In this document: in pieces, positions 1-64,000 of the stretch
Numbering within the stretch: position 1 is the stretch's first letter
Layout: each line of letters opens with the position of its first letter
NCBI GenBank assembly: GCA_038245905.1
Contig: JBBRRY010000005.1
Span: 32,001 to 96,000 of the forward strand
DNA: 64,000 nucleotides
Source of the DNA: Thermoanaerobaculia bacterium
Lineage (GTDB): Bacteria; Acidobacteriota; Thermoanaerobaculia; UBA5066
Direction of reading: 5' to 3'
Notes under the pieces: model-generated
The model's input: only the letters and a program-made list of their open reading frames with translations
Databases searched by the model: none
What the model was told of the DNA's origin: nothing
Position numbers and translations under genes: made by a program

Positions 1-24
1 TGTCAAGGCGGACATGCGCCTATG

Positions 25-609
25 TCACCTCGAAGTCGTCGTCCCCATGCCCGAAGTCGCCGGGCTCCCGGAGACGGATTGGGGCCTCCCGATCGCACCG
101 GGCTTCGGACCGACTGGACCTGGACCCTTCTGCTCCGGGTACTTCAGCTCGATCGAGGCGAAGTTGAGCGTCAGACTCTCCGTCTGCACGGCGGCACCGC
201 GTCCGCCTCCAGCCATGTTGAACGACGAGACCATCACGTTCTTCAGCTCGTACTTCAGATAAGCCGGGGACCCGGAGCCTGTCTTCCGCATCTCGATCAC
301 GACCGAGGGAAAGTGCTTTCCGGTTGCCTTCTGGAGAAGAGGCGACGCCTTATCGACGGTTTTCGTAAAGGTAAAGGTTCCGGGCCCGCTCTTCGCCAGA
401 CCGGCTGGAGCAGCGCCTGCCGGCGGCGCGGGAGCTGGTGAGGAAAAGTTGTAGGACTGCAACTCGATCCAGCCCTGGTGCTGGGGGTCCATGCTCTCCC
501 CCTTGATGCTGTCGAACCACATGAAGGCGTCGACGGCCGCGTGCGCGACGGGCGCGGACATCAGCCCGGCGGCCAGGAGGCAGAGGGCGAAGACAAACGA
601 GCGTTTCAT
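25..609 (-). CDS. hcp: Hcp-family (T6SS tube-fold) protein with N-terminal Sec signal peptide
   Basis: Signal peptide MKRSFVFALCLLAAGLMSAPVAHA, then Hcp motifs AVDAFMWFDSIKGES..H.GWIEL.SY, DKASPLL, YLKYELKNVMVSS, TESLTLNFASIELKY; SD GGGAGG upstream. Confidence 0.85.
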   Translation of the reverse strand: MKRSFVFALCLLAAGLMSAPVAHAAVDAFMWFDSIKGESMDPQHQGWIELQSYNFSSPAPAPPAGAAPAGLAKSGPGTFTFTKTVDKASPLLQKATGKHFPSVVIEMRKTGSGSPAYLKYELKNVMVSSFNMAGGGRGAAVQTESLTLNFASIELKYPEQKGPGPVGPKPGAIGRPQSVSGSPATSGMGTTTSR

Positions 610-633
610 AGGATCCTCCCAATTCGTACGGAG

Positions 634-772
634 AATCTAGGCCGAAGTCGGACCGCCGCAAGGCAAATCTCTGGCCCCGGCACGAAAGCCCGTGGTCCCT
701 GCGCGCCATGGGGCCGTTTGACCCTCTCCGGACCGGCCCCCGATAATCGCCGTCCGCGCCGCGTTCCCGCGG
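634..772. repeat. Copy 1 of duplicated hcp promoter plus pdhA-promoter block (partner 1824-2012)
   Basis: Blocks AATCTAGGCCGAAGT, CTGGCCCCGG, GTGGTCCCTGCGCGCC, CGTTTGACCCTC and CCCCGATAATCGC occur in the same order in both copies. Confidence 0.9.
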
Positions 773-839
773 GGAACACGGCCATCACCCCGACGAGAGT
801 CGTGAGGGCGAGAAGTCGGCGAGAAGCGTTCTTGTCCAC
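773..839 (-). pseudogene. Probable 5' remnant of a secreted-protein gene cut at the duplication junction
   Basis: GGAGG SD and GTG right after the hcp2 stop; MDKNASRRLLALTTLVGVMAVFPAG looks like a signal peptide, then the frame runs into duplicated promoter DNA. Confidence 0.5.
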
Positions 840-848
840 GAGTCCTCC

Positions 849-1766
849 CTATTTCCGAAACGCCGGCGCTACTACCATCGTCGACTTCGCGGCGACGCTC
901 GTCGTCGCGTGGCCCATACAGGCGTGGTCTGAGGACTTCGGCGGCGTCTTCTGCATCGCCCACGGGTCCGCGAGACCGTATGCCTTGACCGTGAACGTGC
1001 CGCCTTTCATGTACGCGTGCATCGGCGCGGGCTGGGATTTCCCGCTCACGATCGGGTACTCGACAACCGGCGAACCGTCGCCGAAATCGATTCGCGAACG
1101 CTGGCAATCCCCCGTCGCTTCGACCGTGAACGTGACGCTCGCGCCGACGGACAAGGACGCGACGCTCGACGTGACCTTCGTGACCGTCGGCGGAGCCTTC
1201 ACGGCGCCGAAAGCCACTGCGGGCGCTCCCGCGCCGGTTGGGGCGGAGTATCCATCGCCCTTCGTGTGTCCAACGTCCCACCTTCCGGGCTTCGGCGTCC
1301 CTTGCGGGGACACTGGCTCCGGGTAGTGGGTCTCGATCGAGGAGAAGTTCAGCGAGAACGACTCGGTGCCGCCGCCACCACCCACCTGGTACGACGAGAC
1401 CATCACGTTCTTTAGCTCGTACCGAAGGCTGCCGCCGGCCGTCGAGCCCTGGACCTCGAGCGTCGCCGAGGGAAATAGAGTTCCGTTCGCGGCGGCTTTC
1501 TGCAGGGCGGGCGAGGCCTTATCGCCCTTCTTCGAGAGCCTGAGGCTGCTCGGGCCGGCGGTTGCCACGCCCGTGCGGCCAGGAACGGAGGGCGGCGCCG
1601 ATTGCCAGCTGAAAGACTCGACTTCGATCCAGCCCTGGTGCGGGGCGACGGTCACCTCGCCGGCCACGCCATCGATCTTCATGTAGATGGGGCCGCCGAG
1701 CGCCGGTGCCGCGAGCCCGAGGGCGGCAGCGAGGACGACTGCGGACAGGGCGATGGATCGCTTCAT
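849..1766 (-). CDS. hcp: Hcp-family protein with Sec signal peptide and C-terminal PKD/Ig-like domain
   Basis: Signal MKRSIALSAVVLAAALGLAAPALG; IYMKIDGVAGE, HQGWIEVESFSW, DKASPALQK, YELKNVMVSSYQ, TESFSLNFSSIE, WDV; C-terminal SVTFTV..IDFGDGS..HAY..GTFTVK (PKD-like). Confidence 0.85.
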   Translation of the reverse strand: MKRSIALSAVVLAAALGLAAPALGGPIYMKIDGVAGEVTVAPHQGWIEVESFSWQSAPPSVPGRTGVATAGPSSLRLSKKGDKASPALQKAAANGTLFPSATLEVQGSTAGGSLRYELKNVMVSSYQVGGGGGTESFSLNFSSIETHYPEPVSPQGTPKPGRWDVGHTKGDGYSAPTGAGAPAVAFGAVKAPPTVTKVTSSVASLSVGASVTFTVEATGDCQRSRIDFGDGSPVVEYPIVSGKSQPAPMHAYMKGGTFTVKAYGLADPWAMQKTPPKSSDHACMGHATTSVAAKSTMVVAPAFRK

Positions 1767-1823
1767 GGGGCCTCCTTGCCTTCCTCCGCCGCTTCGGATG
1801 CTCCGGCGTCGGTGTCGAGAATC

Positions 1824-2012
1824 AATCTAGGCCGAAGTGCGCTTTTCGCAACTCGAATCGCTGGCCCCGGAGCGAAAACGGGTGGTCCCTGCGCGCCGCC
1901 CGGGACGTTTCGTGACCTCGAACACTGCAGGAGTAGCGTTCGCGAAGTAATGCCGCGTTTGACCCTCCCTGAAGCGGCCCCGATAATCGCGGTCCGCGTC
2001 GCGCACCCGCGG
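1824..2012. promoter_or_regulatory. Divergent promoter region: hcp2 promoter (minus; TTGCGA-N16-TAGATT plus 21-bp-period direct repeats) and pdhA sigma70 promoter (plus; TTGACC 1959-1964, N17, GATAAT 1982-1987)
   Basis: Consensus-like hexamers with plausible spacing, conserved in the copy at 634-772. Confidence 0.65.
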
Positions 2013-2024
2013 CGTACCCACGAC

Positions 2025-3041
2025 ATGACGACGTCCCTCTCCCACGAACGCCAGAAGGACCTTTACCGGACAATGCTGCTGAACCGGCTGCTCGAGGAGC
2101 GTCTGGTCAACCTCTATCGCCAGGGCAAGGTCGTGGGGGGGCTCTACCGCTCGCTCGGGCAGGAGGCGACGTCGGTCGCGACCGCCTTCGCGCTCGACGA
2201 GGGCGACATCCTGGCGCCTCTCATTCGAAACCTCGGCTCCGTTCTGGCCCGGGGAATCCCGGCGCGCGACATCCTCACGCAGTACATGGCGCGCGCGACC
2301 GCGCCCTCTGGCGGCAAGGACGCGAACCTCCATTTTTCGGTCCCGGGTAGAGGCGTCTATTCGCCGATCGCGATGCTCGGCACGCTCGTGCCCGTCGTTT
2401 CCGGAATGCTCCTCGCCGACCGCATGCAGGGAAAAAGCACCGTGGGCATCACGTATCTCGGGGACGGGGGCACGTCCGTCGGCGCCTTCCACGAAGGCAT
2501 CAACTTCGCCGCCGTTCAGAAGCTTCCGCTCGTCCTCGTCGTCGAGTCCAACGGATGGGCGTATTCGACGCCCACCGAACAGCAGTGCGTCGCGCGGACG
2601 CTCGCAGACAAGGCCGTCGGCTACGGGATTCCCGGCGTGGTCGTGGACGGCAACGACGCGCTGATGGTGTACGAGGTCGCCCGGGCAGCCGTCGACCGCG
2701 CGCGCGCCGGCGGCGGGCCGACGCTCCTGGAGTGCAAGACCTACCGCATGAAGGGACACGCCGAGCACGACGCGCAAGCGTACGTCGATCCTAAAGAGCT
2801 TGCCGCGTGGCGGACCCGCGACCCGCTCGCTCTCCTCGAATCCGCGCTCGAGACGTCGGGAGCGATGCCGGCCGCGGTGCGCCGCCAAGTTCACGATGAC
2901 GTCGAGAGTCAGCTCCACGCGGACGTCGCGTTCGCCGAAGCCTCGCCCTTCCCGGATCCTTCCCTCGCGTTTCGCGGCGTCTACGCCGACGAGGGCATTC
3001 TCGAACGCGGGCGCGCCGGCGTGTTCACGGGGGGCTCCTGA
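2025..3041 (+). CDS. pdhA: 2-oxoacid (pyruvate/branched-chain) dehydrogenase E1 alpha subunit
   Basis: GQEA, TPP motif GDGG..N.WAYSTP, VDGND, TYRMKGHAEHD; start taken as ATG 2025. Confidence 0.9.
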   Translation: MTTSLSHERQKDLYRTMLLNRLLEERLVNLYRQGKVVGGLYRSLGQEATSVATAFALDEGDILAPLIRNLGSVLARGIPARDILTQYMARATAPSGGKDANLHFSVPGRGVYSPIAMLGTLVPVVSGMLLADRMQGKSTVGITYLGDGGTSVGAFHEGINFAAVQKLPLVLVVESNGWAYSTPTEQQCVARTLADKAVGYGIPGVVVDGNDALMVYEVARAAVDRARAGGGPTLLECKTYRMKGHAEHDAQAYVDPKELAAWRTRDPLALLESALETSGAMPAAVRRQVHDDVESQLHADVAFAEASPFPDPSLAFRGVYADEGILERGRAGVFTGGS

Positions 3042-4078
3042 TGGCAGACCCTCGCGTCGCGCGAGGCGGGGCGACCCTCACGCTCGCGACCGGCGGCGCT
3101 GCAGGCGTCGAAATCTTCTACCTCGAGGCGATCCGCCAGGCCCTCTTCGAGGAGATGGAACGCGATGAGCGCGTCTTCGTCCTCGGGCAGGACGTGGGTG
3201 TTTACGGCGGCGCCTTCAAGGTGACGGAAGGGCTGCAGGCCCGGTTCGGGAAAGAACGCGTCCTCGACACGCCGCTCGCCGAAGAGGCGATCGTGGGCGG
3301 CGCCATCGGCGCGGCGATGCGCGGCATGCGTCCCGTCGCCGAGATGCAATTCATCGACTTCATCTCGCGCGCCTTCGACCTCCTCACGAACTTCGCCGCC
3401 AAGAACCGCTACCGGACGGGAGTCGGGGTGCCCATGGTCGTGCGCGGGCCCTGCGGTGGAGGGGTCCACGGGGGGCCGTACCACTCCCAGAGCCCCGAGA
3501 TGTATTTCGTGAAGACACCGGGCCTCAAGGTCGTGGCTCCAGCGACCGCATACGACGCGAAGGGTCTCCTGAAGGCCGCGATCCGCGACGACGACCCCGT
3601 TCTCTTCCTGGAGCACAAATTCCTCTACCGAAGGGTGAAGGACCGCGTGCCGGAAGAGGACTACATCGTCCCGATCGGAAAGGCCGCGATCCGGCGGCCC
3701 GGGGCGGACTTCACGATCGTGACCTATGGCGCGATGGTCTGGACCGCCCTCGAGGCGGCCGAAATTCTCGCGAAGGACGGCGTCTCGGCCGAAGTCCTCG
3801 ATCTCCGCACCCTCCTTCCGCTCGACGAGGAGGCAATCCTCGCGTCCGTCAGGCGCACCGGCAAGTGCCTCGTCCTTCACGAGGACACGCGCACGGGCGG
3901 GCTTGGCGGCGAGATCGCCGCAACTTTGTCCGAGAAGGCCTTCGAGTGGCTGGACGGCCCAATTCTCCGCGTGACGGCGCCGGACACGCCCGTGCCGTAC
4001 TCTCCTCCCCTGGAAGAGGCGTTCCTCCCGAACGTGAACACCTTGCTTGCCGCCGCGCGTAAGCTCGTGCGCTACTAG
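3041..4078 (+). CDS. pdhB: 2-oxoacid dehydrogenase E1 beta subunit
   Basis: GQDVGVYGGAFKVT, DTPLAE, EMQFIDF, HSQSPE, DLRTLLPLD. Confidence 0.92.
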   Translation: MADPRVARGGATLTLATGGAAGVEIFYLEAIRQALFEEMERDERVFVLGQDVGVYGGAFKVTEGLQARFGKERVLDTPLAEEAIVGGAIGAAMRGMRPVAEMQFIDFISRAFDLLTNFAAKNRYRTGVGVPMVVRGPCGGGVHGGPYHSQSPEMYFVKTPGLKVVAPATAYDAKGLLKAAIRDDDPVLFLEHKFLYRRVKDRVPEEDYIVPIGKAAIRRPGADFTIVTYGAMVWTALEAAEILAKDGVSAEVLDLRTLLPLDEEAILASVRRTGKCLVLHEDTRTGGLGGEIAATLSEKAFEWLDGPILRVTAPDTPVPYSPPLEEAFLPNVNTLLAAARKLVRY

Positions 4079-4097
4079 CCGACCGGAGAACAAGACC

Positions 4098-5678
4098 ATG
4101 CCGACCAACGTCATCATGCCGCAGATGGGCGAGTCGATCGCCGAGGGAACACTCACAAAGTGGCTCAAGAAGCCCGGAGACGCCGTCAAGCGCGACGAGC
4201 CGCTCTTCGAAATTTCGACCGACAAGGTCGACGCGGAGATCCCCTCCCCGGGTGCCGGCACCCTCCTCGAGATCCTCGTCCCCGAGGGCCAGACCGTCCC
4301 GATCAACACGGTCGTCGCGCGCCTTGCCGAGGCGGGGGAAGCGGCGGCCCCGGCTCCCGCCGCCGCCGCGGCGGCTCCGCCGCCGTCAACGAAGGAAAAA
4401 GAAGATTCTGCGAATGAAATAGAGAGCTCGACTCCCGCGGGAATGGCGGCGCAGGCTTCAGCGGCTCCCCGCCCGGCGGCTGCGCCGCAGGAAGATTCTT
4501 CGAAGGGTGTGCCGGCTGCTGCCCCCGCGGCACCGCCCGCGCAGGCCGCGTCGCCCGCGCCCGCGCCTTCTCAGCAGTCTTCTGTTCCCTCTTCTCCCAA
4601 GCCCCCTTCTTCCTCCGCTCCGCCGCAACCGGGCGAGTCGCAGGAAGACCTCGTGAAACGCCGCTCGTCTCCCGTCGTCCGCGCGATCGCCGAGGAGAAG
4701 GGCGTCGACATTTCGCAGATCCCCGGCACGGGCATTTCCGGCCGCGTGACGAAGGCCGACATCGAGGGCTTTCTCTCCAGCGCGCCGGCTACCGGCACAC
4801 CGGCCGCGGCGCCGGCCCCGCAGGCCGCTCCTCCTGCCTTCGCGTCTTCAGAGAAGTCTCCCTCTTCCTCCCCCACCCCCTCGGTCCTCGCCGCGCGCCC
4901 CGCCGAGGCCCCCGTCCCGGCGCGCGCCCCCGCGCCCTCGCCAACGGCGCTCGCGTTCCCGTCCGGAAGCAGCATCACGATCGAGCCGATGAGCGCGATG
5001 CGCAAGAAGATCGCGCAGCGCATGGTCGAGTCGAAGCAGACGTCGGCCCACGTCACGACCGTCTTCGAGATCGACTACTCCGGGATCGCGAAATTGCGGA
5101 ATCGCGTCAAGGCGCGCTTCGAGCAGCAGTACGGCACGAAGCTGTCCTATCTGCCGTTCATCCTTCAGGCGACGGTCGCGGCGCTCAAGGCGCGGCCCCT
5201 CGTGAACGCCTCGATCGTGGGCGACGACATCGTGCACCACCGCGAGGTGAACCTCGGCATTGCCGTCGCGCTCGACTGGGGCCTCATCGTGCCGGTCATC
5301 CGGCGCGCCGACGACCTCTCGCTCGTGGGCCTCGCGCGGGCCGCGAACGACCTCGCGGCACGGGCGCGCGCCAAGAAGCTCGTGCCGGACGAAGTGGCGG
5401 GCGGCACGTTCACCGTGACGAACCACGGTTCCTTCGGCTCGCTCTTCGCGACTCCCGTCATCAATCAGCCGCAGGTCGCGATCATGGGCATCGGGGCGAT
5501 CGAGAAGCGGGCGAAGGTCGTCGAGATGCCGGACGGCTCCGACTCCCTCGCGATCAAGACGATGGGCTACATCGCCCTCACGTTCGACCACCGGATCGTG
5601 GACGGCGCCGAGGGCGACACGTTCGTGAACGTCGTGAAGAAGGCGCTCGAAAACGGGTCGTGGCCCGAGCTGGAGTAA
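4098..5678 (+). CDS. Dihydrolipoamide acyltransferase E2
   Basis: Lipoyl domain EISTDKVDAEIPSP, E3-binding SPVVRAIA..GTGISGRVTKAD, catalytic DHRIVDG; long Ala/Pro/Ser linkers. Confidence 0.92.
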   Translation: MPTNVIMPQMGESIAEGTLTKWLKKPGDAVKRDEPLFEISTDKVDAEIPSPGAGTLLEILVPEGQTVPINTVVARLAEAGEAAAPAPAAAAAAPPPSTKEKEDSANEIESSTPAGMAAQASAAPRPAAAPQEDSSKGVPAAAPAAPPAQAASPAPAPSQQSSVPSSPKPPSSSAPPQPGESQEDLVKRRSSPVVRAIAEEKGVDISQIPGTGISGRVTKADIEGFLSSAPATGTPAAAPAPQAAPPAFASSEKSPSSSPTPSVLAARPAEAPVPARAPAPSPTALAFPSGSSITIEPMSAMRKKIAQRMVESKQTSAHVTTVFEIDYSGIAKLRNRVKARFEQQYGTKLSYLPFILQATVAALKARPLVNASIVGDDIVHHREVNLGIAVALDWGLIVPVIRRADDLSLVGLARAANDLAARARAKKLVPDEVAGGTFTVTNHGSFGSLFATPVINQPQVAIMGIGAIEKRAKVVEMPDGSDSLAIKTMGYIALTFDHRIVDGAEGDTFVNVVKKALENGSWPELE

Positions 5679-5685
5679 GCGACCG

Positions 5686-8600
5686 TCAGCGCCTCACCCA
5701 AACGGGCGACGACCACGCCTGCTCGCCGTCGGCCTGGGTGACGCGCACGTACCAGCTCGTCTCCCCCGACGCGTCCGGGGAATCCTGCACGGCGAAGGAA
5801 ACGCGCCGCGTATCCGCCGCGGGGAGCCACGTGACCCCCTGCGGGTCTTTCGGGTCGTAGAGGACGTACGCGCCATCCGGTGCGCCCGGCGTCTGGCGCA
5901 TCCGGACCGCCGCAAATGTGTCCCGGAGGTTCCGGACGATCTCGACGCGGTCGATCGCGGCGGTGCCCTCCACGCGGACCGCGAACGTGAGCGGCCCGTT
6001 CGATTTCAGAATCGAGCCCATCGGAGCGCCGTCCGCCGTGAACTCGAGGACGATCCGCGCGCCCGTCGTCGCGTAGTTCCGGCGGTTCCGGATCGCCTCG
6101 AAGATCGAGGCGCGGTCGAGCGTCTCGGCGAGGACGGCCGTGAGGCCGCCCTCCCCCGGCGAGAGATGATGCGTGTCGCTCGCCCCCATGGCGCCAACGT
6201 GGCGGCCGAGGCGAAGGGCGTCCTGGTACTGGTGGCCCGGCACCTGCCGCCGGCCCTCGCGCGGGTTGCCGTAGAACTCGTACCGCCCGTGCCATGAGGC
6301 GATCTCGAAGTTCGGCTCGAGGGCCTCGTCGTGCGGCGCGGCCGGGTTCCACCTGCCCCAGAGGGCGTGCCCCGTGTGGTGCGGTGACATCACGGCGTCG
6401 TGCTCTTTCGCGTGGCGGTAGAGCTTCTCGATCGTGTCGCTGTCCGGATCCGACGAGCGCAGCGTGCGGTCCGGCCCGTCGTCCTTGTAGAGAAGGACGC
6501 GGTGGCCGAACGCGGACCCCGCCGTCCACTCCCATCCCGAGAGGCTGACGAAGCGGCCGGGCGCGTCGAAGGCGGCCGCCGTCGCGCGGAGCTCGGCAAA
6601 CTCCGACGGCTGGAGGAGTCCCATCTCGGAGTGGTCGCTCACGACCGCGAAGTCGAGACCGAGGCGATCGCGTGAGAGCCAGAGAAGCTGATCGGGGAGA
6701 CCGGTCTTCGCGTCGGAAAGCACGCTATGGCTGTGCGGGTCGCCGAAGTAGACGTGCCAGCGGCCGCCTCCCGCCGTCGCCGTCCGCGGCTCCGGCCCCG
6801 CGGTGCGCGGCTCGAGGTCGGGCAGCGCGTCGAAGTGGTCGGGCGGCGCCGCCGCGATCTCCCCCGGCGTCCAGCCGTCTCGGGAGGCCGTGAGCCGCCC
6901 GAGGAAGACGACGTTGCGGCTCGAGTGCGTGTTGTAGGCGTCGACGTCGCCGCCCTCCACCTTTTCGCCCGGCTTCGGCAGCGCTTGCCCCTCCCACGCA
7001 AGCGCGAGGGACCCGTCGGGCGCAAGAGCCGCCGCGGGAAACTCGTCGCGGCCGGGCGAGAACGTCGTGAGGTGCAGCTCCGGCGACCAGCGTTGTCCGT
7101 CGTGGACGCGCGCCCAGAGGTCGAAATTGTGCGCGCCCGTCGCGTCCGTCCTCCAGACGATCCACGCGCGCCCCGCACCGTCGAGAAAGACGGATGGATA
7201 GTTCTGCGTCTGCTTCCAGTGCCAGTAGGGCTCCTCCGTGTCACGGACCGACTTGTCCACCATGCCGAAGCTGACCTGGCCCGGCAAGGCGGAGGGCGCG
7301 ACGCCGACCGGCGCCGCGAACACGCCGTCCTTGTACGTGCGGACGAAGGCGTCCCCGGAGTGCCGGTCGGCGCGGAAGAGGTCCGCCGAGTGGCCGCGCA
7401 TCGAGTTCCACGCAATCCAGAGCGTCCCGTCCTTCGCGCAGGCGAGGGATGGCGAGTCGTCGATCGCGGCGTCCGACGTCACCGGGACGGGCGCCTCGAG
7501 ACGGGGCGCCGCGCCTCCAGAAAGGCGCGCCCGCGCGACAAAGACGTCAAGGTTGCCGGTCCGCGTCGAGTCCCACGCGAGCCACATGCCGCCGTCCGGC
7601 GGAGCCGCGAGGGCAGGCCGCCGGTCAGTCCCGTCGCTCGCGATCCGCATGGGTGCGCTCCAGCCCGAGTCGCGCGCCGCGACGAGCGAGATCCCGAAGC
7701 CACCCCTCTTGAGGAACTCCCACGCGACCCAAAGTCGGCCTGTCGCATCCAGAGCCACTGAGGGATGCAAAGCGTCTTCCCCCTTCAAAGAAATCCTGTT
7801 CTCCGGCCCCCACCCGTCGCCGCCCCGCGCGCGCGAATAGACCGCCCAGCCGCCCTTTCTCTTGCCGTGCCAGAAGACCCGGATGCGTTTCTTCCCGTCG
7901 AGGACGAGCTTCGCGCCGGACTCCAGGCCCTCGCCGGCGTCGAGACGCTCCTCCTCCGCCCACGCGCTCCCTTTCCGACGGCGGACGACGACGCGGTCGT
8001 TTCCGCCGTCCGTAGACGTGTACGCGCACCAGAGGTCGCCCGCGGCGTCGAACGCGATGGACGGGTACTTGTCGAAACGCCCGGGCTTCGAGAGGGTCGC
8101 GACGCCGTCGAGAGCCGAGGGCGCCGTGGGTATTGGGACGAAGCGCCCGCCCGCTGGTGGCTCGACTCGTCCCGCTTCTCGCAGGAATTCCGCCACGACG
8201 TCCGAGAGGAGGACGCCACCGTCCGCGACCCCTGCCGCTTTCAGGAACGTCTGGTAGAGGTCGCCCCCCTGCGCGATGAAGCTGTTCGTCGCGACGCGGT
8301 AGGTTCGCGCGTCGTCGAGCGGCCGGCCGCCGATCCCCACCGAAAGAAGGCGCGCTCCCGGCGGATGCCCGAGGTCGTACGTGCCGGCCAGGCCCGAAAC
8401 CTGGATGAGACCCCGCTCGAGCGTAAGGCCCTGCTCGAGAAACTCGCGGATCTGCTTTCCCGTCAGCTCGAGGGTCACGAGGGAGTTCACGAACGGGAGC
8501 GCGTCGATCACGTTCGCGCGCGTGACGGGACCGGCGGGAAGGTCGGCCCGGAGCCCGCCCGCGTTCTCGAACGCGACCTCGGCACCCGATTTCAGGCGCA

Positions 8601-9681
8601 TGACGTCGGCAACGAAGTCCCCCAGCGAAGACTCGGCCCGGTAGTCGCGGACGAGGCGCTTCGTGAGCGTCCCCGCGGGCGCGCCGGCGGCTTTCCGGGC
8701 CTCTTCGCGATAGGGCGCGAAAAGTGCGACGACCGCCGGGTCGGGCGGCAGCTCGTCGGACCGCACCTCGAGGAGCTCGCCGCGGTAATCCGCGACGCGA
8801 CCGTTCCGGAGCTTGAGCTTCAGATACCCGAGGCGCGTCCCGTAGCCGTACGTCTGGACGATGAGCGTCCCCGTCTTCGGGTGGACGTAGGGTTTCTCGA
8901 TCCCGCGGTGAGCGTGGCCACCGACGAACACGTCGATCCCCGGGACGGCGCCCGCGAGCGCGATGTCCTCGGCGAAGTCACGCTGGACCTCGGGGCGCGC
9001 CTCGGCATCCGTCTGCATCGGGCCCGTCTTTCCCTGGTGGGCGAGCACGACGACGAGGTCGACCCTCGGGCGCAGCTCCTTCACGGCCGCGCGGACTTCC
9101 TCGACGGGGTCCGTGAAGTCCAGCGACGTGATGCCGGACGGGAGCGCGACGCTGCGCGCGTCCATTCCGATGATTCCGATGACGCCGACTCTCAGGCCGT
9201 CCCGCTCGAGAATCACCCAGGGCGGTGCGTAGCGCTTCCCCGTCGCCTTCTCGTAGATGTTCGCGCCGAGCACCGGGAACGAGGCTCCCCTCATGAGCGG
9301 CGTGAAGACGGCCGAGCCGTAGTCGAACTCGTGGTTCCCGATCGCCATCGCGTCGACCTTCAAGACGTCCCATAGGCGCATGAGCGCCTCGCCCTTCGTC
9401 AGGAACGAAAACGTCCCCGTGAAGAGGTCGCCCGAGTCGAACAGGAACGTCGTCTTCTCGCGTGCGCGGATCCGGTTGATCAGCGTCGAGAGCTGCGCGG
9501 CGCCGCCGAGCTGAGGCGAGCCCGGACGCCAGTAGGCCGGGATCGGATCGATCGCGGAGTGAAAGTCGTTCGTATAGAGGATCGTGACCTCACGCTCGGC
9601 GGCGGCAGGAGGTGCGGCAAGGGAGGAGGAGGCCAGACCCGCGGCGACGAGGAGGCATGAAGCGGCGCGCAGCGATTTCAT
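5686..9681 (-). CDS. Large secreted multidomain hydrolase: 5'-nucleotidase (UshA-like), beta-propeller-like repeats, PHP/DUF3604-like metallohydrolase
   Basis: Signal peptide; TNDFHS, DSGD, GNHEFDYG, GGHAH, NAGGLRA; repeated PSIA.D..G..W..W units; FGDPHSHS, VSDH, GWEWT, ASDTH. Confidence 0.8.
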   Translation of the reverse strand: MKSLRAASCLLVAAGLASSSLAAPPAAAEREVTILYTNDFHSAIDPIPAYWRPGSPQLGGAAQLSTLINRIRAREKTTFLFDSGDLFTGTFSFLTKGEALMRLWDVLKVDAMAIGNHEFDYGSAVFTPLMRGASFPVLGANIYEKATGKRYAPPWVILERDGLRVGVIGIIGMDARSVALPSGITSLDFTDPVEEVRAAVKELRPRVDLVVVLAHQGKTGPMQTDAEARPEVQRDFAEDIALAGAVPGIDVFVGGHAHRGIEKPYVHPKTGTLIVQTYGYGTRLGYLKLKLRNGRVADYRGELLEVRSDELPPDPAVVALFAPYREEARKAAGAPAGTLTKRLVRDYRAESSLGDFVADVMRLKSGAEVAFENAGGLRADLPAGPVTRANVIDALPFVNSLVTLELTGKQIREFLEQGLTLERGLIQVSGLAGTYDLGHPPGARLLSVGIGGRPLDDARTYRVATNSFIAQGGDLYQTFLKAAGVADGGVLLSDVVAEFLREAGRVEPPAGGRFVPIPTAPSALDGVATLSKPGRFDKYPSIAFDAAGDLWCAYTSTDGGNDRVVVRRRKGSAWAEEERLDAGEGLESGAKLVLDGKKRIRVFWHGKRKGGWAVYSRARGGDGWGPENRISLKGEDALHPSVALDATGRLWVAWEFLKRGGFGISLVAARDSGWSAPMRIASDGTDRRPALAAPPDGGMWLAWDSTRTGNLDVFVARARLSGGAAPRLEAPVPVTSDAAIDDSPSLACAKDGTLWIAWNSMRGHSADLFRADRHSGDAFVRTYKDGVFAAPVGVAPSALPGQVSFGMVDKSVRDTEEPYWHWKQTQNYPSVFLDGAGRAWIVWRTDATGAHNFDLWARVHDGQRWSPELHLTTFSPGRDEFPAAALAPDGSLALAWEGQALPKPGEKVEGGDVDAYNTHSSRNVVFLGRLTASRDGWTPGEIAAAPPDHFDALPDLEPRTAGPEPRTATAGGGRWHVYFGDPHSHSVLSDAKTGLPDQLLWLSRDRLGLDFAVVSDHSEMGLLQPSEFAELRATAAAFDAPGRFVSLSGWEWTAGSAFGHRVLLYKDDGPDRTLRSSDPDSDTIEKLYRHAKEHDAVMSPHHTGHALWGRWNPAAPHDEALEPNFEIASWHGRYEFYGNPREGRRQVPGHQYQDALRLGRHVGAMGASDTHHLSPGEGGLTAVLAETLDRASIFEAIRNRRNYATTGARIVLEFTADGAPMGSILKSNGPLTFAVRVEGTAAIDRVEIVRNLRDTFAAVRMRQTPGAPDGAYVLYDPKDPQGVTWLPAADTRRVSFAVQDSPDASGETSWYVRVTQADGEQAWSSPVWVRR
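7782..7795 (+). repeat. Dispersed motif CCTTCAAAGAAATC (exact copy)
   Basis: gtcttcccCCTTCAAAGAAATCctgttctcc inside the nucleotidase CDS. Confidence 0.85.
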
Positions 9682-9727
9682 GAGTGCGGAGTGTATCGGC
9701 GGGCGCGCCAACGCTGTAACATCAACC

Positions 9728-10405
9728 ATGCCGCCCCGGATCGACATCGTCTCGCTCCTTCCCGAGGGCCGCGTCTCGTGGGACGCGGCCTTCGCGCTTC
9801 AGAAAGAGGCCGAGGCGCGGGTGAAGGCAGGCGGACGCGAGACGCTCTTCCTGCTCGAGCACACCGACGTCATCACGGCGGGCCGCAACGCTGACCTCGG
9901 CGAGCTTCTGGTCTCCGAGGACCTCCTCTTGCAAAGAGGCGTCCAGCTTCGGATCACGGACCGCGGCGGCAAGCTCACATTCCACGGTCCCGGCCAGCTC
10001 GTCGTCTACCCGGTCCTCGACCTCTCGCATGGACTGCGCGACGTGCGGCAATACGTGCACGACCTCGAAGAGGTGCTCATCCGCAGCGCGGCCGACTTCG
10101 GCGTCGCGGCCGCGCGCAGCGCCGCACCGGAGCGATGGGCCTCGGTCTGGGTGGGAAACGACAAGCTCGCGGCGATCGGCGTCCATCTTTCGCGCTGGGT
10201 CACGACGCACGGCGCCGCCCTGAACGTCGCGACGGACCTGGCAAGGTTTTCGCTCTTTATTCCATGCGGGATCGCCGACGGCGGCGTAACGTCTCTTTCA
10301 GGAGAGAACCCGGGGAATACGCCGCCGGCCCTGCACGAGGTCGCAGACTGTTTCGTGAGCCACTTTCTCGAGGTCTTCGAAAGGGAGAAGGGTGACGCGC
10401 CATGA
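9728..10405 (+). CDS. lipB: Lipoyl(octanoyl) transferase
   Basis: LLEHTDVITAGR, TDRGGKLTFHGPGQLVVYP, KLAAIGV, HGAALNV, IPCGI. Confidence 0.95.
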   Translation: MPPRIDIVSLLPEGRVSWDAAFALQKEAEARVKAGGRETLFLLEHTDVITAGRNADLGELLVSEDLLLQRGVQLRITDRGGKLTFHGPGQLVVYPVLDLSHGLRDVRQYVHDLEEVLIRSAADFGVAAARSAAPERWASVWVGNDKLAAIGVHLSRWVTTHGAALNVATDLARFSLFIPCGIADGGVTSLSGENPGNTPPALHEVADCFVSHFLEVFEREKGDAP

Positions 10406-11070
10406 CGGGACACGCAGACGGGGGGATCTACGAGCTTCTGACCGCGCGTATCGCGCCGTACACCGGAGAGGGCGAAACGCTGCAGTTCGACCGGATCGTG
10501 CGCGCTCCCGTGGACGACGAGACCGTCGGCCTCGTCGCGCAGGCGCTCGTGGACTCCGACTCGGACACGCGTCGTGCGGGGCTGTTCGTCTTCGCGGGCC
10601 TGCAGGACGAATCGCCGGCCCGGCTCGAACCGTTCCGGCCGCTTGCCGGAAAGATCCGCGATCTCCTCCTCGACGTCGAGCCCGCGGTTCGGTGCGACGC
10701 GCTGATGGCGTTTGCGTATTTCGATCCCGAGGATCTCCACGTGGCCGTGCGCGAGTTCCTCACGGACCCCCACGGCCGCAATCGCCTGCAGGCCGTGCGG
10801 ATCCTCGACGCCGAATGCAGCCCGAAGAACCTGTCCACGCTTCTCACGCTCGGCGTCGACCCGTACCACGAAGGCGCCATGAACCTCGCGGACGCGCGCG
10901 AATGGCTCGTCGTGCGCGAAGCCGCGCGCGCCGCCGTCGAGCACACGGTGGACACCCGCTTTCCCGCACGCCTGGAGGAGGAAGAGGTGGAAGGGGTCCG
11001 CTGCGTCTACCACGCGTGGGACCCCGTGTGGAAGTGGGCGGCGCGCGAGGGGATTCGCGGCGCCGGCTAG
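10402..11070 (+). CDS. HEAT-repeat-like hypothetical protein
   Basis: ATGA overlap with lipB; helical repeats L.D.D..TR, LLLDVEPAVR, FLTDPHGRNR. Confidence 0.6.
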   Translation: MTGHADGGIYELLTARIAPYTGEGETLQFDRIVRAPVDDETVGLVAQALVDSDSDTRRAGLFVFAGLQDESPARLEPFRPLAGKIRDLLLDVEPAVRCDALMAFAYFDPEDLHVAVREFLTDPHGRNRLQAVRILDAECSPKNLSTLLTLGVDPYHEGAMNLADAREWLVVREAARAAVEHTVDTRFPARLEEEEVEGVRCVYHAWDPVWKWAAREGIRGAG

Positions 11071-11074
11071 GGCG

Positions 11075-11632
11075 TCACTTCGGCCAGAGCCAGCCGAAAA
11101 AGCCCGCGGTCAGGAGCGCGTAGATCAGGCCGTCGAACGCGCTTCGGAGCGTCGACGCCCAGGACTTCTTGTACCAGATCGACGCCTGCAGAAGCGCAAG
11201 GCTGTAGCCGTAGAACGCCGTGGCGCCCGCGAACCGGAAGACCTTCAGGTAGTGGGCGCCTGGTCCGAGGGCACGGCCGGAGATGTACGCGGCCGTGATC
11301 CCGATGAGGATGCTGTAAAGGAACCACTGTGTGAACTGCTTCCCCATGCCGAATTCGCCGCTGAACACGGTCATCATCGCCCGCGGCCCCGCCTTGAACT
11401 TCTCCTGGAACGCCGGATCCTTCCAGCCCTTCGCGCTCTCGGCGCACGGCACCATGTAATCGCCGGCCGGAATGTCGAGCTTGCGGACGATGGCCATGAA
11501 CTCGTCCTCGGCGGGGAGCTTCTTGTAGTCGGCGGCGTGGTAGCCGAGGAACATGTGGATGATCGAGCTCGTGATGAAGACGGCGACCGCCGAGAGCACG
11601 ATGGGCAGCCAGAGAGAAGCGATGGGCACCAT
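11075..11632 (-). CDS. Hypothetical membrane protein (about 4 TM helices)
   Basis: Strong SD GGAGGAGG, hydrophobic segments, host-like codon usage. Confidence 0.75.
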   Translation of the reverse strand: MVPIASLWLPIVLSAVAVFITSSIIHMFLGYHAADYKKLPAEDEFMAIVRKLDIPAGDYMVPCAESAKGWKDPAFQEKFKAGPRAMMTVFSGEFGMGKQFTQWFLYSILIGITAAYISGRALGPGAHYLKVFRFAGATAFYGYSLALLQASIWYKKSWASTLRSAFDGLIYALLTAGFFGWLWPK

Positions 11633-11697
11633 GGGGCCTCCTCCGTATTGAGATGAGTTCTCGGGCGGATCCTATCGCGTCCCGGTACACTCGGCCC

Positions 11698-12612
11698 GTG
11701 AGCGCGGACGCCCGCCCCCGCTACGGAATCACGCCCCGGCCGGATTGGCTGAAGGTGCACGTGCACGACAACGAGCTGTCGCGCGGCATCGCGGCACTCG
11801 TGGTGGACAAGCACCTCAATACGGTCTGCCAGGAAGCCCGCTGCCCAAATCTCTTCGAGTGCTGGGGAGTCGAAAAGACCGCCACCTTCATGCTCATGGG
11901 TGACGTCTGCACGCGGCACTGCGGCTTCTGCGCGGTCACACAGGGGGCCGGAAAGCCGCTCGATCCCGAGGAGCCGCGGCACGTCGCCGAGGCCGTCAAG
12001 ACGCTCGGAGTCCGCCACGCGGTCGTGACCTCCGTCAACCGCGACGAGCTGCCCGACGGCGGTGCCGCACACTTCGCCGCCACGATCAGAGAGATTCGGA
12101 GCCTCAGCCCCGGCGTCACAGTCGAGGTCCTCATTCCGGACTTCCTCGGGAGCGAGGCCGCGCTCAGGACGGTCCTCGACGAGGCGCCCGAAGTCTTGAA
12201 CCACAACGTCGAGACCGTCGAGCGCCTCTATCGCCGGGTGCGCCCGGACGCGATCTACGCGCGGTCGCTCGAGCTGCTCGCGCGAGCGGCGGGGAGGAGA
12301 GACGAAGAGAAAGAGAAGAAGAAGATTTTTTTGAAGGTGAAGAGCGGCTTGATGGTCGGCCTCGGCGAAACTCGTGAGGAGCTCTCTCGGGCGCTCAGCG
12401 ACCTGCGCGCGGCGGGTGTCGACGTCGTCACCGTGGGCCAGTACCTGCAGCCGCACGCACGGCGGCTCCCGATCGAGCGCTACGTCACCCCGCAGGAGTT
12501 CGAGGAGATCCAGAGAGAGGGAACGGAAATGGGATTCTCGAGGGTGGAATCAGGGCCGCTCGTGCGGTCTAGCTATCACGCGAGAAGGGCGCTTCCCCCT
12601 CCTACCTTCTAA
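11698..12612 (+). CDS. lipA: Lipoyl synthase
   Basis: CQEARCPNLFEC, CTRHCGFC, NHNVETV, KSGLMVGLGE, GQYLQP, PLVRSSYHA. Confidence 0.97.
   Translation: MSADARPRYGITPRPDWLKVHVHDNELSRGIAALVVDKHLNTVCQEARCPNLFECWGVEKTATFMLMGDVCTRHCGFCAVTQGAGKPLDPEEPRHVAEAVKTLGVRHAVVTSVNRDELPDGGAAHFAATIREIRSLSPGVTVEVLIPDFLGSEAALRTVLDEAPEVLNHNVETVERLYRRVRPDAIYARSLELLARAAGRRDEEKEKKKIFLKVKSGLMVGLGETREELSRALSDLRAAGVDVVTVGQYLQPHARRLPIERYVTPQEFEEIQREGTEMGFSRVESGPLVRSSYHARRALPPPTF
12324..12337 (-). repeat. Dispersed motif, 1 mismatch (CCTTCAAAAAAATC)
   Basis: Within a purine-rich stretch of lipA (EEKEKKKIFLKVK). Confidence 0.75.
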
Positions 12613-12618
12613 GAAATC
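12605..12618 (+). repeat. Dispersed motif, 1 mismatch (CCTTCTAAGAAATC)
   Basis: Spans the lipA stop codon; inverted relative to 12324-12337. Confidence 0.75.
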
Positions 12619-12624
12619 CCTCTT

Positions 12625-12858
12625 CTACTCCCCGTCGTTCCCGATCGCCTCGACCGGGCAGGAATCCATGGCCTCCTGGCACTGGGCCTCTTCTTCGGAG
12701 GTCTCCGCCTGTTTCATCACGTACGAGAAGCCCTTGTCTTCCTGGCGCGTGAAATTGGCCGGCGCGGTGACGCGGCAGACGTCGCAGTCGATACACTGCG
12801 TGTCGACGTAAAATTTTCCGGGCGCGTTTTCCTCGTAGCGGTCGTCTTTGTTCGCCAT
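12625..12858 (-). CDS. Ferredoxin (single cluster)
   Basis: CIDCDVC...CP motif; start MANKDDRY. Confidence 0.9.
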   Translation of the reverse strand: MANKDDRYEENAPGKFYVDTQCIDCDVCRVTAPANFTRQEDKGFSYVMKQAETSEEEAQCQEAMDSCPVEAIGNDGE

Positions 12859-12921
12859 CGCAGTGAAAGATAACATGCTGGAATCGGGACTCACTCATCA
12901 GGTTGCATCATTTTAGAGCCC

Positions 12922-13590
12922 ATGACTCCGCGCCGACTCCTCCCACTCTTCCCGCTCGGGAACGTCCTCCTGCTCCCGGAGACAGTCCTTCCCCTCCACA
13001 TCTTCGAGCCCCGCTATCAGGCCATGCTCTCGGACGCGCTCGCGGGCGAACGGCTCCTCGGTATCCAGCTCCTGAATCCGTGGGGTCCCCCAGACGACGC
13101 GGGCCGGCCGGCCGTGTTCGCGGTGGGCTGCGCGGGCGAGGTCGTGGAGCACGAACCGCTCGAGGACGGCCGCTCTAACATTCTCCTCCGGGGCACGTTT
13201 CGGTACCGGATCTCCGGCGAGCGCGACACGCCCACGCCCTACCGGGTGGCCGAGGTCGCCCCCCTTCCGATGCAGCCGCTCCCGACGGACCCCGCCCGAC
13301 CCTCCCGGCTCGAGCTGCGGCATCTCCTTGCGAAGAGCGTGGAGCGCCTCGCGGACTCCGTTGGGCGCGCGCACTCGCGCTCGCTGCCTCCTGAGCTTTC
13401 GGACGAGGGGTTCGTGAACGAGGCTCTCACCCGGCTCGGGCTGGACGCTGAAGAAGGCTATCGCGTGCTCGTGATGGACCGCCTCGAGGAGCGCTACGAC
13501 TGGGCGCTCCAACACATCGTCGGAGTCCAGAAGCGGCTCGATTTTCTCGCGCCGTTCCGGCGGCCCGGGCTCGACCCCCGCTGGAACTGA
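12922..13590 (+). CDS. Lon substrate-binding (N-terminal) domain protein
   Basis: LPLFPL..LLLP..LPLHIFEPRY, DGRSNILLRG..RYRI; no ATPase or protease domain. Confidence 0.9.
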   Translation: MTPRRLLPLFPLGNVLLLPETVLPLHIFEPRYQAMLSDALAGERLLGIQLLNPWGPPDDAGRPAVFAVGCAGEVVEHEPLEDGRSNILLRGTFRYRISGERDTPTPYRVAEVAPLPMQPLPTDPARPSRLELRHLLAKSVERLADSVGRAHSRSLPPELSDEGFVNEALTRLGLDAEEGYRVLVMDRLEERYDWALQHIVGVQKRLDFLAPFRRPGLDPRWN

Positions 13591-13604
13591 GGGAGAATGC
13601 CAGC

Positions 13605-13964
13605 ATGACGCATCCCATGACGACGACGACGTTCACACTGGACGGCTACCGGGTCACCCGCAACCTCGGCGTGGTGCGCGGCATCACCGTGCGCTCACGC
13701 TCGATCTTCGGCACGATCGGTGGCTCCCTCCAGACGATCGTCGGGGGAAACATCACGCTCTTCACTGAGCTCTGCGAGAAGACCCGGAACGAGGCCTTCG
13801 ACATGATGCTCGCGCACGCGCGGAACGTGGGCGCGAACGCGGTGATCGGCGTGCGCTATGACGCGACGGAGGTCATGCAGGGCGTCACGGAGGTGCTCTG
13901 CTACGGCACCGCGGTCGTCGTGGCGTCCGAAGGCACGGCTCCGCATCCCCCGCCGCTCGCCTGA
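13605..13964 (+). CDS. YbjQ/UPF0145 family protein
   Basis: GVVRGITVRSR, GANAVIGVRYD, EVLCYGTAV. Confidence 0.92.
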   Translation: MTHPMTTTTFTLDGYRVTRNLGVVRGITVRSRSIFGTIGGSLQTIVGGNITLFTELCEKTRNEAFDMMLAHARNVGANAVIGVRYDATEVMQGVTEVLCYGTAVVVASEGTAPHPPPLA

Positions 13965-14012
13965 GCCTTCGTCGCGATGACGAGGTTCCGGCCGCTGTCC
14001 TTCGACTCATAA

Positions 14013-14037
14013 AGCGCGCGGTCGGCGGCCGCGCGCT
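14013..14037. terminator. GC-rich hairpin between convergent genes
   Basis: AGCGCGCGGTC-GGC-GGCCGCGCGCT; weak U tails. Confidence 0.4.
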
Positions 14038-14052
14038 CTTCATCCCGCACCG

Positions 14053-14280
14053 CTATTTCTTCGCGGCCTTCTTCTTCGGGACGGCCTTCTTCTTCGCGGC
14101 CGTCTTCTTGCCGCTCGCCTTCTTCGCCGCGGCCTCGAGCTCGGCCTTGGACTTGCGACGCATGTCCATCGCGTGCGCACGGCTGTACTGCTGGATGTCC
14201 TTGAAACGGCCCTCGGCGTCCCTCACGGCGTAGAGCTTCTTCCCCTTGCTCGAGTACATGGTCGTGCGGCGTGCAGGCAT
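14053..14280 (-). CDS. Small basic protein with Lys/Ala-rich histone-H1-like tail
   Basis: SD GGAGG; KKLYAVRD..GRFKDIQ.Y.RAH then AAKKASGKKTAAKKK. Confidence 0.75.
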   Translation of the reverse strand: MPARRTTMYSSKGKKLYAVRDAEGRFKDIQQYSRAHAMDMRRKSKAELEAAAKKASGKKTAAKKKAVPKKKAAKK

Positions 14281-14336
14281 CGTTCCTCCAGCCCCGAAGG
14301 GCGCTTCGAACATGGCGCGACGGACGCGATCTTACG

Positions 14337-15827
14337 TCAGGCCTTCGACGCCGGCATCGCGCGGTCGTGCGCCCAGCTCTTGATGGCCTTGATCTGCTCG
14401 TCCATCGTCCGCGAGAGAGGTACGGTCGCCGTCAGCATCTTCGACATATCGTCCTCGTTCAGCTTCCGCCCCTGGTTGAAAGCCTCTACCGCGGCAGCCT
14501 GCACGGCGGCCTCGATCTCCGAGCCCACGAAGCCCTTCGTCGCCTTCGCGAGGAAGACGACGTCGAAGAGGCTCGGGTCGGACCCGACCTTCTTCAGGTG
14601 GACGTTGAAGATCGCCTTTCGCTCGTTCTCGTTCGGCAAGTCGAGAAAGAACACCTGGTCGAATCGGCCCTTGCGGATGATCTCGGCGGGTAGGAGGTGG
14701 ATGCGGTTTGCCGTCGCCGCGACGAACACGAGCCCCTGCTTTTCCTGCATCCACGTGAGAAACGTCGAGAAGATGCGTCCGAGCGAGGCGTCGCCTCCCG
14801 TGCTCGCCTCCCGGCCGCCCGTGATCGCCATCTCGATCTCGTCGATCCAGAGGAGCGCGGGCGAGAGCGACTCCACCGTGCGGAGGGCTCGTTGAAAAGT
14901 CTGCTCCGGATTGTCCGTGCCGAAAACGAGGTTCATGTCGAGGCGGAAGAGGGGCAGGTTCCAGAGAGCGGAGATGGCCTTCACGGAGAGCGATTTCCCG
15001 CAGCCCGACATCCCCATGAGGAGGATTCCCTTGGGCACCGGCATGCCGGCGTCGAGCGCCTCCTTCGTGAAGAGCTTCTTACGCTTCACGAGCCACTCCT
15101 TGAGGTTCTCCAGCCCCCCGACGTCCGCGAGAGTGAAGCGCGGCGGCACGAACTCGAGTACGCCGTCCTTGCGCGTCGCCTGCTCCTTCTCGGCGAGGAC
15201 CTCGAAGTAGGATTCTTCGTCGAAGACGGGCCGGCGCGAGAACACCTTCGAGACGACGTGCTCGGTCTCGTCCTGTGTGAGCCCCTTCAATCCCATGGCA
15301 AGGCGCTTCGCGTCCTCGTCCGAGAGGCCCTTCTCGCCGAAGTAACGCTTCCCGAGGTGGCCGAGGAGGAAAAGGATCTCGCTCTCGTCCGGAAGGTCGT
15401 AGTCGAGGACGTAGATCTCTTTCTTCAAGTCGTCGGGGATGACGAGACGCGGTGAGACGAGGATGAGAAACCGGCCCTTGCCCTTGAGCGCCCGGTAGGC
15501 GTCCCGGAGTCGCCGCACGACCTCCGGTTTGGCGACGAAAGCGGTGAGGTCCTTCATCAGGAAGAACCCCGGCCCGGCCGCCGCGAGGATCGCGTCGAGC
15601 GCCTTGAGGGGGTCCGCCGTGTCGGGCCAGCGCTCGGTTCCCGCCACGATCCCGTCGACGCAGCTCCAGATGGCGAACGGCACGGGCTTGTCGTAGAACT
15701 TTTGCGCGAGGGTCGCGACGGCGCGCTCGACGCGCCCTTCCTCCCAGGACACCACGTAGAGAAGCGGGTAGCCGCCCAGCAGGGCGCGCCGGATCCGCTC
15801 GGGTCCACGGACCGCTATTTCATTCAT
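14337..15827 (-). CDS. Ycf46-family AAA+ ATPase
   Basis: YPLLYVVSWEE.R, VGGLENLKEWL, Walker A GMSGCGKS, WIDEIE, FLTWMQE, RKGRFD. Confidence 0.92.
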   Translation of the reverse strand: MNEIAVRGPERIRRALLGGYPLLYVVSWEEGRVERAVATLAQKFYDKPVPFAIWSCVDGIVAGTERWPDTADPLKALDAILAAAGPGFFLMKDLTAFVAKPEVVRRLRDAYRALKGKGRFLILVSPRLVIPDDLKKEIYVLDYDLPDESEILFLLGHLGKRYFGEKGLSDEDAKRLAMGLKGLTQDETEHVVSKVFSRRPVFDEESYFEVLAEKEQATRKDGVLEFVPPRFTLADVGGLENLKEWLVKRKKLFTKEALDAGMPVPKGILLMGMSGCGKSLSVKAISALWNLPLFRLDMNLVFGTDNPEQTFQRALRTVESLSPALLWIDEIEMAITGGREASTGGDASLGRIFSTFLTWMQEKQGLVFVAATANRIHLLPAEIIRKGRFDQVFFLDLPNENERKAIFNVHLKKVGSDPSLFDVVFLAKATKGFVGSEIEAAVQAAAVEAFNQGRKLNEDDMSKMLTATVPLSRTMDEQIKAIKSWAHDRAMPASKA

Positions 15828-15865
15828 TCCCGTGAATGTTACAGGCTCCGCTAAACTACGAGGCC

Positions 15866-17362
15866 GTGAACCCGGAACATCTCGAGCGCCTGCAGTCGCC
15901 CGACTGGAACGAGTGGCGGGCCGAGCGCCCCTCGCTCACTCCGGACTTCACCGAGGTGCGCCTCAGCGGCGCCGATCTCTCGGGAAAGAATCTCGCCGGC
16001 GCCGACCTCTCCCGGGCGAAGTTCGAGGGGTGCAACCTCGAGGGCGCCAGCCTTTCGCGCGCGCATCTCACGGGAGCCTCCCTGAACGGCTCGAAGCTCG
16101 ACCGGGCCGACCTCTCGGAGACGGACCTCGACTACCTGATTTTCGAACGCGTGTCGTTCATCGGCGCGATCTTCCGGAACGCGACGCTCCGAAGCGCCAG
16201 CGTGCGCGAATCGGTCATGACGGCCGTGGACATGACCGGCGCGAAGCTGGATGGCACCGACTTCACCGCGACCGACTTCTCCTACGGCCGACTCCTCTAT
16301 GCGAATTTTCGCGGCGCGCAGCTCGACCGCTGCGTCTTCGAGGGCACCGACCTCACGCAGGCGGTCTTCGACGGCGTGACCTACCGGAAGGGCCGATTCG
16401 ACAAGGCGAACCTGACGCTTTCGTTCTTTCGCGACGCGAAGCTGACGGGAACGTCTTTCAAGGGCGCCAAGCTCCAGCGCGCCGTTCTCCGCGGCGCTGA
16501 GGCGAACGGAGCCGACTTCACGGGCGCCGACCTCTCCGAGGCCGACTTCGAGCGCGTCGTGGCGCAGGCTGCCATCTTCTCGGACGCCGTCATGCGGAAG
16601 ACGAGCGCCCATCGCGCGGACTTCCGGAACGCGACCTTCCTGGGCGCGCAGCTCGAAGAGACCGACTTCACGGGGGCCGCTCTCGACAAGGTCGACCTCC
16701 GAACGCCGAAGATGCGGCTCCCGAACTTCACGGCGGCGCGCCTCCTGGAGGCGAACGGCGCCCGCGCGAACCTCCGCGGATCGAACTTCACGGAAGCCGA
16801 CCTCTCGGGCGCCGACCTCTCGGAGGCGAACCTCGAAGGCTGCATCATGGCAAAGGTGAAGCTCGCACGGACGAACCTCCGCCGCGCGAATCTGAAACGG
16901 GCCCGGCTCTCGGGCGCGATCGCGGTGGGAGCGGACCTGTCCGGCGCCAACCTCTTCGGCATCGAGGCCGACGACGCCGATTTCTCGGCCAGCGATCTGC
17001 GCTTCGCCCAGCTCGTCGGCGCGAAGCTCGACGGAGCCGCGTTCAAGCAGGCGAATATCGGGGGCGCCGACTTCTCGGAGGCGCGGCTCAGCGGAACCTC
17101 TTTCATCGGGGCGTTCGGAGAGAACGCGAAGTTCACGGGCCAGCTGCACCTGAAGCTGGTTCTGGCCGCGAGCTCGTTCCTCGGCTCGGCGAAGAAGAAG
17201 AGCGCTCAGATCGAGCGCGAGAAAGAAACCGAACGCCTCTCCCGGCTCGCCACGCTCGAGCGAAACGCGGACGATCGCGCGCGCGCGATGGGGATCCGTC
17301 GCGACGCGGACGACGCGAAGGAGCCTGTCCGCTCGTCGCCCGGAACCCCGAAGAAAAGCTGA
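15866..17362 (+). CDS. Very long pentapeptide-repeat protein
   Basis: About 400 aa of A(D/N)LxG-type repeats after NPEHL..WNEWR; charged C-terminal tail; start GTG 15866 (ATG 15836 possible). Confidence 0.92.
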   Translation: MNPEHLERLQSPDWNEWRAERPSLTPDFTEVRLSGADLSGKNLAGADLSRAKFEGCNLEGASLSRAHLTGASLNGSKLDRADLSETDLDYLIFERVSFIGAIFRNATLRSASVRESVMTAVDMTGAKLDGTDFTATDFSYGRLLYANFRGAQLDRCVFEGTDLTQAVFDGVTYRKGRFDKANLTLSFFRDAKLTGTSFKGAKLQRAVLRGAEANGADFTGADLSEADFERVVAQAAIFSDAVMRKTSAHRADFRNATFLGAQLEETDFTGAALDKVDLRTPKMRLPNFTAARLLEANGARANLRGSNFTEADLSGADLSEANLEGCIMAKVKLARTNLRRANLKRARLSGAIAVGADLSGANLFGIEADDADFSASDLRFAQLVGAKLDGAAFKQANIGGADFSEARLSGTSFIGAFGENAKFTGQLHLKLVLAASSFLGSAKKKSAQIEREKETERLSRLATLERNADDRARAMGIRRDADDAKEPVRSSPGTPKKS

Positions 17363-17366
17363 CCGG

Positions 17367-18809
17367 CTACTTCTTCGCGGGCGGGGTGATCTTGACGAGA
17401 TTGCCCGGCTCCGGCGTCGGCCGAACCTTTTCGGCAGCCTTCGCCCTGGGCGGCTCTTTTAGCTTCCCGGCCGACGCGTCACGCAGCGCGGACGCCTGGC
17501 GCTTGAGGTCTTCGAGAACGGTCCTGTCGACGAGCATCGGTTCCGGGCGGCCCGTGGCTTCGGCCAGAAATCCCGCGACGCCGGAAGGCGCCTCGAAGAA
17601 GGAAACAACCCGCGCCGGAGCCACCCCTTCGGTCAGGAGCTCGAGCGTGGCGACGGGCTTCTCCTTCGCGGCCTTCCCAGTGCGCCGGGGAAGGAAGGCC
17701 TTGACCTCGGCGCGCGCGACGCTGCTTCCGAGAGCCTCCGCGACATCCGCGGGAATGTCGCGTCCTGCAGAGCGCCACGCCCCGTCCACCTTTTCGGCTC
17801 CCGCCCGGAGCTCGTCCGCCGCGAACGAAACGCGCCGGAGTGCGGGAAGGTCGACCGGCAGGACCTTGCCTTCGCGCCAGGCCGACATCTCTGTGTCGAG
17901 GGACTCGCGGACTCGGTCGCCCACGACGCCGACGACGTTGCCGACCTTCGCGTAGATCTTGCCGCCGGCATCCGCCTTCGCGGACCCGAAGGAGACCGTC
18001 GCGACGACCTCTACGCCCTTCTCGAGCTTCACGGTCGCCCACCCGGGAGCCAGGCCGACGCGGGCCAGGTCCCCCGCGGGAATGGCCGGAAACTCGGAGA
18101 TCCGCTCGCTTGCGAGATCGCTCAGCAGACGGTCGACGAACGCATCCGAGGCTAAGTCCGCGACCGGCTTCTCCATCTTCCAGCCGCCGGCCGCGCGGTC
18201 CGGCTTCGACCCGCGCGCGACGACGACCGTCGCGGGACCCTTCGTGATGGTGAGGCGCGTGATCTCGGCCGACGGCGTCTCGAACAGGGAGTGGTTGCGA
18301 TACTCGTCCACCGGCTTCGTCAGGGCCGCGAGCGGCGCCGCGCGAACGGCCGCGAAACGCGCCCCTTCCGCGGCGGCGGTGGCGTCCGTTCCCGGAATCG
18401 CCTGCCCGAACAGAAATGTCTTCACGGACTTGTCCTTGAACATGAGCGTCGCCTTTGCCTTCGGTGCGTCGAGTCCAAATTCCTTCGGGTCGACGTCGGT
18501 GCGCACCTCGCCGACGACATCGAGCCGCCCGAGGTCGCCCACGAGGTTCTCGGCCGCGAACCCGTCCGCGGGCCCCTCGTGATCGCCCTTGAGCGTCCAG
18601 CGGTTCTTCTCGCGACGCAGAAGCTCCACTTTCGGAAGGCCGGGACGCTCGAGAAGGACCGAGACGACGTCTTCGGCGTTCACGTCCACGAGCCTCTTCG
18701 CCGCCTTCGCCCGCTCCTCGGACGTCGGCTGCTTGCGCTCGAACAACACGACGAACGCGAGGAGCGCGAGGAAGACGCCGCTCAGGATGAGGAGTTTCTT
18801 CGTCGGCAT
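17367..18809 (-). CDS. DUF4340-like membrane-anchored protein of the Gld-like ABC system
   Basis: N-terminal TM, repeated (E/R)FGL..P units, downstream of the GldG-like gene. Confidence 0.75.
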   Translation of the reverse strand: MPTKKLLILSGVFLALLAFVVLFERKQPTSEERAKAAKRLVDVNAEDVVSVLLERPGLPKVELLRREKNRWTLKGDHEGPADGFAAENLVGDLGRLDVVGEVRTDVDPKEFGLDAPKAKATLMFKDKSVKTFLFGQAIPGTDATAAAEGARFAAVRAAPLAALTKPVDEYRNHSLFETPSAEITRLTITKGPATVVVARGSKPDRAAGGWKMEKPVADLASDAFVDRLLSDLASERISEFPAIPAGDLARVGLAPGWATVKLEKGVEVVATVSFGSAKADAGGKIYAKVGNVVGVVGDRVRESLDTEMSAWREGKVLPVDLPALRRVSFAADELRAGAEKVDGAWRSAGRDIPADVAEALGSSVARAEVKAFLPRRTGKAAKEKPVATLELLTEGVAPARVVSFFEAPSGVAGFLAEATGRPEPMLVDRTVLEDLKRQASALRDASAGKLKEPPRAKAAEKVRPTPEPGNLVKITPPAKK

Positions 18810-18816
18810 GGAGCGG

Positions 18817-20325
18817 TCACTTTCTCCGGCGGACCCAGATCGCGATGCCCATGGCGACCGCGGCGAGAGGGAGAAGAAGCATGACCACGAACGCGACCTG
18901 GCCGATGTCGCGCCGCGTGAGCGTCACCGCGACCTGATCCGCGCTTTTCGGAGGAATCGCCACGAGCGATTCCCGCTCGAGGGCCCAGTTCGCCGCCGAG
19001 GACAAGAGCAGGCGGTTCGCGGCGTTCGCGATCCCGGCGTTCGACGCCCAATCCGCGTCGCCGAACACGACGACGCGACCCTTCTTCTTCAAGGGGTCGG
19101 CCGGCTTCACGCTTCCTTCTGGACCCGCTGCCGGAGCGTCGTCCGACTCGGCCGCCGCGGCCAGAGTGACGGGACCCGGGACATCCTTGTCGTCTTTCTG
19201 CGGCTGGCCTGACTTTTCGAGATCCTTGAGGTTCGTCTCGCCCCAGCCGTCGGCCGAAGTCTCGACGAGCGGCGTCGCCTTCCAGCCCGGGACGGGCGCC
19301 TTCGAGAAGCTTACCGATCGCGCGAGCGGGAACACGACCGGCAGCCCCGTGAGGAGCTTCGTGACGGGATGGGCCCGGTAGGACTTCGCGAAGACCGTCT
19401 CGGCTCCCATCATGGGCAGCGCATTCTTCGGGTCCAGCACGACGTCGCTGTCGAGCGTCAGGCCCAGAGAAGAAAGAAGCGGGGCCAGACCGAAATCCGA
19501 GAGCGTGCGGCTTCCTCCCGGAAGGAATTCGACGTCGAGGAACAGGAGGGCGCGGCCTCCGGCGTCGAGGTACTTCTTCAGGGCCTCCCGCTCGGCGTCC
19601 GTAAAGGGTGAGCGCGGACCTGCCACCACGACGAGGTCCGTTCCGACGGGCACGCCGGGAGCACCGAGCGAGGCCCACCCCTCGACGGTGCAGTTGTCGG
19701 CCTTGAGCGATTCGGCGACCTCTGAAAATCCCTCGCGGCTCCGGGCGGCGTCGAACGCGCGCTCCCCGTGACCGGACGTAAAGAGCACCTTCGGGACTTT
19801 CCCCTCTGTGACGGCGAGAATCGCGGACGTGAACTCCTGCTCGCCGCGGAAGTTCTTGACCGACGGATCGCCCCCCATGCGGGCGCGCGCGTAGTCGTAC
19901 TCTACGATCCGATCCTCGGTTACGACCTTTTTCTTGTCGCCCGCCCGAAAGACGACCGCGAGATTTCGAAGGCCCATCTCCTCGACAAACGTTTTCGCGC
20001 GCGCCGGATTGCGCGTCGGATCGAGCGTCTCGACGGTGAGCATCGGGCTCTTTGCCTTGTAGCGCTTGAGAAGCTCGTCGACCTCCGGATAGAGCGGCGT
20101 TCCCGCCGTCATGAAGACCGTGACCTGGACGGGCGTCTTGAGATCCTTGAGGACGTTGACCGTCTTGTCGGAAAGCGAGTAGCGGCCTGTCGTCGTCCAG
20201 TCGAAGCGCTTGTAACGCCTCGAGCCGATGTAGTTCACGAGCACGAGGATACCGAGCCCGAGGACGATGGAGAGCGCGAGCGTCGCGCGATACGTGGACC
20301 GGGAAGGGATCTCTTTTTCCGCCAT
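18817..20325 (-). CDS. GldG-like ABC accessory protein
   Basis: RFDWT..RYSLS..T, FTSGHGE, VVFGDADW, C-terminal TM plus RRRK. Confidence 0.85.
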   Translation of the reverse strand: MAEKEIPSRSTYRATLALSIVLGLGILVLVNYIGSRRYKRFDWTTTGRYSLSDKTVNVLKDLKTPVQVTVFMTAGTPLYPEVDELLKRYKAKSPMLTVETLDPTRNPARAKTFVEEMGLRNLAVVFRAGDKKKVVTEDRIVEYDYARARMGGDPSVKNFRGEQEFTSAILAVTEGKVPKVLFTSGHGERAFDAARSREGFSEVAESLKADNCTVEGWASLGAPGVPVGTDLVVVAGPRSPFTDAEREALKKYLDAGGRALLFLDVEFLPGGSRTLSDFGLAPLLSSLGLTLDSDVVLDPKNALPMMGAETVFAKSYRAHPVTKLLTGLPVVFPLARSVSFSKAPVPGWKATPLVETSADGWGETNLKDLEKSGQPQKDDKDVPGPVTLAAAAESDDAPAAGPEGSVKPADPLKKKGRVVVFGDADWASNAGIANAANRLLLSSAANWALERESLVAIPPKSADQVAVTLTRRDIGQVAFVVMLLLPLAAVAMGIAIWVRRRK

Positions 20326-20326
20326 C

Positions 20327-21073
20327 TCAGCGTCCCTTGTTCGCCTCGAGGGCGCGCGTAGAAAGGAAGAGGAAGAAAACGACGGTCGAGACGACGTAGA
20401 GGATGCGCCGCGTGTCGACGATGCCCCTGGAGAAGTCGTCCATATGTTCGAGGATGTTCAGATACGAGAGAGCGTCGCGCATCTCCGGGAAAGGCAGGAA
20501 GTCTCGCGCGACCCCGATGATGAAGGTGCCGAGGATGAGAACGAACGCGAGAATGGCGGCGACAATCTGGTTTTTCGTGAGCGCCGAGGCGAACGTACCC
20601 GCACTGATGAAGAGCGCCCCGATGAGCGCGATCCCCAGGTAGCCCGCGAGAACGGGACCGAGGTCGAGCCCTCCGAAGCGGGAAAGCAGAAGAGGATAGA
20701 GCGCGGTCGGAACGAAAAGGAACAGAAAGAAGCACCAGGCTCCCGCGAACTTGGCGGCGACGACGGTCGCCTCGGACACGGGCGCCGTCAGAAGCGTCTC
20801 GATCGAGCCCGACCGGCGTTCCTCCGTGAGGAGGCGCATCGCGATGATCGCCGAGACGAGCATCAGGAAGATCCACTGGAACACGTTCGTGAAGAACGTG
20901 GACATGAGGGCCATCCGTGGCGTCTCCGGCGAATTGAGCGCCCCGACGAGCACCATGAACACCCATCCGCTCACGAGCAGGAACGACGTGAGCACGAGAT
21001 AGCCGAGAGGCGAGACGAAGTACGAGAAGAACTCCCGCTTCACGATCGCCACGAAGGCCTTGAACGTGTTCAC
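20327..21073 (-). CDS. ABC-2 permease (GldF-like)
   Basis: KREFFSYFVSP..Y, MRLLTEERRSGSIETLLTAPV, SALTKNQIVA; GTGA overlap with the ATPase. Confidence 0.9.
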   Translation of the reverse strand: MNTFKAFVAIVKREFFSYFVSPLGYLVLTSFLLVSGWVFMVLVGALNSPETPRMALMSTFFTNVFQWIFLMLVSAIIAMRLLTEERRSGSIETLLTAPVSEATVVAAKFAGAWCFFLFLFVPTALYPLLLSRFGGLDLGPVLAGYLGIALIGALFISAGTFASALTKNQIVAAILAFVLILGTFIIGVARDFLPFPEMRDALSYLNILEHMDDFSRGIVDTRRILYVVSTVVFFLFLSTRALEANKGR

Positions 21074-22080
21074 TGCGGCACCGCGGTGCCTTCGGGCGGC
21101 GTCGACGAGTCCCGGTCGATGGCGCCGCGCAGCGTTTCGACTTCGACGGCCGCGTCCCGCGAGACGAGGCGCACGAAGACGTCCTCGAGCGAAGCCTCGC
21201 GAGGCGTGAGCTCGAGAAGAGTCCATCCGCGGAGGACCGACTCCTTGAAGACCGACTCACGAAGGTCCGTTCCCGGCACGCCGTCCAGCATCACACGCGT
21301 CTCGCCTCCGGCGCCGATGCGCGACGCTCCCGCGACACCGGGGAGCTGGCGGAGGATGCTGTCGGCCTCGGGAACCTCGCCCTTCAGCGCGACCGTAACG
21401 CTGGGAGTCTGCGACATCTGGTGGCGAAGGGTCTCGGGAGTCCCGGACGCGACGATCCGTCCCTTGTCGATGATGAGGATGCGGTCGCAAACGAGCTCGA
21501 CCTCGGGAAGAATGTGAGTGGAGAGAAGAATCGTGTGGTCCTGCCGGAGGTCGCGGATGAGCGCGCGGACCTTCACGATCTGCCGGGGGTCGAGCCCGAC
21601 GGTGGGCTCGTCGAGGACGAGGACTTTCGGCTTGTGGACGAGGGCCCCGGCGAGGCCGACGCGCTGCCGATATCCTTTCGAGAGGTTCCCGATGGGCTTC
21701 TCGGCGACGTCGTCGACGAAGCACTTTCCGAGCGCTTCGTCGACGCGCGCCTTGACGTCGCGACCCGCCACACCGCAGAGCTCGGCCCGGAAAGCCACGT
21801 ACTCCCGGACCCGCATTTCCGGGTAGAGGGCGAGCGTCTCGGGCAGGTACCCGAGAGAGCGCTTGGCCAGGATCGGGTTCTCGAGGACGTCCACGTCCGC
21901 CAGCGTGACCCTGCCAGCCGTCGGCCTCAGGAAGCCCGTGATCATGCGCATCGTCGTGGTCTTTCCGGCCCCGTTCGGGCCGAGAAATCCCAGAATCTCG
22001 CCGCTTTCGACACGGAAGCTCACGTCCGTGACGGCGGGCGTTCCGTAAAACGACTTCGAGAGTCCGTGTGCTTCGAGCAT
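21070..22080 (-). CDS. ABC ATP-binding protein (GldA-like)
   Basis: GPNGAGKTT, LSKGYRQR, LDEPTVGLDP, STHIL. Confidence 0.95.
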   Translation of the reverse strand: MLEAHGLSKSFYGTPAVTDVSFRVESGEILGFLGPNGAGKTTTMRMITGFLRPTAGRVTLADVDVLENPILAKRSLGYLPETLALYPEMRVREYVAFRAELCGVAGRDVKARVDEALGKCFVDDVAEKPIGNLSKGYRQRVGLAGALVHKPKVLVLDEPTVGLDPRQIVKVRALIRDLRQDHTILLSTHILPEVELVCDRILIIDKGRIVASGTPETLRHQMSQTPSVTVALKGEVPEADSILRQLPGVAGASRIGAGGETRVMLDGVPGTDLRESVFKESVLRGWTLLELTPREASLEDVFVRLVSRDAAVEVETLRGAIDRDSSTPPEGTAVPQ

Positions 22081-22166
22081 CTCTTTCGGTGACCTCCGCG
22101 CGGGGCCTCGACCGGACACCGCGTCGCCGCCGGCGGGCCGCAGAAGCCGTGGGAATATAGCAGGCC

Positions 22167-23081
22167 TTGAGGGAGAGTGAGAACGTAACTGCGCCCCTCA
22201 GGCGGTCCCTCGCCGTCCTCGCCGCGCTCACCTCCATCGTCATCTGGGCGGTGAACTACCCCGCCATGAAGGTCGCCTTTCGCGAGCTCTCCCCGCTGGC
22301 GTTCACCGGCTGGCGATTCCTTCTCGCCACGACGTTCCTCTTCGCGGAGGCTCTCGTCCGGCGGGAGCCCCTCGTCCCGCCGCCCGGAGCGCGCGGCCTC
22401 GCCCTTCTGCTCGCTCTGTCCGGTGTCGGCCTTTACCAATGGCTCTACGCGCTCGGACTCGCCTCCACGAGCGGTTTTTCCGCGGCCCTCCTGAACTCCG
22501 TCTCTCCGCTCATCGCGATGCTGCTCGTCGTCCTCCTCGGCTGGGAGCACATGTCGAAACTCGCGGGCGCGGGCTCGCTTCTGGCATGGGGCGGTGTTGC
22601 CCTCTTCGTCACCTCGGCCCGCGGCGCGGACTTCGGGAGCACCGCGGGAAACCTCATGTGCCTCGGAGCCGCCACGTCCTGGGCCGTCTACAACGTGGTG
22701 TCGGTCCGCGCCGGCCGGCTGCTCTCGCCTCGCGCCGCCCAGCTCGCGACCTTCGGCGGCGGGACCGTCCTGATTCTAGCGTACGCCCTGCCCGACATGC
22801 TCCGGCAGGACTATGCGCGCGTGAGCCCGTTCACATGGGCGCTCGTCGTTTTTTCGGCGATCCTTCCCCTCGCCGTCGCCTTCCGTCTCTGGCTCGAAGC
22901 CGTGCGTTCGCTCGGCGTCGCGCAGGCGACGAGCTTCGGCTTCCTCGTGCCCGTGCTCGCCGGCATCGCGTCGGCGATATTCACGGGCGAGCGCTTCGAC
23001 GCGCGGAAGGTCTTGTCGGCGGCCGTCGTTCTCTCCGGCCTCGCGCTCATCCGGATCGCGCGAACGAAGGGCACGACCTGA
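22167..23081 (+). CDS. DMT/EamA family transporter
   Basis: IWAVNYPAMK, about 10 TM helices, duplicated EamA pattern, GERF; start uncertain (TTG). Confidence 0.88.
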   Translation: MRESENVTAPLRRSLAVLAALTSIVIWAVNYPAMKVAFRELSPLAFTGWRFLLATTFLFAEALVRREPLVPPPGARGLALLLALSGVGLYQWLYALGLASTSGFSAALLNSVSPLIAMLLVVLLGWEHMSKLAGAGSLLAWGGVALFVTSARGADFGSTAGNLMCLGAATSWAVYNVVSVRAGRLLSPRAAQLATFGGGTVLILAYALPDMLRQDYARVSPFTWALVVFSAILPLAVAFRLWLEAVRSLGVAQATSFGFLVPVLAGIASAIFTGERFDARKVLSAAVVLSGLALIRIARTKGTT

Positions 23082-23140
23082 CCTTTCCTGGAACGTCCTG
23101 TCTCCCCCGCGCTAGGATCGCGGGAATTCACGGAGGTTCG

Positions 23141-24469
23141 ATGTACCGTTCCGTCGCCCGCGTCGTCGATCTCACCGATCCCGCGCTTAACCAGCTCCGG
23201 GGAGTCTCTCTCGCCGAGGCACGAGCGTGCGTCGCTTCGGGCGACGCTGCGGCCGCCTCCGCTCTCGACGGGTCGTACGCCCTCGTAGGCGTGGACGGCA
23301 TCACCGTGCGGCTCGCGCGTTCGCTGGATCGCCCGCTCCGCTACTTCCTCGCGAAGGAGGCGGACGGCCCGATTCTCGTCGTCGCGGACCGGATCGACGC
23401 CGTGCACGACTGGCTGAAAGAGCACGGGCACGGTGATCAGTTCCACCCGAGCTATACGCGCATGGTTCCGGCGCACCACGTCGTCACGCTGCGGCTCGTG
23501 GGCTGCCCGGATCCGGCGCCAACTTATGTGCGGACGTTCACACCGGCACGAAATGTCCTTCCGCAGGACCTCGACGAGATCGGGCGCCTCTACGTCGGGG
23601 CGCTCGCCGACGAGATCGCGAAATGGGTCGAGTCGATTCCCGCCCACGAGCCGATCGGCGTCACCTTTTCCGGCGGCATCGACAGCGGCGCGGTCTTTCT
23701 CGTCACGCACCACGTCCTTCACCACCTCGGCCTCGGTCCCGCGCGCCTCAAGGCCTTCACGCTCTCGGCCGGGAACGGCCCCGACCTCGAGCAGGCCCGC
23801 TGCTTCCTCGACGCGCTGGACCTCGGTTTCTTCCTCGAGCCCGTCGCCGTCGACCCGGCGTCCCTGAATCCCCGGGAGGCTGTCCGTCTCATCGAGGACT
23901 ACAAGCCTCGCGACGTGGAGTCCGCCACGATGGCGCTCGCGCTCTTGCGCGGAATACGGGAGCGTTATCCGGAGTGGCACTTCGTCCTCGACGGCGACGG
24001 CGGCGACGAGAACTTGAAGGACTACCCCATCGAGGAGAATCCGGAGCTCACGATCCGGAGCGTCGTGAACAACCTGATGCTCTACCAGGAGGGTTGGGGC
24101 GTCGGCTCGCTCAAGCACTCCGAAACGTACACGGGCGGCCAGAGCCGTTCCTCGACGCGCACGTACGCGCCCCTACAGGCATGCGGTTTTGCGGGCTTCA
24201 GCCCGTTCACGAGGCCGCGCGTGATCGCGGTGGCCGAAGGAATTCCGTTCGCCGCATTGACGGAAGGGTCCGTCGAGAAGCTCTACGCGCTGAAGGGCGA
24301 GATCGTCTCGCGGGGTGTCCGCGCGATCACCGGCTTCACGATGCCCGTCTTCCCGAAGCGTCGCTTCCAGCATGGCGCCGGAGGGGACGAGGTGTTCGCG
24401 CGCCTCTTCGGCGACACAGAAGCCCAGTACCGCGCCGCGTTCCTCTCGCGATACATCGGCGCCGCGTGA
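23141..24469 (+). CDS. Asparagine-synthetase-like ATP pyrophosphatase lacking the N-terminal Cys glutaminase nucleophile
   Basis: PP-loop FSGGIDSG, DGDGGDE, SPF; N-terminus MYRSVARV rather than MC; SD GGAGG. Confidence 0.8.
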   Translation: MYRSVARVVDLTDPALNQLRGVSLAEARACVASGDAAAASALDGSYALVGVDGITVRLARSLDRPLRYFLAKEADGPILVVADRIDAVHDWLKEHGHGDQFHPSYTRMVPAHHVVTLRLVGCPDPAPTYVRTFTPARNVLPQDLDEIGRLYVGALADEIAKWVESIPAHEPIGVTFSGGIDSGAVFLVTHHVLHHLGLGPARLKAFTLSAGNGPDLEQARCFLDALDLGFFLEPVAVDPASLNPREAVRLIEDYKPRDVESATMALALLRGIRERYPEWHFVLDGDGGDENLKDYPIEENPELTIRSVVNNLMLYQEGWGVGSLKHSETYTGGQSRSSTRTYAPLQACGFAGFSPFTRPRVIAVAEGIPFAALTEGSVEKLYALKGEIVSRGVRAITGFTMPVFPKRRFQHGAGGDEVFARLFGDTEAQYRAAFLSRYIGAA

Positions 24470-25449
24470 TCGACCTCGAAACCGCGGGCCGCGAGGCTCG
24501 GGACGCGTTCGTCCTCGGCCTCCGGCCGCCGCGAAACGCCGTGGACCCATTCCGTCCGTCCGGATTCTTCGTGGAAGAGGAGCCGCGGCGGGGCGGCGGC
24601 ACGGAGCAGGTCGCGACGGTCCTCCTCACGAATCGCGAGTGCCCGTGGCGCTGCGTCATGTGCGACCTCTGGAAAAACACGCTCGAAGGACCGACGTCGA
24701 AAGGCGCGATCCCGGCGCAGATGCGATTCGCGCTCGAGAGGCTGCCCCCCGCGGCCGTCCTGAAGCTCTACAACGCGGGCAGCTTCTTCGACCGCGCGTC
24801 GATCCCGAAAGACGACCACGAGGAGATCGCATCGCTCGCGCGCGGATTCGAGCGCGTGGTCGTGGAATGCCATCCCGCTCTCGTCGGCGATTCGACGCTG
24901 AAGTTTCGCGATCTCCTCGGCGGCCCGGCGCTCGAGGTCGCGCTCGGGCTCGAGACCGCGCACGCGGAGGCGCTCGAGAAGCTCAACAAGGGGATGACGC
25001 TCGAGGACTTCGAGAACGCGAGCCGCTTTCTCGTGGCTCACGGGGTTCGCGTTCGCAGTTTCATCCTCGTAGGAGTTCCTTTTCTTCGGAGGGAAGAATG
25101 GGCGGAGGCGACCCGCGCGAGCATCGACCTTTCCTTCCGGGCGGGCGCCGAAGCCGTCTCGCTCATTCCCACGCGTCTCGGGAACGGCGCGATGGAGGAG
25201 CTGCAGAGAGAAGGACAGTTCGTCACTCCCACGCTTCGGGATCTGGAGACGGCGCTGGAAGATTTCTTTGAAGGGGAAGACGGACGGGGTGGCGCGCCGA
25301 GTTTCGTTCTCGCGGATCTCTGGGACGCCGACGCTCTTCCGGCGCCTCCCTGTTGCTCGGCCGCCCGCATCGAGCGCCTCCGCTCCATGAACCTCCTTCA
25401 AAGAAATCTTCCTCCCTCTCCCTGCTCGTCGGGCCGCCATCCTTCGTGA
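24466..25449 (+). CDS. Radical SAM protein, RaSEA/TIGR01210-like
   Basis: CPWRCVMC; KLYNAGSFFD, VECHP, LEVALGLETA, LNKGMTLEDF, ILVGVPFL, VSLIPT parallel RaSEA-family motifs; GTGA overlap. Confidence 0.8.
   Translation: MIDLETAGREARDAFVLGLRPPRNAVDPFRPSGFFVEEEPRRGGGTEQVATVLLTNRECPWRCVMCDLWKNTLEGPTSKGAIPAQMRFALERLPPAAVLKLYNAGSFFDRASIPKDDHEEIASLARGFERVVVECHPALVGDSTLKFRDLLGGPALEVALGLETAHAEALEKLNKGMTLEDFENASRFLVAHGVRVRSFILVGVPFLRREEWAEATRASIDLSFRAGAEAVSLIPTRLGNGAMEELQREGQFVTPTLRDLETALEDFFEGEDGRGGAPSFVLADLWDADALPAPPCCSAARIERLRSMNLLQRNLPPSPCSSGRHPS
25261..25274 (-). repeat. Dispersed motif CCTTCAAAGAAATC (exact copy)
   Basis: Plus strand ggaaGATTTCTTTGAAGGggaagac inside the radical SAM CDS. Confidence 0.85.
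25395..25408 (+). repeat. Dispersed motif CCTTCAAAGAAATC (exact copy)
   Basis: CCTTCAAAGAAATCttcctccctctccc; inverted partner of 25261-25274. Confidence 0.85.
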
Positions 25450-26807
25450 AAGAGCTCTTCGATGTCGCGATCGTCGGGTCCGGCTTCGCGGGCTCGCTCC
25501 TCGCGCTCGTCGCGCGTCGCATCGGCCTTTCGGTCGTTCTCCTCGAAAAGGGATCGCATCCGCGCTTCGCGATCGGCGAGTCCACGTCTCCGCTCACGAA
25601 CCTGATGCTCGAGAGTCTCGCGACCCGCTACGATCTGCCGCGCCTCCTCCCTCTGACGAAGTGGGGCCTCTGGCAGGCGACGTACCCGGGGATCGGCGCA
25701 GGCCTGAAACGCGGATTTACGTTCTTCGGCCACGAGGACGGGCGTCCCTTCGCGAACCTCGGCAACGGCCGCGACCGGCATCTCGTCCCCGCGAGTCCCC
25801 GCGACGCGATCGCCGACACACACTGGTACCGCCCCGACGTCGATGCGTTCCTCGTGAAGGAGGCTGCGGACGCCGGCGTCGATTATCGCGATCGCTTCGC
25901 TCTTGACGCCGTCGACCGGAGCGGGGCCGTCTGGGACATCGAGGGTCGGCGGGACGACGCGCCCGCCACGTTTTCGGCGCGCTTCCTCGTGGATGCGACG
26001 GGCCGCGAGACCGCTCTCGCGAGGACTTTCGGCGCTCCACTCGCCTTCTCCGCCGGCATGCCCGCCACGCAGGCTCTCTTCTCCCATTTCGCGGGCGTGA
26101 GGCGCCTCGACTCGATGGCGGAATTCCGGACCACGACCGCACCCCCCTATCCGCTCGACGACGCGGCCGTGCATCACATCTTCGAGGGAGGCTGGATCTG
26201 GGTGCTTCGTTTCGCGAACGGGATCACGAGCGCGGGCGTCGCCGCGACGGAGGCGCTCGCCCGAGACCTCGATTTCGCCGCGGGTGGGCCTGCATGGAGG
26301 AGGCTCCTCGACCGCTTTCCCACGATTCGCGCCCAGTTCAGCGAGGCGCGTGCTCTCCGGGCTTTCGATCACTGTCCGCGGGTCGCGTTCCGGCGGGCCC
26401 GCGCGGCAGGCCTCGGGTGGGCGCTTCTTCCCTCCGCGGCCGCCTTCGCCGACCCGCTCCTCTCGACAGGCTTCCCCCTGACGCTGCTCGGGATCGACCG
26501 CCTCGCGAGCGCTTTCAAGGAAGACTTCGGAACGCCCCGGTTCGACTCGCGCCTTCGGGATTACGAATCGAACACGCTCCAGGAGGCGGACCGCACCGCC
26601 GCGTTCGTCGGATCGCTCTACCGTGTCCTCGGCGACTTTCCGCGCTTCGTCGAACGCGCGTCGCTCTATTTCAGGGCTGCGGAATCCGTGGAGTCGATCG
26701 CCCGCGCACACCTCTCGGGCGACCCCTCGCGCCCGATCGCATTCCTCGACCTGCCGGAGCAAATCGAGGTCAGCGCCTCTTGCGCGACTTCTTCGGCGCC
26801 TTCTTGA
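25446..26807 (+). CDS. Flavin-dependent halogenase-like protein (PrnC-type)
   Basis: GSGFAG, HPRFAIGES, GLKRGF (catalytic Lys position), GWIWVL, FADPLLSTG; GTGA overlap. Confidence 0.8.
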   Translation: MKELFDVAIVGSGFAGSLLALVARRIGLSVVLLEKGSHPRFAIGESTSPLTNLMLESLATRYDLPRLLPLTKWGLWQATYPGIGAGLKRGFTFFGHEDGRPFANLGNGRDRHLVPASPRDAIADTHWYRPDVDAFLVKEAADAGVDYRDRFALDAVDRSGAVWDIEGRRDDAPATFSARFLVDATGRETALARTFGAPLAFSAGMPATQALFSHFAGVRRLDSMAEFRTTTAPPYPLDDAAVHHIFEGGWIWVLRFANGITSAGVAATEALARDLDFAAGGPAWRRLLDRFPTIRAQFSEARALRAFDHCPRVAFRRARAAGLGWALLPSAAAFADPLLSTGFPLTLLGIDRLASAFKEDFGTPRFDSRLRDYESNTLQEADRTAAFVGSLYRVLGDFPRFVERASLYFRAAESVESIARAHLSGDPSRPIAFLDLPEQIEVSASCATSSAPS

Positions 26808-28554
26808 CCGGCCGCGCCGGCTCCGGAGCCGCGCGCATCGTGACCGTCAGCGGCACCGGGCCGTAGAGCGGCGGCGGCGGCCCGCCGAAGAAGCTCACGA
26901 CGGCCGACGCCATGGACTCGGCGAAGGCGTCGCGGAATCCGCGCGTCTTCATGAGAGCGCGGTCCTCCTCGTTGCCGAGATTCGCGAGCTCGACGAGGAC
27001 GCGATTCGGAACCCGGTTGTACCGGAGAACGGCCGGCACCCACTCGCGGCCTCCCCGGATGACGTGCGTACGCACCGGCGAGAACGGATGGACGGGGAGG
27101 CCGGCCTCGCGCAGCGCGGAGACGATGCTGTTCGCGAGGGCCGTGGACGCGCCTTCCGACGCGACGCGCTCCTTGCGGTTGAAGGAGACGACAGGCTGCT
27201 CCTTCACCTCCCGATACCCCGCGTACGCCGGACCCGTCTTGCTGTATCGGTCGCGGAGGTAGCGCTCACCCGGCACGTACACCATCGCGCCGCGCACGGA
27301 CGGGTGCAACGAGTCGGCATGCAGCGAGACGAACACGGTCCTCTCCGGCGGCACCTTCGAGCCGTCCGGCCCCGGCCGCCGGATCAGGCTGTTCGCGAGG
27401 TACCACCGGAGGTTGACGCCAACCGTCGGATCCTGCAGCGAATATGCCGGCTCCGTGAGGAGAACCTGGTTCCGGGCGCTGCGAAGCGCGTCGCGCTCAG
27501 GCACCCTCCACCCGAGGGCCGTGTCCCGCGTCGTCATGAGGACGTCGGCGCGCGTCCTCTCGGAGAGGATCTTCCGTAGCCGGCAGGCGACGTCGTAGAC
27601 ATACGTCGACTCCCACACGCCGCCGTGAAGCGTGCCCGTGTCGCGGCCGCCGTGGCCCGCGTCGAGGATCACGCGTACGCCCGCGAGCCCCCGGGCGATC
27701 TCGGGCCGCGCGAACTGGACCGTCTCGGCCTTCTCCCGCGCGCGCTCCAAAGAGCGTGGGTCGTCTTTCGGCAGAAACTCCTCCGACAAGTATTCGAGGG
27801 GAACCTTCACGGGAAAGCCCACGGGGATCGCGTGGACGTTCTCGACACCGGAACGCGAGGCGATCGTCATGGCGAGCTCGTTCACGTCGACCGCGTCGAG
27901 ACGGCCCGTGAAGCGCACGACGACCGCCGAATAGAGTGCCTCGCCCTTACGGAGCCTGTAGACAGCGTAGCGGCCCTTCTCGTCCTGATCGAAGACGAGG
28001 TTCGGGGGCTCGGTGTCGGGGATGGGCTCGGCGCCCTGGAACGGGCTCGTGAGCAGCTCCGCGGGAATCCGAACCGTTGCGCCGGGAGGGACGACGTCAC
28101 CCGTGAGTCCGTTTTCCTTCGCGAGGGCGGGAGCGTTCTCCGGCGCTCCAGTGAACCACTCGGCGATGTCGACGAGGCGTTCTTCCTCGACGGCGATGTG
28201 GAGCCAACCCGCCGTCGCGCGCACGTCGGACGGGAAAAGCGCCTGGATCGCGGCGCGCCGCGATTCGTCCGAAAGCGCCCCGAAAGAAAGCACCGCGCTC
28301 CGGGAGCCGGAGGCAACTCCCGGCAGAGCGAGAACGCGCTGTGCGGTTGCTTCGTCTTTCGACACGCGGCGCGCGAACCCGGCGGGCGTCTCGCCCTCGA
28401 GAGGCCGCGTTTCGACCGTGATGGCGCCATCTACGCGCTGGACGGTGAAGTCGCGGGACACCTCGACGCGACGGGCCGGGGCGGGCGGGGACGAGGCGGC
28501 CGGAAACAGAAGGAAGGCCGAGACCGCGGCGGCGGCCGCGCGGTGACCGCTCAA
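26770..28554 (-). CDS. N-acetylmuramoyl-L-alanine amidase (Amidase_3) with LysM-like N-terminal region
   Basis: LDAGHGGRD, WE, VSLHAD, VLVELANL; signal-like N-terminus; TTGA overlap with gatA. Confidence 0.88.
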   Translation of the reverse strand: MSGHRAAAAAVSAFLLFPAASSPPAPARRVEVSRDFTVQRVDGAITVETRPLEGETPAGFARRVSKDEATAQRVLALPGVASGSRSAVLSFGALSDESRRAAIQALFPSDVRATAGWLHIAVEEERLVDIAEWFTGAPENAPALAKENGLTGDVVPPGATVRIPAELLTSPFQGAEPIPDTEPPNLVFDQDEKGRYAVYRLRKGEALYSAVVVRFTGRLDAVDVNELAMTIASRSGVENVHAIPVGFPVKVPLEYLSEEFLPKDDPRSLERAREKAETVQFARPEIARGLAGVRVILDAGHGGRDTGTLHGGVWESTYVYDVACRLRKILSERTRADVLMTTRDTALGWRVPERDALRSARNQVLLTEPAYSLQDPTVGVNLRWYLANSLIRRPGPDGSKVPPERTVFVSLHADSLHPSVRGAMVYVPGERYLRDRYSKTGPAYAGYREVKEQPVVSFNRKERVASEGASTALANSIVSALREAGLPVHPFSPVRTHVIRGGREWVPAVLRYNRVPNRVLVELANLGNEEDRALMKTRGFRDAFAESMASAVVSFFGGPPPPLYGPVPLTVTMRAAPEPARPVKKAPKKSRKRR

Positions 28555-30038
28555 CTCACAGCGCCCGGGGCGCGACGCAGGAGAACGCCGGACGCGTCCT
28601 CGAGGACCCGCGCGAGCGCGAAAAGCAGCGGCTCCGCGTCGCCCTTCCCGATTAGCTGCATCCCGATGGGGAGTCCGTCGCGGGAAAAGCCGGACGGTAC
28701 CGAGACCGCCGGAAGGCCCGCCAGGCTCGGCGGGACCGTGAACACGTCGGCGAGATACATCGCGAGCGGGTCGTCCGTCTTCACCCCAAGAAGGAAGGCA
28801 GGTTCGGGCGACGTCGGGCACAGGATGGCGTCCACGTGCCGGAAGGCCGCGGCGAAATCGCGCGCGAGAAGCGCACGCACTTTCTGGGCGCGGCCGTAGT
28901 ACGCGTCGTGATACCCCGACGAGAGTGCAAACGTTCCGAGCAGGATGCGCCGTTTGACCTCGGGACCGAAGCCGCCCGACCGTGTCTCCCGGTAGAGCGC
29001 GGCGAGCGACGCCTCGCCCTTCCTCGCGCCGTACCTCACGCCGTCGAAACGCGCGAGATTCGACGAGGCCTCGGCCGTGGCCGTGAGGTAGTAGACCGGG
29101 ACGGCATAAGGCACGCGCGGGACGGACACCGTCGTCACCACGGCCCCCGCGGCCCGCAGCGTCTCCGCCGCCTGCTCGAAGGACGCCTTCACGTCCGCGT
29201 GCAGGCCTCCCTCCGCGGACGTCGCCTCCGCGAGAAGGCCGATCCGCGTTCCGGGGAGACGCGCCCCGAGCCGCGCGGCCACATCCGGCACCGGAGTCGT
29301 GAGAGCCGTCGCGTCCTTCGGGTCGGCCCCCGCCATCACCGAGAAGGCGCGTGCCCCCTCGTCCACGGACCGCGTGAGCGCGCCCGCCTGGTCGAAGGAC
29401 GACGCGAACGCGATGAGGCCGTAGCGCGAGACGCGCCCGTATGTCGGCTTCCATCCCACGAGGCCGCAGAAAGAGGCCGGCTGGCGCACGGAACCGCCCG
29501 TGTCGGTCCCGATCGAGAGCGGCACAGCGCGAGCGGCGACCGCCGCGGCCGAGCCTCCCGAGGAACCGCCCGGTACGCGCGTCGGGTCCCAGGGGTTTCG
29601 TACCGGGCCGTACGCCGAGTTCTCGTTCGAGGAACCCATGCCGAACGCGTCGCAATTCGTCTTGCCGACGACGACGGCGCCCGCGTCCACGAGCCGCTCG
29701 ACGCACGTCGCATGATCGGGCGACACGAATCCGGCGAGGATCTTCGAGCCCGCCGTCGACGGGCGGTCCGCAACGTTGATGTTGTCCTTGACGGCGAGGG
29801 GGACGCCGGCGAGAGACAGCCGCTCGCCCGCACCGACGCGGCGGTCGATCGCTTCGGCCTCGCGGAGGGTCGCCTCCGGGTCCGTCGAAAGGAACGCCCC
29901 GAACGCTTTCTGCGCCTTCTCGACGCGTGCGAGCGACTCCTCGGCGATCGCGCGGGCCGTCACGCGCCCGGAGCCGACGGCGTCCGCGAGAACGATGAAC
30001 GAACCCTCGAGAAGGGCGGCCGGGGAAAGCTCGGTCAC
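28551..30038 (-). CDS. gatA: Asp/Glu-tRNA amidotransferase subunit A
   Basis: KDNI, GGSSGGS, GTDTGGSVRQPA, EASSNLARFDGVRYG, EVKRRILLGTFALSSGY. Confidence 0.97.
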   Translation of the reverse strand: MTELSPAALLEGSFIVLADAVGSGRVTARAIAEESLARVEKAQKAFGAFLSTDPEATLREAEAIDRRVGAGERLSLAGVPLAVKDNINVADRPSTAGSKILAGFVSPDHATCVERLVDAGAVVVGKTNCDAFGMGSSNENSAYGPVRNPWDPTRVPGGSSGGSAAAVAARAVPLSIGTDTGGSVRQPASFCGLVGWKPTYGRVSRYGLIAFASSFDQAGALTRSVDEGARAFSVMAGADPKDATALTTPVPDVAARLGARLPGTRIGLLAEATSAEGGLHADVKASFEQAAETLRAAGAVVTTVSVPRVPYAVPVYYLTATAEASSNLARFDGVRYGARKGEASLAALYRETRSGGFGPEVKRRILLGTFALSSGYHDAYYGRAQKVRALLARDFAAAFRHVDAILCPTSPEPAFLLGVKTDDPLAMYLADVFTVPPSLAGLPAVSVPSGFSRDGLPIGMQLIGKGDAEPLLFALARVLEDASGVLLRRAPGAVS

Positions 30039-30042
30039 CCCG

Positions 30043-30330
30043 TCAATCCCTCGTGACGACGCGCGGAACCACGAAGTGCCCGTGCGCGAACGCCGGTGCG
30101 TTCGCCTCGACGACACGGACGGGAAGGCACACGTCCACGGCGTCCGCGCGGAGGGGCATCGCGCGGGGCGCCTCGTCTCCCACGAGAAGCTCGTCCGGAA
30201 TTTCCCGGAGCGCCTCGAAATGCTCGACAATTCTCGTGAGCTGCTCGGCCATCGCGCTCCGCTCGGCGTCCGTCAGGTCGAGGGACGCGAGAGCGGCCAC
30301 CTTCGAGACGAGCACGGCGTCGATCTTCAC
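30043..30330 (-). CDS. gatC: Asp/Glu-tRNA amidotransferase subunit C
   Basis: KVAALASLDL, PLRAD, NAP..GHFVVPRVV; directly upstream of gatA. Confidence 0.9.
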   Translation of the reverse strand: MKIDAVLVSKVAALASLDLTDAERSAMAEQLTRIVEHFEALREIPDELLVGDEAPRAMPLRADAVDVCLPVRVVEANAPAFAHGHFVVPRVVTRD

Positions 30331-30400
30331 GGAGAAAGTATAGCGAGCCGCTTGACGCCCGCTGGGCTCGCCCGTACCGTCTCTTGCGAGGAGTGCCAAC

Positions 30401-32401
30401 GTGAGACCCTTCCTCCTCTTTCGCCCCGGCGGCGAGGTGCCGGAGGCCATTCGGATTCCGCTCGAGAAGGCGGGCACCGAGATTCTCGTGGCGCGTTCGC
30501 TCGAGGAAGCCGGGGCTCTCCTGCACGCTTCGATGCCGGACGTCCTCCTCATCGTGCCCCCGGGCACGGCGGCGGACGCGGCGAAGCTCCTGGCCCTCCT
30601 CCCCCAGGCGATCGCGCCCCCCTCGATTTTCGTCCTCACCGACGATGGAACTCCGAGCCGTCCGCTCGCGCTCGAGACGATCTCCCGCAACCCGTGGAAC
30701 CGGGCCACGGCGGCGCTCGGGGACGGCTCGGACGACCCGGCCCCTGCGATCTTCCTCTCCCGGGTTCAGCTCACCTCTCTTCTGGAGCTGTGGGAGCAGC
30801 TCGCAGCCGAGGGACGCGACTTCGTAGAACACGCGCTCCGCGCGCTCTCCCTCTCCCTGGACGCGTCGCGCGTCAGCCTCTTCCGCTGGAAGGCGGGCTC
30901 GGCGGTCGCCACTCTTGTGGGCTCGAGCCTCGGGCCAGGGGTCGTCGGGCGCGAGGTCGAGATCGTGCGCTATCCCGAGCTGCGTGCGGCCGCGTCCCGG
31001 TCAGGCCCCGTCCTCGTTGAGGAAATCGACCGCGATCCCCTGATGGGCGAGGCCAAGGGTTTCCTCGAGGGCGCTCCGATCCGGTCCCTGCTCTGTCGCC
31101 AGCTCCCCGGCGAAGGCAGCGACATTTACCTCCACGCGGTCCGCGGGCGTGTGCCGTTCGGCCTCGTGGACGTCGCCCTTCTCGGAGCCGCCGCCCGACT
31201 GCTTCGGGCCGCACACGATCAGGGCCGCCCGAGCGAGCCTCTCGAAAAGAACCCCGACCGCAAGCGTTTGCGCACCGTACATCGCATCCTCAGCGGGATC
31301 CCGGACGCGACCGCGATGGTGGGTCCGACGGGCGAGATCCTGATCGTGAATCCGCCCTTCTGCGCGCTGGTTGGCCGGCTCGAGTCCGAGCTGATCGGGC
31401 TCGACTATCACGCGCTGCTCCGCCCGACCGTACCCGAGGACACGCTCGACGAGCCGCCGCTTTCAGACGGGTCGCCCCTTGCGCGAGAGAGGCTGCGCCT
31501 TCTCACCGGCTCCGGCCGGACGATCCCCGTCGAGGTCATTTCGATGCCGACGCCGGACGAAACGGCGGGACAGGCCGGCTGGTCGACACTCACGCTTCGC
31601 GACCGCCGTATGGAAAACTCGCGCGCGGCCCGCGCGAAAGAGCTCGGCAAGGAGCTTGCCGAGACCTCGTACCAGCTCGACACGCTCGAGACGAGCGTGC
31701 GGGAGGCGGAGGTCATGCGCGCGCGCTTCTGGACGGCGGCGGCCCACGAGCTCCGAACTCCTCTCGCGATCGTCCAGAGCTACCTCGAAGTCGTCCTCAC
31801 CGACCTTGCCGCCGAGGTCCCCGAGCGGCCGACTCAGCTCCTGAAGACGGCCGCGGACGGGCTCTCGCGTCTCGAGCGGCTCATCGCCGACGTGCTGGAC
31901 GCGGCCGTCACGGGCCGGGCGCGGGCCACGCTCCGCCTCGCAGACGTCGACCTGGCCGAGGTCGTCCGCGGCCTTTCGGGGGCTCTCTCGGCAGCGGCGT
32001 TCAAACGCGGACTCCGGCTTCAGGTGGACGTGCCAAAGGGACTGCCCCGCGTCAGCGGGGACCGCGACAAGATCGAGCGACTCCTCACGAATCTCGTCGA
32101 CCACTCCCTGAGAACGACGCCCCGTTCGGACGAACCTCTCCTGCTCGTCGCGTCGCGGGAGGGAGACCGCACCCTGATCCGAATCGTGGACAAGGGACCG
32201 ACGATTTCCTCCGAACGGACAGCCCACCTCTTCGACGACGTCGGGTCGGCGCGCAGCGGGGGCGAATTCGGACTCTCCGTCGCGCGGCGCCTCGCGGACG
32301 CGATGAGGGTCGAACTTACCGCGTATCCCGACCGGGACGGCTCGAACGTGAAGTGCGTCGCGTGGCCGGCCGCGTCCGAAAAGGGCCGGGCTTCCCGCTG
32401 A
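30401..32401 (+). CDS. Cytoplasmic histidine-kinase-like protein (degenerate REC, GAF, PAS, HisKA, degenerate HATPase)
   Basis: H-box AHELRTPL; PAS GEILIVNP; SD GAGGAG; promoter TTGACG-N17-TACCGT. Confidence 0.85.
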   Translation: MRPFLLFRPGGEVPEAIRIPLEKAGTEILVARSLEEAGALLHASMPDVLLIVPPGTAADAAKLLALLPQAIAPPSIFVLTDDGTPSRPLALETISRNPWNRATAALGDGSDDPAPAIFLSRVQLTSLLELWEQLAAEGRDFVEHALRALSLSLDASRVSLFRWKAGSAVATLVGSSLGPGVVGREVEIVRYPELRAAASRSGPVLVEEIDRDPLMGEAKGFLEGAPIRSLLCRQLPGEGSDIYLHAVRGRVPFGLVDVALLGAAARLLRAAHDQGRPSEPLEKNPDRKRLRTVHRILSGIPDATAMVGPTGEILIVNPPFCALVGRLESELIGLDYHALLRPTVPEDTLDEPPLSDGSPLARERLRLLTGSGRTIPVEVISMPTPDETAGQAGWSTLTLRDRRMENSRAARAKELGKELAETSYQLDTLETSVREAEVMRARFWTAAAHELRTPLAIVQSYLEVVLTDLAAEVPERPTQLLKTAADGLSRLERLIADVLDAAVTGRARATLRLADVDLAEVVRGLSGALSAAAFKRGLRLQVDVPKGLPRVSGDRDKIERLLTNLVDHSLRTTPRSDEPLLLVASREGDRTLIRIVDKGPTISSERTAHLFDDVGSARSGGEFGLSVARRLADAMRVELTAYPDRDGSNVKCVAWPAASEKGRASR

Positions 32402-32439
32402 ATACGGAGACCGGCACCCGGCGCGCTTTCGGCATCCTG

Positions 32440-33645
32440 ATGCGTCGTCCCGATGCGCGTGCGGCCGCTTCCGTCGTGCAGCCCGCCGATCAGGCTCGAA
32501 TCGTGGGAGGCGCGGTCCGCGACGCATTTCTCGGCGGGAAGGGCGGCGACCTCGACCTCGTGGCGCCACCCGGCCGGGCCGAACCGCTCGCATGGGCGCT
32601 CGCGAGGCATGCCGGCACTCGCGTCATCGCAGTCGGCGCGGCGCCGAGGCGCGTCCTCAAGGTGCCTTTTCACTCACATGAAATCGACGTCTGGGAGGAG
32701 ACGGGGGATCCTCTCCAGGACCTCCTTCGGCGCGACTTCACCGTGAATGCGCTCTCTTTCTCTCTTCCGGACGGGTTGTTCGCGAGCGCGCCGGGCGCGC
32801 TCGCGGATCTGAGAGCAAAGCGGCTCGCTCCACCTCGCCCGGGCGTCTTCCTCGAGGATCCGCTCCGGGTCCTCCGGGCGGCGCGGTTTCTCGCGGAGTG
32901 GCCGGGATTTCACGTCGCGAGACGAGCAGCGCCGGAACTGAAGAAGGCGGCAAGCCTTCTTCGAATGGTTGCTGCGGAGAGGCGTCTCGTCGAGCTGGAC
33001 AAGCTGCTCGGCGCGCCCCCGGCCGCCAGGATGCGCGGATTGCGATTTCTCGCGCGAATCGGCGCCCTGAATTCCCTTCTAAGCGCGGCGCCGCGCCAGC
33101 GGCGCCGCGGTCTCTCTCTCGTCTCCCGTCTCTCCTCGCCCGACTCGAGGGTCGCCCGTGCCCTTCTCCTGCTGCCTCTCGGCAAGGCCAGAGCCGAAGA
33201 GGTTCTTAGAAGGTGGAAGACCAGCCGGGAGGAGCAGCGGTTGGCGAGCCGGCTCTTCTCGCTTCCTCTTCGCCTCACGGGCCGCCGAAACGGCCCGCCC
33301 ACTCGCCGTGACGTCGCGGAATTTCTCCGCGTCTCTTACCCATTCGAAGAAGAATCCGTCACGTTCCTGCGCGCCGCCGGCGACTCGCGTGCCCGGGCGC
33401 TCGCGGAAGCCGCAGAAAGGACGCGGAGCCGTCCGGCCGCGCTCCGCGGGATCCTCAAGCCGACCCGCCCTCTTCCATTCGCAGAAGTCTCATCACGTCT
33501 CCGCCTCCCGGAGGGGCCGGCCCTCGGAGCCGCTCTCGAGGCCTTCGATCTCGCTCTCGCCTCGGGCGATATTCGCGGCCCCCGCGCAGCGCGCGCCTGG
33601 CTCGACGCGCGGCAGGCGCTTGGAAACCCGCCTTCCGGCTGCTAA
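32440..33645 (+). CDS. Class II tRNA nucleotidyltransferase, probably CC-adding
   Basis: VGGAVRD..DLD, RRDFTVNAL, EDPLRVLRAARF; start uncertain. Confidence 0.8.
   Translation: MRRPDARAAASVVQPADQARIVGGAVRDAFLGGKGGDLDLVAPPGRAEPLAWALARHAGTRVIAVGAAPRRVLKVPFHSHEIDVWEETGDPLQDLLRRDFTVNALSFSLPDGLFASAPGALADLRAKRLAPPRPGVFLEDPLRVLRAARFLAEWPGFHVARRAAPELKKAASLLRMVAAERRLVELDKLLGAPPAARMRGLRFLARIGALNSLLSAAPRQRRRGLSLVSRLSSPDSRVARALLLLPLGKARAEEVLRRWKTSREEQRLASRLFSLPLRLTGRRNGPPTRRDVAEFLRVSYPFEEESVTFLRAAGDSRARALAEAAERTRSRPAALRGILKPTRPLPFAEVSSRLRLPEGPALGAALEAFDLALASGDIRGPRAARAWLDARQALGNPPSGC
33200..33213 (-). repeat. Dispersed motif variant (CCTTCTAAGAACCT)
   Basis: Minus strand tcttccaCCTTCTAAGAACCTcttc; plus-strand variants at 33341-33356 and 33476-33489. 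Confidence 0.6.
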
Positions 33646-33678
33646 CCTAAAGCGTCCTTTCAGCGGACACCAAACACC

Positions 33679-35133
33679 ATGGATCTGACCGAGCTTCTGA
33701 AATTCGTCACGAAGAAGGAGGCGTCGGACCTCCATCTGAAGCCCGGCCGCCCGCCCCTTCTCCGCGTGAACGGCCGCCTCGTCCCCCTGAAGACCGATCC
33801 GCTCTCGCCGAAGGAAATCGAGGACATGGTCCTCCCGATCCTGACGCCGTACCAGCGGGACAAGCTCCAGCAGAACTACGCCGTCGACATCGGATACGGC
33901 ATCACCGGCGTCGCACGCTTCCGCGGCAACATCTACCTGCAGCGCGGCACGTGGACCGCGGTCTTCCGCCGCATTCCCTATCAGATTCCGCAGGTCTCTG
34001 CCTTGAACCTGCCCGAAGTTATCGAGACGTTCGCCGACCTGCCTGCGGGCCTCGTCCTCGTGACGGGCCCGACCGGATCCGGCAAGTCGACGACGCTCGC
34101 GGCGATGGTCAAACTCATCACCGAGCGCCATCCCGTCCACATCGTCACGATCGAGGACCCGATCGAATATCTGTTCCAGGACAACATGGCTTCCGTCTCG
34201 CAGCGCGAGATGGGGACCGACACGGTCTCCTTTCCCGAGGCGCTGCGCAACGTCATGCGTCAGGATCCGGACGTCATCATGGTCGGCGAGATGCGCGACT
34301 GGGAGACGATGTCGACCGCCATCACGGCCGCCGAGACTGGCCACCTCGTGTTTTCGACGCTGCACACGAACAGCGCGGCGCAGACGATCGACCGCATCAT
34401 GGACTCCTGTCCTCCGGCGCAGCAGAACCAGGTGCGCCGCCAGCTCGCGCTCGTCCTCAAGGCGATCATCTCCATGCAGCTCATCGACCGCGTGGACGGC
34501 AAGGGCCTCGTGCCCGTGGTCGAGATCCTGATCAATTCGCCGAAGATCGCGAAGCAGATCGAGACTGGCGAAACGAAGGAGATCAACGAAGAGATCGAGA
34601 GTTCGGTCGCCTATTTCAGGATGCAGTCGATGAACCAGTCGCTGATCGCGCTTCTCGTGAACGGCGCCATCGACGTGAACGCCGCGATGAAGCTCTCGGC
34701 GGACCCCGAAGACCTCTCCCTCAAGCTCCGGAAGCTCTTCCCGAAGATCGAAGAGCGTGGCCGAGGAGGAATCATGTCCCCATCCGCGAACGACTTCTCC
34801 GCGATCACCGAGCTCATGGACGTGAAGCGCCTCTACGAGGAGCAAGAAGACAAGTGGCGGCAACGCCTCGTCGAGAAGGACGAGCTCATCTCGTCGTTGG
34901 AGGCCGATCTCTCGGAGAGGGACCGGATGATCCAGGCCAAGGCCCAGCAGGGAGCCGAGTCCGAGAGCGAGATCCAGAAGGTTCGCACGGACGCCGAGCG
35001 GCAGCGCCAGGAGATGGCCACGAAGGTCGCGCAGCTCAACGACCGCATCCGCGACCTGAACCAGAAGCTCCTCGGCACCGGCGGCTCCCAGGCCACGCCC
35101 GCCTCGACGCCTCAGGGTTTCTTCAAGCGCTGA
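33679..35133 (+). CDS. pilT: PilT/PilU-family pilus retraction ATPase with C-terminal coiled-coil extension
   Basis: ASDLHL, GPTGSGKSTTL, TIEDPIE, RQDPDVIMVGEMRD, AETGHLVFSTLH. Confidence 0.92.
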   Translation: MDLTELLKFVTKKEASDLHLKPGRPPLLRVNGRLVPLKTDPLSPKEIEDMVLPILTPYQRDKLQQNYAVDIGYGITGVARFRGNIYLQRGTWTAVFRRIPYQIPQVSALNLPEVIETFADLPAGLVLVTGPTGSGKSTTLAAMVKLITERHPVHIVTIEDPIEYLFQDNMASVSQREMGTDTVSFPEALRNVMRQDPDVIMVGEMRDWETMSTAITAAETGHLVFSTLHTNSAAQTIDRIMDSCPPAQQNQVRRQLALVLKAIISMQLIDRVDGKGLVPVVEILINSPKIAKQIETGETKEINEEIESSVAYFRMQSMNQSLIALLVNGAIDVNAAMKLSADPEDLSLKLRKLFPKIEERGRGGIMSPSANDFSAITELMDVKRLYEEQEDKWRQRLVEKDELISSLEADLSERDRMIQAKAQQGAESESEIQKVRTDAERQRQEMATKVAQLNDRIRDLNQKLLGTGGSQATPASTPQGFFKR

Positions 35134-36913
35134 GCCGCGCGAGCCAGCGCTTCTTCAGGCGCCGGGCGTCCGCGGACGCACCTGCGAGGTCGTCGATCTT
35201 CCAGACGGAGGCGCGCCGCTTGCCGAGTCGGACGCGGTGCATCCCGAGGACGTCTCGCCGAAAAACCGCCACGTCGACGTGGCTTTCCGGTTTGCGCTCC
35301 GTCTCGAGCCGGGCGACCAGATCTTCTGTCGCGCGGAGCCCGTCGACGGCCACCAGGAGGTCCCCCGCGTTCACTCCGGCACGTTCAGCCGGGCCGTCCG
35401 CGAAGACCTCCGCCACGACGATCCGCCCGCTCTCGGCTTTCGTCCTCCAGCCGAAGGTCGCGCGGACGCGTGGAGCCCGGACGTCCGTCACACCCTCCTC
35501 GGCCTCGGGTGCCTCGCGAAGCCGAAGGCCCGCCGCTCGGAGGAGCCGCGCGAGATCCGGCGTTTCGGTGCCGCGAACGTAGCGATCGAAGAAACCGCGA
35601 ATGAGGGGCCGCGAACCCGCGACGCGCGCGGACGCTTCCTCGACGGCCCCGGCCGGATAGCCCTTTCCCTTAGCGGCGTAAGCCCGGAACAGCCGGCCGA
35701 GGACGTCGTCCAGTCCGCGCCTTCCCTTTGTCGCCCTCCGGAGCGTCAGGTCGAGCGCGAGCCCGAGCAGGGCCCCGCGCCGGTAGTAGCTCTCCGAAAC
35801 GTTCGGCGAGTTCTCGTCCGGACGATAGAAACGGATCCAGGTGTCGAACGAAGCCATCTCGGCGCTCTGGACCTTCCGGCCCGGCGTCTCGAGGTGGCCC
35901 TTCCAGTGGGTCGTCCACTGCTCGAAGGCCTGCGCCTCCGTGAGAAGGCTCGCTCGGACGAGCAGGAGCGTCTCGTAGTAAGAGGTGATGCCTTCGAGCG
36001 CCCAGAGGTCCTTCGTGTGTACTTCGCGCCCGTAGTCGAAGGGACCGAAAACCTCGGGCCTGATCCGCTTCACGTTCCAGGCGTGGAAAAGCTCGTGCGC
36101 GAACAGGAGCAGGGCGTCGCGATACGACTTCTCGGGCCGGAACGCGTGCGGGTCGAGCGCCACCGATTGCGAAGCTCGGTGTTCGAGGCCGCCTCGGGCG
36201 CCAGGCGCGAGGTGAACGAGGAAGAGGTACCGTTCGTACGGGAGGCCGCCGAAGAGCGACGAGGCCTCGCGGACGATCTTCTTCAGGTCTCCGACGATTC
36301 GAGATGGCTCCTCGTTGCCGCTGCCCCAGATGGCGAGCGTGTGCGGGAGGCCCTGGACCGAAAACCCGAACGTGCGGTGCGTTCCGCACTCGAAGGGCGA
36401 GTCCACGAGCTCGTCGTAGTCGGCGGCACGAAAAACGTCGCCGCGGGACGGGAGGGACATCGAGGTCTTCCAGCCCTTCGGGACCCGGAACGCCACCTCC
36501 ACGGGCTCGTCCTTCCTGCCTTCCACGTAGAAGAACAGGTTCGCACCGTTCCCGTATCCGTGCGACGCGTCGAGATGCGACGTCCTCACGCTCAGCTCGT
36601 GGGCATAGACGCGGTAGGAAACGAACATCGGAGAGGAAGAGGGAGATTTCTTTGAAGGTAAAGAGAGGCGCCAGCGGTTCTTCTCCACCTTCACCGCTTC
36701 GATGGGCCGGCCGCCTTGGCTCCCTTCTCTCTTTTCCTTCGCAGAAAAATCTCTTATGTGCCTGGAAAACTCCCTCACGAGATAGGAGCCCGGCGTCCAG
36801 ACCGGAAGGACGAGGTCGAGAGCTCCTGCGCCCCTCGGGTCGATCTCCATCGTGATCTCGTACAGGTGCGTCTCGGGCCGCGGCATCGCGACCGTGAAGC
36901 GTGTCGTGCGCAT
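35123..36913 (-). CDS. M61 glycyl aminopeptidase with PDZ domain
   Basis: PVWTPGSYLVREF, YDELVDSP, GGLEH, HELFHAWNVKRIRP, EGITSYY, PAERAGV..GD. Confidence 0.93.
   Translation of the reverse strand: MRTTRFTVAMPRPETHLYEITMEIDPRGAGALDLVLPVWTPGSYLVREFSRHIRDFSAKEKREGSQGGRPIEAVKVEKNRWRLSLPSKKSPSSSPMFVSYRVYAHELSVRTSHLDASHGYGNGANLFFYVEGRKDEPVEVAFRVPKGWKTSMSLPSRGDVFRAADYDELVDSPFECGTHRTFGFSVQGLPHTLAIWGSGNEEPSRIVGDLKKIVREASSLFGGLPYERYLFLVHLAPGARGGLEHRASQSVALDPHAFRPEKSYRDALLLFAHELFHAWNVKRIRPEVFGPFDYGREVHTKDLWALEGITSYYETLLLVRASLLTEAQAFEQWTTHWKGHLETPGRKVQSAEMASFDTWIRFYRPDENSPNVSESYYRRGALLGLALDLTLRRATKGRRGLDDVLGRLFRAYAAKGKGYPAGAVEEASARVAGSRPLIRGFFDRYVRGTETPDLARLLRAAGLRLREAPEAEEGVTDVRAPRVRATFGWRTKAESGRIVVAEVFADGPAERAGVNAGDLLVAVDGLRATEDLVARLETERKPESHVDVAVFRRDVLGMHRVRLGKRRASVWKIDDLAGASADARRLKKRWLARLSA
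36645..36658 (-). repeat. Dispersed motif CCTTCAAAGAAATC (exact copy)
   Basis: Minus strand ctctctttaCCTTCAAAGAAATCtccctcttcctc; inverted variant at 36736-36751. Confidence 0.85.
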
Positions 36914-36935
36914 GGAGTCAGCATAGCTCCTCGCG

Positions 36936-37760
36936 TCAGGCATCGAGGAACGCGAGGACACGCCGCGCGAACGCGACCGGGCGCTCCGTGGGCGGCACGT
37001 GCCCGCAACGCGTAAGAACCTCGAGGCGCGCGTTCGGCAGGCCCCGCGCGAGGCGCTGGCCGGCGGCCACCGGGAAGATGCGGTCACGATCCCCCCAGAG
37101 GACGAGCGTCTCGTTCGTGATTCGCGCGAGATCGCGGGACTTCACCACGTCCTCCCCCGCCGCCATCGACGCGACGAGTTTCATGAGCTGAGGCCGGTTC
37201 CTCCGGCGCCCCTTGTAGAGCGCGGCGGCGAACGCGACGAAGGGATGCCCAAGAAGACGCGAGTTCACGCTCGTCGAAAGGAGGCGCCGCGCGTCTTCGA
37301 AGCTGCCCGGCACGAACGGCAGCGAGGTCGCGAGAAAATCGATGGTCTCGGCTAACGGCTGGCCCGCCGCGTCGACGAGAACGAGCCGCCTCACGAGGCG
37401 CGGGTGGCGACGCACGAGGTCGAGCGCGACCGCCCCGCCGAGCGAGTGTCCGAGGAGGTCCACGCGCCCGGGCCGGTCCGGCAGCGCCTCGATGGCGCCC
37501 ACGACGGCATCGGCGAGCATCCGGACGCGGTATGCGACGCCGGGACCCGCGGGCTTGTCACTGCGGCCGTGCCCGAGCAGGTCCATCGCGAGGACACGCC
37601 GCCCGCGCGCGAAGAGAGGCAGCGTGAGCGCCCACTCCCCGCGGTCCGCCCCGATCCCATGCAGGAGGACGAGCGGCGGCGCACCCTCGGGGCGCGAGGC
37701 GCCCGCGTCGAGGCAGGTCACGTGGAGGCCCGAAGGAATCGCGAGCCGAAGAAACTTCAA
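36936..37760 (-). CDS. Alpha/beta fold hydrolase
   Basis: LLHG, DLLGHGRS, GHSLGG, WGDRD, GHVP; TTGA overlap with lexA. Confidence 0.92.
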   Translation of the reverse strand: MKFLRLAIPSGLHVTCLDAGASRPEGAPPLVLLHGIGADRGEWALTLPLFARGRRVLAMDLLGHGRSDKPAGPGVAYRVRMLADAVVGAIEALPDRPGRVDLLGHSLGGAVALDLVRRHPRLVRRLVLVDAAGQPLAETIDFLATSLPFVPGSFEDARRLLSTSVNSRLLGHPFVAFAAALYKGRRRNRPQLMKLVASMAAGEDVVKSRDLARITNETLVLWGDRDRIFPVAAGQRLARGLPNARLEVLTRCGHVPPTERPVAFARRVLAFLDA

Positions 37761-38371
37761 TACTTCCGCATCAACCCGACGACCACGCCCTGCACCTTGA
37801 GATCGCCGTCGGCGACCCAGATCGGCTTCATGCGCTCGTTCGCGGGCTGAAGCCTGATGCGGCCGTCGGCTTCCCGGTAGAAACGCTTGAGCGTCGCCTC
37901 GCCGTTCAGGAGCGCCGCCACCATCTCACCGTTCGCGGCCTTCTCGCGGCGATTCACGACGACGTAGTCGCCGTCGTGGATTCCGTCGTCGATCATCGAG
38001 CTCCCGTTCACGCGCAGCACGTAGTTCTGCCCCTTGCGCGTGAGCGCCTCGGGAACCGCGACCATCTCGCCATCGGACTCGGGGTCGACCTCTATCGGTT
38101 GCCCGGCGGCGATCCGCCCGGCGAGCGGGATCTCGACGGATCCCGCCGGCCGGTTCTCCTCGGCGAGGACGAGTGACCTCCGCTTGTTCCAGTCGCGCAC
38201 GAGCACGCCCTTCTCGAGCAGCAGCTTGATGTGCTTCTGGAGCGTCCCGAACGAGGAGTAACCGAACTCCTCGCAGATTTCTCGCTGGGTGGGCGAGAGG
38301 CCCTTCTTCAGGCGGTAGGCACGGATGAAATCCAGGATTTCCTTTTGCTTGGGGGTGAGCGTGAGTGCCAT
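37757..38371 (-). CDS. lexA: SOS repressor LexA
   Basis: LTPKQKEILDFI, PTQREI, cleavage site IAAG.PI, Ser in GSSM, Lys in ATLKRF. Confidence 0.95.
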   Translation of the reverse strand: MALTLTPKQKEILDFIRAYRLKKGLSPTQREICEEFGYSSFGTLQKHIKLLLEKGVLVRDWNKRRSLVLAEENRPAGSVEIPLAGRIAAGQPIEVDPESDGEMVAVPEALTRKGQNYVLRVNGSSMIDDGIHDGDYVVVNRREKAANGEMVAALLNGEATLKRFYREADGRIRLQPANERMKPIWVADGDLKVQGVVVGLMRKY

Positions 38372-38379
38372 ATTAATTA

Positions 38380-38435
38380 AGGCAATGTTGCCTAATTTCC
38401 TTATTTAATTCTAAGAAAGTCAATATTCTTAGAAT
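38380..38435. promoter_or_regulatory. AT-rich lexA upstream region with two inverted repeats
   Basis: AGGCAA-TG-TTGCCT (38380-38393); ATTCTAAGAA-N8-TTCTTAGAAT (38408-38435) enclosing a minus-strand TTGACT. Confidence 0.7.
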
Positions 38436-38539
38436 GAATAGCGGCTTTGGACGCTTTGGCAAGCCATCACGCGCAAGATAGGCGTAAATCCGGGACGCGT
38501 CAAGGAAAAAAGTTCCTCATGAACTAGACTCGCGAGGCC

Positions 38540-38983
38540 GTGCCCGAAGTGAATGCGCCGAAATCCGGAGGGTCCGCGGGTCGTCGCGTCCTGCGGGGAG
38601 CGTTTCTCGCCTTCATCGCCGCGCTCCTCGCGTTTGGCGGGATTCTTTTTCTCCTGAACCGGCCCTTCAGCGCCAATCCGGAGACCTTCACGGCCTCGCG
38701 CCTGACCTCGGGGAACCTGCTCTTTCCCGTGCAGGTGGCGGTCTTCCCCGAGCGCGTCGCACGCCACAAGCCGCGGTTCTTCGGGCATACGGAGGATTCG
38801 ATCTCGACCGAGCTCATCGCGTCCGTGAAGGTGCAAGCCGGCGTCGTGTTCGCGGACGTCGTCCTCGACACCGCTGGCGGTTCGCCCCCGGTCGTGATTC
38901 ACGGGCTTTACAAGAAAGACGCCGAGCGGCTGCGCGAACGCATCGGCACCGTGCGGGAAAGCCGACGGAAGCCCCCCGCCTGA
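38540..38983 (+). CDS. Hypothetical protein with one TM helix and a PH-like beta domain
   Basis: One TM, then FTASRLTSGN.LFP..KPRFFG, IASVKVQAGVVFADV. Confidence 0.65.
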   Translation: MPEVNAPKSGGSAGRRVLRGAFLAFIAALLAFGGILFLLNRPFSANPETFTASRLTSGNLLFPVQVAVFPERVARHKPRFFGHTEDSISTELIASVKVQAGVVFADVVLDTAGGSPPVVIHGLYKKDAERLRERIGTVRESRRKPPA

Positions 38984-39058
38984 TCTTTCTGACTCATTTA
39001 TCCGAGCCGCAGTTTGCGGCGAGAATCCGCGAGCCGAAAAACAGATGGAGGAAATGGA

Positions 39059-39682
39059 ATGAAGAACGCTCTCAAGATCACCGCCGCCGCTCTGTGTTGC
39101 GTGGCCCTCATCGCCTGCAGCCAGAAGGGCCCCGCCGAAGCCGCTCTCAAGGCGGGCGAGACCTCGATGAACGAGGTCAAGGCCGACGGCGCCAAGTACG
39201 CCGCTGAGCAGACGAAGGCCCTCACGGCCTCCTACACCACCGCACAGGAATTGTTCAACAAGGGCGACTACAAGGCTGCGATGGAAATCGCACAGGGCAT
39301 CCCCGCCAAGGCAAAGGACGTCGCCGCCGCAGTCGCCGCCAAGAAGGACGAGCTCACGAAGACGTGGGCCAGCCTCGCAACCACACTTCTGCCCCAGATC
39401 GAGCAGATCAAGACGAAGGTGGGCGAGCTGGCCGCCATGAAGAAGCTGCCCAAGGGCATGGACGCCGCGAAGCTGGACGCCGCGAAGGCCGCGCTCGCCG
39501 ACCTCAACAAGAGCGCGGGTGATGCCGCCGAAACCTTCAAGTCCGGCAACCTGATCGACGCCGTCGCGAAGGGCAACGCCATCAAGGCGAAGGTCGCCGA
39601 GACGATGGGCTCCCTCGGCCTCACGGCCGCAGCTCCCGCAGCCGCTCCAGCCCCCGCCGCCCCGCCCGCGAAGATGAACTAG
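39059..39682 (+). CDS. Ala/Lys-rich helical lipoprotein
   Basis: Lipobox LIAC; SD GGAGG. Confidence 0.8.
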   Translation: MKNALKITAAALCCVALIACSQKGPAEAALKAGETSMNEVKADGAKYAAEQTKALTASYTTAQELFNKGDYKAAMEIAQGIPAKAKDVAAAVAAKKDELTKTWASLATTLLPQIEQIKTKVGELAAMKKLPKGMDAAKLDAAKAALADLNKSAGDAAETFKSGNLIDAVAKGNAIKAKVAETMGSLGLTAAAPAAAPAPAAPPAKMN

Positions 39683-39704
39683 CTCTCCGAATCCCGGAAT
39701 ATCG

Positions 39705-39737
39705 GGGCCCGCGGGAAACCGCGGGCCCTATTTCTTT
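39705..39737 (+). terminator. Rho-independent terminator
   Basis: GGGCCCGCGG-GAAA-CCGCGGGCCC followed by TATTTCTTT. Confidence 0.85.
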
Positions 39738-39742
39738 GCGGG

Positions 39743-40924
39743 TCAGCTCCGGTAGTCCGCGTTGACCGAGACATAGTCGTGCCCCATGTCGCACGAGAGC
39801 TTCCACGCCTTCGCCCGTCCGACCCCAAGGTTCACGACGATGGGAACACGCTCCTTCGAGAAGATCCGGGCGGCCTGACTTTCGCGGTAAGGAGCCGGAA
39901 GGCCGTTCTTCACGAGCGTCAGCGGACCAAGCGTCAGCGAGACGTGCTTCAGCGACAGGCGCGCGCCGCTGCGTCCGACAGCCGCGAGGATACGGCCCCA
40001 GTTCGGGTCGCCGCCGTAGAGCGCCGTCTTCACGAGCGGCGAGGTCGCGACCGCGTGGGCGGCTGCCTTCGCTTCGATTTCGGTGCGGGCGCCGACGACC
40101 GAGATTTCGAGGACGCGCGTCGCTCCCTCGCCGTCGCGCACCATCATCCAGGCGAGCGCCCGGCAGACCTTCGTGAGAGCCGCGCGAAACGCGGCGCCCT
40201 CGCCCGGTCTCCGGAGCTCGCGCCCGCCCATCTCGCCCGAGGCCATCACGAGAAGCGTGTCGTTCGTGGACGTGTCGCCGTCGACGGAGATCGCGTTGAA
40301 GCTCGTGTCGGCGGCCTCGCGGAGCGCCGCCTTGAGGTACGCCGGGCTCGCCGGCGCGTCCGTCATGATGAACGCGAGCATCGTCGCCATGTTCGGGTGA
40401 ATCATGCCCGCGCCCTTCGCGACGCCCACGACGCGGCCGCGCCGCCCGGCGAGGGTGAACGAGGCCTGCGCCACCTTCGGGCCGACGTCGGTCGTGAGGA
40501 TCGCGTGCGATGCGGCCTCGAGGCCCGAGGCCGACAGGCGGCTTTTCGCGTCGGGAAGAGCCGCGCGAATCTTCGCGTCTGGCAGAAGGACCCCGATGAC
40601 GCCCGTGGACGAGACGAGGACCTCTTCTCTCGGGAATCCGAGAAGGGCGGCTGCGGCGTCGCGCACGCGGCGCGCCGCTTCCATCCCGGGCCTGCCCGTG
40701 ATCGCGTTCGCGCAGCCCGCGTTCACGACGACGGCTCGCACCCGGCCGCCGCTGCGCTTCAGATCCGCGGCGCCCAGGACGACGGGTGCCGCCAGAAATT
40801 CGTTTTTCGTGAACAACGCCGCGGCGTTCGCGCCCTTCGCGGCGACGAGAAGCGCGAGGTCGGGGCGCTTCTTGCGAATGCCGGCGCGGACCCCAGACGC
40901 GACGAAGCCCTTCGGGAGCCTCAC
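39743..40924 (-). CDS. argJ: Glutamate N-acetyltransferase / ornithine acetyltransferase
   Basis: NAGCANA.TG, STGVIG, KGAGMIHPNMATML, DGDTSTND, RDGEGAT, DPNWGRI. Confidence 0.97.
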   Translation of the reverse strand: MRLPKGFVASGVRAGIRKKRPDLALLVAAKGANAAALFTKNEFLAAPVVLGAADLKRSGGRVRAVVVNAGCANAITGRPGMEAARRVRDAAAALLGFPREEVLVSSTGVIGVLLPDAKIRAALPDAKSRLSASGLEAASHAILTTDVGPKVAQASFTLAGRRGRVVGVAKGAGMIHPNMATMLAFIMTDAPASPAYLKAALREAADTSFNAISVDGDTSTNDTLLVMASGEMGGRELRRPGEGAAFRAALTKVCRALAWMMVRDGEGATRVLEISVVGARTEIEAKAAAHAVATSPLVKTALYGGDPNWGRILAAVGRSGARLSLKHVSLTLGPLTLVKNGLPAPYRESQAARIFSKERVPIVVNLGVGRAKAWKLSCDMGHDYVSVNADYRS

Positions 40925-42291
40925 GCGCCTCCCGTGAGGCGCCGGACGGCGGCCTTGGCCGCGCGGGCCACCTGCCGCGGAGCGGTGCCGCCCGTGGTGT
41001 CCCGTTTCGCGAGGGCGCGCCTCACGTCGAGCGCCTGCAGGTCCTGGGCCGTGATTTCTTTCGTGGGCCCGAGCGCCGTGAGCGTCACACCCAGCGCCTC
41101 AGCCTCCGCGATCCGGCGACCGATGACGTCGTGCGCTTCGCGGAAGGGCATGCCCCTTTTCGCGAGGGCGTCGGCGAGCTCGGTCGCGAGCAGCCGATCG
41201 TCTGCGGCGGCGAGCGCCATGCGCTCACGATCGAGACGAAGACCCTCGACGAGGCCCGTCAACGCCGGCAACGCGACGGCGAGGACGCCACGCACGCGGA
41301 AGACCGGCTCCTTGTCGAGCTGGAGGTCCTTGTCGTACGCGAGCGGAAGGCCCTTGAGAAGCGCGAGGAGCCCGGTCAGCTCGCCAATCGCGCGGCCCGC
41401 ATGTCCGCGGGCCAGCTCGAGCACGTCCGGGTTCTTCTTCTGTGGCATGCGCGAAGAGCCCGTGGCAAGGGCGTCCGGTAGGGTGGCGAAGGCGAATTCA
41501 TCCGACGTGAAGGCGATGAGGTCTTCCGCGAGCCGCGAGAGATGGACGAGGAGAAGCGTCGCGGCAAAAAGGAATTCCACCGCCGCGTCGCGGTCGGAGA
41601 CGGCGTCGAGCGAATTCGCCGTCGGGCGCAGGAAGCCGAGGCTCCGGGCGAGCGCCTCGCGATCGATCGGAAGAGGCGTGCCCGAGAGCGCGCCGGAGCC
41701 GAGCGGGCACTCGTCCGCGCGCGAGGCCGCGTTGTCGAAGCGGCTCGCGTCGCGGCGGAGCATTTCCACGTAGGCGAGGCACCAATGCCCGAACGTGACG
41801 GGCTCGGCACGCTTCATGTGCGTGTAGCCCGGCATGGGCGTCGCGGCCTCGGCTTCCGCACGGCGCGCGAATGCGAGCGCGAGGGAGCGCGCGGCGGCCG
41901 CGCCCTCGGCGAGAGCGTCCTTGACGTACAGACGGAAGTCGGTCGCGACCTGGTCGTTCCGCGAGCGCCCCGTGTGCAGCTTTCCGGCGAGCGGACCCAC
42001 CTTTGCGGCGAGGCGGGCCTCGACGAACGAGTGCACGTCCTCGTCGTCCGCGTCGTGCGGCACGCCCGTCTTCGCGACCTCGACGCCGATCTCTTCGAGG
42101 CCGGCCACGAGCTTCTTCACGTCTCTCGAAGACAGCACGCCTGCGGCGCCGAGCGCCTCGGCCCAGGCGATCGAGCCTCGCAGGTCCTCGGCGAGGAGCA
42201 CGCGGTCGAACACGAACGAGTCGTTGAAGGCGCGAAGGGCGTGCGCGGGGGGCTCGGAGAAGCGCCCTCCCCAGAGCTGGCGACGGGTCAA
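40921..42291 (-). CDS. argH: Argininosuccinate lyase
   Basis: LWGGRF, LHTGRSRNDQVATD, MPGYTH, GSSRMPQKKNPD. Confidence 0.97.
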   Translation of the reverse strand: MTRRQLWGGRFSEPPAHALRAFNDSFVFDRVLLAEDLRGSIAWAEALGAAGVLSSRDVKKLVAGLEEIGVEVAKTGVPHDADDEDVHSFVEARLAAKVGPLAGKLHTGRSRNDQVATDFRLYVKDALAEGAAAARSLALAFARRAEAEAATPMPGYTHMKRAEPVTFGHWCLAYVEMLRRDASRFDNAASRADECPLGSGALSGTPLPIDREALARSLGFLRPTANSLDAVSDRDAAVEFLFAATLLLVHLSRLAEDLIAFTSDEFAFATLPDALATGSSRMPQKKNPDVLELARGHAGRAIGELTGLLALLKGLPLAYDKDLQLDKEPVFRVRGVLAVALPALTGLVEGLRLDRERMALAAADDRLLATELADALAKRGMPFREAHDVIGRRIAEAEALGVTLTALGPTKEITAQDLQALDVRRALAKRDTTGGTAPRQVARAAKAAVRRLTGGA

Positions 42292-42295
42292 CGTC

Positions 42296-43531
42296 TCACC
42301 CTTCCCCGGAGACGACGGCCTGATACGTCGTTCCGGCCTTCAGCCGCAGGCGGCCCTTCGTGGGCAGGCCGAAGAGGCGGATGAAACCGGCTGCGTCAGC
42401 CGGCGTGTAGCCGCGCATGTCGAACGACGCGAGGTGCGCCGAATAGAGCGCGTGGGGCGACGTGCGGCCGACGACCGACGAGGAGCCCTTGAAGAGCTTG
42501 AGCGTGACGTCGCCCGTCACGGTGGGCATCAGCGCGTTCATGAACGCGTCCAGCGCCTCGCGAAGCGGTGAGAACCACTGGCCGAAATAGACCAGCTCGG
42601 CATAGCGGGCGGCGAGCTTCTCCTTCTCGTGGGTGCTGTCGCGGTCGAGCGTAAGCGTCTCGAGAGCGCGGAGCGCCATCACGAGGAGCGTGCCGCCCGG
42701 CGTCTCGTAGACGCCGCGTGACTTGATGCCGACGAGTCGGTTCTCGACGATGTCCACGCGGCCGACGCCGTGACGGCCGGCGATCTCGTTGAGCTTCTGG
42801 ATGAGCGCCACCGGCGCGAGCCTCTCGCCGTTCACCGCGACAGGCAACCCCGCCGTGAAGGAGATCGTCACCCGCTCAGGAGTGTCGGGGGCCTTCTCGG
42901 GGTCCACCGTCAGCTTGAACATCGAGGGCTCGGGCTCGAAGCCTGGCTCTTCCAGCGGGCCGCCTTCGTGGGAAATGTGCCAGAGGTTCCGGTCGCGCGA
43001 ATACGGGTCCTTCTTCGTGACCGGAACGGGAATGCCGCGCGCCGCGGCGTAGTCGATGGCGTCCTCGCGCGACTGGATGTCCCACTCGCGCCACGGGGCG
43101 ATGATGGCGAGCTCCGGCGCGAGCGCCATGTAGGCGAGCTCGAAGCGGACCTGGTCGTTGCCCTTCCCCGTGCAGCCGTGCGAGAAGGCGTCGCAACCCG
43201 TCGCGAGCGCCACCTCGACCTGCTTCTTGGCGATGAGGGGACGCGCGGTCGCGGTCCCGAGCAGGTAGTCGTGCTCGTAGATGGCGCCGGCCTTCAGCAC
43301 CGGAAAGAGGTAATCGCGCGCGAACTCGTCCTTTGCGTCGATGAGGAAGAACTCCGACGCACCGGTCTTCTTCGCCTTCTCTTCGAGGCCCGCAGTCTCC
43401 TCGGCCTGGCCGACGTCGACGGCAACGGCGACGACCTCGCAGCCGTAGTTCTCCTTCAGCCAGGGGATGATGACGGACGTGTCGAGGCCGCCCGAATAGG
43501 CGAGCGCGACTTTCTTGATCTTCGGCTTCAC
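42296..43531 (-). CDS. argG: Argininosuccinate synthase
   Basis: [39 protein letters not shown]. Confidence 0.98.
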
Positions 43532-44742
43532 GAGGCTTTCTCCTTCGGCGCTTCGCGGAGGATCTCCTCGAGCGCCTTGACGAATCCGGATAACGCCGGA
43601 CGGGGCACCACGTAGGGGGGCAGGAGGCGAAGAACCTTCGTCCGCGACGTCCCGACGACGAAGCCCTTACCGAGGAGCGCTTTCTGCACCTCGGCGGCGT
43701 CGCGCAACAGCTCCACGCCCCAGATGAGGCCGCGGCCCCGCACGTCGACGATCGCCCCCTTGCTGCGCTTCTTCGCGCTCCGGAGCTTCTTCCCGAACCA
43801 TTCGCCCGTCGCGCGGTTCTTCTCGAGATAACCGCCGTCCAGGATCTCGGCGAGCGTTTCGAGCCCCAGCCGGCACGCGATCGGATTGCCGCCGAATGTG
43901 GTGCCGTGGTGCCCGGGCTTCACGAGCGGCGCGATCCGTTCCCCGACGAGGACGACCCCGAGCGGCAGACCGCCTCCGATGGGTTTGGCGAGCGTCACGA
44001 GGTCGGGCACGACGCCGAGCTCCTGAAACACGAACAGGTGGCCCGTGCGCCCGAGGCCCGACTGGATCTCGTCGAAGACGAGCGCCGCGCCCACGCGATC
44101 GGCCGCGGCGCGCGCGGCCTTCACGTATTCGGGCGTGAGCGGGATGATGCCTCCCTCGCCGAGGATGGGTTCCAGGAAGATCGCGGCCGTCTCGGGCGTG
44201 ACGGCGCTCTCGAGAGCGGCGATGTCGTTGGGCGCGAGAAAGACGGTTTCGCCCGCGAGCGGCAGGAACGGCGTCCGATAGCCCTCGTTTCCCGTCAGGG
44301 CGAGCGCGCCCATCGTGCGCCCGTGAAAGCCGCCCTCGAGCGCGATCATCCGGCTTCGGCCGGGCGTCGCGAGCCGCGTGAACTTGACGGCGGCTTCGAT
44401 CGCCTCGGTGCCGCTGTTGCAGAAGAAGACGCGCGGCATCCCGGAGAGGTGCGTGAGGCGCTCGGCGAGAAGACCCTGCGCCGGGTGGAAGAACAGGTTC
44501 GAGACGTGCAGGAGGTGGTTCGCCTCCTCGCGGAGCGCCTTCACGAGGCGTGGATGGCGATGGCCGAGCGCGTTCACGGCAATGCCCGCGAGAAGGTCCC
44601 AGTAGACCTTCCCGTCCGCGTCGACGAGCTTCGCGCCCTTGCCAGAGAGCGGGTGAAAGGGCGTGCGCTTGTAGGTGCCGAGGATGTTATCGGCATCGCG
44701 CTTTTCGACGAGAGACGGAGCTTCAGGCGGCGGCTGATGCAA
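43528..44742 (-). CDS. argD: Acetylornithine aminotransferase
   Basis: [47 protein letters not shown]; start TTG 44742 after GGAGG (ATG 44787 alternative). Confidence 0.95.
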
Positions 44743-45526
44743 GGCGGGTTCCTCCGATGCCCTCGGCAAGAGCCGAGGCGTGGCCATTTGGTCCGGCGAT
44801 GACGACTTGGGAAACGCCCGCCTTCATGGCCTCGAGGCAGGCGACGAGTTTCGGGCGCATGCCGCCGCCCACCTCTCCGGAAGACAGCATGGCCCAGGCG
44901 CGCTCGGCGTCGAGCTCGGGCACGAGCTTTCCTTCGGCGTCGAGAAGGCCCTCGACGTCCGTGAGGAAGACGAGCCTCTCGGCGCGGAGCGCGACCGCGA
45001 GCGCCGAGGCGGCGGAGTCGGCGTTGACGTTGAGGAGAGTACCCTCCCGCCCGAGCGCGACGGACGCCACGATCGGGAGGAGGTCGGCGCCCAGGATGGC
45101 GCTGATGAGCTTCGGATTCGAGAAGGTGACCCTCCCGACGAATCCGAAGTCCACGCCGTCGAGGCGAGGATGGAATTCGGCCCACAGGGTCTCCCCGTCC
45201 GCGCCCGACAGCCCGGCCGAGGTGACGCCGAGAGAGCGGAACTCGGCGACGAGCGACTTGTTCACGAGGCCCGAGAGAATCGAGACGACGACGTCGAGCG
45301 TCTCGGGATCGGTGATCCTGAGCCCGCGGTAGGTCTTCTTCGGGATCTTGAGCGCCTGCAGCGACGCGTCGATCCGCTTGCCACCCCCGTGCACGACGAC
45401 GATCCGTTGCCCGGCCGTCCACCGCGCCGCGATCGCGGCGAGCGCCCGCTCGCGGAGAACGGGATCTTCGAGGAGGCTCCCTCCGAGCTTGACGACCACC
45501 GGACGCCCCACGTGCGTCGCGCTCAC
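44723..45526 (-). CDS. argB: Acetylglutamate kinase
   Basis: VVKLGGS, VHGGG, GLRITD, NVNAD, LTDVEG, GGMRPK. Confidence 0.95.
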   Translation of the reverse strand: MSATHVGRPVVVKLGGSLLEDPVLRERALAAIAARWTAGQRIVVVHGGGKRIDASLQALKIPKKTYRGLRITDPETLDVVVSILSGLVNKSLVAEFRSLGVTSAGLSGADGETLWAEFHPRLDGVDFGFVGRVTFSNPKLISAILGADLLPIVASVALGREGTLLNVNADSAASALAVALRAERLVFLTDVEGLLDAEGKLVPELDAERAWAMLSSGEVGGGMRPKLVACLEAMKAGVSQVVIAGPNGHASALAEGIGGTRLASAAA

Positions 45527-46560
45527 GAGAGGCCCTCCGCCTCCGGATGGCCGAACACCCGGTTCATGTTCTGCACGGCCTGCGAGGCCGCGCCCTTGAG
45601 CAGGTTGTCGAGGACCGAGACGAGGACCCCGCGCCGGCCGCCCGGGAGGAGCGCGAAACCGATCTCGGCGCGCGGCGTCCCGACGACGTCGCGCAGCTCC
45701 GGCAGCTCGCCCGCCGGCCGCACCCGCACGAACGGCGTCGCGGAATAGACCTTCGCGTACGCGGCCGCGAGCGACTCGGGCGTCTGCGGCTCCGCGAAAG
45801 AAATGTGGAGCGTCGAGAGGATCCCGCGCACGACAGGCAGGAGGTGCGGGACGAAGACGAACGGAGTCTCGCCGGACAGCCCGAGCTCCTGACGCATCTC
45901 GGGCTCGTGCCGGTGGCTCCCGACGCCGTAAGCCTTGAAGTTGCCGTCGAGCTCACCGAAGGAGTACGCGACGTCGCTCTTCTTCCCCGCTCCCGAAACA
46001 CCGCTCTTGCTGTCGCAGATGACCGGCTCGCCGGGTGCGAGAAGGGAGAGCACGGGCTTGAGCGCGAGGAGGACCGACGTCGGGTAGCACCCCGGGTTCG
46101 CGACGAGGTGCGCGCCCGTGAGCTTCTTTCCGCACCACTCGGTGAGACCGTAGACGGCCTCGGCGAGAAGGCCAGGCGCCGGGTGCTCGAACCCGTACCA
46201 TTTCGGGTAGTCCGCCGCGTTCCGAAGGCGGAACGCCCCCGAGATGTCGATGACCTTCGCGCCCGACGCGAGGATCTTCGGGGCGACTTCGGCGGACGCT
46301 TCGTTCGGCGTCGCGAGGAAGACGACGTCCGGCCGGCTGGCAGCGAGGCGCTCCTCCGAGAAAGGCTCGGCATCTGGCCCGGCCCTCCCCCCGAGAAGCG
46401 GGTGGAGCCGCGCGAAGGGGACCGGCCGCGTGTCCTTCTTTCCGGAGGAGAACACGGACACGATCTCGGCACCGGGGTGCCGCGCGAGCAGCGCGCAGAG
46501 CTCCGCTCCCGAGTAGCCCGTCGCTCCGAGGACCGCGACCCGCGTCTTCGGCTCCGTCAA
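45523..46560 (-). CDS. argC: N-acetyl-gamma-glutamyl-phosphate reductase
   Basis: GATGYSG, ANPGCYPT, KSGVSGAG, HRHEPE, DNLLKGAASQAVQN. Confidence 0.97.
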   Translation of the reverse strand: MTEPKTRVAVLGATGYSGAELCALLARHPGAEIVSVFSSGKKDTRPVPFARLHPLLGGRAGPDAEPFSEERLAASRPDVVFLATPNEASAEVAPKILASGAKVIDISGAFRLRNAADYPKWYGFEHPAPGLLAEAVYGLTEWCGKKLTGAHLVANPGCYPTSVLLALKPVLSLLAPGEPVICDSKSGVSGAGKKSDVAYSFGELDGNFKAYGVGSHRHEPEMRQELGLSGETPFVFVPHLLPVVRGILSTLHISFAEPQTPESLAAAYAKVYSATPFVRVRPAGELPELRDVVGTPRAEIGFALLPGGRRGVLVSVLDNLLKGAASQAVQNMNRVFGHPEAEGLS

Positions 46561-47042
46561 CCGCGTCCCCTGCGGGAGCGTCCCGCGGCGAGGCCCGGCT
46601 CGAGCCGGCGGGCGAGCCGTTGGGCGGCCGCGACCGTGGCCGCTGCCAGGAAGATCGTGTCGTCGCCGGCAATCGTCCCGACGACCCCTTCGAGCGCGGC
46701 CTCGTCCAGGGCGCGCGCGACGGCGTTGGCCGTCGCCGGAGGCGTCTTGACGACAACGAGGGTGCCCGCCGTCGCCACGCCCAGGACCCACTCCTTGAGC
46801 GCGCGCTCGAGGCGCTCCTCGCGGCGGGCCTGAAGCACGCCTTCCGTCGCCTGCGCCTCGCCGCCCGGGACCACGTATCCCCCGGCGGTCTTCGCGAGGC
46901 CGAGATCCTTGAGGTCCCGGGAGAGCGTGGGCTGCGCGACGTCGATGCCGCGGCGCGCGAGACGATGCTGGAGCTCCTCCTGCGAGTGCACGGCAGCGCC
47001 GCGGATGACCTTGAGAATTTCGTCGCGGCGCCGGAGCGCCAT
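46557..47042 (-). CDS. argR: Arginine repressor
   Basis: SQEEL, QPTLSRDLKDLGL, GTIAGDDT. Confidence 0.96.
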   Translation of the reverse strand: MALRRRDEILKVIRGAAVHSQEELQHRLARRGIDVAQPTLSRDLKDLGLAKTAGGYVVPGGEAQATEGVLQARREERLERALKEWVLGVATAGTLVVVKTPPATANAVARALDEAALEGVVGTIAGDDTIFLAAATVAAAQRLARRLEPGLAAGRSRRGRG

Positions 47043-47078
47043 CGAATGACTATTCACAGACGTGAATATTCATTCATT
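47041..47078. promoter_or_regulatory. Tandem ARG boxes separated by 2 bp, overlapping the arg promoter
   Basis: Minus strand AATGAATGAATATTCACG-TC-TGTGAATAGTCATTCGAT matches TGAAT-N4-ATTCA; TTGACG upstream. Confidence 0.88.
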
Positions 47079-47191
47079 CGCGCCGCGCGTCAAGCATTTT
47101 CTTTTCGTGACGCAGGGCACGGGATCGGAGGCCACGGGGGACGGGACTAGAATTCACGCATGGGGCAGGCTTCCCGACGGACCGGGCCGCG

Positions 47192-47755
47192 ATGAGTCCG
47201 ACCCGCTCTTCCGACGCGTTCGAGGCCGAGATCGGACGACTGCCGGAGAAGTTGCGCCGTTTTTTCCTGTCTCGTGGCGTACGCACCGAGGACGACGCCA
47301 GGGACCTTGCGCAGGAGACCCTTCTTCGCGTCCTGCAGAGGCTCTCGCGAGGCGAGCTCCTCGACTCGCCGGAGGCGTTTTCGCTCGGGGTCGCCAAGAA
47401 CGTCTTCTTCGAGTACTGCCGGCGGGTCGCGAAGTCCCACGCCCACGACGGCCTTTCCGGCGCCATCGATCTTGCCGGGGGCGAGGATCCCCTTACCGAA
47501 GCCCTCGCTTCGAGCCAGGCCATTCGATTCCGCCGGGCGCTCGAGCTCCTGCCCGAACGCATGAAGAACCTTCTCCTCAAGCGGTTCGTGGAAGAGGTGC
47601 CGTCGCGAACGATCGCCCGCGAGGAAGGGATCTCGACGGACGCCATCGACATGCGCGTCTATCGCGCCAAGCGCGAGCTCAAGAAGCGCATGGACCGCGA
47701 AAAAGCGGCGCGGGACGGCGGGCAACCGACTCCGGAACCGGACGCCCTCCCGTGA
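47192..47755 (+). CDS. ECF sigma-70 factor
   Basis: Region 2 ARDLAQETLLR, region 4 ALELLPER..IAREEGIS..RVYRAKREL. Confidence 0.9.
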   Translation: MSPTRSSDAFEAEIGRLPEKLRRFFLSRGVRTEDDARDLAQETLLRVLQRLSRGELLDSPEAFSLGVAKNVFFEYCRRVAKSHAHDGLSGAIDLAGGEDPLTEALASSQAIRFRRALELLPERMKNLLLKRFVEEVPSRTIAREEGISTDAIDMRVYRAKRELKKRMDREKAARDGGQPTPEPDALP

Positions 47756-47765
47756 GTCCCCGGTC

Positions 47766-48593
47766 GTGAGCGCCCTGGAACCCGGTCCCGAGGAAATTCG
47801 CGACTACCTGCTGCGCCGCATGCAAGACAAGGCGCGGGGCCGCTTCGAGGAAGCCTACTTTCAAGACGACACCCTCCTCGACCGAATCGAGGCGGAAGAG
47901 GACGCGCTGGTCTCCGACTACGTCCTCGGCCGGCTGGACGCGGCGGAGCGGCGCCTCTTCGAAGAGTCTCTGCTCGAAACGCCCTACTACAAGAACAGGG
48001 TCGAGACTACGAGCCGGCTCAAGCTGAGAATTGAAGCTCCGGGTCTCTTCCCCGCTCGCACCGAAGCGCCCGGCGGCGACGCGCACCTGTTTCCGGGCCG
48101 CTCCGGGGCGGGAGTGGCCTTCGGTCTCCTGGCGCTGCTCCTCGTGGCCGCCCTCCTCTCGGCTTTGCGGCTCAAGAGCGACCTCACGCGCGCGCGCCTC
48201 GAGTTGGCAGCGCGGCCCGTCAGCGCGGCCGATCCCGCCGCCCACGCGGGAGTCGTGCCTCTGGCCCAGACCGTCCTTTTGGGAGGCGAGCGAAGCGCGG
48301 GCCCGGCCATCACGATCCTGAGACGGGCGGCAGGCGGGGCCATTCTGCTCAGCTTTCCCCGGTCGCTGGCGGGCCGCGCGCCGTCGACCCTGAGCGTGGC
48401 CCTCCTCGACGGGAAGAGGGTGGTCTGGGAATCGGCCGCATTCCCATCGAAGGAAATGGAGGAGGGCGACCTGTCGCTTCGCCTCCCTCCTGGTGTGCCA
48501 CCGGCGGGCTCGTACGCCGTGCTTCTCAAGGCTCCGGGCACGCCCGAGAAAGCCGAGACGCTGCTCGGGATCCTCGAGATCACCGAGCGCTGA
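47766..48593 (+). CDS. Probable membrane anti-sigma factor
   Basis: Directly after the ECF gene; YLL..FEE..EDALVSDYVLGRL..ERRLFE N-terminus, one TM, beta-rich C-terminal domain. Confidence 0.65.
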   Translation: MSALEPGPEEIRDYLLRRMQDKARGRFEEAYFQDDTLLDRIEAEEDALVSDYVLGRLDAAERRLFEESLLETPYYKNRVETTSRLKLRIEAPGLFPARTEAPGGDAHLFPGRSGAGVAFGLLALLLVAALLSALRLKSDLTRARLELAARPVSAADPAAHAGVVPLAQTVLLGGERSAGPAITILRRAAGGAILLSFPRSLAGRAPSTLSVALLDGKRVVWESAAFPSKEMEEGDLSLRLPPGVPPAGSYAVLLKAPGTPEKAETLLGILEITER

Positions 48594-48600
48594 TCCGCGG

Positions 48601-49257
48601 TCAGAAGCCGGCGCGGGCGTGCAGGCCTTCGAGGAAGATCCCCGCGAATTCCTCGCCAATCTCGTCCGCGGAAGCTCCGCCGCCCGCGCGATACCAGCGG
48701 GCCATCCAGTTCATCGCGCCCAGAATCGCGAACGCCGCCAGCTTCGGATCGACCGCGCGGAAGACCCCCTGCTCCACGCCCTCGGCGATCACGTCGCGCA
48801 GGCTGTTCTCGTATGCGTCGCGGACGCCCACGACGTTCGCGCGGCGCCGCGCGTCCAGGGCGTCGAACTGGAGCGCCAGTGCGGTCCCGTGAAATTTGTC
48901 CACCATCACGCGCGCATGCTCGACGATGATGCGCCGGAGCGCTTGATCGGGCGGGAGCGCCGAGGCGCGCACGCGCTCCGTCACATCGAGCATCGCCTCG
49001 AGAGCCGTCTCGTGGCACAGGGCGAGAATTTCTTCCTTGTCTCGAAAGTAGTAGTAGAGGCTTCCCCGCGTCAGGAGGAGCTCTTCGGCGATGTCGTCCA
49101 TGGACGTTCCGTAGAACCCTTTCGCCGCGAAGCTTCGAACGGCGCTTTCGAGGATCAGCGCGCGCTTGGCCTTACGCTTCGTCTCGACGTGCGCAGAGGG
49201 GGCGCGCCGCCTGGCGGTTCCGCCGCCCCTCGCTCCGGAGGGTTCCTTGCGCGACAT
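48601..49257 (-). CDS. TetR/AcrR family regulator (KstR2-like)
   Basis: [42 protein letters not shown]. Confidence 0.93.
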
Positions 49258-49292
49258 GGTCTCTCGATCTTAGGCCGCCGCTCCTGGAAACG

Positions 49293-49326
49293 AAAAAGGC
49301 CGCCTCCCTACAAGAGAGAGGCGGCC
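49293..49326 (-). terminator. Rho-independent terminator after tRNA-Pro
   Basis: GGCCGCCTC...GAGGCGGCC hairpin followed by TTTTT on the minus strand. Confidence 0.85.
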
Positions 49327-49337
49327 GAGCGGGAAAT

Positions 49338-49415
<78 letters not shown>

Positions 49416-49517
49416 AGGAGCGCGGACGATACCATTCCGGCGCGTCCGCGAAAAGGGGCCGGGGTTGTCGAATCCGGGCGGTCCCGTTCGACCAGATGAG
49501 GAAGGCCAGGAACGCCG

Positions 49518-49844
49518 GCGCTCCATGCGCGCGCCGCGTCGCCCGCCGAGACCGACTGGCGGCAGATCGCTGCGCTTTACGACACGCTCCGGCGTTTGCG
49601 CCCCTCCCCCGTCGTCGCGCTCAACCGCGCCGTTGCCGTCGCGATGTTCGCGGGGCCCGAGGCCGGCCTCCCGCTCGTCAAGGAGCTCGAGCGCTCGGGC
49701 GCGCTCGCGGGCAACGAGCCCGAGAGGCGGTTTCTTTCGAGAAGGCTCGATGCCGCCGAACGCGCCCGAGCAACAGCCGCGGGAAGACAAGGGCTCGACG
49801 ACTTGCGCCGAGACGCACGTCAACCGGATGAAAGGCGTCGATGA
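49518..49844 (+). pseudogene. C-terminal remnant of an ECF42-type sigma factor with an internal deletion
   Basis: ALHARAASPAETDWRQIAALYDTL..PSPVVALNRAVAVAM..GPEAGL..GALAG joined directly to NEPERRFL; sigma domains absent. Confidence 0.8.
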
Positions 49845-49868
49845 CAAAAAACTGTGGCTTACGGGCGG

Positions 49869-50369
49869 TCAGAACCGATCCTGGGCTTGCTTCCTGAGGT
49901 ACGAACGACTGCCCGCGGCGACGCGTAGCTCGGCGCAGGCTTCCGCCCACGTGAATCCCTGGAGGACGAGCCGCATGAGTGAGGCAGCGATCTGCGGGAG
50001 CGCTTCGACCCGCGCCTTAGCTTCAACCTTCGACAGACTGGAATCGCACCGCGAGGCCTGCCCCAGGCTCGCGAGCGCACCAGCGGGCTCGAACCGGGTC
50101 GGGCGCAGGCGGGCCCTGTTCTTCGTCCGTAGGAATCGGCTCGCGAGCGTCGAAACCAGGCGGTCACCCGGAGGGAACTCCGCTAAGTTGATTCTCTGAT
50201 TCAGTAACCACAGCACGACTTCTTGACGCACGTCATCCCGGCAGGGTGCGTTAAATTTCTTCCGCCGCAGGACGCGATCGACGGAGTCAAGCAAAGCAGC
50301 GCCGACCTCCTCTGATACAGGGCGTTCGATCACAGCCGCAGTCACTATTTCAGTGTAGCCCTCAATCAC
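49869..50369 (-). CDS. Divergent ECF-like sigma factor
   Basis: DDVRQEVVLWL (region 2-like), ALPQ..QGFTWAEACAEL (region 4-like); atypical codon usage. Confidence 0.55.
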   Translation of the reverse strand: MIEGYTEIVTAAVIERPVSEEVGAALLDSVDRVLRRKKFNAPCRDDVRQEVVLWLLNQRINLAEFPPGDRLVSTLASRFLRTKNRARLRPTRFEPAGALASLGQASRCDSSLSKVEAKARVEALPQIAASLMRLVLQGFTWAEACAELRVAAGSRSYLRKQAQDRF

Positions 50370-50529
50370 ACCCTCGCGCCATGCACGTGCATCAATTCGC
50401 CCGATTCGTCATCGATTCGCCCCTCGCCGGCCATTATCTAGATGAAAGCAAAGGGAATCTGTCCTCCCTCGCTTCACGAAAGAGATCCGATCTCACCTGG
50501 ATTGAAAGAAAGGCACCGAAGGGATCACT

Positions 50530-52062
50530 ATGAAACGTGCTCTTCTCTTCCTCACGCTGGTCGTCGCTGTCCTGGCCTTGCCGCAGCTCGCCGAATCCCA
50601 GGATACGGCTGCGGTCCAAGAAAAGGTCCGCTGGCTCAACAGCTTCGCGATGAGCGGCGCCGCGTACCATGCGCAGATGCAAATGCTGGGCTTGGCGACG
50701 AAGGCCGCCTCCCCCGCGCCAAGCTGGCCGCCGGATCCCGACCCTTACCCCTACTCGAGCTACGTCGCCACAAACGACAATCCCTCGCAGGACGTCGAGC
50801 CTACCATCTCAAACGTCTGGGTGGGGGGGGCACCGTACGTAACGACTGCCTATATTAGCTATCCGGCCGCGTATCCGCACCTGCCCCTTCTTCGAACCGT
50901 CACAACATCGACCTCGTTCACGAGCTTCACGCCCAGCACCCTCTCGCTGCCCGCCCCCCTACCCGGCCAGCCGGAGTTTCAACAGGAGTGGGATCCGTTT
51001 CTTGCCGCAAACAACGGCGGCGTCGTCGCTCCCAGACGCCTGTACGCGATCGGGATCGCCGGCTCGTACACAACGCCTCTCATTACGGCGGTAGTCCTCT
51101 GGCGTTCGGAAGACGGGGGACTTACATGGTCCGCACCGGTCATCATCGACGACAACCACCTAACCCCCTCCGGCCCCACCGGTTTCTTTCTCGACAAGCC
51201 TCACGTTGTTGTCAATCCCAACTCGGGATACGTCTTCGTCACATATCTCGCGTATTCGACCGCTACACACGGCCTTGCAACGACGCATTTCTCCCTCAGC
51301 ACGAACGGGGGGATATCGTTCGCAGCCCCGACAGCGCTATTCGCCGGCACCATCGGCGGGCCGCAGCTCGCAGTGAATAGCGGTAGTAACAACCTCTACC
51401 TCGTATGGGCTGACTACGCCAGCAACCGGCTCTTCGCGAGCACGTCGGTAAACAATGGAAGCTCGTGGGGCTCGCCCGTGGGGCTGACGCCCTCCATCGG
51501 CCAGCTCGTTGGTCCGATGCCTACCGAGGTCCCTCAACTTTCGAACGGAATCCACGTCTTCTCCCTTCCGATGGTGCGATACAATCCCGTTGCAGATGTC
51601 CTTGGCGTCACGTGGCATCAACGCGAGGACACCAACATCACCAACCCGGTGCCGACGGACGTTTATTATTCGTACTTCAACGGCAGCGCGTGGGCAACGC
51701 CAATCGCGGTCAGCGCGATAGCTGGGCAGGACGAGTTCATGCCCGCGCTCGACAGTAACGCGAGTGGATACATTTCGATAACGTATTACAGCACTTATGG
51801 AAGCATCGGCAACGTACAATATCGGGAGTGGCTAGCCTACTGCTCGTTCAGCGGCGCAGAACCGATGACACACGAGCGCTTATCGCCACTATGGTCTAAC
51901 CCACACAATTACACAATTATTCAAGACTTTATTGGCGACTATCAGGATGGCACGAGCATCCGAGGGCTGGGGTACAACCAGTACGTCTCGGCCTGGGTCG
52001 GAATCGACGCCAGTTACAACACGGCACATGGGGACATCTACCTAACGGACGTGAGCCCCTAA
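50530..52062 (+). CDS. Secreted BNR/Asp-box (sialidase-fold) protein
   Basis: Signal peptide; Asp-boxes SEDGGLTW, STNGGISF, SVNNGSSW; LDKP; FIGDY. Confidence 0.8.
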   Translation: MKRALLFLTLVVAVLALPQLAESQDTAAVQEKVRWLNSFAMSGAAYHAQMQMLGLATKAASPAPSWPPDPDPYPYSSYVATNDNPSQDVEPTISNVWVGGAPYVTTAYISYPAAYPHLPLLRTVTTSTSFTSFTPSTLSLPAPLPGQPEFQQEWDPFLAANNGGVVAPRRLYAIGIAGSYTTPLITAVVLWRSEDGGLTWSAPVIIDDNHLTPSGPTGFFLDKPHVVVNPNSGYVFVTYLAYSTATHGLATTHFSLSTNGGISFAAPTALFAGTIGGPQLAVNSGSNNLYLVWADYASNRLFASTSVNNGSSWGSPVGLTPSIGQLVGPMPTEVPQLSNGIHVFSLPMVRYNPVADVLGVTWHQREDTNITNPVPTDVYYSYFNGSAWATPIAVSAIAGQDEFMPALDSNASGYISITYYSTYGSIGNVQYREWLAYCSFSGAEPMTHERLSPLWSNPHNYTIIQDFIGDYQDGTSIRGLGYNQYVSAWVGIDASYNTAHGDIYLTDVSP

Positions 52063-52122
52063 GTTCAGGGGTTGCAGCAGTCCCATACCGGCTCGCTGCT
52101 CGTCGCGAAAACAGAGGAGAAT

Positions 52123-53874
52123 ATGAACCGACAAAGGGGAAGCACGACGCCAGCGATCGTAGCGCTCGCGGCATTGCTGCTTGGCCGGGGACCAGCGCCA
52201 GGTCAGGTGATTACAGAATTCGCCCTACCCGCCGGCACGCCTGTAACGCCCCTTCGCCTTTTTACCGCGTACGGGCGTGCAATGACAACCGGCCCCGACG
52301 GCAACCTCTGGCTGACGCACGCCGGGCGCTCGAGCATCGTCCGCGTGACACCAGGCGGTGAAGTTGCAGAGTTCAAGATGTCGGCGCCTCTGGCCGGGAT
52401 CACCGCAGGCCCGGATGGAAACCTCTGGTTTGCAGCGGGCGACAGGATCGGCCGCCTTTCACCTGACGGGACGTCGCTTACGCAGTTCCCGCTGCAATAT
52501 GGGAGAGACGCCGTGGGTATCGTCGCGGGCCCGGACGGCAACCTCTGGTTTACCGAGAGCAGTGACGATTGCCTATGCCCGGGAGGGGCAGTACCTTTTC
52601 CTGTTGCGATCGGCAAGCTGACGCCTGGTGGCTCGATGGCCGAGTACCCGGTCCCGCTCAATCGGAGCGCCGCAGGCATCATCGTAGGGCCCGACCGGAG
52701 CCTTTGGTACACCGGGGGCTCGGCAACCGGCATCGGGCACGCCACGGTCCAGGGCGTTCTGACCGGCGTCGCAACCCAGCCCGCCATCAGCGTACCGACC
52801 GGAATTGCTCTAGGGCCCGATGGGAACGTCTGGTTTGTGGGACCGACCGCGAACCTCGGTGAGTTCCAAGCCGGGAGGGTTACACCGGCTGGCATCGTCA
52901 CGACGTACCCCCTGGCGTCACCCGGTGCTCTTCCCCTCGACATCGTCGCCGGGCCCGACGGGAATCTCTGGTTCACAGAGATGAATGCCAACAAGATCGG
53001 GCGTATCACGCCGCAGGGCGTCATCACCGAGTTCCCAGTCCCGACCCCGGATTCGCAGCCGACCGCCATCTGCGTGGGGCCGGACGGCAACATCTGGTTC
53101 ACGGAATCCAATGCCGGCAAGGTCGGACGGCTCGCTCTCTCGGGGCCTGCCTCCGGAAAGGTCACGCTCACCGTTCCAGCCGCGGCCTCGTCGGCGGGCG
53201 CGAACGGCACGTTCTTCCACACTGACCTCTGGCTTATGAACCGGTCGCACACATCGACAGTCGTCGCGACGCTCACGTACCGGTGCGCGGCGGGACTCGC
53301 CTGCGGCAACGCCGTTCAGCCCGTGACGCTCCAGCCCCGCCAATCGACGATGCTCACCGACGTGATCGGGCGGACGTTTGGCGCCCCGAGCACGTCCGGC
53401 GCCATCGAGGTCTCCTGGCCCACGACCTCAGGTCCCGTCAGCGCCTCGTCGCAGGTCTCATCGCCGATGCCACCGGCTCCCGCGTTCGGCACGCTGATTC
53501 CCGCACTGCCGCTTGCGGACGCGAAGATGTACGCGGTTTTCATCGGCGTCGCATCCGGCGGCGGCCTGGCGTCGGGCTCGCGCTCCAACGCCGGGGCTTA
53601 CAACCCGCAGGCGCTACCCGTGGATGTGACGTTCGTGCTCTACAAGGGGGACGGGACAAGCCTGGGGACGTACACGAGGACGTACCAGCCGAATGAGTCC
53701 CACCAGCTATTCCCGAACATCTTCGATCTTCTCGGGGTTGGTTCGACGCCGGCGAAGGACGCCTATCTCGTCGTGTCCGCCACGGCGCCGGTCTTCCCGT
53801 ACGTGACCGTCATCGACAACGTCTCGGGCGACTCGTCGTTCCTCTCCGCCTCGGACGACGAAACGGCGCCGTAG
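52123..53874 (+). CDS. Secreted Vgb-lyase-like beta-propeller with C-terminal Ig-like domain
   Basis: Seven GPDGN(L/V/I)WF-type repeats; C-terminal VPAAASSAGANGTFFHTDLWLMN...VIDNVSGDS; SD GAGGAG. Confidence 0.88.
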   Translation: MNRQRGSTTPAIVALAALLLGRGPAPGQVITEFALPAGTPVTPLRLFTAYGRAMTTGPDGNLWLTHAGRSSIVRVTPGGEVAEFKMSAPLAGITAGPDGNLWFAAGDRIGRLSPDGTSLTQFPLQYGRDAVGIVAGPDGNLWFTESSDDCLCPGGAVPFPVAIGKLTPGGSMAEYPVPLNRSAAGIIVGPDRSLWYTGGSATGIGHATVQGVLTGVATQPAISVPTGIALGPDGNVWFVGPTANLGEFQAGRVTPAGIVTTYPLASPGALPLDIVAGPDGNLWFTEMNANKIGRITPQGVITEFPVPTPDSQPTAICVGPDGNIWFTESNAGKVGRLALSGPASGKVTLTVPAAASSAGANGTFFHTDLWLMNRSHTSTVVATLTYRCAAGLACGNAVQPVTLQPRQSTMLTDVIGRTFGAPSTSGAIEVSWPTTSGPVSASSQVSSPMPPAPAFGTLIPALPLADAKMYAVFIGVASGGGLASGSRSNAGAYNPQALPVDVTFVLYKGDGTSLGTYTRTYQPNESHQLFPNIFDLLGVGSTPAKDAYLVVSATAPVFPYVTVIDNVSGDSSFLSASDDETAP

Positions 53875-53883
53875 CTCCGGAGC

Positions 53884-55620
53884 CTACTTCCCCGCCGCCG
53901 TGCCGTAGCCGCGCGGGTCGGCGACCGCCGTGAGCGTGCCGTCCTTCTCGAACGCGATCGCGTGGACGCGGCCGAGCATTCCCCCCGTGTAGAGCGTGCC
54001 GCGCTCGTCGAGGGCGTGCCCCTTCGCGCGAAGGGCGGCCCTTACGTCCTCGGGGAACGCGTCCCGCTCCAGCTCGATCCGGTCCGGGAGGTGCTGGTGG
54101 TGAAACCGTCGTGCGGCGACGGCTTCCGCGAGAGGCTCGCCGCGGCGCGCCGCATTCAGGTAGACCTGTAGGACCGTCGTCGGAATCGTGCCGCCGCCCG
54201 GAGACCCGAGGACGAGCCGCGGACGGCCGTCCTCGAGGACGAGGAGCGGCGTCATGGACGAGAGCGGCCGTGCTCCCGCGCGCACCGCGTTCGACTCGCC
54301 CTGCACGAGCCCGTAGGCGTTCGCGACGCCCGGCTCCACGGCAAAGTCGTCCATCTCATTGTTCAGGACGACGCCGACGCCGGGCACGACGGTCCGGTTC
54401 CCGAACGTGTCGTTGAGCGTGTACGTGAACGCGACGGCCCCACCGTCTGCCGTGGCGGTCGAGAGGTGCGTCGTCTGGTCCGGGTCGCGCGGCCAGGCCC
54501 CTCCCGCGATCGACGAGGACGGAGTCGCGCGGGTAGGGTCGATCGAGAACCCGAGCGCCGCGAGCCTTGCCGGCGCGAGGAGCGACGCGAGCGGTACGTC
54601 GACGCAGAGAGGGTCGCCGAGGAACCGATTGCGGTCCGCGTAGGCGCGGCGCTCGGCCTCGGCGACGAGATGAATCGACTCGACCGCGTCCCGGTCGTCG
54701 ATCGCGCCCCGGACGAAGCGGAGTTGACCGAGGATCGACGCAAGGAGGAAACCCCCTGACGACGGCAGCGGCATCGTCACGAGGCGGAAGCGCCCGTCGT
54801 CGAAGACGAATGGCGGCCGCCACTCGGGCCGGTAGCCTGCGAGGTCCTCCTCGGTGAGAACGCCGCCCGTCTCCCGCACGAACGCCGCGATCCGGCGCGC
54901 GAGGTCGCCTCGATGGAACCCGTCGGCACCCTTCGTGGCAATCGTCTCGAGCGTCTTCGCGAGATTCTCCTGCACGAGGAGCGCGCCCGCCGGAAGCGGC
55001 TTGCCTCCGCGCAGAAACAGCCTCGAAGCCTCGGCGTCCCGCCCGAGGTCCGCCGCATAGTCCGCGAGGAGCTTCGCGAGGCCCTCCGGGACGCGGAAGC
55101 CCTCGCGCGCGAGACGCACGGCCGGCGCGACGAGGCGGGGCCACGGGAGCTTCCCGTAGCGCCGATGGAGGGCCTCGAGGCCGCGCACCGTGCCCGGCGT
55201 TCCGACCGAGAGGCCGCCGCGCGTCGAGGCGCCGCGGCGCGCCTTCCGGTCCGGGCCGAGGAAGCTGTCTCTCCACGTACCCGCGGGCGCAGTCTCGCGG
55301 AAGTCGAGCGCCCAGATCTCGCCACTCGGCGTCCGGCCGACGGCAAAGCCCCCTCCGGCGAGGTTTCCTGCGGGAGGGTAGGTCACGGCAAGCGCGAACG
55401 CAGTTGCGACCGCCGCATCCACGGCGTTGCCGCCCGCCGCGAGGACCGCCGCGCCGGCCAGGGTCGCCTCCGGCGTCGCGGACGCGACGGCGCCCTGCCG
55501 CGAGTGCGCCGTCTTCGCTTCACCGAAGGGAGCGGACGCGGAGGGCTGCCCGCCCGTCGCGGCCAGCACGGCGGGCACGGACACGAGCAGAGCGAGACCG
55601 GATGCGAGACGGGCGCGCAT
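53884..55620 (-). CDS. ggt: Gamma-glutamyltransferase
   Basis: GGNAVDAAVA, LDFRETAP, nucleophile TTH, LNNEMDDF, PLSSMTP, GSPGG, ADPR. Confidence 0.96.
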   Translation of the reverse strand: MRARLASGLALLVSVPAVLAATGGQPSASAPFGEAKTAHSRQGAVASATPEATLAGAAVLAAGGNAVDAAVATAFALAVTYPPAGNLAGGGFAVGRTPSGEIWALDFRETAPAGTWRDSFLGPDRKARRGASTRGGLSVGTPGTVRGLEALHRRYGKLPWPRLVAPAVRLAREGFRVPEGLAKLLADYAADLGRDAEASRLFLRGGKPLPAGALLVQENLAKTLETIATKGADGFHRGDLARRIAAFVRETGGVLTEEDLAGYRPEWRPPFVFDDGRFRLVTMPLPSSGGFLLASILGQLRFVRGAIDDRDAVESIHLVAEAERRAYADRNRFLGDPLCVDVPLASLLAPARLAALGFSIDPTRATPSSSIAGGAWPRDPDQTTHLSTATADGGAVAFTYTLNDTFGNRTVVPGVGVVLNNEMDDFAVEPGVANAYGLVQGESNAVRAGARPLSSMTPLLVLEDGRPRLVLGSPGGGTIPTTVLQVYLNAARRGEPLAEAVAARRFHHQHLPDRIELERDAFPEDVRAALRAKGHALDERGTLYTGGMLGRVHAIAFEKDGTLTAVADPRGYGTAAGK

Positions 55621-55629
55621 TTGTGGAGC

Positions 55630-58416
55630 CTAGCGCAGGACGACGGTCAGGTTCTTCAAGGCGTCCACGTCGAGCACGAGGGTCCGGCCGTCGCTTGAGA
55701 GCGTGAGAGGAACGACCTTGTACTGGTTGACGCTCCGATCCGTGGCAATGACCCAGGCCTTGAACTCGGCCAGCCCAGATGGCACTTCGATCTCACCATC
55801 GAGGCTTCCGCCGCCCGACTTCCGACCGAAATCGAACGTACGCCGAAACACCTCGACGTCATTGCGGCGCAACATCACGTAGCCCTGCGGCGTCGGGACC
55901 GTCAGGGCGATGCGCAACCGGACGCGAGCGGGTGTCGGCCCAACGGTCGGAGCAACGGTTTCGATTCGGGGCGCCACAGCCACCGGCTCTGGAGCGGCTG
56001 TCGGCGGAGCCACGGGCTTCGCGGCCGCCTTCATCGAGCGGATTTGATCCGCAGCCCTCTTCTGGGCGGCGCGTCCCTGCTTCGCAACTTCCGCGAGAGC
56101 CGCTGCCTTGAGCTCCCGCGCTTCCACCGAGTCGGGAACGAGGGCGAGGATCGCGTCCGCTTCCACGACGACGCGCGGGAAGTCATTCGCTTCGCGAGCC
56201 TCGCGCGCCACCGCGAGGCGCGCGCCGGCTTCCGCGGCGCGCCGGTCCTGGTCGTCCTTCTTCGCGAGAGCAGCTTCCGCTTTTTCGAGGGCGGCGCGGC
56301 CGGCCGCAGACTCGGGCGCCTGCCGCACGAGATCGAGGAAGGCAGCCCGCGCCTCGGCCGGGCGCCCTTCGGCCAGCGCGCGTGTGCCGTCATCGAGAAG
56401 CTTCTTCCGAGCCAGCGTGTCCCGTTCCGCGGCTTCGTCCGGAGCCTTGCCCGCGACGGCGCAACCGCGCTGGAGGAGAAGGCCCACGGTCACGGCGGCG
56501 ATGAGCACGGCGACGCCCACGGTCAGGTAGACGAAGCGGCGGTTGACCTCGCGCTTAAGGATGTCGGGCACCTTCTCGGAGCCGGACGGCGCACCGGGCC
56601 CGGAGAGAGCCGTCACGGGACCCGTGATGTCGCGACCGGGCGCGCGGGCAGCGGTGGCCGCGGGCCGGCTCCCGAGGGGACGCGCCGGCGGCCCGGCGAG
56701 AGCGGCGGAAGGACGAATCGGTTCCGTGACGTCCCGGCCTGTCTTGGCGATCCGGGGCGCCCCGCCCGGGGAGTCCGGGACCGGAACGGGCGGAACCGGC
56801 CGCGAGAGCGTGGGCGTGGTGGGCGGGCCCGGGGCCGGGACGGGCGCTGCGGGTCGCGCCGGGGGCCGCATTGGCGAGACCGGTGGCGGAGGCGCCCCCC
56901 CGGAGGGCAGGGGGATGACCGAGGCGGGCGTCTGGGGCGGCGGCAGGCTTCGGGCGGGGGGCGAGGACACTATGGTGACGGCGGGAGGCGCGTTCCGGAG
57001 GGGCTCCTTTGGCGCGGAGCCAACCGGCGACGGAAGCGTTTGAATCCGCTCCGTGAGCTGCGAGAGCACATCACCCCTGCTCTCCTTGACGACGGTGGCG
57101 GCCGCCGATGGGTCCGCCGGACGCTCGGGCGGACGGATGCGCCCGCTGTCACGGTCCGTCGCCGGCTTCACACCGCGCTGCACTTCGGAGACGAGAGTGC
57201 CCGGCGAGGAGGGCGGGGGCTCGTGCACCTCGTCCTCCTCGCGCCCCTTCACGGAGTTCGGCCTCAGGGCGTCCGTGTCCAGACTCCAATCGGGGCCCGA
57301 GCCGCCGATCCCGTGACCGGGGCTCGGGACTGCCGCGAGCGACGGGTCGAGGTCGCTCCGCCCGCGCCGGGCGAGATCCTCGAGCGTCGTTTTTCCGCCA
57401 CCGAGGGGACCCGGTGCGGACGGGCGCGCGAGCGGACCGGAAGGAATGGGCGTCCTCGACCCGGAGGACGCGCGGCTCTCCTGGGACTCCACGGCCGAGA
57501 CCGGCCCGAGCCGCTCGGCCTGCGCGACCATCTCGCCCAGGTCCTTCAGCATCTCCATTTCGGCGTTCCGCGCCCGGAATTCGGACAGCGCCTGGACGAA
57601 GTCTTTCCCGCTCTGGAACCGGGCGGCGGGATCCTTCGCGAGCGCGCGCGCCAGGATCGGGTTGAACTCCGCCGGGATCGCGGCGTCGTACGTTTGCGCC
57701 GACGGGTATTCCTCGTGGACGATCTTGTACGAGATCGAGGTGAGGTTGTCGCCGGCGAACGGCTTCTTCTTCGTCAGGAGCTCGTACAGGACGACGCCGA
57801 GCGAGAAGAGATCGCTGCGCCCGTCCACGACCTCTCCGGTCACCTGCTCGGGAGACATGTAATTCGGCGTCCCGAGGAATTGCCCGGTGGCCGTCAGACT
57901 CGAGCTGTTGATCTTCGCGATCCCGAAGTCCGTGATCTTCACGGTGCCGTCGTTCGTGAGGATGATGTTGGCCGGCTTCACGTCGCGATGCACGATGCCG
58001 CGGCGGTGCGCGTAGTCGAGGGCGTCCCCGACGCTCGTCACGATCTCGGCGACCCGGTCGTACGAGAGCGAGACCTTGTCCTTCAGGATCTGCTTGAGGT
58101 TCTTGCCCTCGACGTACTCCATCGCGATGAAGGACGTCCCGGTCTCCACCTCCTCACCGACGTCGTGGATCGTCACGATATTCGGGTGGGACAGCGTTCC
58201 CGCCGCCTGCGCCTCTCTGAGAAAGCGCTCCGTGAACTCGCGGGTCTCCGAGTCGTCTTCGCCTGTGGCCCGGATCGTCTTCAGCGCGACGCGCCGGCCG
58301 ATCACGGGATCGCGTCCGAGGAACACGACGCCCATCGCGCCCTTGCCAAGCTCGCGCTCGACCTCGTAACGCGCGAACTTTCTGGGCAGGTTGGGCGAAA
58401 TCGGATCGGGCGGCAG
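55630..58416 (-). CDS. Hanks-type Ser/Thr kinase with Pro-rich linker, TM helix and TPR-like extracytoplasmic region
   Basis: LGKGAMG, VALK, HRDVKPAN, DFG, GTPNYMSPE, DLFSLG; no canonical start upstream of the Gly loop, so CTG 58416 proposed. Confidence 0.9.
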   Translation of the reverse strand: MPPDPISPNLPRKFARYEVERELGKGAMGVVFLGRDPVIGRRVALKTIRATGEDDSETREFTERFLREAQAAGTLSHPNIVTIHDVGEEVETGTSFIAMEYVEGKNLKQILKDKVSLSYDRVAEIVTSVGDALDYAHRRGIVHRDVKPANIILTNDGTVKITDFGIAKINSSSLTATGQFLGTPNYMSPEQVTGEVVDGRSDLFSLGVVLYELLTKKKPFAGDNLTSISYKIVHEEYPSAQTYDAAIPAEFNPILARALAKDPAARFQSGKDFVQALSEFRARNAEMEMLKDLGEMVAQAERLGPVSAVESQESRASSGSRTPIPSGPLARPSAPGPLGGGKTTLEDLARRGRSDLDPSLAAVPSPGHGIGGSGPDWSLDTDALRPNSVKGREEDEVHEPPPSSPGTLVSEVQRGVKPATDRDSGRIRPPERPADPSAAATVVKESRGDVLSQLTERIQTLPSPVGSAPKEPLRNAPPAVTIVSSPPARSLPPPQTPASVIPLPSGGAPPPPVSPMRPPARPAAPVPAPGPPTTPTLSRPVPPVPVPDSPGGAPRIAKTGRDVTEPIRPSAALAGPPARPLGSRPAATAARAPGRDITGPVTALSGPGAPSGSEKVPDILKREVNRRFVYLTVGVAVLIAAVTVGLLLQRGCAVAGKAPDEAAERDTLARKKLLDDGTRALAEGRPAEARAAFLDLVRQAPESAAGRAALEKAEAALAKKDDQDRRAAEAGARLAVAREAREANDFPRVVVEADAILALVPDSVEARELKAAALAEVAKQGRAAQKRAADQIRSMKAAAKPVAPPTAAPEPVAVAPRIETVAPTVGPTPARVRLRIALTVPTPQGYVMLRRNDVEVFRRTFDFGRKSGGGSLDGEIEVPSGLAEFKAWVIATDRSVNQYKVVPLTLSSDGRTLVLDVDALKNLTVVLR

Positions 58417-58550
58417 ACAACCTCCATGCCTGCGCCCACGCGCAGGTGACCCGGGGGTCAGCCCCCGGGGATTCTGAAATTCTAGCAGTCACGCGGGAAG
58501 GTGACCGCCTATAATTCCAGCCCCGAAACGAAAATCCGGAGGGTCACCGA

Positions 58551-60641
58551 ATGAAGGTTTACCCCGCTTCCGCCATCCACAACGTCGCCGTCGTCGGGCA
58601 CAACGGCGTCGGAAAGACGACGCTTGTTTCCGCTCTCCTGCACGAGGCCGGCGCGACGCCGCGCTTCGGACGCGTGGAAGAGGGCAACACGCCGACCGAT
58701 TTCGACCCGGAGGAGATCGAGCGAAAAATCTCGATCTCGCTCGCGGTCGCGTCGCTCGAGTGGAAGAAGAAGAAGGTCAACCTCATCGACACGCCCGGCT
58801 ATGGCATCTTCGTCTCGGAGATGATCTGTGGCCTGAAGGCGGCCGATGCCGCGCTCCTCGTCGTGGACGCCGTCGCCGGAGTCCAGGTCCAGACCGAGAA
58901 AGCCTGGAAGCTGTGCGACGAGCTCGGGTTACCGCGTCTCGTGGTCGTCAACCGCATGGACCGCGAGAACGCGGACGGCGGCCGCGTGATGGAGCAGCTC
59001 GCCCGGAAATTCGGCCGCACCTGCGTCTGCCTCGAGGCGCCCATCGGACGCGAGAAGTCGTTCCGGGGCGTCATCGACCTCGTCGCGATGGAGGGCTATC
59101 TGACGGACGCCGCCGGGAAGACGGCTGCCGGTGCCATTCCCGAAGAGTTCGCGAAGGACGCGGCGGCCCTGCACGAAGCGCTCGTCGAGATGGTGGCCGA
59201 AGGCGATGACAAGCTCATGGAGACTTTCTTCGCTCAGGGCAACCTTTCCGAGGAGCAGATGAAGCCCGCCCTCCAGAAGGCGATCCGCGACCGGAAGATC
59301 ACGCCCGTCCTGTTCACGGCGAGCGGAGACCACGAGACGGGAGTCGAGAAGCTCCTCGACGAGATCGTCGACCTGCTTCCAACCGCCGACTCGTTCCAGA
59401 CGGTTGCCGTCAACAAGGCCGGGGCGAGCGAGGCGCTCGCCGCCGATCCGTCCGGCGCGCCGGCCGCGTTCGTCTTCAAGACGATCTCCGACCCGTACGC
59501 GGGCCGCCTGACGCTCTTCCGCGTCGTCTCGGGCACGTTCAAGAGCGACGGGACGTACATGAATCCGACACGCGAGACGCCCGAGCGCTTCGGGCAGGTC
59601 TTCTCACCCCTCGGAAAGGCGATGCAGAACGTGCCCGAGATTCCCGCGGGCGATATCGGAGGCGTCGCGAAGCTCAAGGAGACGCTCACGGGGGATTCCC
59701 TCTCCCTGAAGGAGAAGCCCCTCGTCTTCGCACCGCCGTCCTTTCCGGAGCCCGCGATCGCCTTCGCGATCGAGCCGAAGTCCAAGGGCGACGAGGACAA
59801 GATTTCCGTCGCGCTCCACAAGCTCATCGAGGAAGACCCGTCCCTGCACTTCTCGCGGGACATGGACACGCACGACTTCCTCCTCGCAGGCGCCGGGCAG
59901 CTCCACGTCGAGATCGCCATCGCGCGCATGAAGAGAAAGAGCGGAGTCGAGGTCATCCTCCACCCGCCCAAGGTCCCGTACCGGGAGACGATCACGCGTC
60001 CGGCCGAAGGGCACGGCCGCCACAAGAAACAGACGGGCGGGCACGGCCAGTTCGCGGACTGCAAGATCCGTATCAAACCGCTCGCGCGCGGCGAGGATTT
60101 CGAGTTCGTCGACGACCTCTACGGCGGCTCGATTCCGCGCAACTACGTACCCGCCGTGGAGAAGGGAATCCAGGACGTTAGAAAGCGCGGCTTCCTCGCC
60201 GGCTTCCCGATGGTCGACTTCCGCGTCGAGCTCTACGACGGGCAGTACCACGACGTCGACTCTTCGGAAATGGCTTTCAAGATCGCCGGCTCGCTCGCGT
60301 ACAAGGACGCCATGGAGAGGGCGAGGCCGACCATCCTCGAGCCCATCATGAAAATCGCGATCCGCGCGCCCCAGGAATATATGGGCGACCTCATGGGCGA
60401 CCTCACGTCGCGCCGCGGACGCCCCGCCGGCATGGATCAGGAGGGTGACGACTCCATCATCCGCGCCGAAGCGCCGCTCGCCGAGATGATCTCGTACGGG
60501 TCGATCCTTCGGGCCATCACGCAGGGTCGCGGCTCGTTCCACATGGAGATGGGCCACTACGAGGAGGTCCCGCGCCTCCTCCAGGACAAGCTCATCGCCG
60601 AGCGCGCGAAAAACCGCAAGGTGGAGGTCGTCGAGGAGTAG
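58551..60641 (+). CDS. fusA: Elongation factor G paralogue (EF-G2)
   Basis: GHNGVGKTT, DTPGY, NRMD, KKQTGGHGQF, HDVDSSEMAF; outside the str operon; TATAAT at 58510. Confidence 0.93.
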   Translation: MKVYPASAIHNVAVVGHNGVGKTTLVSALLHEAGATPRFGRVEEGNTPTDFDPEEIERKISISLAVASLEWKKKKVNLIDTPGYGIFVSEMICGLKAADAALLVVDAVAGVQVQTEKAWKLCDELGLPRLVVVNRMDRENADGGRVMEQLARKFGRTCVCLEAPIGREKSFRGVIDLVAMEGYLTDAAGKTAAGAIPEEFAKDAAALHEALVEMVAEGDDKLMETFFAQGNLSEEQMKPALQKAIRDRKITPVLFTASGDHETGVEKLLDEIVDLLPTADSFQTVAVNKAGASEALAADPSGAPAAFVFKTISDPYAGRLTLFRVVSGTFKSDGTYMNPTRETPERFGQVFSPLGKAMQNVPEIPAGDIGGVAKLKETLTGDSLSLKEKPLVFAPPSFPEPAIAFAIEPKSKGDEDKISVALHKLIEEDPSLHFSRDMDTHDFLLAGAGQLHVEIAIARMKRKSGVEVILHPPKVPYRETITRPAEGHGRHKKQTGGHGQFADCKIRIKPLARGEDFEFVDDLYGGSIPRNYVPAVEKGIQDVRKRGFLAGFPMVDFRVELYDGQYHDVDSSEMAFKIAGSLAYKDAMERARPTILEPIMKIAIRAPQEYMGDLMGDLTSRRGRPAGMDQEGDDSIIRAEAPLAEMISYGSILRAITQGRGSFHMEMGHYEEVPRLLQDKLIAERAKNRKVEVVEE

Positions 60642-60644
60642 GGA

Positions 60645-61040
60645 TCAGCTCAGCCGAGTAATACCCGGGTGTCCGTCGAATCCTGCGTCGAAGGTCAGGA
60701 TCTCACTCACGCCCTGCTCCTCCATGACCGCGAGGTGCAGGGCGTCACGGGCCGAGAGCTTCCGGCGCGCGAGAACGATGGACTTCGCGTGATTCGCCGC
60801 GGAGATATGGATCGGGAAGACCTCATCGACGACCGCTAGAAGAGCATCGAAAGCCAGTTGGATCATGTCCCGGCGGTCGATCGCTACGTACCGGTGCAGG
60901 ATCTCCTGAAGGACCTCGACGTCGGTCACGAGGCGGCGCCGCTCGGCGATGAGTTGTTCCACGAGCTGCTGCGCGTCCACCTTGTGGGGATGGGCGGCGC
61001 CTACGAGGTACATCGGGATGTTCGAGTCGACGAAGATCAC
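60645..61040 (-). CDS. vapC: VapC PIN-domain toxin
   Basis: IFVDSNIPMY, EVLQEILHRY, SARDALHLAVM, ILTFDAGFD; GTGA overlap with the antitoxin. Confidence 0.92.
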   Translation of the reverse strand: MIFVDSNIPMYLVGAAHPHKVDAQQLVEQLIAERRRLVTDVEVLQEILHRYVAIDRRDMIQLAFDALLAVVDEVFPIHISAANHAKSIVLARRKLSARDALHLAVMEEQGVSEILTFDAGFDGHPGITRLS

Positions 61041-61288
61041 TCGCCCGATCCGTAGCCCTTCTCGATCTCGGCGAGCATCTGCCCGATGTCTGCTGTCGGC
61101 CCTTGGTGCTTCACGGCACGTCGGATCGCGGCGAGCTTCTCGGCGACGTCGCCGACCGGCTCCTTCCGACGCGCTTCGCGAAGCGCGCCCCGCACCCACT
61201 CGGCTACGGTCATGCGCTTCGCGCGCGCGGCGCGCTGGATCTCGCGGATCTCGGGCTCTTCGAGAAGTACCTGCAGACGCTTACTCAT
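61037..61288 (-). CDS. vapB: RHH-type antitoxin
   Basis: MSKRLQVLL..MTVAEWVR.AL; directly upstream of vapC. Confidence 0.85.
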   Translation of the reverse strand: MSKRLQVLLEEPEIREIQRAARAKRMTVAEWVRGALREARRKEPVGDVAEKLAAIRRAVKHQGPTADIGQMLAEIEKGYGSGE

Positions 61289-61320
61289 CATCATGAGTCT
61301 ATCAGACTGTTACTATGAGT
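61283..61320. promoter_or_regulatory. Probable TA autoregulatory operator
   Basis: ACTCAT-CATC-ATGAGT palindrome over the start codon, second ATGAGT half-site at 61315, minus-strand TG-A-TAGACT extended -10. Confidence 0.6.
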
Positions 61321-61435
61321 GTCGTCTCGTCTGACCCCTCAACCCACTGCTCCTCGCCGCGCTTTTCCGCCCTGATCAGCCCGCATCATGGCGGCCGGGC
61401 ACGCACTCGGGCGACCCTAGTTTCGAGGTTTGCCC

Positions 61436-62740
61436 ATGTCGATCGCCACGGCCGGGGAGGATCTCCTCGGTAACCTGATCGCGGACGGGAGCATTTCGCG
61501 CCCGTCCGCTCCCGCGCCCGAAACCCTGTGGAATCAGCGCTTCGCGCAGAGAACGCAGCGCATCACGGCCTCGATGATCCGCGAGCTCCTCAAGCTCACG
61601 GAACAGCCCGACATCATCTCCTTCGCCGGCGGCCTGCCCGCGCCCGAGGTGTTCCCCGTCGAGGAGATCCGCGCCGCGACCGAGCGCGTCCTCCGTGACA
61701 ACCCGACGACGGCCCTCCAGTACACGACGACCGAGGGCTACCGGCCGCTCCGCGAGCTCCTCGTCCGCCACATGAGCCGCTACGGCGTCGAGGTCAGGCC
61801 CGAGAACGTCCTCGTGACGTCCGGCTCGCAGCAGGCTCTGGACCTGATCGGGAAGCTTCTCATCAACCCCGGCGACCGCGTCCTGACCGAGGCTCCGACG
61901 TACCTCGGCGCCCTGCAGGCCTTCAACGCATACCAGGCTGACTACCTTCCCGTGCCGATCGACGACGACGGGATGAACGTCGACGCACTCGAGGAGCAAC
62001 TGCGGGGCGGGCCGAAGTTCGTGTACGCGCTCCCGAACTTTCAGAACCCCGCGGGCGTCACTCTCAGCATGGCGCGCCGCCGGCGCCTCGTCGAGCGGGC
62101 GGCTCACGTCGGGATCCCGATCGTCGAGGACGACCCGTACGGACAGCTCCGGTACGAAGGGGAGCATCTCCCGTCGCTCGTGAGGCTCGACGCCGAGACG
62201 CACGGCTGCGCGAACGGCGAGCGCGTGTTCACCGGCAACGTCCTCTACCTCTCGACGCTCTCGAAGACGCTCGCGCCAGGCCTCAGGGTGGCATGGGTCG
62301 TCGCCCCAGAGGTCGTCATCTCGAAGCTCGTCCAGATCAAGCAGGGCGCCGACCTTCACACCTCGACGTTCTGCCAATACGTCGCCTACGAGGCCGCCAA
62401 GGGCGGCTTCCTCGACAAGCACGTGCGCCGGATCCGGACGGTCTACGGCGAGCGCCGCGACGCGATGCTCCGCTCCCTCGACCGCCACGCGCCTCCAGGC
62501 GTGCGCTGGACGCGGCCGGGGGGGGGACTCTTTCTCTGGGCGACGCTGCCCGAAGGTTTCGACACTCTGAAGCTCCTCGACGAGGCGATCGCCGAAAAGG
62601 TCGCGTTCGTCCCCGGCTCCGCGTTCTACCCCTATGGCGGCGGCGAGCGGACGATGCGCCTGAACTTCTCCTACGCGGCGCCCGACGTCATCGAAGAGGG
62701 CATCAAGCGGCTTTCGCGTGTGATCGAGAGGAAGCTCTAA
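61436..62740 (+). CDS. PLP-dependent class I aminotransferase (LysN/Aro8-like)
   Basis: ISFAGGLP, SGSQQAL, PNFQNPAG, EDDPY, SKTLAPGLR, MRLNFS. Confidence 0.93.
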   Translation: MSIATAGEDLLGNLIADGSISRPSAPAPETLWNQRFAQRTQRITASMIRELLKLTEQPDIISFAGGLPAPEVFPVEEIRAATERVLRDNPTTALQYTTTEGYRPLRELLVRHMSRYGVEVRPENVLVTSGSQQALDLIGKLLINPGDRVLTEAPTYLGALQAFNAYQADYLPVPIDDDGMNVDALEEQLRGGPKFVYALPNFQNPAGVTLSMARRRRLVERAAHVGIPIVEDDPYGQLRYEGEHLPSLVRLDAETHGCANGERVFTGNVLYLSTLSKTLAPGLRVAWVVAPEVVISKLVQIKQGADLHTSTFCQYVAYEAAKGGFLDKHVRRIRTVYGERRDAMLRSLDRHAPPGVRWTRPGGGLFLWATLPEGFDTLKLLDEAIAEKVAFVPGSAFYPYGGGERTMRLNFSYAAPDVIEEGIKRLSRVIERKL

Positions 62741-62746
62741 CCGCGC

Positions 62747-63529
62747 TCAAGCCCCGTGAACGCCTTCCTTCGAGGAGGCGATGAAGTCGCGGAGAAACTT
62801 CACGTCGTCGGACGCCGCCGCGAGCGGGTCGAGACCCGCAAGGAGGGCGGCCTTGTCGTGGCGGTGCTTGTGGAGGATGCGGTAGGCCTTCTGGAGGGCT
62901 TGGACGCGCTCCTTCGAGAAGCCCTTGCGTTCGAGGCCGACCGCGTTGACCTTGTATGCCTTCACGTCGCGCTCGCCCGCGCTCCACAGGAACGGCAGCA
63001 CGTCGCGGTTCATCGTCGCGTAGGCTCCGACGAACGCGTGACGCCCGACCCGGATGAACTGACGCGCGCCCGCGTAGGCCCCGAGGACGACGTCGTCCTC
63101 CACCGTCGTATGACCGGCAAGCCCCGCGTAGTTCGCGAAGACGGTCCGGCTCCCGACGACACAGTCGTGGGCGACGTGGGTGTACGCCATGAAGAGGTTG
63201 TCGTCGCCGATCACGGTGGTCTTGTGACCCGTGACGGTGCCGCGGTGGATCGTGCAGAACTCACGGAAGACGTTCCGGTTGCCTATCACGAGCGTCGTCG
63301 GCTCGCCCTTGTACTTGAGGTCCTGCGGCGGCCCGCCGAGCGCGGCCAGCGGGAAGATCCGATTGTCCTCGCCGATCGTCGTGGGGCCCTCGATGACGGC
63401 GTGGGCGCCGACGGTCGTGCGCGCGCCGATCGTGACGTCGGCTCCGATGATCGCGTAGGGGCCGATGTCCGCGGTCGGATGGACGGAAGCCATCGGGTCC
63501 ACGACGGCGGTCGGGTGAATCGGCATCAC
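62747..63529 (-). CDS. lpxA: UDP-N-acetylglucosamine acyltransferase
   Basis: Hexapeptide repeats, PQDLKYKGE, REFCTIHRGT, HVAHDC, NAVGLERKGF. Confidence 0.95.
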   Translation of the reverse strand: MMPIHPTAVVDPMASVHPTADIGPYAIIGADVTIGARTTVGAHAVIEGPTTIGEDNRIFPLAALGGPPQDLKYKGEPTTLVIGNRNVFREFCTIHRGTVTGHKTTVIGDDNLFMAYTHVAHDCVVGSRTVFANYAGLAGHTTVEDDVVLGAYAGARQFIRVGRHAFVGAYATMNRDVLPFLWSAGERDVKAYKVNAVGLERKGFSKERVQALQKAYRILHKHRHDKAALLAGLDPLAAASDDVKFLRDFIASSKEGVHGA

Positions 63530-64000
63530 GCAGCTCCCGGACGGCTCACGAGGCTCGACATGATCTCGGCCTCGGCGCAGAGTGCGCCGTCCACGCGGGC
63601 CTCCGCCTTGATCTTCACGAGGCCCATTCTCACGTTCAGGATCTCCACGGTCGCGACGAGCTGGTCCCCCGGGAACACGGGCCGCCGGAAGCGCGCCTTG
63701 TCGACGCCCGAAAGGTACATGAGCTTCGAGGCGGGATCCGGCTCGCGCGCGAAGAACAGGCAGCCCGCAACCTGCGCCATGAACTCGAGGATCAGCACAC
63801 CGGGCATGACCGGGTTCCCCGGGAAGTGCCCCTGGAATTGCGGCTCGTTCACGCTGATGTTCTTGAACCCGACGGCCCTCGAGCCCGGCACGACCGGCCC
63901 CGGCGACATCTCGAGGATCCGGTCCACGAGGAGAAACGGGTAGCGATGCGGCAGGAGCCGCATGATCTCCAGAATGCTGAGGCCCGTGCTCTCTTCTGTC
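63526..64000 (-). CDS. fabZ: 3-hydroxyacyl-ACP dehydratase (start just beyond the window)
   Basis: LPHRYPFLLVD, GHFPGNPVMPGVLILE, ARFRRPV.PGD; frame open to the window edge. Confidence 0.96.
   Translation of the reverse strand, partial: TEESTGLSILEIMRLLPHRYPFLLVDRILEMSPGPVVPGSRAVGFKNISVNEPQFQGHFPGNPVMPGVLILEFMAQVAGCLFFAREPDPASKLMYLSGVDKARFRRPVFPGDQLVATVEILNVRMGLVKIKAEARVDGALCAEAEIMSSLVSRPGAA

Follow-up and report, generated by a model that had tools for sequence, protein, structure and literature searches.

The question raised by this locus is what two Hcp proteins that begin with apparent export signals could be doing in a genome in which no type VI secretion system (T6SS) was found. Hcp is commonly treated as a T6SS marker, and ordinary Hcp is taken to have no signal peptide and to polymerize only in the cytoplasm, inside the sheath. 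The window analysed here is a stretch of 64,000 nucleotides of contig JBBRRY010000005.1 of a Thermoanaerobaculia bacterium (assembly GCA_038245905.1), and the two genes, referred to as copies 1 and 2, lie in tandem near its left end. The reading preferred here, to which a probability of roughly 60% is assigned, is that both products are Hcp-fold proteins that are exported via Sec and act without any T6SS.

Fold and domain organization

Copy 1 is an open reading frame of 194 codons on the minus strand (25..609; stop codon 25-27). Its product consists of a putative signal peptide (residues 1-24; 538..609, minus strand), the Hcp fold (residues 25-160; 130..537, minus strand) and a Pro/Gly/Ser-rich tail (residues 161-194; 28..129, minus strand). 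The Hcp family model PF05638 (cut-off 23.5 bits) matched residues 29-157 over model positions 1-129 of 129 with E = 6.8e-27 and 94.7 bits. The AF2 model has a mean pLDDT of 81, with values above 90 across most of residues 30-160, and nine Hcp structures were matched to it using VIA-align with Z scores of 12.7-15.1, starting at residue 25 or 26; EvpC (3eaa) gave Z = 15.1 with an rmsd of 3.1 over 121 residues (model range 25-162) and 3v4h likewise gave Z = 15.1. The tail was modelled without secondary structure at a pLDDT of 48-67 per block and appears to be disordered; similar Pro-rich tails follow a conserved EQK in the alignment of relatives.

Copy 2 (849..1766, minus strand; stop codon 849-851) is a fusion of 305 residues. 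Its putative signal peptide (residues 1-24; 1695..1766, minus strand) is followed by the Hcp fold (residues 25-150; 1317..1694, minus strand), a flexible linker (residues 151-192; 1191..1316, minus strand) with a pLDDT below 50 at residues 152-191, and a PKD-like beta domain (852..1190, minus strand) that ends in FRK. PF05638 was matched at residues 28-148 over the whole model (E = 4.6e-24, 85.6 bits) and the best Foldseek matches were Hcp1 and Hcp2 structures (E = 1e-8 for 5xhh). The two proteins are 46% identical and both are true Hcp-fold proteins. A PHROGs search gave an unnamed family, phrog_27303, as its sole match.

The assignment of the C-terminal domain of copy 2 as PKD-like combines sub-threshold profile matches, the predicted model and an alignment (A4). 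Both PKD models stayed below their cut-offs (PF18911, 21.8 bits against 27; PF00801, 21.2 bits against 23.5), and precomputed PF00801 matches are present on homologues of the domain. In the model, residues 194-294 are all-beta and resemble a beta-sandwich. C221 and C283 are invariant across the 19 sequences of alignment A4, which also contain a DFGDG motif, and all 19 homologues of this part are Hcp fusions or fragments. A Protein Atlas search with copy 2 gave no usable match. Compared with its L006 orthologue, copy 2 is 71% identical over the whole protein and 42% identical over the signal stretch; the overall dN/dS of 0.49 is rather relaxed, and this value, together with the position of the locus kept in relatives, counts in favour of real, selected genes.

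N-terminal signals and start sites

The N-terminal segment of copy 1 is MKRSFVFALCLLAAGLMSAPVAHA, followed by AVDAF after the proposed cut, and that of copy 2 is MKRSIALSAVVLAAALGLAAPALG, followed by GPIYM. In each of these 24-residue segments a Lys or Arg at positions 2-3 precedes a hydrophobic core, and the residues at -3 and -1 are small. These calls, and every count of signals given below, were made only with a hand-made heuristic of our own combined with the -3/-1 rule. Residues 5-16 of copy 1 were modelled by AF2 as a low-confidence helix. The n/h/c layout was kept in all 20 aligned signal-bearing relatives despite their differing sequences, and the copy 2 orthologues likewise kept it while the signal sequence itself diverged. 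In alignment A2, position -1 was Ala or Gly in 20 of 20 signal-bearing sequences and position -3 was Ala or Ser in 19 of 20. The residue after the proposed cut aligned with residue 2 of ordinary Hcp, which starts M-A-V-D. The top 150 of the 22,538 profile hits include 35 single-domain proteins, of which the same heuristic called 33 signal-like.

The long starts appear to be the true ones: ribosome-binding sites of the GGAGG type are found 5-7 nucleotides upstream of the ATG in both genes, and the next in-frame methionines (M30 in copy 1 and M29 in copy 2) fall inside strand 1 of the Hcp fold, which argues against internal starts. The cysteine content also has the pattern expected of exported proteins, with none in mature copy 1 and exactly two, the invariant pair, in mature copy 2.

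Two further sorting routes were considered and rejected for both proteins. In lipoproteins, which are processed by signal peptidase II, the h-region ends in a lipobox of the form L-[AS]-[GA]-C. No lipobox is present in either protein, and the lone cysteine in the signals, C10 of copy 1 (within F-A-L-C), is too N-terminal. PEP-CTERM sorting was rejected because neither protein has a C-terminal transmembrane stretch.

Sec export of both proteins is well supported as a prediction from sequence. A previous sequence-only reading of the window had taken both genes for recognizable Hcp behind Sec signal peptides, with copy 1 cut between AHA and AVDAFM so as to expose the usual Hcp N-terminus, a Pro/Gly tail on copy 1, and a PKD- or Ig-like domain with two cysteines on copy 2. 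These claims were borne out by the full-length PF05638 matches, by the n/h/c layout and small -3/-1 residues (heuristic), by alignment A2 together with the start of the fold at the cut, by the low confidence of the model over the tail, and by the all-beta domain with its invariant cysteine pair.

Genomic surroundings and distribution

The assembly is a draft of 3.80 Mb in 113 contigs and is 96.4% complete. Searches of the whole assembly gave no match at E <= 0.1 for VipB (PF05943), VipA (PF05591), TssF (PF05947), TssK (PF05936), Phage_GPD/VgrG (PF05954), gp25 (PF04965) or PAAR (PF05488), and the only two PF05638 matches in the genome are copies 1 and 2. The absence of the sheath, baseplate and spike genes that would partner Hcp is well supported, a hidden cluster being formally possible in a draft of 113 contigs. 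The lack of T6SS genes that had been noted for the window therefore extends to the entire assembly, and no T6SS cluster was found either adjacent to the Hcp genes or at a distance. The window is preceded on its left by asd, aspartokinase, dapB, dapA and lysA, and to the right of the Hcp genes lies a 2-oxoacid dehydrogenase operon. The Hcp locus occupies the same position between the dehydrogenase operon and asd in relatives, and its gene content varies between them. In an all-against-all comparison of 434 open reading frames from 32 loci, called by a greedy procedure that is crude in GC-rich DNA, no family besides Hcp was shared across phyla; with no conserved partner gene, the gene context gives no clue to function.

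Each gene has its own copy of a conserved upstream region. That of copy 1 (634..777, minus strand; repeat families D1, D3 and D5) contains a candidate -10 element TAGATT (634-639) and a candidate -35 element TTGCGG (656-661), both by our own reading of the minus strand, together with what we read as direct repeats, GGGGCCA (672-678) and GGGACCA (693-699); promoter prediction placed a promoter-like site on the plus strand at 718-747. That of copy 2 (1824..2017, minus strand) is common to the divergent E1-alpha gene and was read in the same way, with a candidate -10 element at 1824-1829 and a candidate -35 element TTGCGA at 1846-1851 (minus strand), repeats at 1862-1868 and 1883-1889, and a predicted promoter-like site on the plus strand at 1959-1987. 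The repeats have the general form GGGACCA-N14-GG(G/A)(G/A)CCA. The two blocks are 78-85% identical, and the motif GCGCAGGGACCAC recurs in two congeners (G116 and G014), where it again lies upstream of a signal-bearing Hcp locus. An interpretation of the blocks as a dispersed repeat was rejected, since blastn found only these two copies in the genome, and an Rfam search of the whole window gave no known RNA family in them, a single tRNA being its sole match. As each gene has its own copy of the region, and the two blocks are this similar while the proteins are only 46% identical, a single regulator probably turns on copies 1 and 2 jointly.

Of 78 related loci, which come from several phyla, 28 have signal-bearing Hcp genes by the heuristic. 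Among 251 genomes of the same class, Hcp was found in 56 and TssC in 34, all of which are among the 56. Signal-bearing Hcp was found in 11 genomes of the class among the loci fetched, and ten of these have no TssC; the eleventh (G172) carries four signal-bearing Hcp genes, and its T6SS cluster lies about 1.18 Mb away from them. In other phyla TssC was present in none of ten tested genomes with signal-bearing Hcp and in all five tested genomes with ordinary Hcp. TssC absence alone is no marker of the exported forms, as three genomes of the class (G043, G055 and G115) encode full-length signal-less Hcp, away from contig ends, without TssC. In the tree the window copies fall in a clade of ten rows (SH-aLRT 98), all of them signal-bearing, which stands apart from the ordinary Hcp genes of the same genus. 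The independence of signal-bearing Hcp from the T6SS is therefore well supported, and more strongly than the sequence-only reading could know, since comparable genes turn up in TssC-less genomes of several phyla. From the export signals and the lack of a T6SS in the genome, the Hcp fold, a tail-tube fold, seems to have been recruited for a new, extracytoplasmic function. NCBI and JGI records of relatives carry the label 'type VI secretion system tube protein Hcp', and Hcp matches alone mis-annotate the presence of a T6SS. In the parts of the literature covered by our search, no description of signal-bearing Hcp proteins was found.

Possible assembly, alternative readings and known systems

According to the preferred reading, signal peptidase I would cut copy 1 after AHA and copy 2 after ALG, leaving mature N-termini that correspond to residue 2 of ordinary Hcp. 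As the mature proteins retain the complete Hcp barrel, Hcp-type rings, either periplasmic or at the cell surface, would be their most likely assembly. Copy 1 would be the plain subunit, with its disordered Pro/Gly tail, and copy 2 would carry a disulfide-bonded PKD-like domain on a flexible linker of 40 residues, outside the ring. One regulator would probably turn on both genes through the conserved upstream region, and the likely role would be structural or adhesive, as a component of the cell envelope or matrix. The hexamers or filaments, mixed rings and adhesin role proposed by the sequence-only reading are conjectures that rest on the retention of the fold, the recurrent pairing of the genes and the six-domain relatives. 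A complex prediction with three copies of each Hcp domain (score 0.00, mark 0.32) was neutral on binding.

Ring formation is also the point on which the strongest alternative differs: the proteins may be exported and ringless, with the Hcp barrel reused, as a monomer or in some other arrangement, within a secreted adhesin or matrix protein as one of its modules, a reading that we hold to be rather unlikely. The family profile matched Hcp1 of P. aeruginosa (1y12) with E = 4e-40, aligning only to residues 3-145 of the 165-residue chain. In alignment A2, neither the window proteins nor the other members of their clade have the C-terminal segment that ordinary Hcp carries (GWD..N.K. or SWKVEEGE), and the long loop of this clade is Pro/Ala-rich, not Gly-rich as in ordinary Hcp, so that the contacts of ordinary rings and tubes may be altered. 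In addition, both proteins remain below the NCBIfam TssD cut-off (TIGR03344; 42.3 and 23 bits against 58.9), and the dN/dS of copy 2 and the variable locus content would fit fast-evolving surface proteins. Against a ringless arrangement stand the whole barrel, modelled at high confidence, and two features of the wider family. Exactly six Hcp domains in one chain are found in 60 of the 150 top-scoring proteins out of 22,538 profile hits (a sample of 101 genomes from the class to which a Pirellulaceae genome belongs gave no six-domain protein, only single-domain matches). Adjacent signal-bearing Hcp genes, two or more, occur in ten loci, and in eight of these a short gene stands directly before a long one, whose product is extended at the C-terminus by 103-248 residues.

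A bolder extension of the preferred reading is that the proteins belong to an undescribed class of Sec-dependent rings or tubes of the envelope or extracellular space, built from plain and domain-displaying subunits without sheath, baseplate or spike, spread over at least four bacterial phyla and possibly archaea, with the six-domain chains as a covalent version; this is put forward tentatively and is rather unlikely to hold in full. If rings or tubes do form, they would represent a new kind of envelope or extracellular structure and a simple self-assembling scaffold amenable to laboratory expression and study.

It is unlikely that the N-terminal segment stays uncleaved and serves as a signal anchor, with the Hcp fold held at the outer face of the inner membrane. 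The hydrophobic cores of copies 1 and 2 are 13-16 residues long, and some distant relatives (e.g. L013, L030, L059 and L060) have longer N-terminal hydrophobic segments followed by linkers, which would suit an anchor; in 19-20 of 20 relatives, however, positions -3 and -1 hold small residues exactly where the Hcp fold begins, as expected of cleaved signals. Very unlikely, in turn, is a periplasmic decoy or trap, in which exported Hcp rings would bind effectors delivered with the Hcp of attackers and so protect a cell that has no T6SS. The points in its favour are circumstantial: ordinary Hcp binds effectors in its lumen (PMC8262886), and the genes occur in genomes without a T6SS at loci of variable content. 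A PADLOC search gave no match, and a decoy would leave the PKD-like domain and the archaeal-labelled family members unexplained. Least probable of all is that the genes are leftovers of a lost T6SS, cytoplasmic Hcp with miscalled starts, or partners of a T6SS in the unassembled part of the genome, for although TssC is present in five of 12 sampled genomes of the genus and the assembly is fragmented, this is opposed by the seven machine families without a match at the stated completeness, the strong ribosome sites before the long starts with internal Met codons in strand 1, the conservation of signal-like segments across the family, the separate, wholly signal-bearing clade, and the occurrence of both kinds of Hcp at separate places in G172.

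With Sec-exported, T6SS-independent Hcp proteins retained as the preferred reading, the closest known systems can be compared. The 'evolved' or specialized Hcp proteins (PMC8262886) resemble copy 2 in joining a C-terminal extension domain to an Hcp domain, but are signal-less T6SS substrates with toxin domains, whereas copy 2 has a signal and a PKD-like extension. The Methods of the same paper state that its data set had been cleared of Hcp genes bearing a PEP-CTERM sorting signal; this remark is the only hint of exported Hcp forms that our literature search found in print.

A precedent relevant to the recurrent signal-bearing pairs is provided by the hetero-hexameric Hcp rings of the Bacteroidales T6SS, in which two Hcp paralogues are reported to share one ring (PDB entry 9vnd; PMC13213661); 9vnd matched the copy 1 model with Z = 10.1 using VIA-align. 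Those rings are cytoplasmic T6SS parts that load effectors, whereas for the window proteins a mixed ring is conjectural.

The nearest relative in family and fold is the T6SS tube protein Hcp/TssD itself (P. aeruginosa Hcp1, 1y12; E. tarda EvpC, 3eaa), which belongs to the same Pfam family. The window proteins differ from it in adding a Sec-type signal, in residing in a genome without TssB/C/F/K, VgrG, gp25 and PAAR, in lacking the last C-terminal segment, in the composition of the loop and in scoring below the NCBIfam TssD cut-off.

The phage lambda tail-tube protein gpV has the layout of copy 2: its tube-fold domain leads into a C-terminal Ig-like domain, which sits on the outside of the tube. 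In the Foldseek list of copy 2, gpV (7t4f) stood at rank 45 (E = 7.8e-6, 12% identity, rmsd 18 over the whole chain). Display of the PKD-like domain outside a ring by copy 2 would resemble gpV by analogy and not by membership, gpV being a virion part that is assembled in the cytoplasm and is distant in sequence.

The two genes and their genome

Copy 1 (25–609, minus strand, 194 amino acids) and copy 2 (849–1766, minus strand, 305 amino acids) both gave whole-model matches to PF05638 (T6SS_HCP) far over its cut-off (E 6.8e-27 and 4.6e-24, respectively), and both fell short of the score that the NCBIfam TssD model requires. Their Hcp parts are 46% identical. The Hcp match starts at residue 28–29 in both and is preceded by MKRSFVFALCLLAAGLMSAPVAHA in copy 1 and by MKRSIALSAVVLAAALGLAAPALG in copy 2, each segment showing a pair of basic residues and a hydrophobic core, with small residues occupying −3 and −1. 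The residue following the proposed cut aligns with residue 2 of ordinary (signal-less) Hcp starting M-A-V-D-x-F. GGAGG-type ribosome sites are situated 5–7 nt upstream of both ATGs, and an internal start is unlikely because the next in-frame Met sits within strand 1 of the fold. Signals were assigned from N-terminal sequence features and our own heuristic. With full PF05638 matches behind signal-like segments, the tandem of signal-bearing Hcp genes described in the sequence-only reading was confirmed as an observation. Cysteine is absent from mature copy 1 and occurs exactly twice in mature copy 2, a pattern that fits an oxidising compartment.

A six-frame search of the whole assembly of the window's genome (G000, the window being C5:32001–96000; 3.80 Mb, 113 contigs, 96.4% complete) returned the two copies as the only PF05638 matches. 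VipB/TssC, TssF, Phage_GPD/VgrG, VipA/TssB, TssK, gp25/TssE and PAAR gave no match at E ≤ 0.1 in the same six-frame search, and the absence of T6SS genes, noted earlier for the window, therefore holds for these seven machine families throughout the assembly. On its left side the window is flanked by asd, aspartokinase, dapB, dapA, an unassigned ORF, lysA, methylmalonyl-CoA mutase and a TPR protein, and genes for the E1-alpha, E1-beta and E2 components of a 2-oxoacid dehydrogenase follow to the right of the Hcp genes; the Hcp genes are thus situated among housekeeping genes. A 1353-amino-acid ORF with a signal-like N-terminus (5686–9747, minus strand) comes after the dehydrogenase operon.

The regions upstream of the two genes (634–777 and 1824–2017) have three noncoding blocks in common (74, 40 and 26 nt; 78–85% identical, against 46% for the encoded proteins), and these blocks occur in just two copies in the genome. 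One block carries a plus-strand promoter-like site, TTGACC-N17/18-GATAAT (two found versus 0.1 expected), which beside copy 2 faces the E1-alpha gene. The duplicated copy of this E1-alpha promoter-like site upstream of copy 1 (718–747, plus strand, TTGACC-N18-GATAAT) faces the 3' end of copy 2 in antisense direction and may be either a duplication relic or an antisense promoter. On the Hcp strand we read a weak −35 and a TAGATT −10, TTGCG(G/A)-N16-TAGATT, and ahead of the −35 the direct repeats GGGACCA and GGGGCCA, 21 nt start to start. The motif GCGCAGGGACCAC was also found upstream of the locus in two congeners of the class sample, G116 and G014, where GGGACCA also stands as the second repeat. 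By our reading, the region looks like an activator-dependent promoter with a putative response-regulator-type site.

Occurrence with and without TssC

Of 251 sampled genomes of the window's class, 56 had PF05638 and 34 had TssC, all 34 being within the 56; these tallies take in the unpublished genome G175. Fifty class loci (L082–L131) were classified, covering 61 of the 88 listed PF05638 matches; the matches outside them include G100:C20, G192:C185 (two) and G048:C2, besides several further ones in TssC-positive genomes. By coordinate comparison, the best Hcp of the fetched TssC-positive genomes was signal-less and ∼1–4 kb from TssC. G172 has TssC and, ∼1.18 Mb from its T6SS cluster, four consecutive signal-like Hcp genes. 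The 22 Hcp-positive, TssC-negative genomes comprised ten with signal-like Hcp (G000, G014, G054 with two genes, G082, G112, G116, G190, G224, G234 and G246), five with full-length signal-less Hcp and seven that were unclassified (weak fragments in G028, G047 and G064; two domains in one frame in G184; ambiguous or partial matches in G139 and G215; and G175). Two of the signal-less cases lie on short contigs (G096 and G228); the other three (G043, G055 and G115; loci L116, L119 and L121), which start MASNMYIKFE.. or MTSSMYIKFE.. and one of which comes from a single-contig genome of 6.6 Mb, look like true cytoplasmic orphans. Outside the class, in genomes of unstated completeness, TssC was found in none of ten with signal-like Hcp loci (L016, L018, L023, L042, L079, L049, L050, L061, L065 and L074) versus all five with ordinary Hcp loci (L014, L025, L038, L077 and L058).

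A word-index search with copy 1 returned 45 proteins, many with the same type of N-terminal segment and some named 'type VI secretion system tube protein Hcp' by their sources. A profile run against 1.84 billion representatives produced 22,538 matches; among the best 150, our heuristic assigned signal-like N-termini to 33 of 35 single-domain and 12 of 24 two-domain proteins. When one genome per species was scanned, 78 loci emerged, each with at least one scored Hcp row and 28 with at least one signal-like Hcp. By record label (those of metagenome bins can be wrong), these 28 belong to Acidobacteriota (6), Pseudomonadota (6), Bacteroidota (5), Verrucomicrobiota (5), Nitrososphaerota (2), Nanobdellota (1), Planctomycetota (1) and unclassified (2); the nearest relatives are from Thermoanaerobaculia. 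The archaea-labelled loci are L042 and L065 (Nitrososphaerota) and L053 (Nanobdellota). The contigs of L042 and L065 have 32–35% G+C, their genomes (1.3–1.4 Mb) are without TssC, and genes nearby, for example a geranylgeranyl-reductase-like one, are compatible with the Nitrososphaerota label. L042 also has, ∼2 kb upstream, a phage tail collar domain protein.

A full-text literature search, with subscription journals outside its coverage, returned no paper on signal-bearing Hcp. The Methods of one study describe the removal of Hcp genes with a PEP-CTERM sorting signal before tree building (PMC8262886), and in a secretome study T6SS_HCP-domain proteins are grouped with gp19-domain proteins as possible tubular subunits (PMC12019908).

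Descent and gene pairing

A quick maximum-likelihood tree was calculated from 146 Hcp domains (49 signal-like) over 138 columns, omitting duplicates (L001–L003, L112, L113 and L131) and domains below 60 bits or with incomplete model coverage. The window's copies fall in a ten-row clade that is entirely signal-like and Acidobacteriota (SH-aLRT 98) and is separate from the Hcp without signals in T6SS-positive congeners. The sister of copy 2 is its orthologue in locus L006 (SH-aLRT 99), and copy 1 is closest to L004, so that the paralogues are older than these species. The signal label requires 12 changes, at least two of them forced by starred branches, and a single origin is therefore unsupported on this tree of few columns and many open forks.

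At least two adjacent signal-like Hcp genes were found in ten loci (L004, L007 with four, L018, L023, L033, L042, L049, L050, L053 and L079). In all of these except L004 and L007 a short gene (180–214 amino acids) is followed by a long one (265–403 amino acids) at a spacing from a 25-nt overlap to a 55-nt gap; the long genes carry C-terminal extensions of 103–248 amino acids, with a Pfam match (TSP3 repeats) in one only. The window pair has the same two gene kinds in reversed order. This recurrent pairing, which is not proof, is what mainly suggests a two-subunit assembly; mixed rings of copy 1 and copy 2 are considered unlikely.

The locus is syntenic among relatives and differs in gene content. 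In G014 a 440-amino-acid secreted protein and then an Hcp-PKD gene come after the conserved upstream region; L006 carries, in this order, the 442-amino-acid version of that protein, a signal-bearing and divergent Hcp-like ORF, a stand-alone PKD-like ORF, the copy 2 orthologue (Hcp-PKD), asd and aspartokinase. The secreted proteins preceding the Hcp-PKD gene (L131:1619–2938, minus strand; L006:5–1333, plus strand) are 82% identical, gave no Pfam, PADLOC or PHROG match, and no copy of the 440-residue protein was found in G000. The stand-alone ORF (L006:1872–2327, plus strand, 151 amino acids), situated between two Hcp-type genes, has a signal-like N-terminus, a PKD-like domain, two Cys and a VDFGD motif; the PKD-like module thus occurs unfused too. 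Between copy 2 and its L006 orthologue, dN/dS (NG86) was 0.49 for the whole protein, 0.26 for the signal, 0.48 for Hcp, 0.62 for the linker and 0.53 for the PKD-like domain; selection is purifying and fairly relaxed, the short-region values being noisy.

Proposed assembly and comparison with known tube proteins

Both proteins would be exported by Sec, probably with cleavage, and ring assembly as in Hcp would be probable because the Hcp barrel is retained. In copy 2 a flexible linker would present the PKD-like domain, itself disulfide-bonded, and the role in the envelope or matrix would most likely be a structural or adhesive one. Export and independence of a T6SS are highly probable, ring formation about evenly poised. 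The proposal as a whole is given a probability of roughly 0.6. The sequence-only proposal of repurposed exported Hcp was partly supported, as to export and T6SS independence (signal-like N-termini, no T6SS families); the assembly and function that it proposes are putative.

Sixty proteins among the best 150 of the 22,538 profile matches have six Hcp domains in one chain (∼900–3650 amino acids), others having two to five or seven. Several open with a basic Leu-rich '..LE.R.LLA' motif, which we take to be typical of Planctomycete secreted proteins, and others start directly at strand 1. The six-domain chains look like covalent Hcp hexamers, and their share of the 150 supports a six-membered ring as the selected unit among the profile's close relatives.

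Nineteen homologues were found for the C-terminal part of copy 2, 18 with the Hcp family and one, a partial record, with PKD families only; direct PKD matches of copy 2 were slightly under cut-offs. C221, C283 and a DFGDG motif are invariant in all 19 aligned Hcp-PKD proteins, and 11 of the 19 end in RK, mostly after a hydrophobic residue (..AFRK; the C-terminus of copy 2 is encoded at 852–866). Braun's lipoprotein ends ..YRK and its last Lys is joined to peptidoglycan; by this likeness the RK terminus is possibly a tethering or sorting signal.

The AlphaFold2 model of copy 1 (mean pLDDT 81) consists of a low-confidence helix (5–16), a confident beta fold (∼28–157) and a disordered tail from residue 161. 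Among 48,161 solved chains it came closest to Hcp proteins (EvpC, 3eaa, Z 15.1, rmsd 3.1 over 121 residues; 3v4h, Z 15.1), followed by phage and injection-system tube proteins (Z 7–10), the aligned range beginning at residue 25–27. The family profile matched P. aeruginosa Hcp1 (1y12) with E 4e-40 and covered only residues 3–145 of the 165-residue chain. The window's clade is without the final segment that ordinary Hcp has (GWD..N.K. or SWKVEEGE), and its loop is Pro/Ala-rich (PAPAPAG) in the place of a Gly-rich one. The copy 2 model (mean pLDDT 68) comprises an Hcp fold (27–148), a linker with pLDDT <50 (152–191) and an all-beta domain (194–294). Its top Foldseek matches were Hcp1/Hcp2 structures (E 1e-8), and the phage lambda tube protein gpV, composed of a tube domain and an Ig-like domain, ranked 45th.

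What the first reader, a model, noticed from the sequence alone, without database searches (positions are those of the whole stretch)
4404..36751. Dispersed frame-independent DNA word CCTTCAAAGAAATC embedded in genes (uptake-sequence or chromosome-architecture-like signal)
Seen: exact 14-mers at 7782(+), 25261(-), 25395(+) and 36645(-); one-mismatch copies at 12324(-) and 12605(+); looser variants at 4404(-), 4494(-), 4566(+), 4845(+), 33200(-), 33341(+), 33476(+) and 36736(+). Flanks are also shared (TCTTCC before, TCTCCCTCTTCC-like after). The word is read in different frames and strands (RISLKGED, EDFFEGED, LLQRNLP, LPSKKSP, KKIFLKVK, EVLRRWK) and forces AT-rich codons that are rare here, so the constraint acts on DNA. 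My rough estimate at 68% GC is about 4e-5 expected copies of the exact word per window (post hoc). Established analogues: Neisseria and Pasteurellaceae uptake sequences, and matS/SlmA/Noc/KOPS sites, which also sit within CDS. I do not recognise this word. Inference: a lineage-specific DNA-uptake signal or a binding code for an unknown protein (core TTC-N3-GAA).
Basis: partly seen in the sequence, partly recalled or inferred. Interest (0 to 1): 0.9.

Follow-up and report, generated by a model that had tools for sequence, protein, structure and literature searches.

The report
Paired inverted DNA words inside genes
A soil and sediment bacterial lineage carries hundreds of copies of a specific DNA word written into and between its genes, nearly always as two facing copies about 100 bases apart, which fits none of the known kinds of repeated bacterial DNA signal.

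Summary
The exact 14-mer occurs 4 times in the window (0 expected) and 26 times in the 3.8-Mb genome. A position matrix finds 391 sites against 47 for its reversed control. Of 186 near-exact sites, 123 lie inside called genes. Only about 15 survive when synonymous codons are shuffled, so the constraint acts on DNA.

The unit is an orientation-locked inverted pair: [purine tract]-GATTTCTTWGAAGG-TGAAGAGGG, then 40-330 nt of arbitrary host sequence, then CCCTCTTCA-CCTTCWAAGAAATC-[pyrimidine tract]. Of 352 strong sites, 223 have such a partner on the inner side and 14 on the outer side.

- The two arms do not co-vary.
- Inner sequences are unrelated between pairs.
- Arms grow from proto-sites by substitution and short slippage.
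- Arms sit at orthologous places across species and are more conserved than their flanks.

The word occurs in 28 of 28 genomes of one uncultured Thermoanaerobaculia genus. It is sparse in the sister genus and was not found in 42 other relatives.

It fails the tests for REP/RAYT, MITE and recoding inverton, and only partly fits uptake sequences. My best reading is paired recognition sites for an unknown lineage-specific DNA-binding factor. The function is unproven.

The parts
4403..4416 (-). Degenerate arm in the Ala/Pro linker of the E2 acyltransferase gene (4098-5678+).
   Evidence: Matrix score 18.8. Translation shows a Ser/Lys/Glu patch in the linker.
4566..4579 (+). Weak degenerate arm in the same E2 linker.
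   Evidence: Matrix score 13.6. Close to the noise level of the control.
4845..4858 (+). Degenerate arm in the E2 linker.
   Evidence: Matrix score 17.6.
7772..7812 (+). Single arm (exact word at 7782-7795) inside the 1331-aa phosphoesterase gene (5686-9681-). It is read as RISLKGED.
   Evidence: The orthologous place in 7 other species has no indel and carries degenerate versions of the word.
12283..12346 (-). Left (purine) arm of a pair inside lipA: purine tract, GATTTTTTTGAAGG, then TGAAGAGCG.
   Evidence: Conserved in 3 of 3 orthologues, with a tract of varying length. It adds 4 aa relative to 5 outgroup genera. The inner flank encodes KVKSG, which is already present in the outgroups.
12595..12632 (+). 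Right (pyrimidine) arm of the lipA pair. The lipA stop codon TAA lies inside the word.
   Evidence: Word positions identical in 3 of 3 orthologues.
25257..25283 (-). Left arm of a pair inside a radical-SAM gene (24466-25449+). It is read as EDFFEGED.
   Evidence: Conserved in 5 of 5 orthologues except at the W position. It lies in a loop 6 aa longer than in the outgroups, and the module is duplicated in two relatives.
25386..25423 (+). Right arm of the same pair. It is read as NLLQRNLP and is followed by a length-variable pyrimidine tract.
   Evidence: It is built on the MNLxQ motif that is conserved in distant phyla, without any change of length.
33200..33213 (-). Weak arm in the C-terminal part of a PolyA_pol/CCA-enzyme gene (32353-33645+).
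   Evidence: Matrix score 13.9. Pfam hit. No orthologous stretch was found in the 5 relatives searched.
33341..33354 (+). Degenerate arm in the same gene.
   Evidence: Matrix score 17.3.
33476..33489 (+). Degenerate arm in the same gene.
   Evidence: Matrix score 20.9.
36629..36667 (-). Left arm of an intergenic pair. It ends 16 nt from the ATG of the M61 peptidase gene (35123-36628-).
   Evidence: At the orthologous place in the 5 relatives aligned: well kept in 4, degenerate in one (G019). One search measured 4 spanning orthologues.
36723..36755 (+). Right, degenerate arm of that pair (CCTTCGCAGAAAAATC).
   Evidence: Matrix score 19.9. The same degenerate form is kept in the relatives aligned, and one relative has an extra tandem arm.
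38407..38436 (.). Two weak word-like sites forming a 10-bp inverted repeat, ATTCTAAGAA-N8-TTCTTAGAAT, in the lexA promoter region. The arrangement is atypical (+ then -).
   Evidence: In 11 other species of the genus an ordinary (- then +) arm pair sits upstream of lexA.

Best explanation
The unit is a pair of asymmetric arms in one fixed relative orientation. On either strand one reads 5'-[purine tract]-GATTTCTTWGAAGG-TGAAGAGGG, then 40-330 nt of whatever the host has there, then CCCTCTTCA-CCTTCWAAGAAATC-[pyrimidine tract]-3'.

I read each arm as a recognition site for a sequence-specific DNA-binding factor that exists only in this lineage: one uncultured Thermoanaerobaculia genus and, more sparsely, its sister genus. 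The factor engages two arms at once, as a dimer or two protomers bridging a short stretch of DNA.

Shown:
- Each arm is held to the consensus on its own.
- The orientation rule is nearly absolute.
- The spacing is loose.
- The content between the arms and the gene context are irrelevant.
- Arms are made in place from chance proto-sites, by substitutions and short slippage insertions at tolerant spots in proteins.
- Once made, arms are inherited and kept better than the neighbouring sequence.

Inferred:
- That it reads pairs.
- What binding achieves. Candidates are nucleoid structuring, a domesticated transposase or recombinase, or biased uptake or repair that drives the sites.

The 5- to 8-fold spread in copy number between sister species suggests that part of the spread is a self-promoting drive rather than pure host benefit.
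For: Excess and DNA-level constraint:
- 186 sites against 2 for the reversed control.
- 123 intragenic sites against 14.9 after synonymous-codon shuffling.
- Two of three frames are used in each orientation, and both orientations are equally frequent in genes, 63 and 60.

Pair rule:
- Among neighbouring sites within 1 kb there are 86 (- then +), 11 (+ then -), 21 (- -) and 17 (+ +).
- 223 of 352 strong sites have a partner 30-400 nt away on the inner side, against 14 of 352 on the outer side.
- The same rule holds in another species: 11 against 2 among the first 100 places listed for G020.
- It also holds in the sister genus.

Arms are constrained independently. Identity between the two arms of a pair is 1619 positions, against 1635 (sd 24) with shuffled partners, z = -0.65. 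This is what separate protein contacts predict, and not what selection for a stem or copy-paste of one element predicts.

The arm has a sharp inner edge and a fading outer pyrimidine tract.

The inner sequence is arbitrary. Of 82 pairs, only 4 pairs that lie in paralogous kinase genes share inner sequence.

Context does not matter. The outer side of intergenic arms faces a gene start 80 times and a gene stop 61 times, close to the 60:40 expected. Sites are evenly spread along genes.

Origin in place:
- No indel at 7782 across 8 species.
- 11 arms compared with outgroup proteins add 0 to 8 aa and reuse ancestral residues such as MNLxQ, KVKSG and EGxFQNF.

Maintenance:
- Word positions are 91.6% identical (369 of 403) against 78.6% for flanks (4890 of 6218) in orthologues.
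- For 4 of 5 sister-genus sites the orthologous G000 gene also holds sites.

Lineage limits: the exact word is in 28 of 28 genomes of the genus, in 5 of 8 of the sister genus, and in 0 of 26 genomes of 8 other genera of the family. It is also in 0 of 16 genomes of two other families of the order.
Against:
- Pair distances show no helical periodicity: maximum power 6.2 at 9.9 bp, below the 95% null of 7.5, for 138 pairs. A rigid DNA loop is therefore not supported.
- Units are not regularly spaced along contigs: coefficient of variation 1.21 against 1.0 for random placement. This gives no hint of a structural lattice.
- On any transcript, whichever strand the gene is on, a pair reads purine arm first and pyrimidine arm second. 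An RNA-level reading therefore fits the orientation rule just as well.
- Copy number of the exact word varies from 16 to 128 within the genus, which is more typical of a spreading element than of a fixed host regulon.
- About 37% of strong sites have no detectable partner.
- My gene calls come from a crude codon-score caller that missed at least one real gene. The genic and intergenic fractions are approximate.
Confidence: 0.42

Rival explanations
1. It is a DNA uptake (or other recombination-biasing) signal. Competent cells take up or retain fragments carrying the arms, so the arms spread by molecular drive and rewrite tolerant parts of genes, as DUS and USS do.
For: - Lineage-specific word with a dialect in the sister genus (CCTTCGAAGAA prevails there).
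- Both strands are used equally. Sites occur in genes and are 3.4-fold enriched between genes.
- Arms sit at tolerant protein positions, arise in place, and are more conserved than their surroundings. The same traits are described for DUS in passages of PMC2397512.
- Copy number varies between species.
- ComEC and two secretins are present in the genome.
Against: - Density is about one matrix site per 10 kb (391 in 3.8 Mb) and one exact word per 62 kb (61 copies). DUS lie about 1.1 kb apart (PMC2397512).
- For DUS a single copy suffices, and inverted pairs are closely spaced terminators (same passages). Here 63% of strong sites sit in wide pairs with a strict orientation, many inside genes.
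- The ComP_DUS family was not found in 63 genomes, but its control rang nowhere, so this says nothing.
- ComEC and secretins are common in bacteria that are not known to be selective.
Confidence: 0.2
2. It acts as a single-strand structure. On RNA, or on single-stranded DNA during replication or transfer, the purine arm pairs with the pyrimidine arm into a long stem. That stem is recognised or cleaved (RNase III type), or acts as a latent two-way terminator that translation suppresses.
For: - The (- then +) rule means every transcript carries the purine arm 5' and the pyrimidine arm 3', whichever strand the gene is on.
- The arms of the 25261/25395 pair form a 20-bp stem in the minimum-energy fold, z = -3.74, with 0 of 200 shuffles as good.
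- The layout of purine tract, stem, pyrimidine tract resembles the A-tract, hairpin, U-tract layout of two-way terminators. This resemblance is recalled, not tested.
Against: - There is no co-variation between the arms, not even at the freely varying W position: 0.40 identity observed against 0.35 expected.
- The 36645/36736 pair folds no better than shuffles, z = +0.51.
- A structure alone does not explain why one specific word is used everywhere.
- Loops of up to 300 nt inside essential genes are hard to reconcile with a terminator.
- No Rfam family matches the arms.
Confidence: 0.15
3. It is a set of recombination sites of one global invertase or transposase-like enzyme (invertons). The segment between the arms can flip or be cut out.
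For: Inverted repeats of 25-45 bp flank 40-330 bp, a size range like that of described invertons (abstract starts only of 10.1101/2023.03.11.532203 and PMC11892184). One shared arm consensus would suit one enzyme. Tandem extra arms at 24-42 nt recall multiple binding sites at transposon ends (the comparison is recalled).
Against: - After in-silico inversion the frame stays open in 33 of 52 intragenic pairs, the same as the 60% seen for random segments.
- The inner parts encode conserved, essential protein segments such as the LipA C-terminus and kinase subdomains.
- All orthologues have the same orientation.
- No strand-changing or excising joint at a pair was among the joints listed when contigs of 4 runs were laid. 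Contigs hide rare forms and 86 joints were not shown.
Confidence: 0.07
4. It is a mobile element: either a MITE- or REPIN-like unit, or short arms added at staggered nicks by a templated, target-primed process.
For: - Copy number differs 5- to 8-fold between sister species.
- Some arms or whole pairs are present or absent between relatives: an extra 77 nt with an arm in G006 after lipA, a 19-aa pair in RNase R of G053, and an extra arm in G006.
- The sharp inner edge and ragged outer tract would suit run-off copying of a short template (this is inference).
Against: - Inner sequences are unrelated between pairs and are host coding sequence.
- Several arms replace ancestral residues without any change of length.
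- The two arms of a pair are no more alike than arms of different pairs.
- No Y1/RAYT transposase in G000, and only 3 of 24 genomes of the genus have one.
- No excess of pairs at IS-like distances of 0.75-3 kb.
Confidence: 0.08

Closest known systems
DNA uptake sequences (Neisseriaceae DUS, Pasteurellaceae USS)
   Same: A lineage-specific over-represented word with dialects. It occurs on both strands, in genes and between them, at permissive protein positions. The copies are themselves highly conserved and may be kept by selection or molecular drive (passages of PMC2397512; here).
   Different: About ten times sparser for matrix sites. The site is longer and matrix-like, with a purine/pyrimidine tail. 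Most copies sit in wide, orientation-locked pairs that bracket arbitrary sequence, also inside genes, whereas a single DUS suffices and DUS pairs are tight terminators. No uptake data and no receptor are known for this lineage.
REP / REPIN elements with RAYT transposases
   Same: Hundreds of short dispersed repeats, typically as two inverted copies separated by a spacer, inherited vertically for long periods (abstract starts of PMC3337134 and 10.1101/2021.07.10.451892).
   Different: REPs are extragenic and REPINs move as whole units that include their spacer. Here two thirds of copies are inside genes, the spacer is unrelated host sequence of 40-330 nt, and no RAYT gene was found in G000. The palindromic nature of REPs is recalled; whether a single arm is palindromic was not tested.
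Invertons, including intragenic invertons
   Same: Inverted repeats flank a short segment, sometimes inside genes (abstract start of 10.1101/2023.03.11.532203).
   Different: About 140 pairs share one arm consensus. The inner parts are conserved essential coding sequence. Frames are not kept open after inversion more often than chance, and no flipped form was seen.
Chromosome-architecture sites inside genes (matS, SlmA and Noc sites, parS; KOPS and Chi)
   Same: Protein-recognition words that sit inside coding sequence and are read as DNA, in tens to hundreds of copies (recalled knowledge).
   Different: Those sites are short palindromes or polar 8-mers that act singly. Here the arms are asymmetric and paired, with no strand skew against GC skew in G000 (66 against 66 for the main form). 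Distribution by chromosome region could not be tested on 113 contigs.
Rickettsia palindromic elements (in-frame selfish insertions in genes) and Neisseria dRS3/NIME repeats (20-bp inverted repeats flanking variable units)
   Same: Repeats tolerated inside proteins (RPE), or inverted repeats flanking variable inner units (NIME). Both are recalled, not looked up.
   Different: RPEs are insertions of 100-150 bp with their own conserved sequence. NIMEs are intergenic arrays. Here the arms are about 25-45 bp, often without net insertion, and the inner part is the host gene itself.

Membership tests
DNA uptake sequence (DUS/USS) | Strongly over-represented lineage-specific word on both strands, in genes and between them. 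| tested here: met
   186 sites against 2 for the control. Strand counts 30 and 31. 123 genic, 58 intergenic, 5 at gene edges. Confined to one genus and its sister genus.
DNA uptake sequence (DUS/USS) | Density of roughly one per kb, matching the length of recombination tracts. | tested here: not met
   About one matrix site per 10 kb (391 in 3.8 Mb). About 1.1 kb is reported for DUS.
DNA uptake sequence (DUS/USS) | A single copy is the functional unit. | tested here: not met
   223 of 352 strong sites have an inverted partner 30-400 nt away in one fixed orientation.
DNA uptake sequence (DUS/USS) | Preferential uptake of word-bearing DNA by competent cells, and a cognate receptor. | not testable with these tools
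   ComEC and secretins are present. ComP_DUS gave 0 of 63, but its control rang nowhere.
REP / REPIN-RAYT | Extragenic location. | tested here: not met
   123 of 186 sites lie inside called genes. Several were checked by translation, alignment and Pfam.
REP / REPIN-RAYT | A RAYT (Y1 transposase) gene in the genome. | tested here: not met
   PF01797: 0 matches in G000, 3 of 24 genomes of the genus, 11 of 16 outside it. One of the 11 is the unpublished G025.
REP / REPIN-RAYT | The doublet moves as a unit with a conserved spacer. | tested here: not met
   Inner sequences are unrelated in 82 pairs, apart from 4 pairs in paralogous kinase genes. Distances range from 40 to 432 nt.
MITE | Conserved internal sequence, and presence or absence as a clean insertion. 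| tested here: not met
   the inner part is host coding sequence, and arms arise without an indel or with 1-8 aa.
MITE | Target-site duplication. | not tested
   No dedicated scan was run. The outer edge is a ragged purine/pyrimidine tract.
Inverton (phase-variable inversion) | Inverted repeats flanking a short segment. | tested here: met
Inverton (phase-variable inversion) | Both orientations present in one population. | tested here: inconclusive
   Only assembled contigs of 4 runs could be laid. No flipped form was among the joints listed, and 86 joints were not shown.
Inverton (phase-variable inversion) | For recoding intragenic invertons, an open frame in both orientations. | tested here: not met
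   33 of 52 open, against 60% for random segments of the same lengths.
Polar chromosome words (Chi, KOPS) | Strand skew that follows the direction of replication. | tested here: not met
   In G000 the main form is 66 against 66 relative to local GC skew. GC skew may be a poor guide here, since genes split 951 against 981. A weak post hoc contrast between two length forms was seen in G020.
LexA box (SOS operator) | A palindrome upstream of lexA conserved across the family. | tested here: not met
   By eye, the conserved palindrome upstream of lexA in 30 genomes is of the CCTTATTTNATAAGG kind, not the word. Word arms there are just one more ordinary pair.

The most novel reading that the evidence does not exclude
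This is a previously undescribed class of genome-wide signal: orientation-locked pairs of asymmetric recognition arms. An unknown lineage-specific factor imposes them on any sequence, coding or not. It forces dozens of conserved proteins (LipA, alanine racemase, RNase R, Ser/Thr kinases, a radical-SAM enzyme) to encode the arms at tolerant positions. The arms persist across genera while copy number expands and contracts between species.
Probability: 0.45. Interest if true: 0.88.

Novelty: new variant of a known kind. Interest (0 to 1): 0.8.

Why it matters
Dispersed recognition words such as uptake sequences, REPs, Chi and matS are among the few cases where a DNA-reading machine visibly shapes a whole genome. 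Each of them opened a field once its reader was found.

Here an uncultured Acidobacteriota lineage shows such a word with a new grammar:
- two facing arms,
- loose spacing,
- any content between them,
- written straight through conserved enzymes.

The signal is strong, reproducible in 28 independently assembled genomes, and bounded phylogenetically to two sister genera.

It also gives a clean natural example of DNA-level selection or drive overriding codon and amino-acid preferences. And it is a practical marker for binning and tracking this lineage in soil, peat and sediment metagenomes.

Tried and rejected
- Promoter or 5'-leader element: rejected. The outer side of intergenic arms faces gene starts no more often than chance, 80 against 61 with 60:40 expected, and I saw no sigma-70-like hexamers by eye.
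- MITE: rejected.
- REP/RAYT: rejected.
- Recoding inverton: no support.
- Helical phasing of the pairs: none.
- Regular spacing along contigs: none.
- Strand polarity against GC skew or gene direction in G000: none.
- LexA operator: considered because lexA lies at 37757-38371 with word-like repeats upstream. Rejected after comparing 30 lexA promoters.
- Peptide-level selection: rejected, because several frames and intergenic copies are used.
- Translational bypass of the arms: unlikely, because the frames that would contain stops are depleted, 4 and 7 against 27-29.
- Known RNA family: none at the arms.
- ComP_DUS search: no match in 63 genomes, but the control rang nowhere, so it shows nothing.
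- Sequencing runs: no RNA holder was listed. Only Logan contigs were available, and one run is probably the source sample. Laying 4 runs listed no inversion or excision at pairs, which is not evidence of absence.
- A second outward motif (CTCCGAAGCAAA-like) is present in only about 18 of 391 arms and was not pursued.
- No candidate reader protein was identified, and I did not attempt broad phylogenetic profiling.
- Literature: a search for the four word forms found only 3 unrelated primer hits. Searches for uptake sequences in Acidobacteria and for repeats in Thermoanaerobaculia found nothing relevant.
- Papers seen: passages of PMC2397512. For PMC3337134, PMC3116915, 10.1101/2021.07.10.451892, 10.1101/2023.03.11.532203, PMC11892184, PMC3630211, PMC2346458 and PMC3458573 I saw only listing lines and abstract starts. 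No supplements were opened. Supplements of the DUS and REPIN papers might hold pair-distance tables relevant to the comparison.
- Statements about Chi, KOPS, matS, Noc, SlmA, RPE, NIME, the palindromic nature of REPs, and terminator architecture are recalled, not looked up.

Full report
**1. The observation**

The exact word CCTTCAAAGAAATC is at 7782+, 25261-, 25395+ and 36645-. None of 100 dinucleotide-preserving shuffles gave any. The one-mismatch copies at 12324- and 12605+ are also there.

The window is G000:C5:32001-96000 of a 3.80-Mb assembly in 113 contigs with 67.8% G+C. Genome-wide there are:
- 26 exact copies;
- 61 copies with W at the sixth position;
- 186 sites within one mismatch of CCTTCNAAGAAATC, against 2 for the reversed pattern;
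- 391 sites with a matrix score above 20, against 47 for the reversed matrix.

It adds two weak sites at 38407 and 38423.

**2. The copies really are inside genes, and the constraint is on DNA**

I called genes with a crude codon-score method: 3051 genes covering 91% of the genome. It missed at least one real gene, so the fractions below are approximate.

Of the 186 sites, 123 lie in genes. The pyrimidine word is on the coding strand in 63 and on the other strand in 60. A further 58 lie between genes and 5 at gene edges. Intergenic DNA is enriched 3.4-fold, but most copies are genic.

Each orientation uses two of the three frames. The third, which can hold a stop, is depleted.

The genes in the window are real:
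- an E2 acyltransferase (translation);
- a 1331-aa phosphoesterase, a radical-SAM protein and an M61 peptidase (Pfam);
- LipA, identified by alignment with orthologues from five genera and by my recognition of its sequence, with no Pfam run on it;
- a PolyA_pol-family enzyme (Pfam).

If each protein is kept and its synonymous codons are shuffled within the gene, 14.9 sites remain (range 7-27, 20 shuffles) against 123 observed. If codon order is shuffled, 2.1 remain.

**3.

Aligned on the word, information extends from about -14 to +35. There is a sharp edge on one side (CCCTCTTCA before the word). A pyrimidine tract fades out on the other side.

Neighbouring sites within 1 kb fall into these classes:

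| Order of strands | Count |
|---|---|
| - then + | 86 |
| + then - | 11 |
| - then - | 21 |
| + then + | 17 |

The (- then +) distances cluster at 40-330 nt. No (+ then -) pair is closer than 231 nt.

Of 352 strong sites, 223 have an opposite-strand partner 30-400 nt away on the inner side, and 14 on the outer side. With relaxed thresholds there are 138 pairs, with a median distance of 115 nt and an interquartile range of 86-157 nt.

The unit therefore reads the same on either strand: [purine tract]-GATTTCTTWGAAGG-TGAAGAGGG, inner sequence, CCCTCTTCA-CCTTCWAAGAAATC-[pyrimidine tract].

Of 82 pairs up to 450 nt apart, 52 lie within one called gene, 19 are intergenic and 11 are mixed.

The inner sequences are unrelated to each other, except in 4 pairs that lie in paralogous Ser/Thr kinase genes. 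They are ordinary host sequence, for example the conserved C-terminal part of LipA and the C-terminus of the radical-SAM protein.

**4. What the pairs are not**

- *Not selected stems or copied ends.* The two arms of a pair are no more alike than arms of different pairs: 1619 identical positions against 1635 (sd 24), z = -0.65. Even the free W position does not co-vary. This argues against selection for a stem and against copying of both ends from one element.
- *Not helically phased.* There is no periodicity in the distances.
- *Not regularly spaced.* The coefficient of variation of gaps between units is 1.21 against 1.0 for random placement.
- *Not tied to gene starts.* 80 against 61, with 60:40 expected.
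- *Not polar in G000.* There is no polarity against gene direction or GC skew.
- *Not recoding invertons.* Inverting the inner part in silico keeps the frame open in 33 of 52 cases, as for random segments at 60%.
- *Not REP/RAYT.* No Y1/RAYT transposase is found in G000, only 3 of 24 genomes of the genus have one, and 11 of 16 outside the genus do, one of which is the unpublished G025.
- *Not a known RNA.* No Rfam family matches the arms.

As RNA, the 25261/25395 arms pair in the minimum-energy fold (z = -3.74). The 36645/36736 pair folds no better than shuffles (z = +0.51).

Contigs of four public runs, one probably the source sample, showed no flipped or excised form among the joints listed. 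Contigs hide rare forms and many joints were not shown.

**5. How arms arise and persist**

At 7782 eight species align without any gap. Two carry a good word and six carry degenerate versions.

The 25261/25395 pair is at the same places in the window genome and all five relatives aligned. The 36645/36736 pair is at the same places too, but the left arm is degenerate in one relative (G019). The lipA arms are at the same places in 3 of 3 orthologues. The purine and pyrimidine tracts vary in length.

Over seven arms, word positions are 91.6% identical to G000 (369 of 403), against 78.6% for flanks (4890 of 6218).

I compared 11 arms with proteins from genera that lack the word. They add 0, 0, 0, 1, 1, 2, 2, 4, 4, 6 and 8 residues, and they reuse ancestral residues:
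- MNLxQ becomes MNLLQRNLP.
- KVKSG supplies the inner flank in LipA.
- EGxFQNF becomes IFLEGVFQNF in alanine racemase.

Some relatives have duplicated modules or whole extra arms.

Arms therefore grow out of chance proto-sites by substitution and slippage at tolerant positions, and are then kept. A directional force on DNA is needed, either selection or drive.

**6. Who has it**

By the titles of related records, the lineage is uncultured Thermoanaerobaculia (Acidobacteriota) from peat, soil and sediment.

| Group | Genomes with the exact word |
|---|---|
| The window's genus (16-128 copies each) | 28 of 28 |
| Sister genus (2-5 copies each) | 5 of 8 |
| 8 other genera of the family | 0 of 26 |
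| Two other families of the order (includes the unpublished G025) | 0 of 16 |

The reversed control gave 0 everywhere.

With a shorter core, three sister-genus genomes show 133, 30 and 23 hits against 12, 7 and 2 for the control. They follow the same pair rule, and CCTTCGAAGAA is the commonest form. Two other genera are at control level.

For 4 of 5 sister-genus sites the orthologous G000 gene also holds sites. The system therefore predates the split of the two genera. Its copy number has since changed several-fold.

**7. Interpretation**

Five features together fit best with paired recognition sites for a lineage-specific sequence-specific factor that engages two arms at once (confidence 0.42):
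- arms constrained independently;
- a near-absolute rule for relative orientation;
- loose spacing;
- indifference to content and context;
- long-term maintenance.

What binding does is not shown.

Rivals:
- *Uptake or recombination-bias drive (0.20).* It shares many population-level traits with DUS, and the genome has ComEC and secretins. The density is about ten times lower, and the pair rule has no counterpart in DUS.
- *A single-strand stem (0.15).* It fits the orientation rule, because any transcript carries the purine arm first. It lacks co-variation and does not explain why one specific word is used.
- *Recombination sites (0.07).*
- *A mobile element (0.08).*

**8. Comparison and novelty**

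The element fails defining tests for DUS/USS (density, single-copy unit), REP/REPIN (extragenic location, RAYT, conserved spacer), MITE (conserved interior, clean insertion), recoding invertons (open frames) and polar words (skew).

I file it as a new variant of the general kind 'dispersed genomic recognition words'. It may prove to be a new class once its reader is known.

Noticed in passing
window 37757-38371 (-) and 38372-38470; loci L189-L218: The gene is lexA (LexA_DNA_bind plus Peptidase_S24). By eye, its upstream regions in 30 genomes of 5 genera share a palindrome of the CCTTATTTNATAAGG / CCGAATAAAATTAGG kind next to the start codon. This is a probable LexA box for this family, and it is different from the word.
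   Followed up: partly
window 38407-38436: A perfect 10-bp inverted repeat, ATTCTAAGAA-N8-TTCTTAGAAT, made of two word-like cores in the atypical (+ then -) order. It lies in the AT-rich lexA promoter of G000 and a few close relatives. Other species of the genus have an ordinary (- then +) arm pair there.
   Followed up: partly
G020 contigs C1-C3: The arm has two length forms, GAAATC and GAAAAT. In G020 the first is 34+/15- and the second 23+/36- over C1 and the first 1.35 Mb of C2, with no contrast elsewhere. In 8 of 11 listed pairs the longer form is on the '-' arm. There is also a 437-kb stretch of C2 without the exact word. All of this is post hoc and weak, and it is not seen in G000.
   Followed up: partly
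G000 C40:14479-16586: Five arms lie within a 2.1-kb stretch where my caller found no gene, directly upstream of the ComEC gene (Competence domain matched at C40:17273-18061).
   Followed up: no
genome-wide, outer side of arms: A second short motif of the CTCCGAAGC(AAA) / CTCTTCGG kind follows the pyrimidine tract in about 18-33 of 391 arms, against 1-4 expected.
   Followed up: no
window 5686-9681 (-): A 1331-aa protein that joins a metallophosphoesterase/5'-nucleotidase N-terminal part to a DUF3604-like C-terminal part, with a long repeat-like middle region.
   Followed up: no
window 50001-52000: A local drop of G+C to 0.60 with strongly negative GC skew (-0.127), next to a tRNA gene at 49342-49415 (-). 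It could be an acquired segment.
   Followed up: no
window 36629: A contig of a different run (X4) carries 6 extra letters (GAGGAG) in the purine tract of the 36645 arm. The tract length therefore also varies between samples.
   Followed up: no
window 33679-35133 (+): A PilT/PilB-like type II/IV secretion ATPase (T2SSE) lies directly after the arm-bearing PolyA_pol gene. Read depth there is very high in all four runs, probably because the conserved domain attracts contigs of other organisms.
   Followed up: no

Follow-up and report, generated by a model that had tools for sequence, protein, structure and literature searches.

A conserved cassette of an AsnB-like ligase, a RaSEA-related radical SAM enzyme and a flavin halogenase-like enzyme in three bacterial phyla and the small-molecule pathway it may encode

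This study found that three adjoining genes of a Thermoanaerobaculia bacterium, coding for a predicted Cys-less AsnB-like PP-loop ligase, a RaSEA-related radical SAM enzyme and a flavin-dependent halogenase-like enzyme (the FAD enzyme), recur elsewhere in the same order: of 80 related loci, spread over Acidobacteriota, Verrucomicrobiota and Planctomycetota, 65 to 67 show it, which is far beyond chance. As the most likely reading, and with about even confidence in it as a whole, we propose that positions 23141-26807 of the window (the whole stretch of DNA analysed, 64,000 nucleotides) are one translationally coupled operon, whose products would constitute a small-molecule pathway forming an amide or lactam, tailoring by radical chemistry and halogenating. 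The sequence-only reading that preceded this analysis had named the three enzymes correctly at the superfamily level, as judged by Pfam and NCBIfam, and had described the set as an orphan, a description that the co-occurrence counts overturn, since the trio is a widespread conserved cassette.

According to the sequence and its translations, four plus-strand genes occupy 22167-26807: an EamA-family (drug/metabolite transporter) membrane protein of 304 aa with a TTG start (22167..23081), the ligase of 442 aa with an ATG start (23141..24469), the radical SAM enzyme of 327 aa (24466..25449) and the FAD enzyme of 453 aa (25446..26807), the last two with GTG starts that agree with the N-termini in their family alignments. 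The GTGA stop/start overlaps claimed earlier, at 24466-24469 between the ligase and radical SAM genes and at 25446-25449 between the radical SAM and FAD genes, are both present. The EamA and ligase genes are separated by a plus-strand spacer of 59 nt (23082..23140), in which the expected Shine-Dalgarno sequence, GGAGG at 23132-23136, stands 4 nt upstream of the ligase ATG. The TAGGAT proposed as a -10 element also occurs in this spacer, at 23113-23118, but a simple sigma-70 scan called no plus-strand sigma-70-like site there, and therefore the assignment is unsupported. At the other end, the last 38 nt of the FAD gene overlap a convergent ORF whose product bears an Amidase_3 domain. All four genes are under purifying selection, with dN/dS of 0.09-0.37 for EamA, which is also the range over the whole set, 0.12-0.27 for the ligase, 0.25-0.31 for the radical SAM enzyme and 0.28-0.32 for the FAD enzyme. 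The earlier statement that the neighbourhood has neither NRPS or PKS genes nor a precursor peptide holds: NRPS and PKS domains were absent from the Pfam matches of the other window ORFs scanned, and no precursor peptide was found near the trio in the window, with its 59-nt spacer and convergent downstream neighbour. Across the 80 related loci no conserved short ORF lies upstream, and neither in the window nor in these loci does a substrate-supplying gene (PKS, NRPS or shikimate-type) stand beside the trio.

The radical SAM gene accompanies the ligase gene in 67 of the 80 loci, directly downstream in 66. The FAD gene occurs in 56 and in every one of these (56/56) follows immediately on the radical SAM gene. 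Of the 65 loci with at least 2.6 kb of downstream room, 51 contain both genes. Some carriers lack the FAD gene, as five loci with downstream room have the radical SAM gene and no FAD gene, and genome G119 has none. Within one set of 201 genomes from the window's phylum, the ligase is patchily distributed (17 genomes), the radical SAM gene occurs in 16, all of them among the 17 ligase carriers and with the two genes adjoining, and an adjoining FAD orthologue occurs in 15. Moreover, five Verrucomicrobiota genomes have a stand-alone ligase gene, and a radical SAM orthologue is encoded elsewhere in three and an FAD orthologue elsewhere in three. The cassette has ligase and radical SAM enzyme as its core and the halogenase as a frequent third member, and co-occurrence elsewhere, the absence of which had been named as grounds for refutation, is strong in both the 80 loci and the 201 genomes. 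The carriers comprise many soil and sediment bacteria, many uncultured and a few cultured, and the full trio is present in the cultured Acidobacterium sp. S8 (L057) and Acidobacteriaceae bacterium KBS 96 (L073). That the genes are unrelated neighbours packed together by chance is hardly credible; the EamA gene alone behaves as a local neighbour and nothing else points this way, whereas three phyla share the order and coupling, and co-occurrence extends to genomes in which the genes are unlinked, so that the co-occurrence data already contradict this explanation.

The EamA protein matches PF00892 with 132.9 bits in two stretches corresponding to two EamA repeats (Pfam), and it scores below the cut-off of every NCBIfam transporter equivalog. 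Its gene lies upstream of the trio in only 4 of the 80 loci (L002, L003, L004 and L006), all close relatives of the window, or 4 of the 72 loci with upstream room. Therefore, of the four-gene set put forward earlier, the upstream position of EamA stands and its membership of the conserved unit does not, EamA being a clade-specific neighbour. It is possibly an exporter or importer of the pathway in the window's lineage, where it would probably move the product or the substrate.

The ligase matches PF00733 with 39.9 bits (cut-off 21) over residues 168-301 only, and with 35.8 bits against the cut-off of 267 for TIGR01536 (NCBIfam) it falls short of the AsnB equivalog level. A vestigial Ntn-like N-terminal domain (about residues 1-165) precedes the synthetase domain; the motifs SGGIDS and DGDGGDEN lie at 177-182 and 284-291, and the PP-loop FSGGIDSG is invariant in the family (alignment A1). 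The N-terminus reads MYRSV, Cys at position 2 is found in 0 of the 13 members of this alignment, and Pfam gives no GATase domain match, which bears out the description as glutaminase-less in that the nucleophile is missing. By its AlphaFold model (pLDDT 72.7), the ligase has the beta-lactam synthetase/AsnB fold: beta-lactam synthetase 1mc1 is matched over the whole length (Foldseek E 3.9e-12, TM 0.57), the top matches being 1mc1, 1jgt and 1mbz (E about 4e-12, TM 0.55-0.58); CarA 1q19 is matched at E 2e-9, further matches are ASNS, TsnB9 and AsnB, and TtuA-type folds are weaker ones. By sequence, the PDB matches are confined to AsnB/ASNS (E about 4e-4 over residues 164-295), and neither the PDB sequence search nor Pfam matched beta-lactam synthetase, CarA or CarA_N. 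Beta-lactam synthetase of the clavulanate pathway, the carbapenam synthetase CarA and TsnB9, all AsnB-fold enzymes of non-canonical nitrogen chemistry, resemble the modelled ligase in having both domains of the AsnB fold, among them the PP-loop synthetase domain, and the N-terminal domains of beta-lactam synthetase and CarA, like that of the ligase, are without the catalytic Cys. However, identity to these enzymes in the structural alignment is 14-19%, the ligase N-terminal domain is shorter (about 165 aa), and their pathways have no radical SAM partner, whereas the ligase here has one. According to PMC13060819, the nitrile synthetase PesC, the amidases TsrC and ScdTA and the lasso cyclases belong to the same superfamily and activate carboxylates with ATP. 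Those enzymes are encoded beside precursor peptides, and there is none at this locus. The ligase is 62-67% identical across the three phyla, unusually constrained for an accessory gene; its most conserved stretch, residues 288-336, the loop where residues for ring closure would be sought, is modelled with pLDDT below 50, so that the model permits no statement on the substrate pocket.

The radical SAM enzyme scores 28.8 bits against PF04055, just below the cut-off of 29.5, and carries the CX3CX2C cluster motif as CPWRCVMC, with C59, C63 and C66 invariant. Its model (pLDDT 92.5) has as nearest solved folds the radical SAM domains of MtaB, Elp3, PylB and others. The best NCBIfam match is TIGR01210 (RaSEA), whose cut-off is 212.15 bits and against which the enzyme scores 92.5 bits. 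Among curated families TIGR01210 also ranks first for each of the 18 members of the radical SAM family (18 of 18; best E-value 1.5e-34), and it exceeds its own cut-off in 3 of 14 control genomes. Failure to group with RaSEA had been named as a ground for refutation, and RaSEA is indeed the enzyme's best family; by these scores it is a RaSEA relative and not a RaSEA equivalog, and the term RaSEA-like is thus justified for the nearest curated family and not at the equivalog level. A C-terminal CxxC...CxxC is found in most family members and is degenerate in the window's clade.

The FAD enzyme matches PF04820 (Trp_halogenase) with 44.7 bits against a cut-off of 21, and its best PDB sequence matches, over residues 5-397, are CtcP (7xgb, 6e-47, 164 bits) and PltM (6bzt, 2e-44, 156 bits); where the earlier reading had named PrnC, the closest solved halogenases are CtcP and PltM. 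The motifs GSGFAG, GLKRGFTF, GGWIWVLRF and FADPLLSTG correspond to the GxGxxG, G-x-K-x-x-F-x-F, W-x-W and FxDPxxSxG shared with the phloroglucinol halogenase PltM and the tetracycline 7-halogenase CtcP. K88, in GLKRGFTF, aligns with the Lys in the G-x-K motifs of both, which is their catalytic Lys, and is nearly invariant in alignment A3, where a distant paralogue is the one sequence without it. In the same alignment W250 and W252 do not vary. The WxWxIP position reads W-I-W-V-L-R, with L-R/K/Q in place of the 'IP' across the family. PltM and CtcP are longer (522-556 aa), and the FAD enzyme is without most of their C-terminal region. Its own C-terminal region is shorter than in most family members and shortened in the window's subclade, whereas a same-genus relative's enzyme of 501 aa keeps the C-terminal tail. 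The setting differs as well, PltM and CtcP belonging to polyketide clusters, whereas the FAD enzyme shares its operon with the ligase and radical SAM genes.

In the reading that we favour, the three enzymes would form a self-contained pathway acting on a small carboxylic-acid metabolite, probably with an electron-rich aromatic or heteroaromatic ring. As its fold and motifs suggest, the Cys-less ligase would adenylate a carboxylate with ATP and then form an amide or lactam, the amine not coming from an in-built glutaminase. The radical SAM enzyme could act on the same intermediate through hydrogen abstraction by the 5'-deoxyadenosyl radical, leading to C-N scission as in RaSEA or to another rearrangement or cyclisation, and the PltM/CtcP-type flavoenzyme, judged by its conserved motifs, would halogenate the ring by a Lys-guided hypohalous species. 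This small-molecule reading is favoured by the closest solved relatives of the FAD enzyme, CtcP and PltM, which halogenate free small molecules, by the operon structure, linkage and selection, by the fold matches of the ligase to Cys-less beta-lactam synthetase and the acidity of the ligase and radical SAM enzyme, and by the missing conserved upstream short ORF and the transporter gene immediately upstream in the window's clade. Against it stand that no substrate-supplying gene adjoins the trio, that the curated families nearest the radical SAM enzyme (RaSEA and MnmL/YtqA) and its Elp3-like fold act on tRNA, that the FAD gene is missing in some carriers and its product has WIWVLR for WxWxIP and a short C-terminus, and that a recurrent FG-GAP/UnbV_ASPIC neighbourhood is left unexplained.

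Two alternatives take the kinship of the radical SAM enzyme to tRNA-modifying enzymes more literally. RaSEA converts preQ0-Lys, the product of ArcS, and an analogous installation of nitrogen, as the sequence-only reading suggested, would begin with the ligase joining the adenylated carboxylate to lysine or to the amine of another amino acid; the radical SAM enzyme would then cleave the C-N bond on the donor side, so that a primary amide is left, the missing glutaminase is replaced and the product is then halogenated. We regard this as unlikely. It would suit the lack of the Cys nucleophile in all 13 aligned ligases, the consistent choice of RaSEA as best curated family and the invariant, tightly coupled core of ligase and radical SAM enzyme, and like ArcS-RaSEA of Euryarchaeota it pairs a radical SAM enzyme with one expected to attach a nitrogen-bearing group. 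However, the score of 92 bits lies far below the 212 required of an equivalog, and RaSEA chemistry cannot be assumed. Cys-less AsnB homologues can act without an enzyme trimming the donor, as do beta-lactam synthetase and CarA, in which ring formation is intramolecular. ArcS-RaSEA is archaeal with ArcS as partner, while here the host is bacterial, and the partner has the AsnB fold, unrelated to ArcS; nothing in the data points to a tRNA substrate or to lysine. That ArcS transfers lysine to preQ0, giving preQ0-Lys, is reported in PMC11298593 and counts in favour of the analogy. Modification of tRNA, rRNA or a 7-deazapurine, in which a PP-loop and a RaSEA/Elp3-type radical SAM enzyme alter a nucleobase, for example a carboxylated 7-deazaguanine, and the flavoenzyme decorates its pyrrole ring, is likewise quite improbable. 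The families and folds nearest the radical SAM enzyme are indeed tRNA enzymes (RaSEA, MnmL/YtqA, Elp3, MtaB and MiaB), PP-loop enzymes include many tRNA modifiers, TtuA-type folds being among the weaker ligase matches, and in the 201-genome sample a strong QueC is missing in 7 of 17 cassette genomes against 9 of 184 others. But QueC is present in the other ten cassette genomes, and of four QueC-less carriers tested three gave no QueF match and one a weak match, so that it is the whole de novo route that is missing and not a single step. A congener's QueC neighbourhood has a syntenic counterpart in the window's genome that stops at the end of a 1782-bp contig, and QueC is probably just unassembled, because QueF, PTPS and TGT are present and the contig ends there. 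Further, Pfam finds no RNA-binding domain, the ligase and radical SAM enzyme are acidic (pI 5.8 and 5.2), the distribution is patchy (17/201) and the relatives of the flavoenzyme work on free small molecules.

The trio might instead modify proteins after translation, namely secreted FG-GAP/UnbV_ASPIC (CRTAC1-like) propellers or a precursor peptide encoded elsewhere, by amidation of C-termini or side chains, radical cross-linking and ring halogenation or hydroxylation, which we consider improbable. Of the 80 loci, 37 have FG-GAP/UnbV_ASPIC genes beside the trio and 22 an RnfD-like membrane protein, UnbV_ASPIC occurs in every cassette genome (17 of 17) but in only 91 of the 184 without the cassette (seven matches in the window's genome), and the FAD enzyme matches the models of the protein-Trp-modifying QhpG, GoxB and LodB, far below their cut-offs (NCBIfam). 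Yet UnbV_ASPIC is common in the phylum anyway (108/201), the related genomes are not independent, and in the window's genome cassette and propeller genes lie unlinked. The window leaves no room for a precursor gene, the 80 loci show no conserved short ORF upstream, and the flavoenzyme is far closer by sequence to CtcP and PltM than to QhpG (74 bits). AS-like enzymes that act on peptides, amidating or nitrilating C-termini and cyclising lasso peptides, are described in PMC13060819, and this precedent speaks for a peptide substrate.

For the small-molecule pathway that we prefer, literature searches found no described pathway with this combination and no characterised pathway matched, as the sequence-only reading had stated. 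A bolder proposition, which we advance as a long shot, is that the ligase and radical SAM enzyme represent a new way, shared between two enzymes, of installing nitrogen or forming a ring in an undescribed halogenated metabolite or cofactor of three phyla, the ligase attaching the amine of an amino acid to an adenylated carboxylate and the radical SAM enzyme then cutting or rearranging it. If true, the logic of ArcS-RaSEA, which yields a tRNA amidine in archaea, would apply to a small molecule in bacteria as well, and the product might work with the secreted FG-GAP/UnbV_ASPIC and RnfD-like membrane proteins. Two cultured carriers of the full trio, S8 and KBS 96, make the question directly testable. 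Solving the trio would show what an uncharacterised relative of the RaSEA family does in bacteria, would probably add a new use to those known for the AsnB/beta-lactam synthetase fold, and would identify a halogenated metabolite or cofactor that is apparently widespread in hard-to-culture phyla.

The AsnB-like ligase gene (Asn_synthase domain, 442 aa; 23141-24469, + strand), the radical SAM gene (327 aa; 24466-25449, +) and the flavoenzyme gene (FAD enzyme, 453 aa; 25446-26807, +) constitute a three-enzyme operon with translational coupling, and are gained, kept and lost together. GTGA stop/start overlaps are read from the sequence at 24466-24469 and 25446-25449, exactly as the sequence-only reading had reported, and both GTG starts match the N-termini in the family alignments. 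An EamA-family transporter gene (22167-23081, +; PF00892, 132.9 bits) precedes the trio, with a spacer of 59 nt in which a GGAGG Shine-Dalgarno sequence is read at 23132-23136. As for the TAGGAT -10 element assigned to the trio by the same reading, the hexamer is present at 23113-23118, but a consensus scan of the + strand found no sigma-70-like promoter there and called no sigma-70-like site ahead of the ligase gene. The final 38 nt of the flavoenzyme gene overlap a convergent ORF (26770-29706, -) whose product has an Amidase_3 domain, and an ABC-transporter cluster (ABC_tran, ABC2 membrane, ABC_transp_aux and DUF4340) lies upstream of the region on the opposite strand.

The remainder of the window is ordinary chromosome: besides EF-G and further housekeeping genes it encodes a 2-oxoacid dehydrogenase complex and carries an operon for arginine biosynthesis as well as Hcp genes. 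At the window edge, two Hcp genes of type VI secretion stand in tandem (25-609 and 849-1766, -), and an ORF of 1353 aa (5686-9747, -) unites metallophosphatase, 5'-nucleotidase C-terminal and DUF3604 domains in one product. Another radical SAM gene, unrelated to that of the trio (11653-12612, +; PF04055, 62 bits), is found 10 kb upstream, and genes for a protein with a LON substrate-binding domain and for a YbjQ-like protein follow it. The arginine operon (39743-46791, -) has Pfam matches to ArgJ, argininosuccinate lyase, argininosuccinate synthase, class-III aminotransferase, amino-acid kinase and semialdehyde dehydrogenase.

The mini-pathway had been called an orphan, and this description does not hold, as the trio is a conserved cassette. 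Ligase relatives number in the thousands, with 62-67% identity among Acidobacteriota, Verrucomicrobiota and Planctomycetota, and those closest to the window's ligase come from Thermoanaerobaculia MAGs (92%). Among the 80 best genomic loci of ligase relatives, a radical SAM orthologue occurs in 67, directly downstream in 66 and 6 kb away in the remaining one (L078), and a flavoenzyme orthologue in 56, in every case directly 3' of the radical SAM gene. When the count is limited to loci with 2.6 kb or more after the ligase (65 in all), both genes follow in 51, the radical SAM gene only in 5 and neither in 9. Recurrence elsewhere had been set beforehand as a check, and it is also found in one even draw of 201 genomes from the phylum (counts including the unpublished genome G024): the ligase is present in 17; the radical SAM gene in 16, all of them ligase carriers with the two genes next to each other; and an adjacent flavoenzyme orthologue in 15, while 2 further genomes have only paralogues of 30-32% identity. 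The nine loci that lack both partners are from Verrucomicrobiota. Whole-genome searches in five genomes of this kind, which may be incomplete, located a radical SAM orthologue elsewhere in three and a flavoenzyme orthologue in three, and one of the five has the whole trio unlinked. The dN/dS values of the four window genes against close relatives (0.09-0.37) indicate purifying selection. Of the 72 loci with enough sequence upstream, just 4, all close kin of the window, have an EamA gene ahead of the trio. A quick ligase tree (81 rows) largely tracks phylum labels, with three changes each for Acidobacteriota and Verrucomicrobiota, and gives no strong evidence of frequent horizontal transfer of the ligase.

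The ligase had been described as glutaminase-less, and this is borne out: its N-terminus is MYRSV and Cys is missing from position 2 in all 13 aligned homologues, therefore the glutaminase nucleophile is absent. The PF00733 match is limited to residues 168-301, and with 35.8 bits against TIGR01536 (cut-off 267) the enzyme falls outside the glutamine-hydrolysing AsnB equivalog. Its AlphaFold model (mean pLDDT 72.7) matches beta-lactam synthetase 1mc1 over the full length (E 3.9e-12, TM 0.57), followed by human ASNS, TsnB9, E. coli AsnB and CarA, so that residues 1 to about 165 represent a vestigial domain of the Ntn type, like that of other Cys-less enzymes with this fold. The ligase is predicted to work in the manner of the Cys-less AsnB-fold enzymes beta-lactam synthetase, CarA and TsnB9; the AS-like enzymes that modify peptides (PMC13060819) are analogues at a greater distance. 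The most conserved stretch, residues 288-336 (DGGDENLKDYPIEENPELTIRSVVNNLMLYQEGWGVG), is the lowest-confidence part of the model (pLDDT about 30) and may be a mobile active-site lid.

The radical SAM enzyme, with the cluster motif CPWRCVMC, had been likened to RaSEA, the radical SAM partner of ArcS in archaeosine synthesis. RaSEA (TIGR01210) is indeed its top NCBIfam family, and that of all 18 aligned family members, but the score of 92.5 bits (E 2.8e-26) is far below the 212-bit equivalog cut-off, which was passed in 3 of 14 control genomes. By curated sequence models it is the nearest bacterial relative of RaSEA that they recognise, yet outside the family cut-off. Among solved structures, its model (pLDDT 92.5) comes nearest to radical SAM barrels of a generic kind, with MtaB and the radical SAM domain of Elp3 first, and a sequence comparison with solved chains gave no significant match. 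Most family members end in a C-terminal CxxC…CxxC motif, which may bind Zn or an auxiliary cluster and is degenerate (CC…C) in the window's clade. Complex prediction for the ligase and the radical SAM enzyme gave a score of 0.00 against a mark of 0.32, a value that bears neither way on binding.

The flavoenzyme scores above the Trp_halogenase Pfam cut-off, and its closest PDB chains are the tetracycline halogenase CtcP (6e-47) and the phloroglucinol halogenase PltM (2e-44), with which the Lys of GLKRGFTF aligns at the Lys of their corresponding motifs. In the family as a whole both Trp of GGWIWVLRF are invariant, and this Lys is nearly so. WxWxIP is the textbook halogenase motif, and its 'IP' position is L-R/K/Q throughout the family; judged by its residues, the flavoenzyme has the hallmarks of a halogenase except for this half of the motif. 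In the window protein and its closest relatives, at loci L003 and L004, the C-terminal helical region falls about 50 residues short of that in other members (501 aa in the same-genus homologue L005:2388-3893, about 520 aa in most of the family); the shortened proteins keep the extreme end (…VSxSCAxSSAP) and their dN/dS is still about 0.3. A distant paralogue (21% identity) that lacks the halogenase Lys is encoded at L012:4457-5914, with similar genes in the Acidobacteriaceae loci L027, L029, L031, L033 and L048.

Based on these findings, we propose that the ligase would adenylate a carboxylate and, without using glutamine, turn it into an amide or lactam, that the radical SAM enzyme would work on the same intermediate, and that the flavoenzyme would halogenate an electron-rich ring. 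The substrate we favour, at about an even chance, is a small molecule, because the close relatives of the flavoenzyme act on free compounds, because the pI values of the ligase and the radical SAM enzyme are on the acidic side (5.8 and 5.2) and Pfam shows no RNA-binding domain in either, because a metabolite transporter is directly upstream in the window's lineage, and because a precursor peptide has no room here and no conserved short ORF represents one in related loci. Across the 80 loci, the 700 nt upstream of the ligase contained no conserved short ORF; short-ORF clusters cover at most three loci, and at least one of them corresponds to the C-terminus of a CRTAC1-like protein encoded upstream. 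A precursor peptide encoded beside the trio was rejected, and the Pfam matches of the other window ORFs scanned include no NRPS or PKS domain, in agreement with the sequence-only reading on all three. The lysine ligation followed by radical trimming which that reading had put forward is a legitimate special case of the small-molecule reading, albeit an unlikely one; ArcS is reported to transfer lysine to preQ0 (PMC11298593).

Modification of a protein or peptide, tied to the propellers that neighbour the cassette, is improbable. Secreted FG-GAP and UnbV_ASPIC (CRTAC1-like) proteins flank the trio in 37 of the 80 loci and an RnfD-like membrane protein in 22, counts that are not independent since many loci come from related genomes, and UnbV_ASPIC is found in 17/17 cassette genomes versus 91/184 others of the phylum sample (including the unpublished G024, G049 and G152). 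The window's genome has seven UnbV_ASPIC matches, all of them outside the window and four grouped on another contig; a search with one query found no RnfD-like protein in that genome. On another contig of the same genome (G000:C1:311000-330900, L092), four FG-GAP genes, three with UnbV_ASPIC, stand beside a Ser/Thr kinase and a Na+/H+ exchanger. In many Acidobacteriaceae a convergent triplet of FG-GAP/UnbV_ASPIC, RnfD-like and FG-GAP/UnbV_ASPIC genes comes after the trio (e.g. L015, L019, L021 and L034, about 10.9-15.3 kb). Other neighbours of the trio in this family are DUF169, a protein with an HMA domain and an ABC transporter of the NitT/TauT type, and the distant flavoenzyme paralogue without the Lys adjoins genes of these three kinds. 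A nucleic-acid modification system is also improbable. The window's genome (96% complete) has TGT, QueF and PTPS and no QueC match, and QueC is weak or missing in 7/17 cassette genomes versus 9/184 others of the phylum sample. However, QueC is present in 10 cassette genomes, the QueC-less carriers tested also lack QueF, and the stretch syntenic to a congener's QueC neighbourhood (G154:C23:146500-157500) stops at the end of a contig of only 1782 bp (G000:C95), so that QueC is probably just unassembled in the window's genome; on these three grounds the idea that the cassette replaces QueC was rejected.

In conclusion, the cassette is a real, conserved and undescribed combination of known enzyme superfamilies, for which no published account was found in the openly accessible papers searched; the observation made from the sequence is confirmed, and the interpretation attached to it is partly supported. 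Cultured carriers, Acidobacterium sp. S8 (L057) and Acidobacteriaceae bacterium KBS 96 (L073), make both the product and the chemistry of the ligase/radical SAM pair testable.
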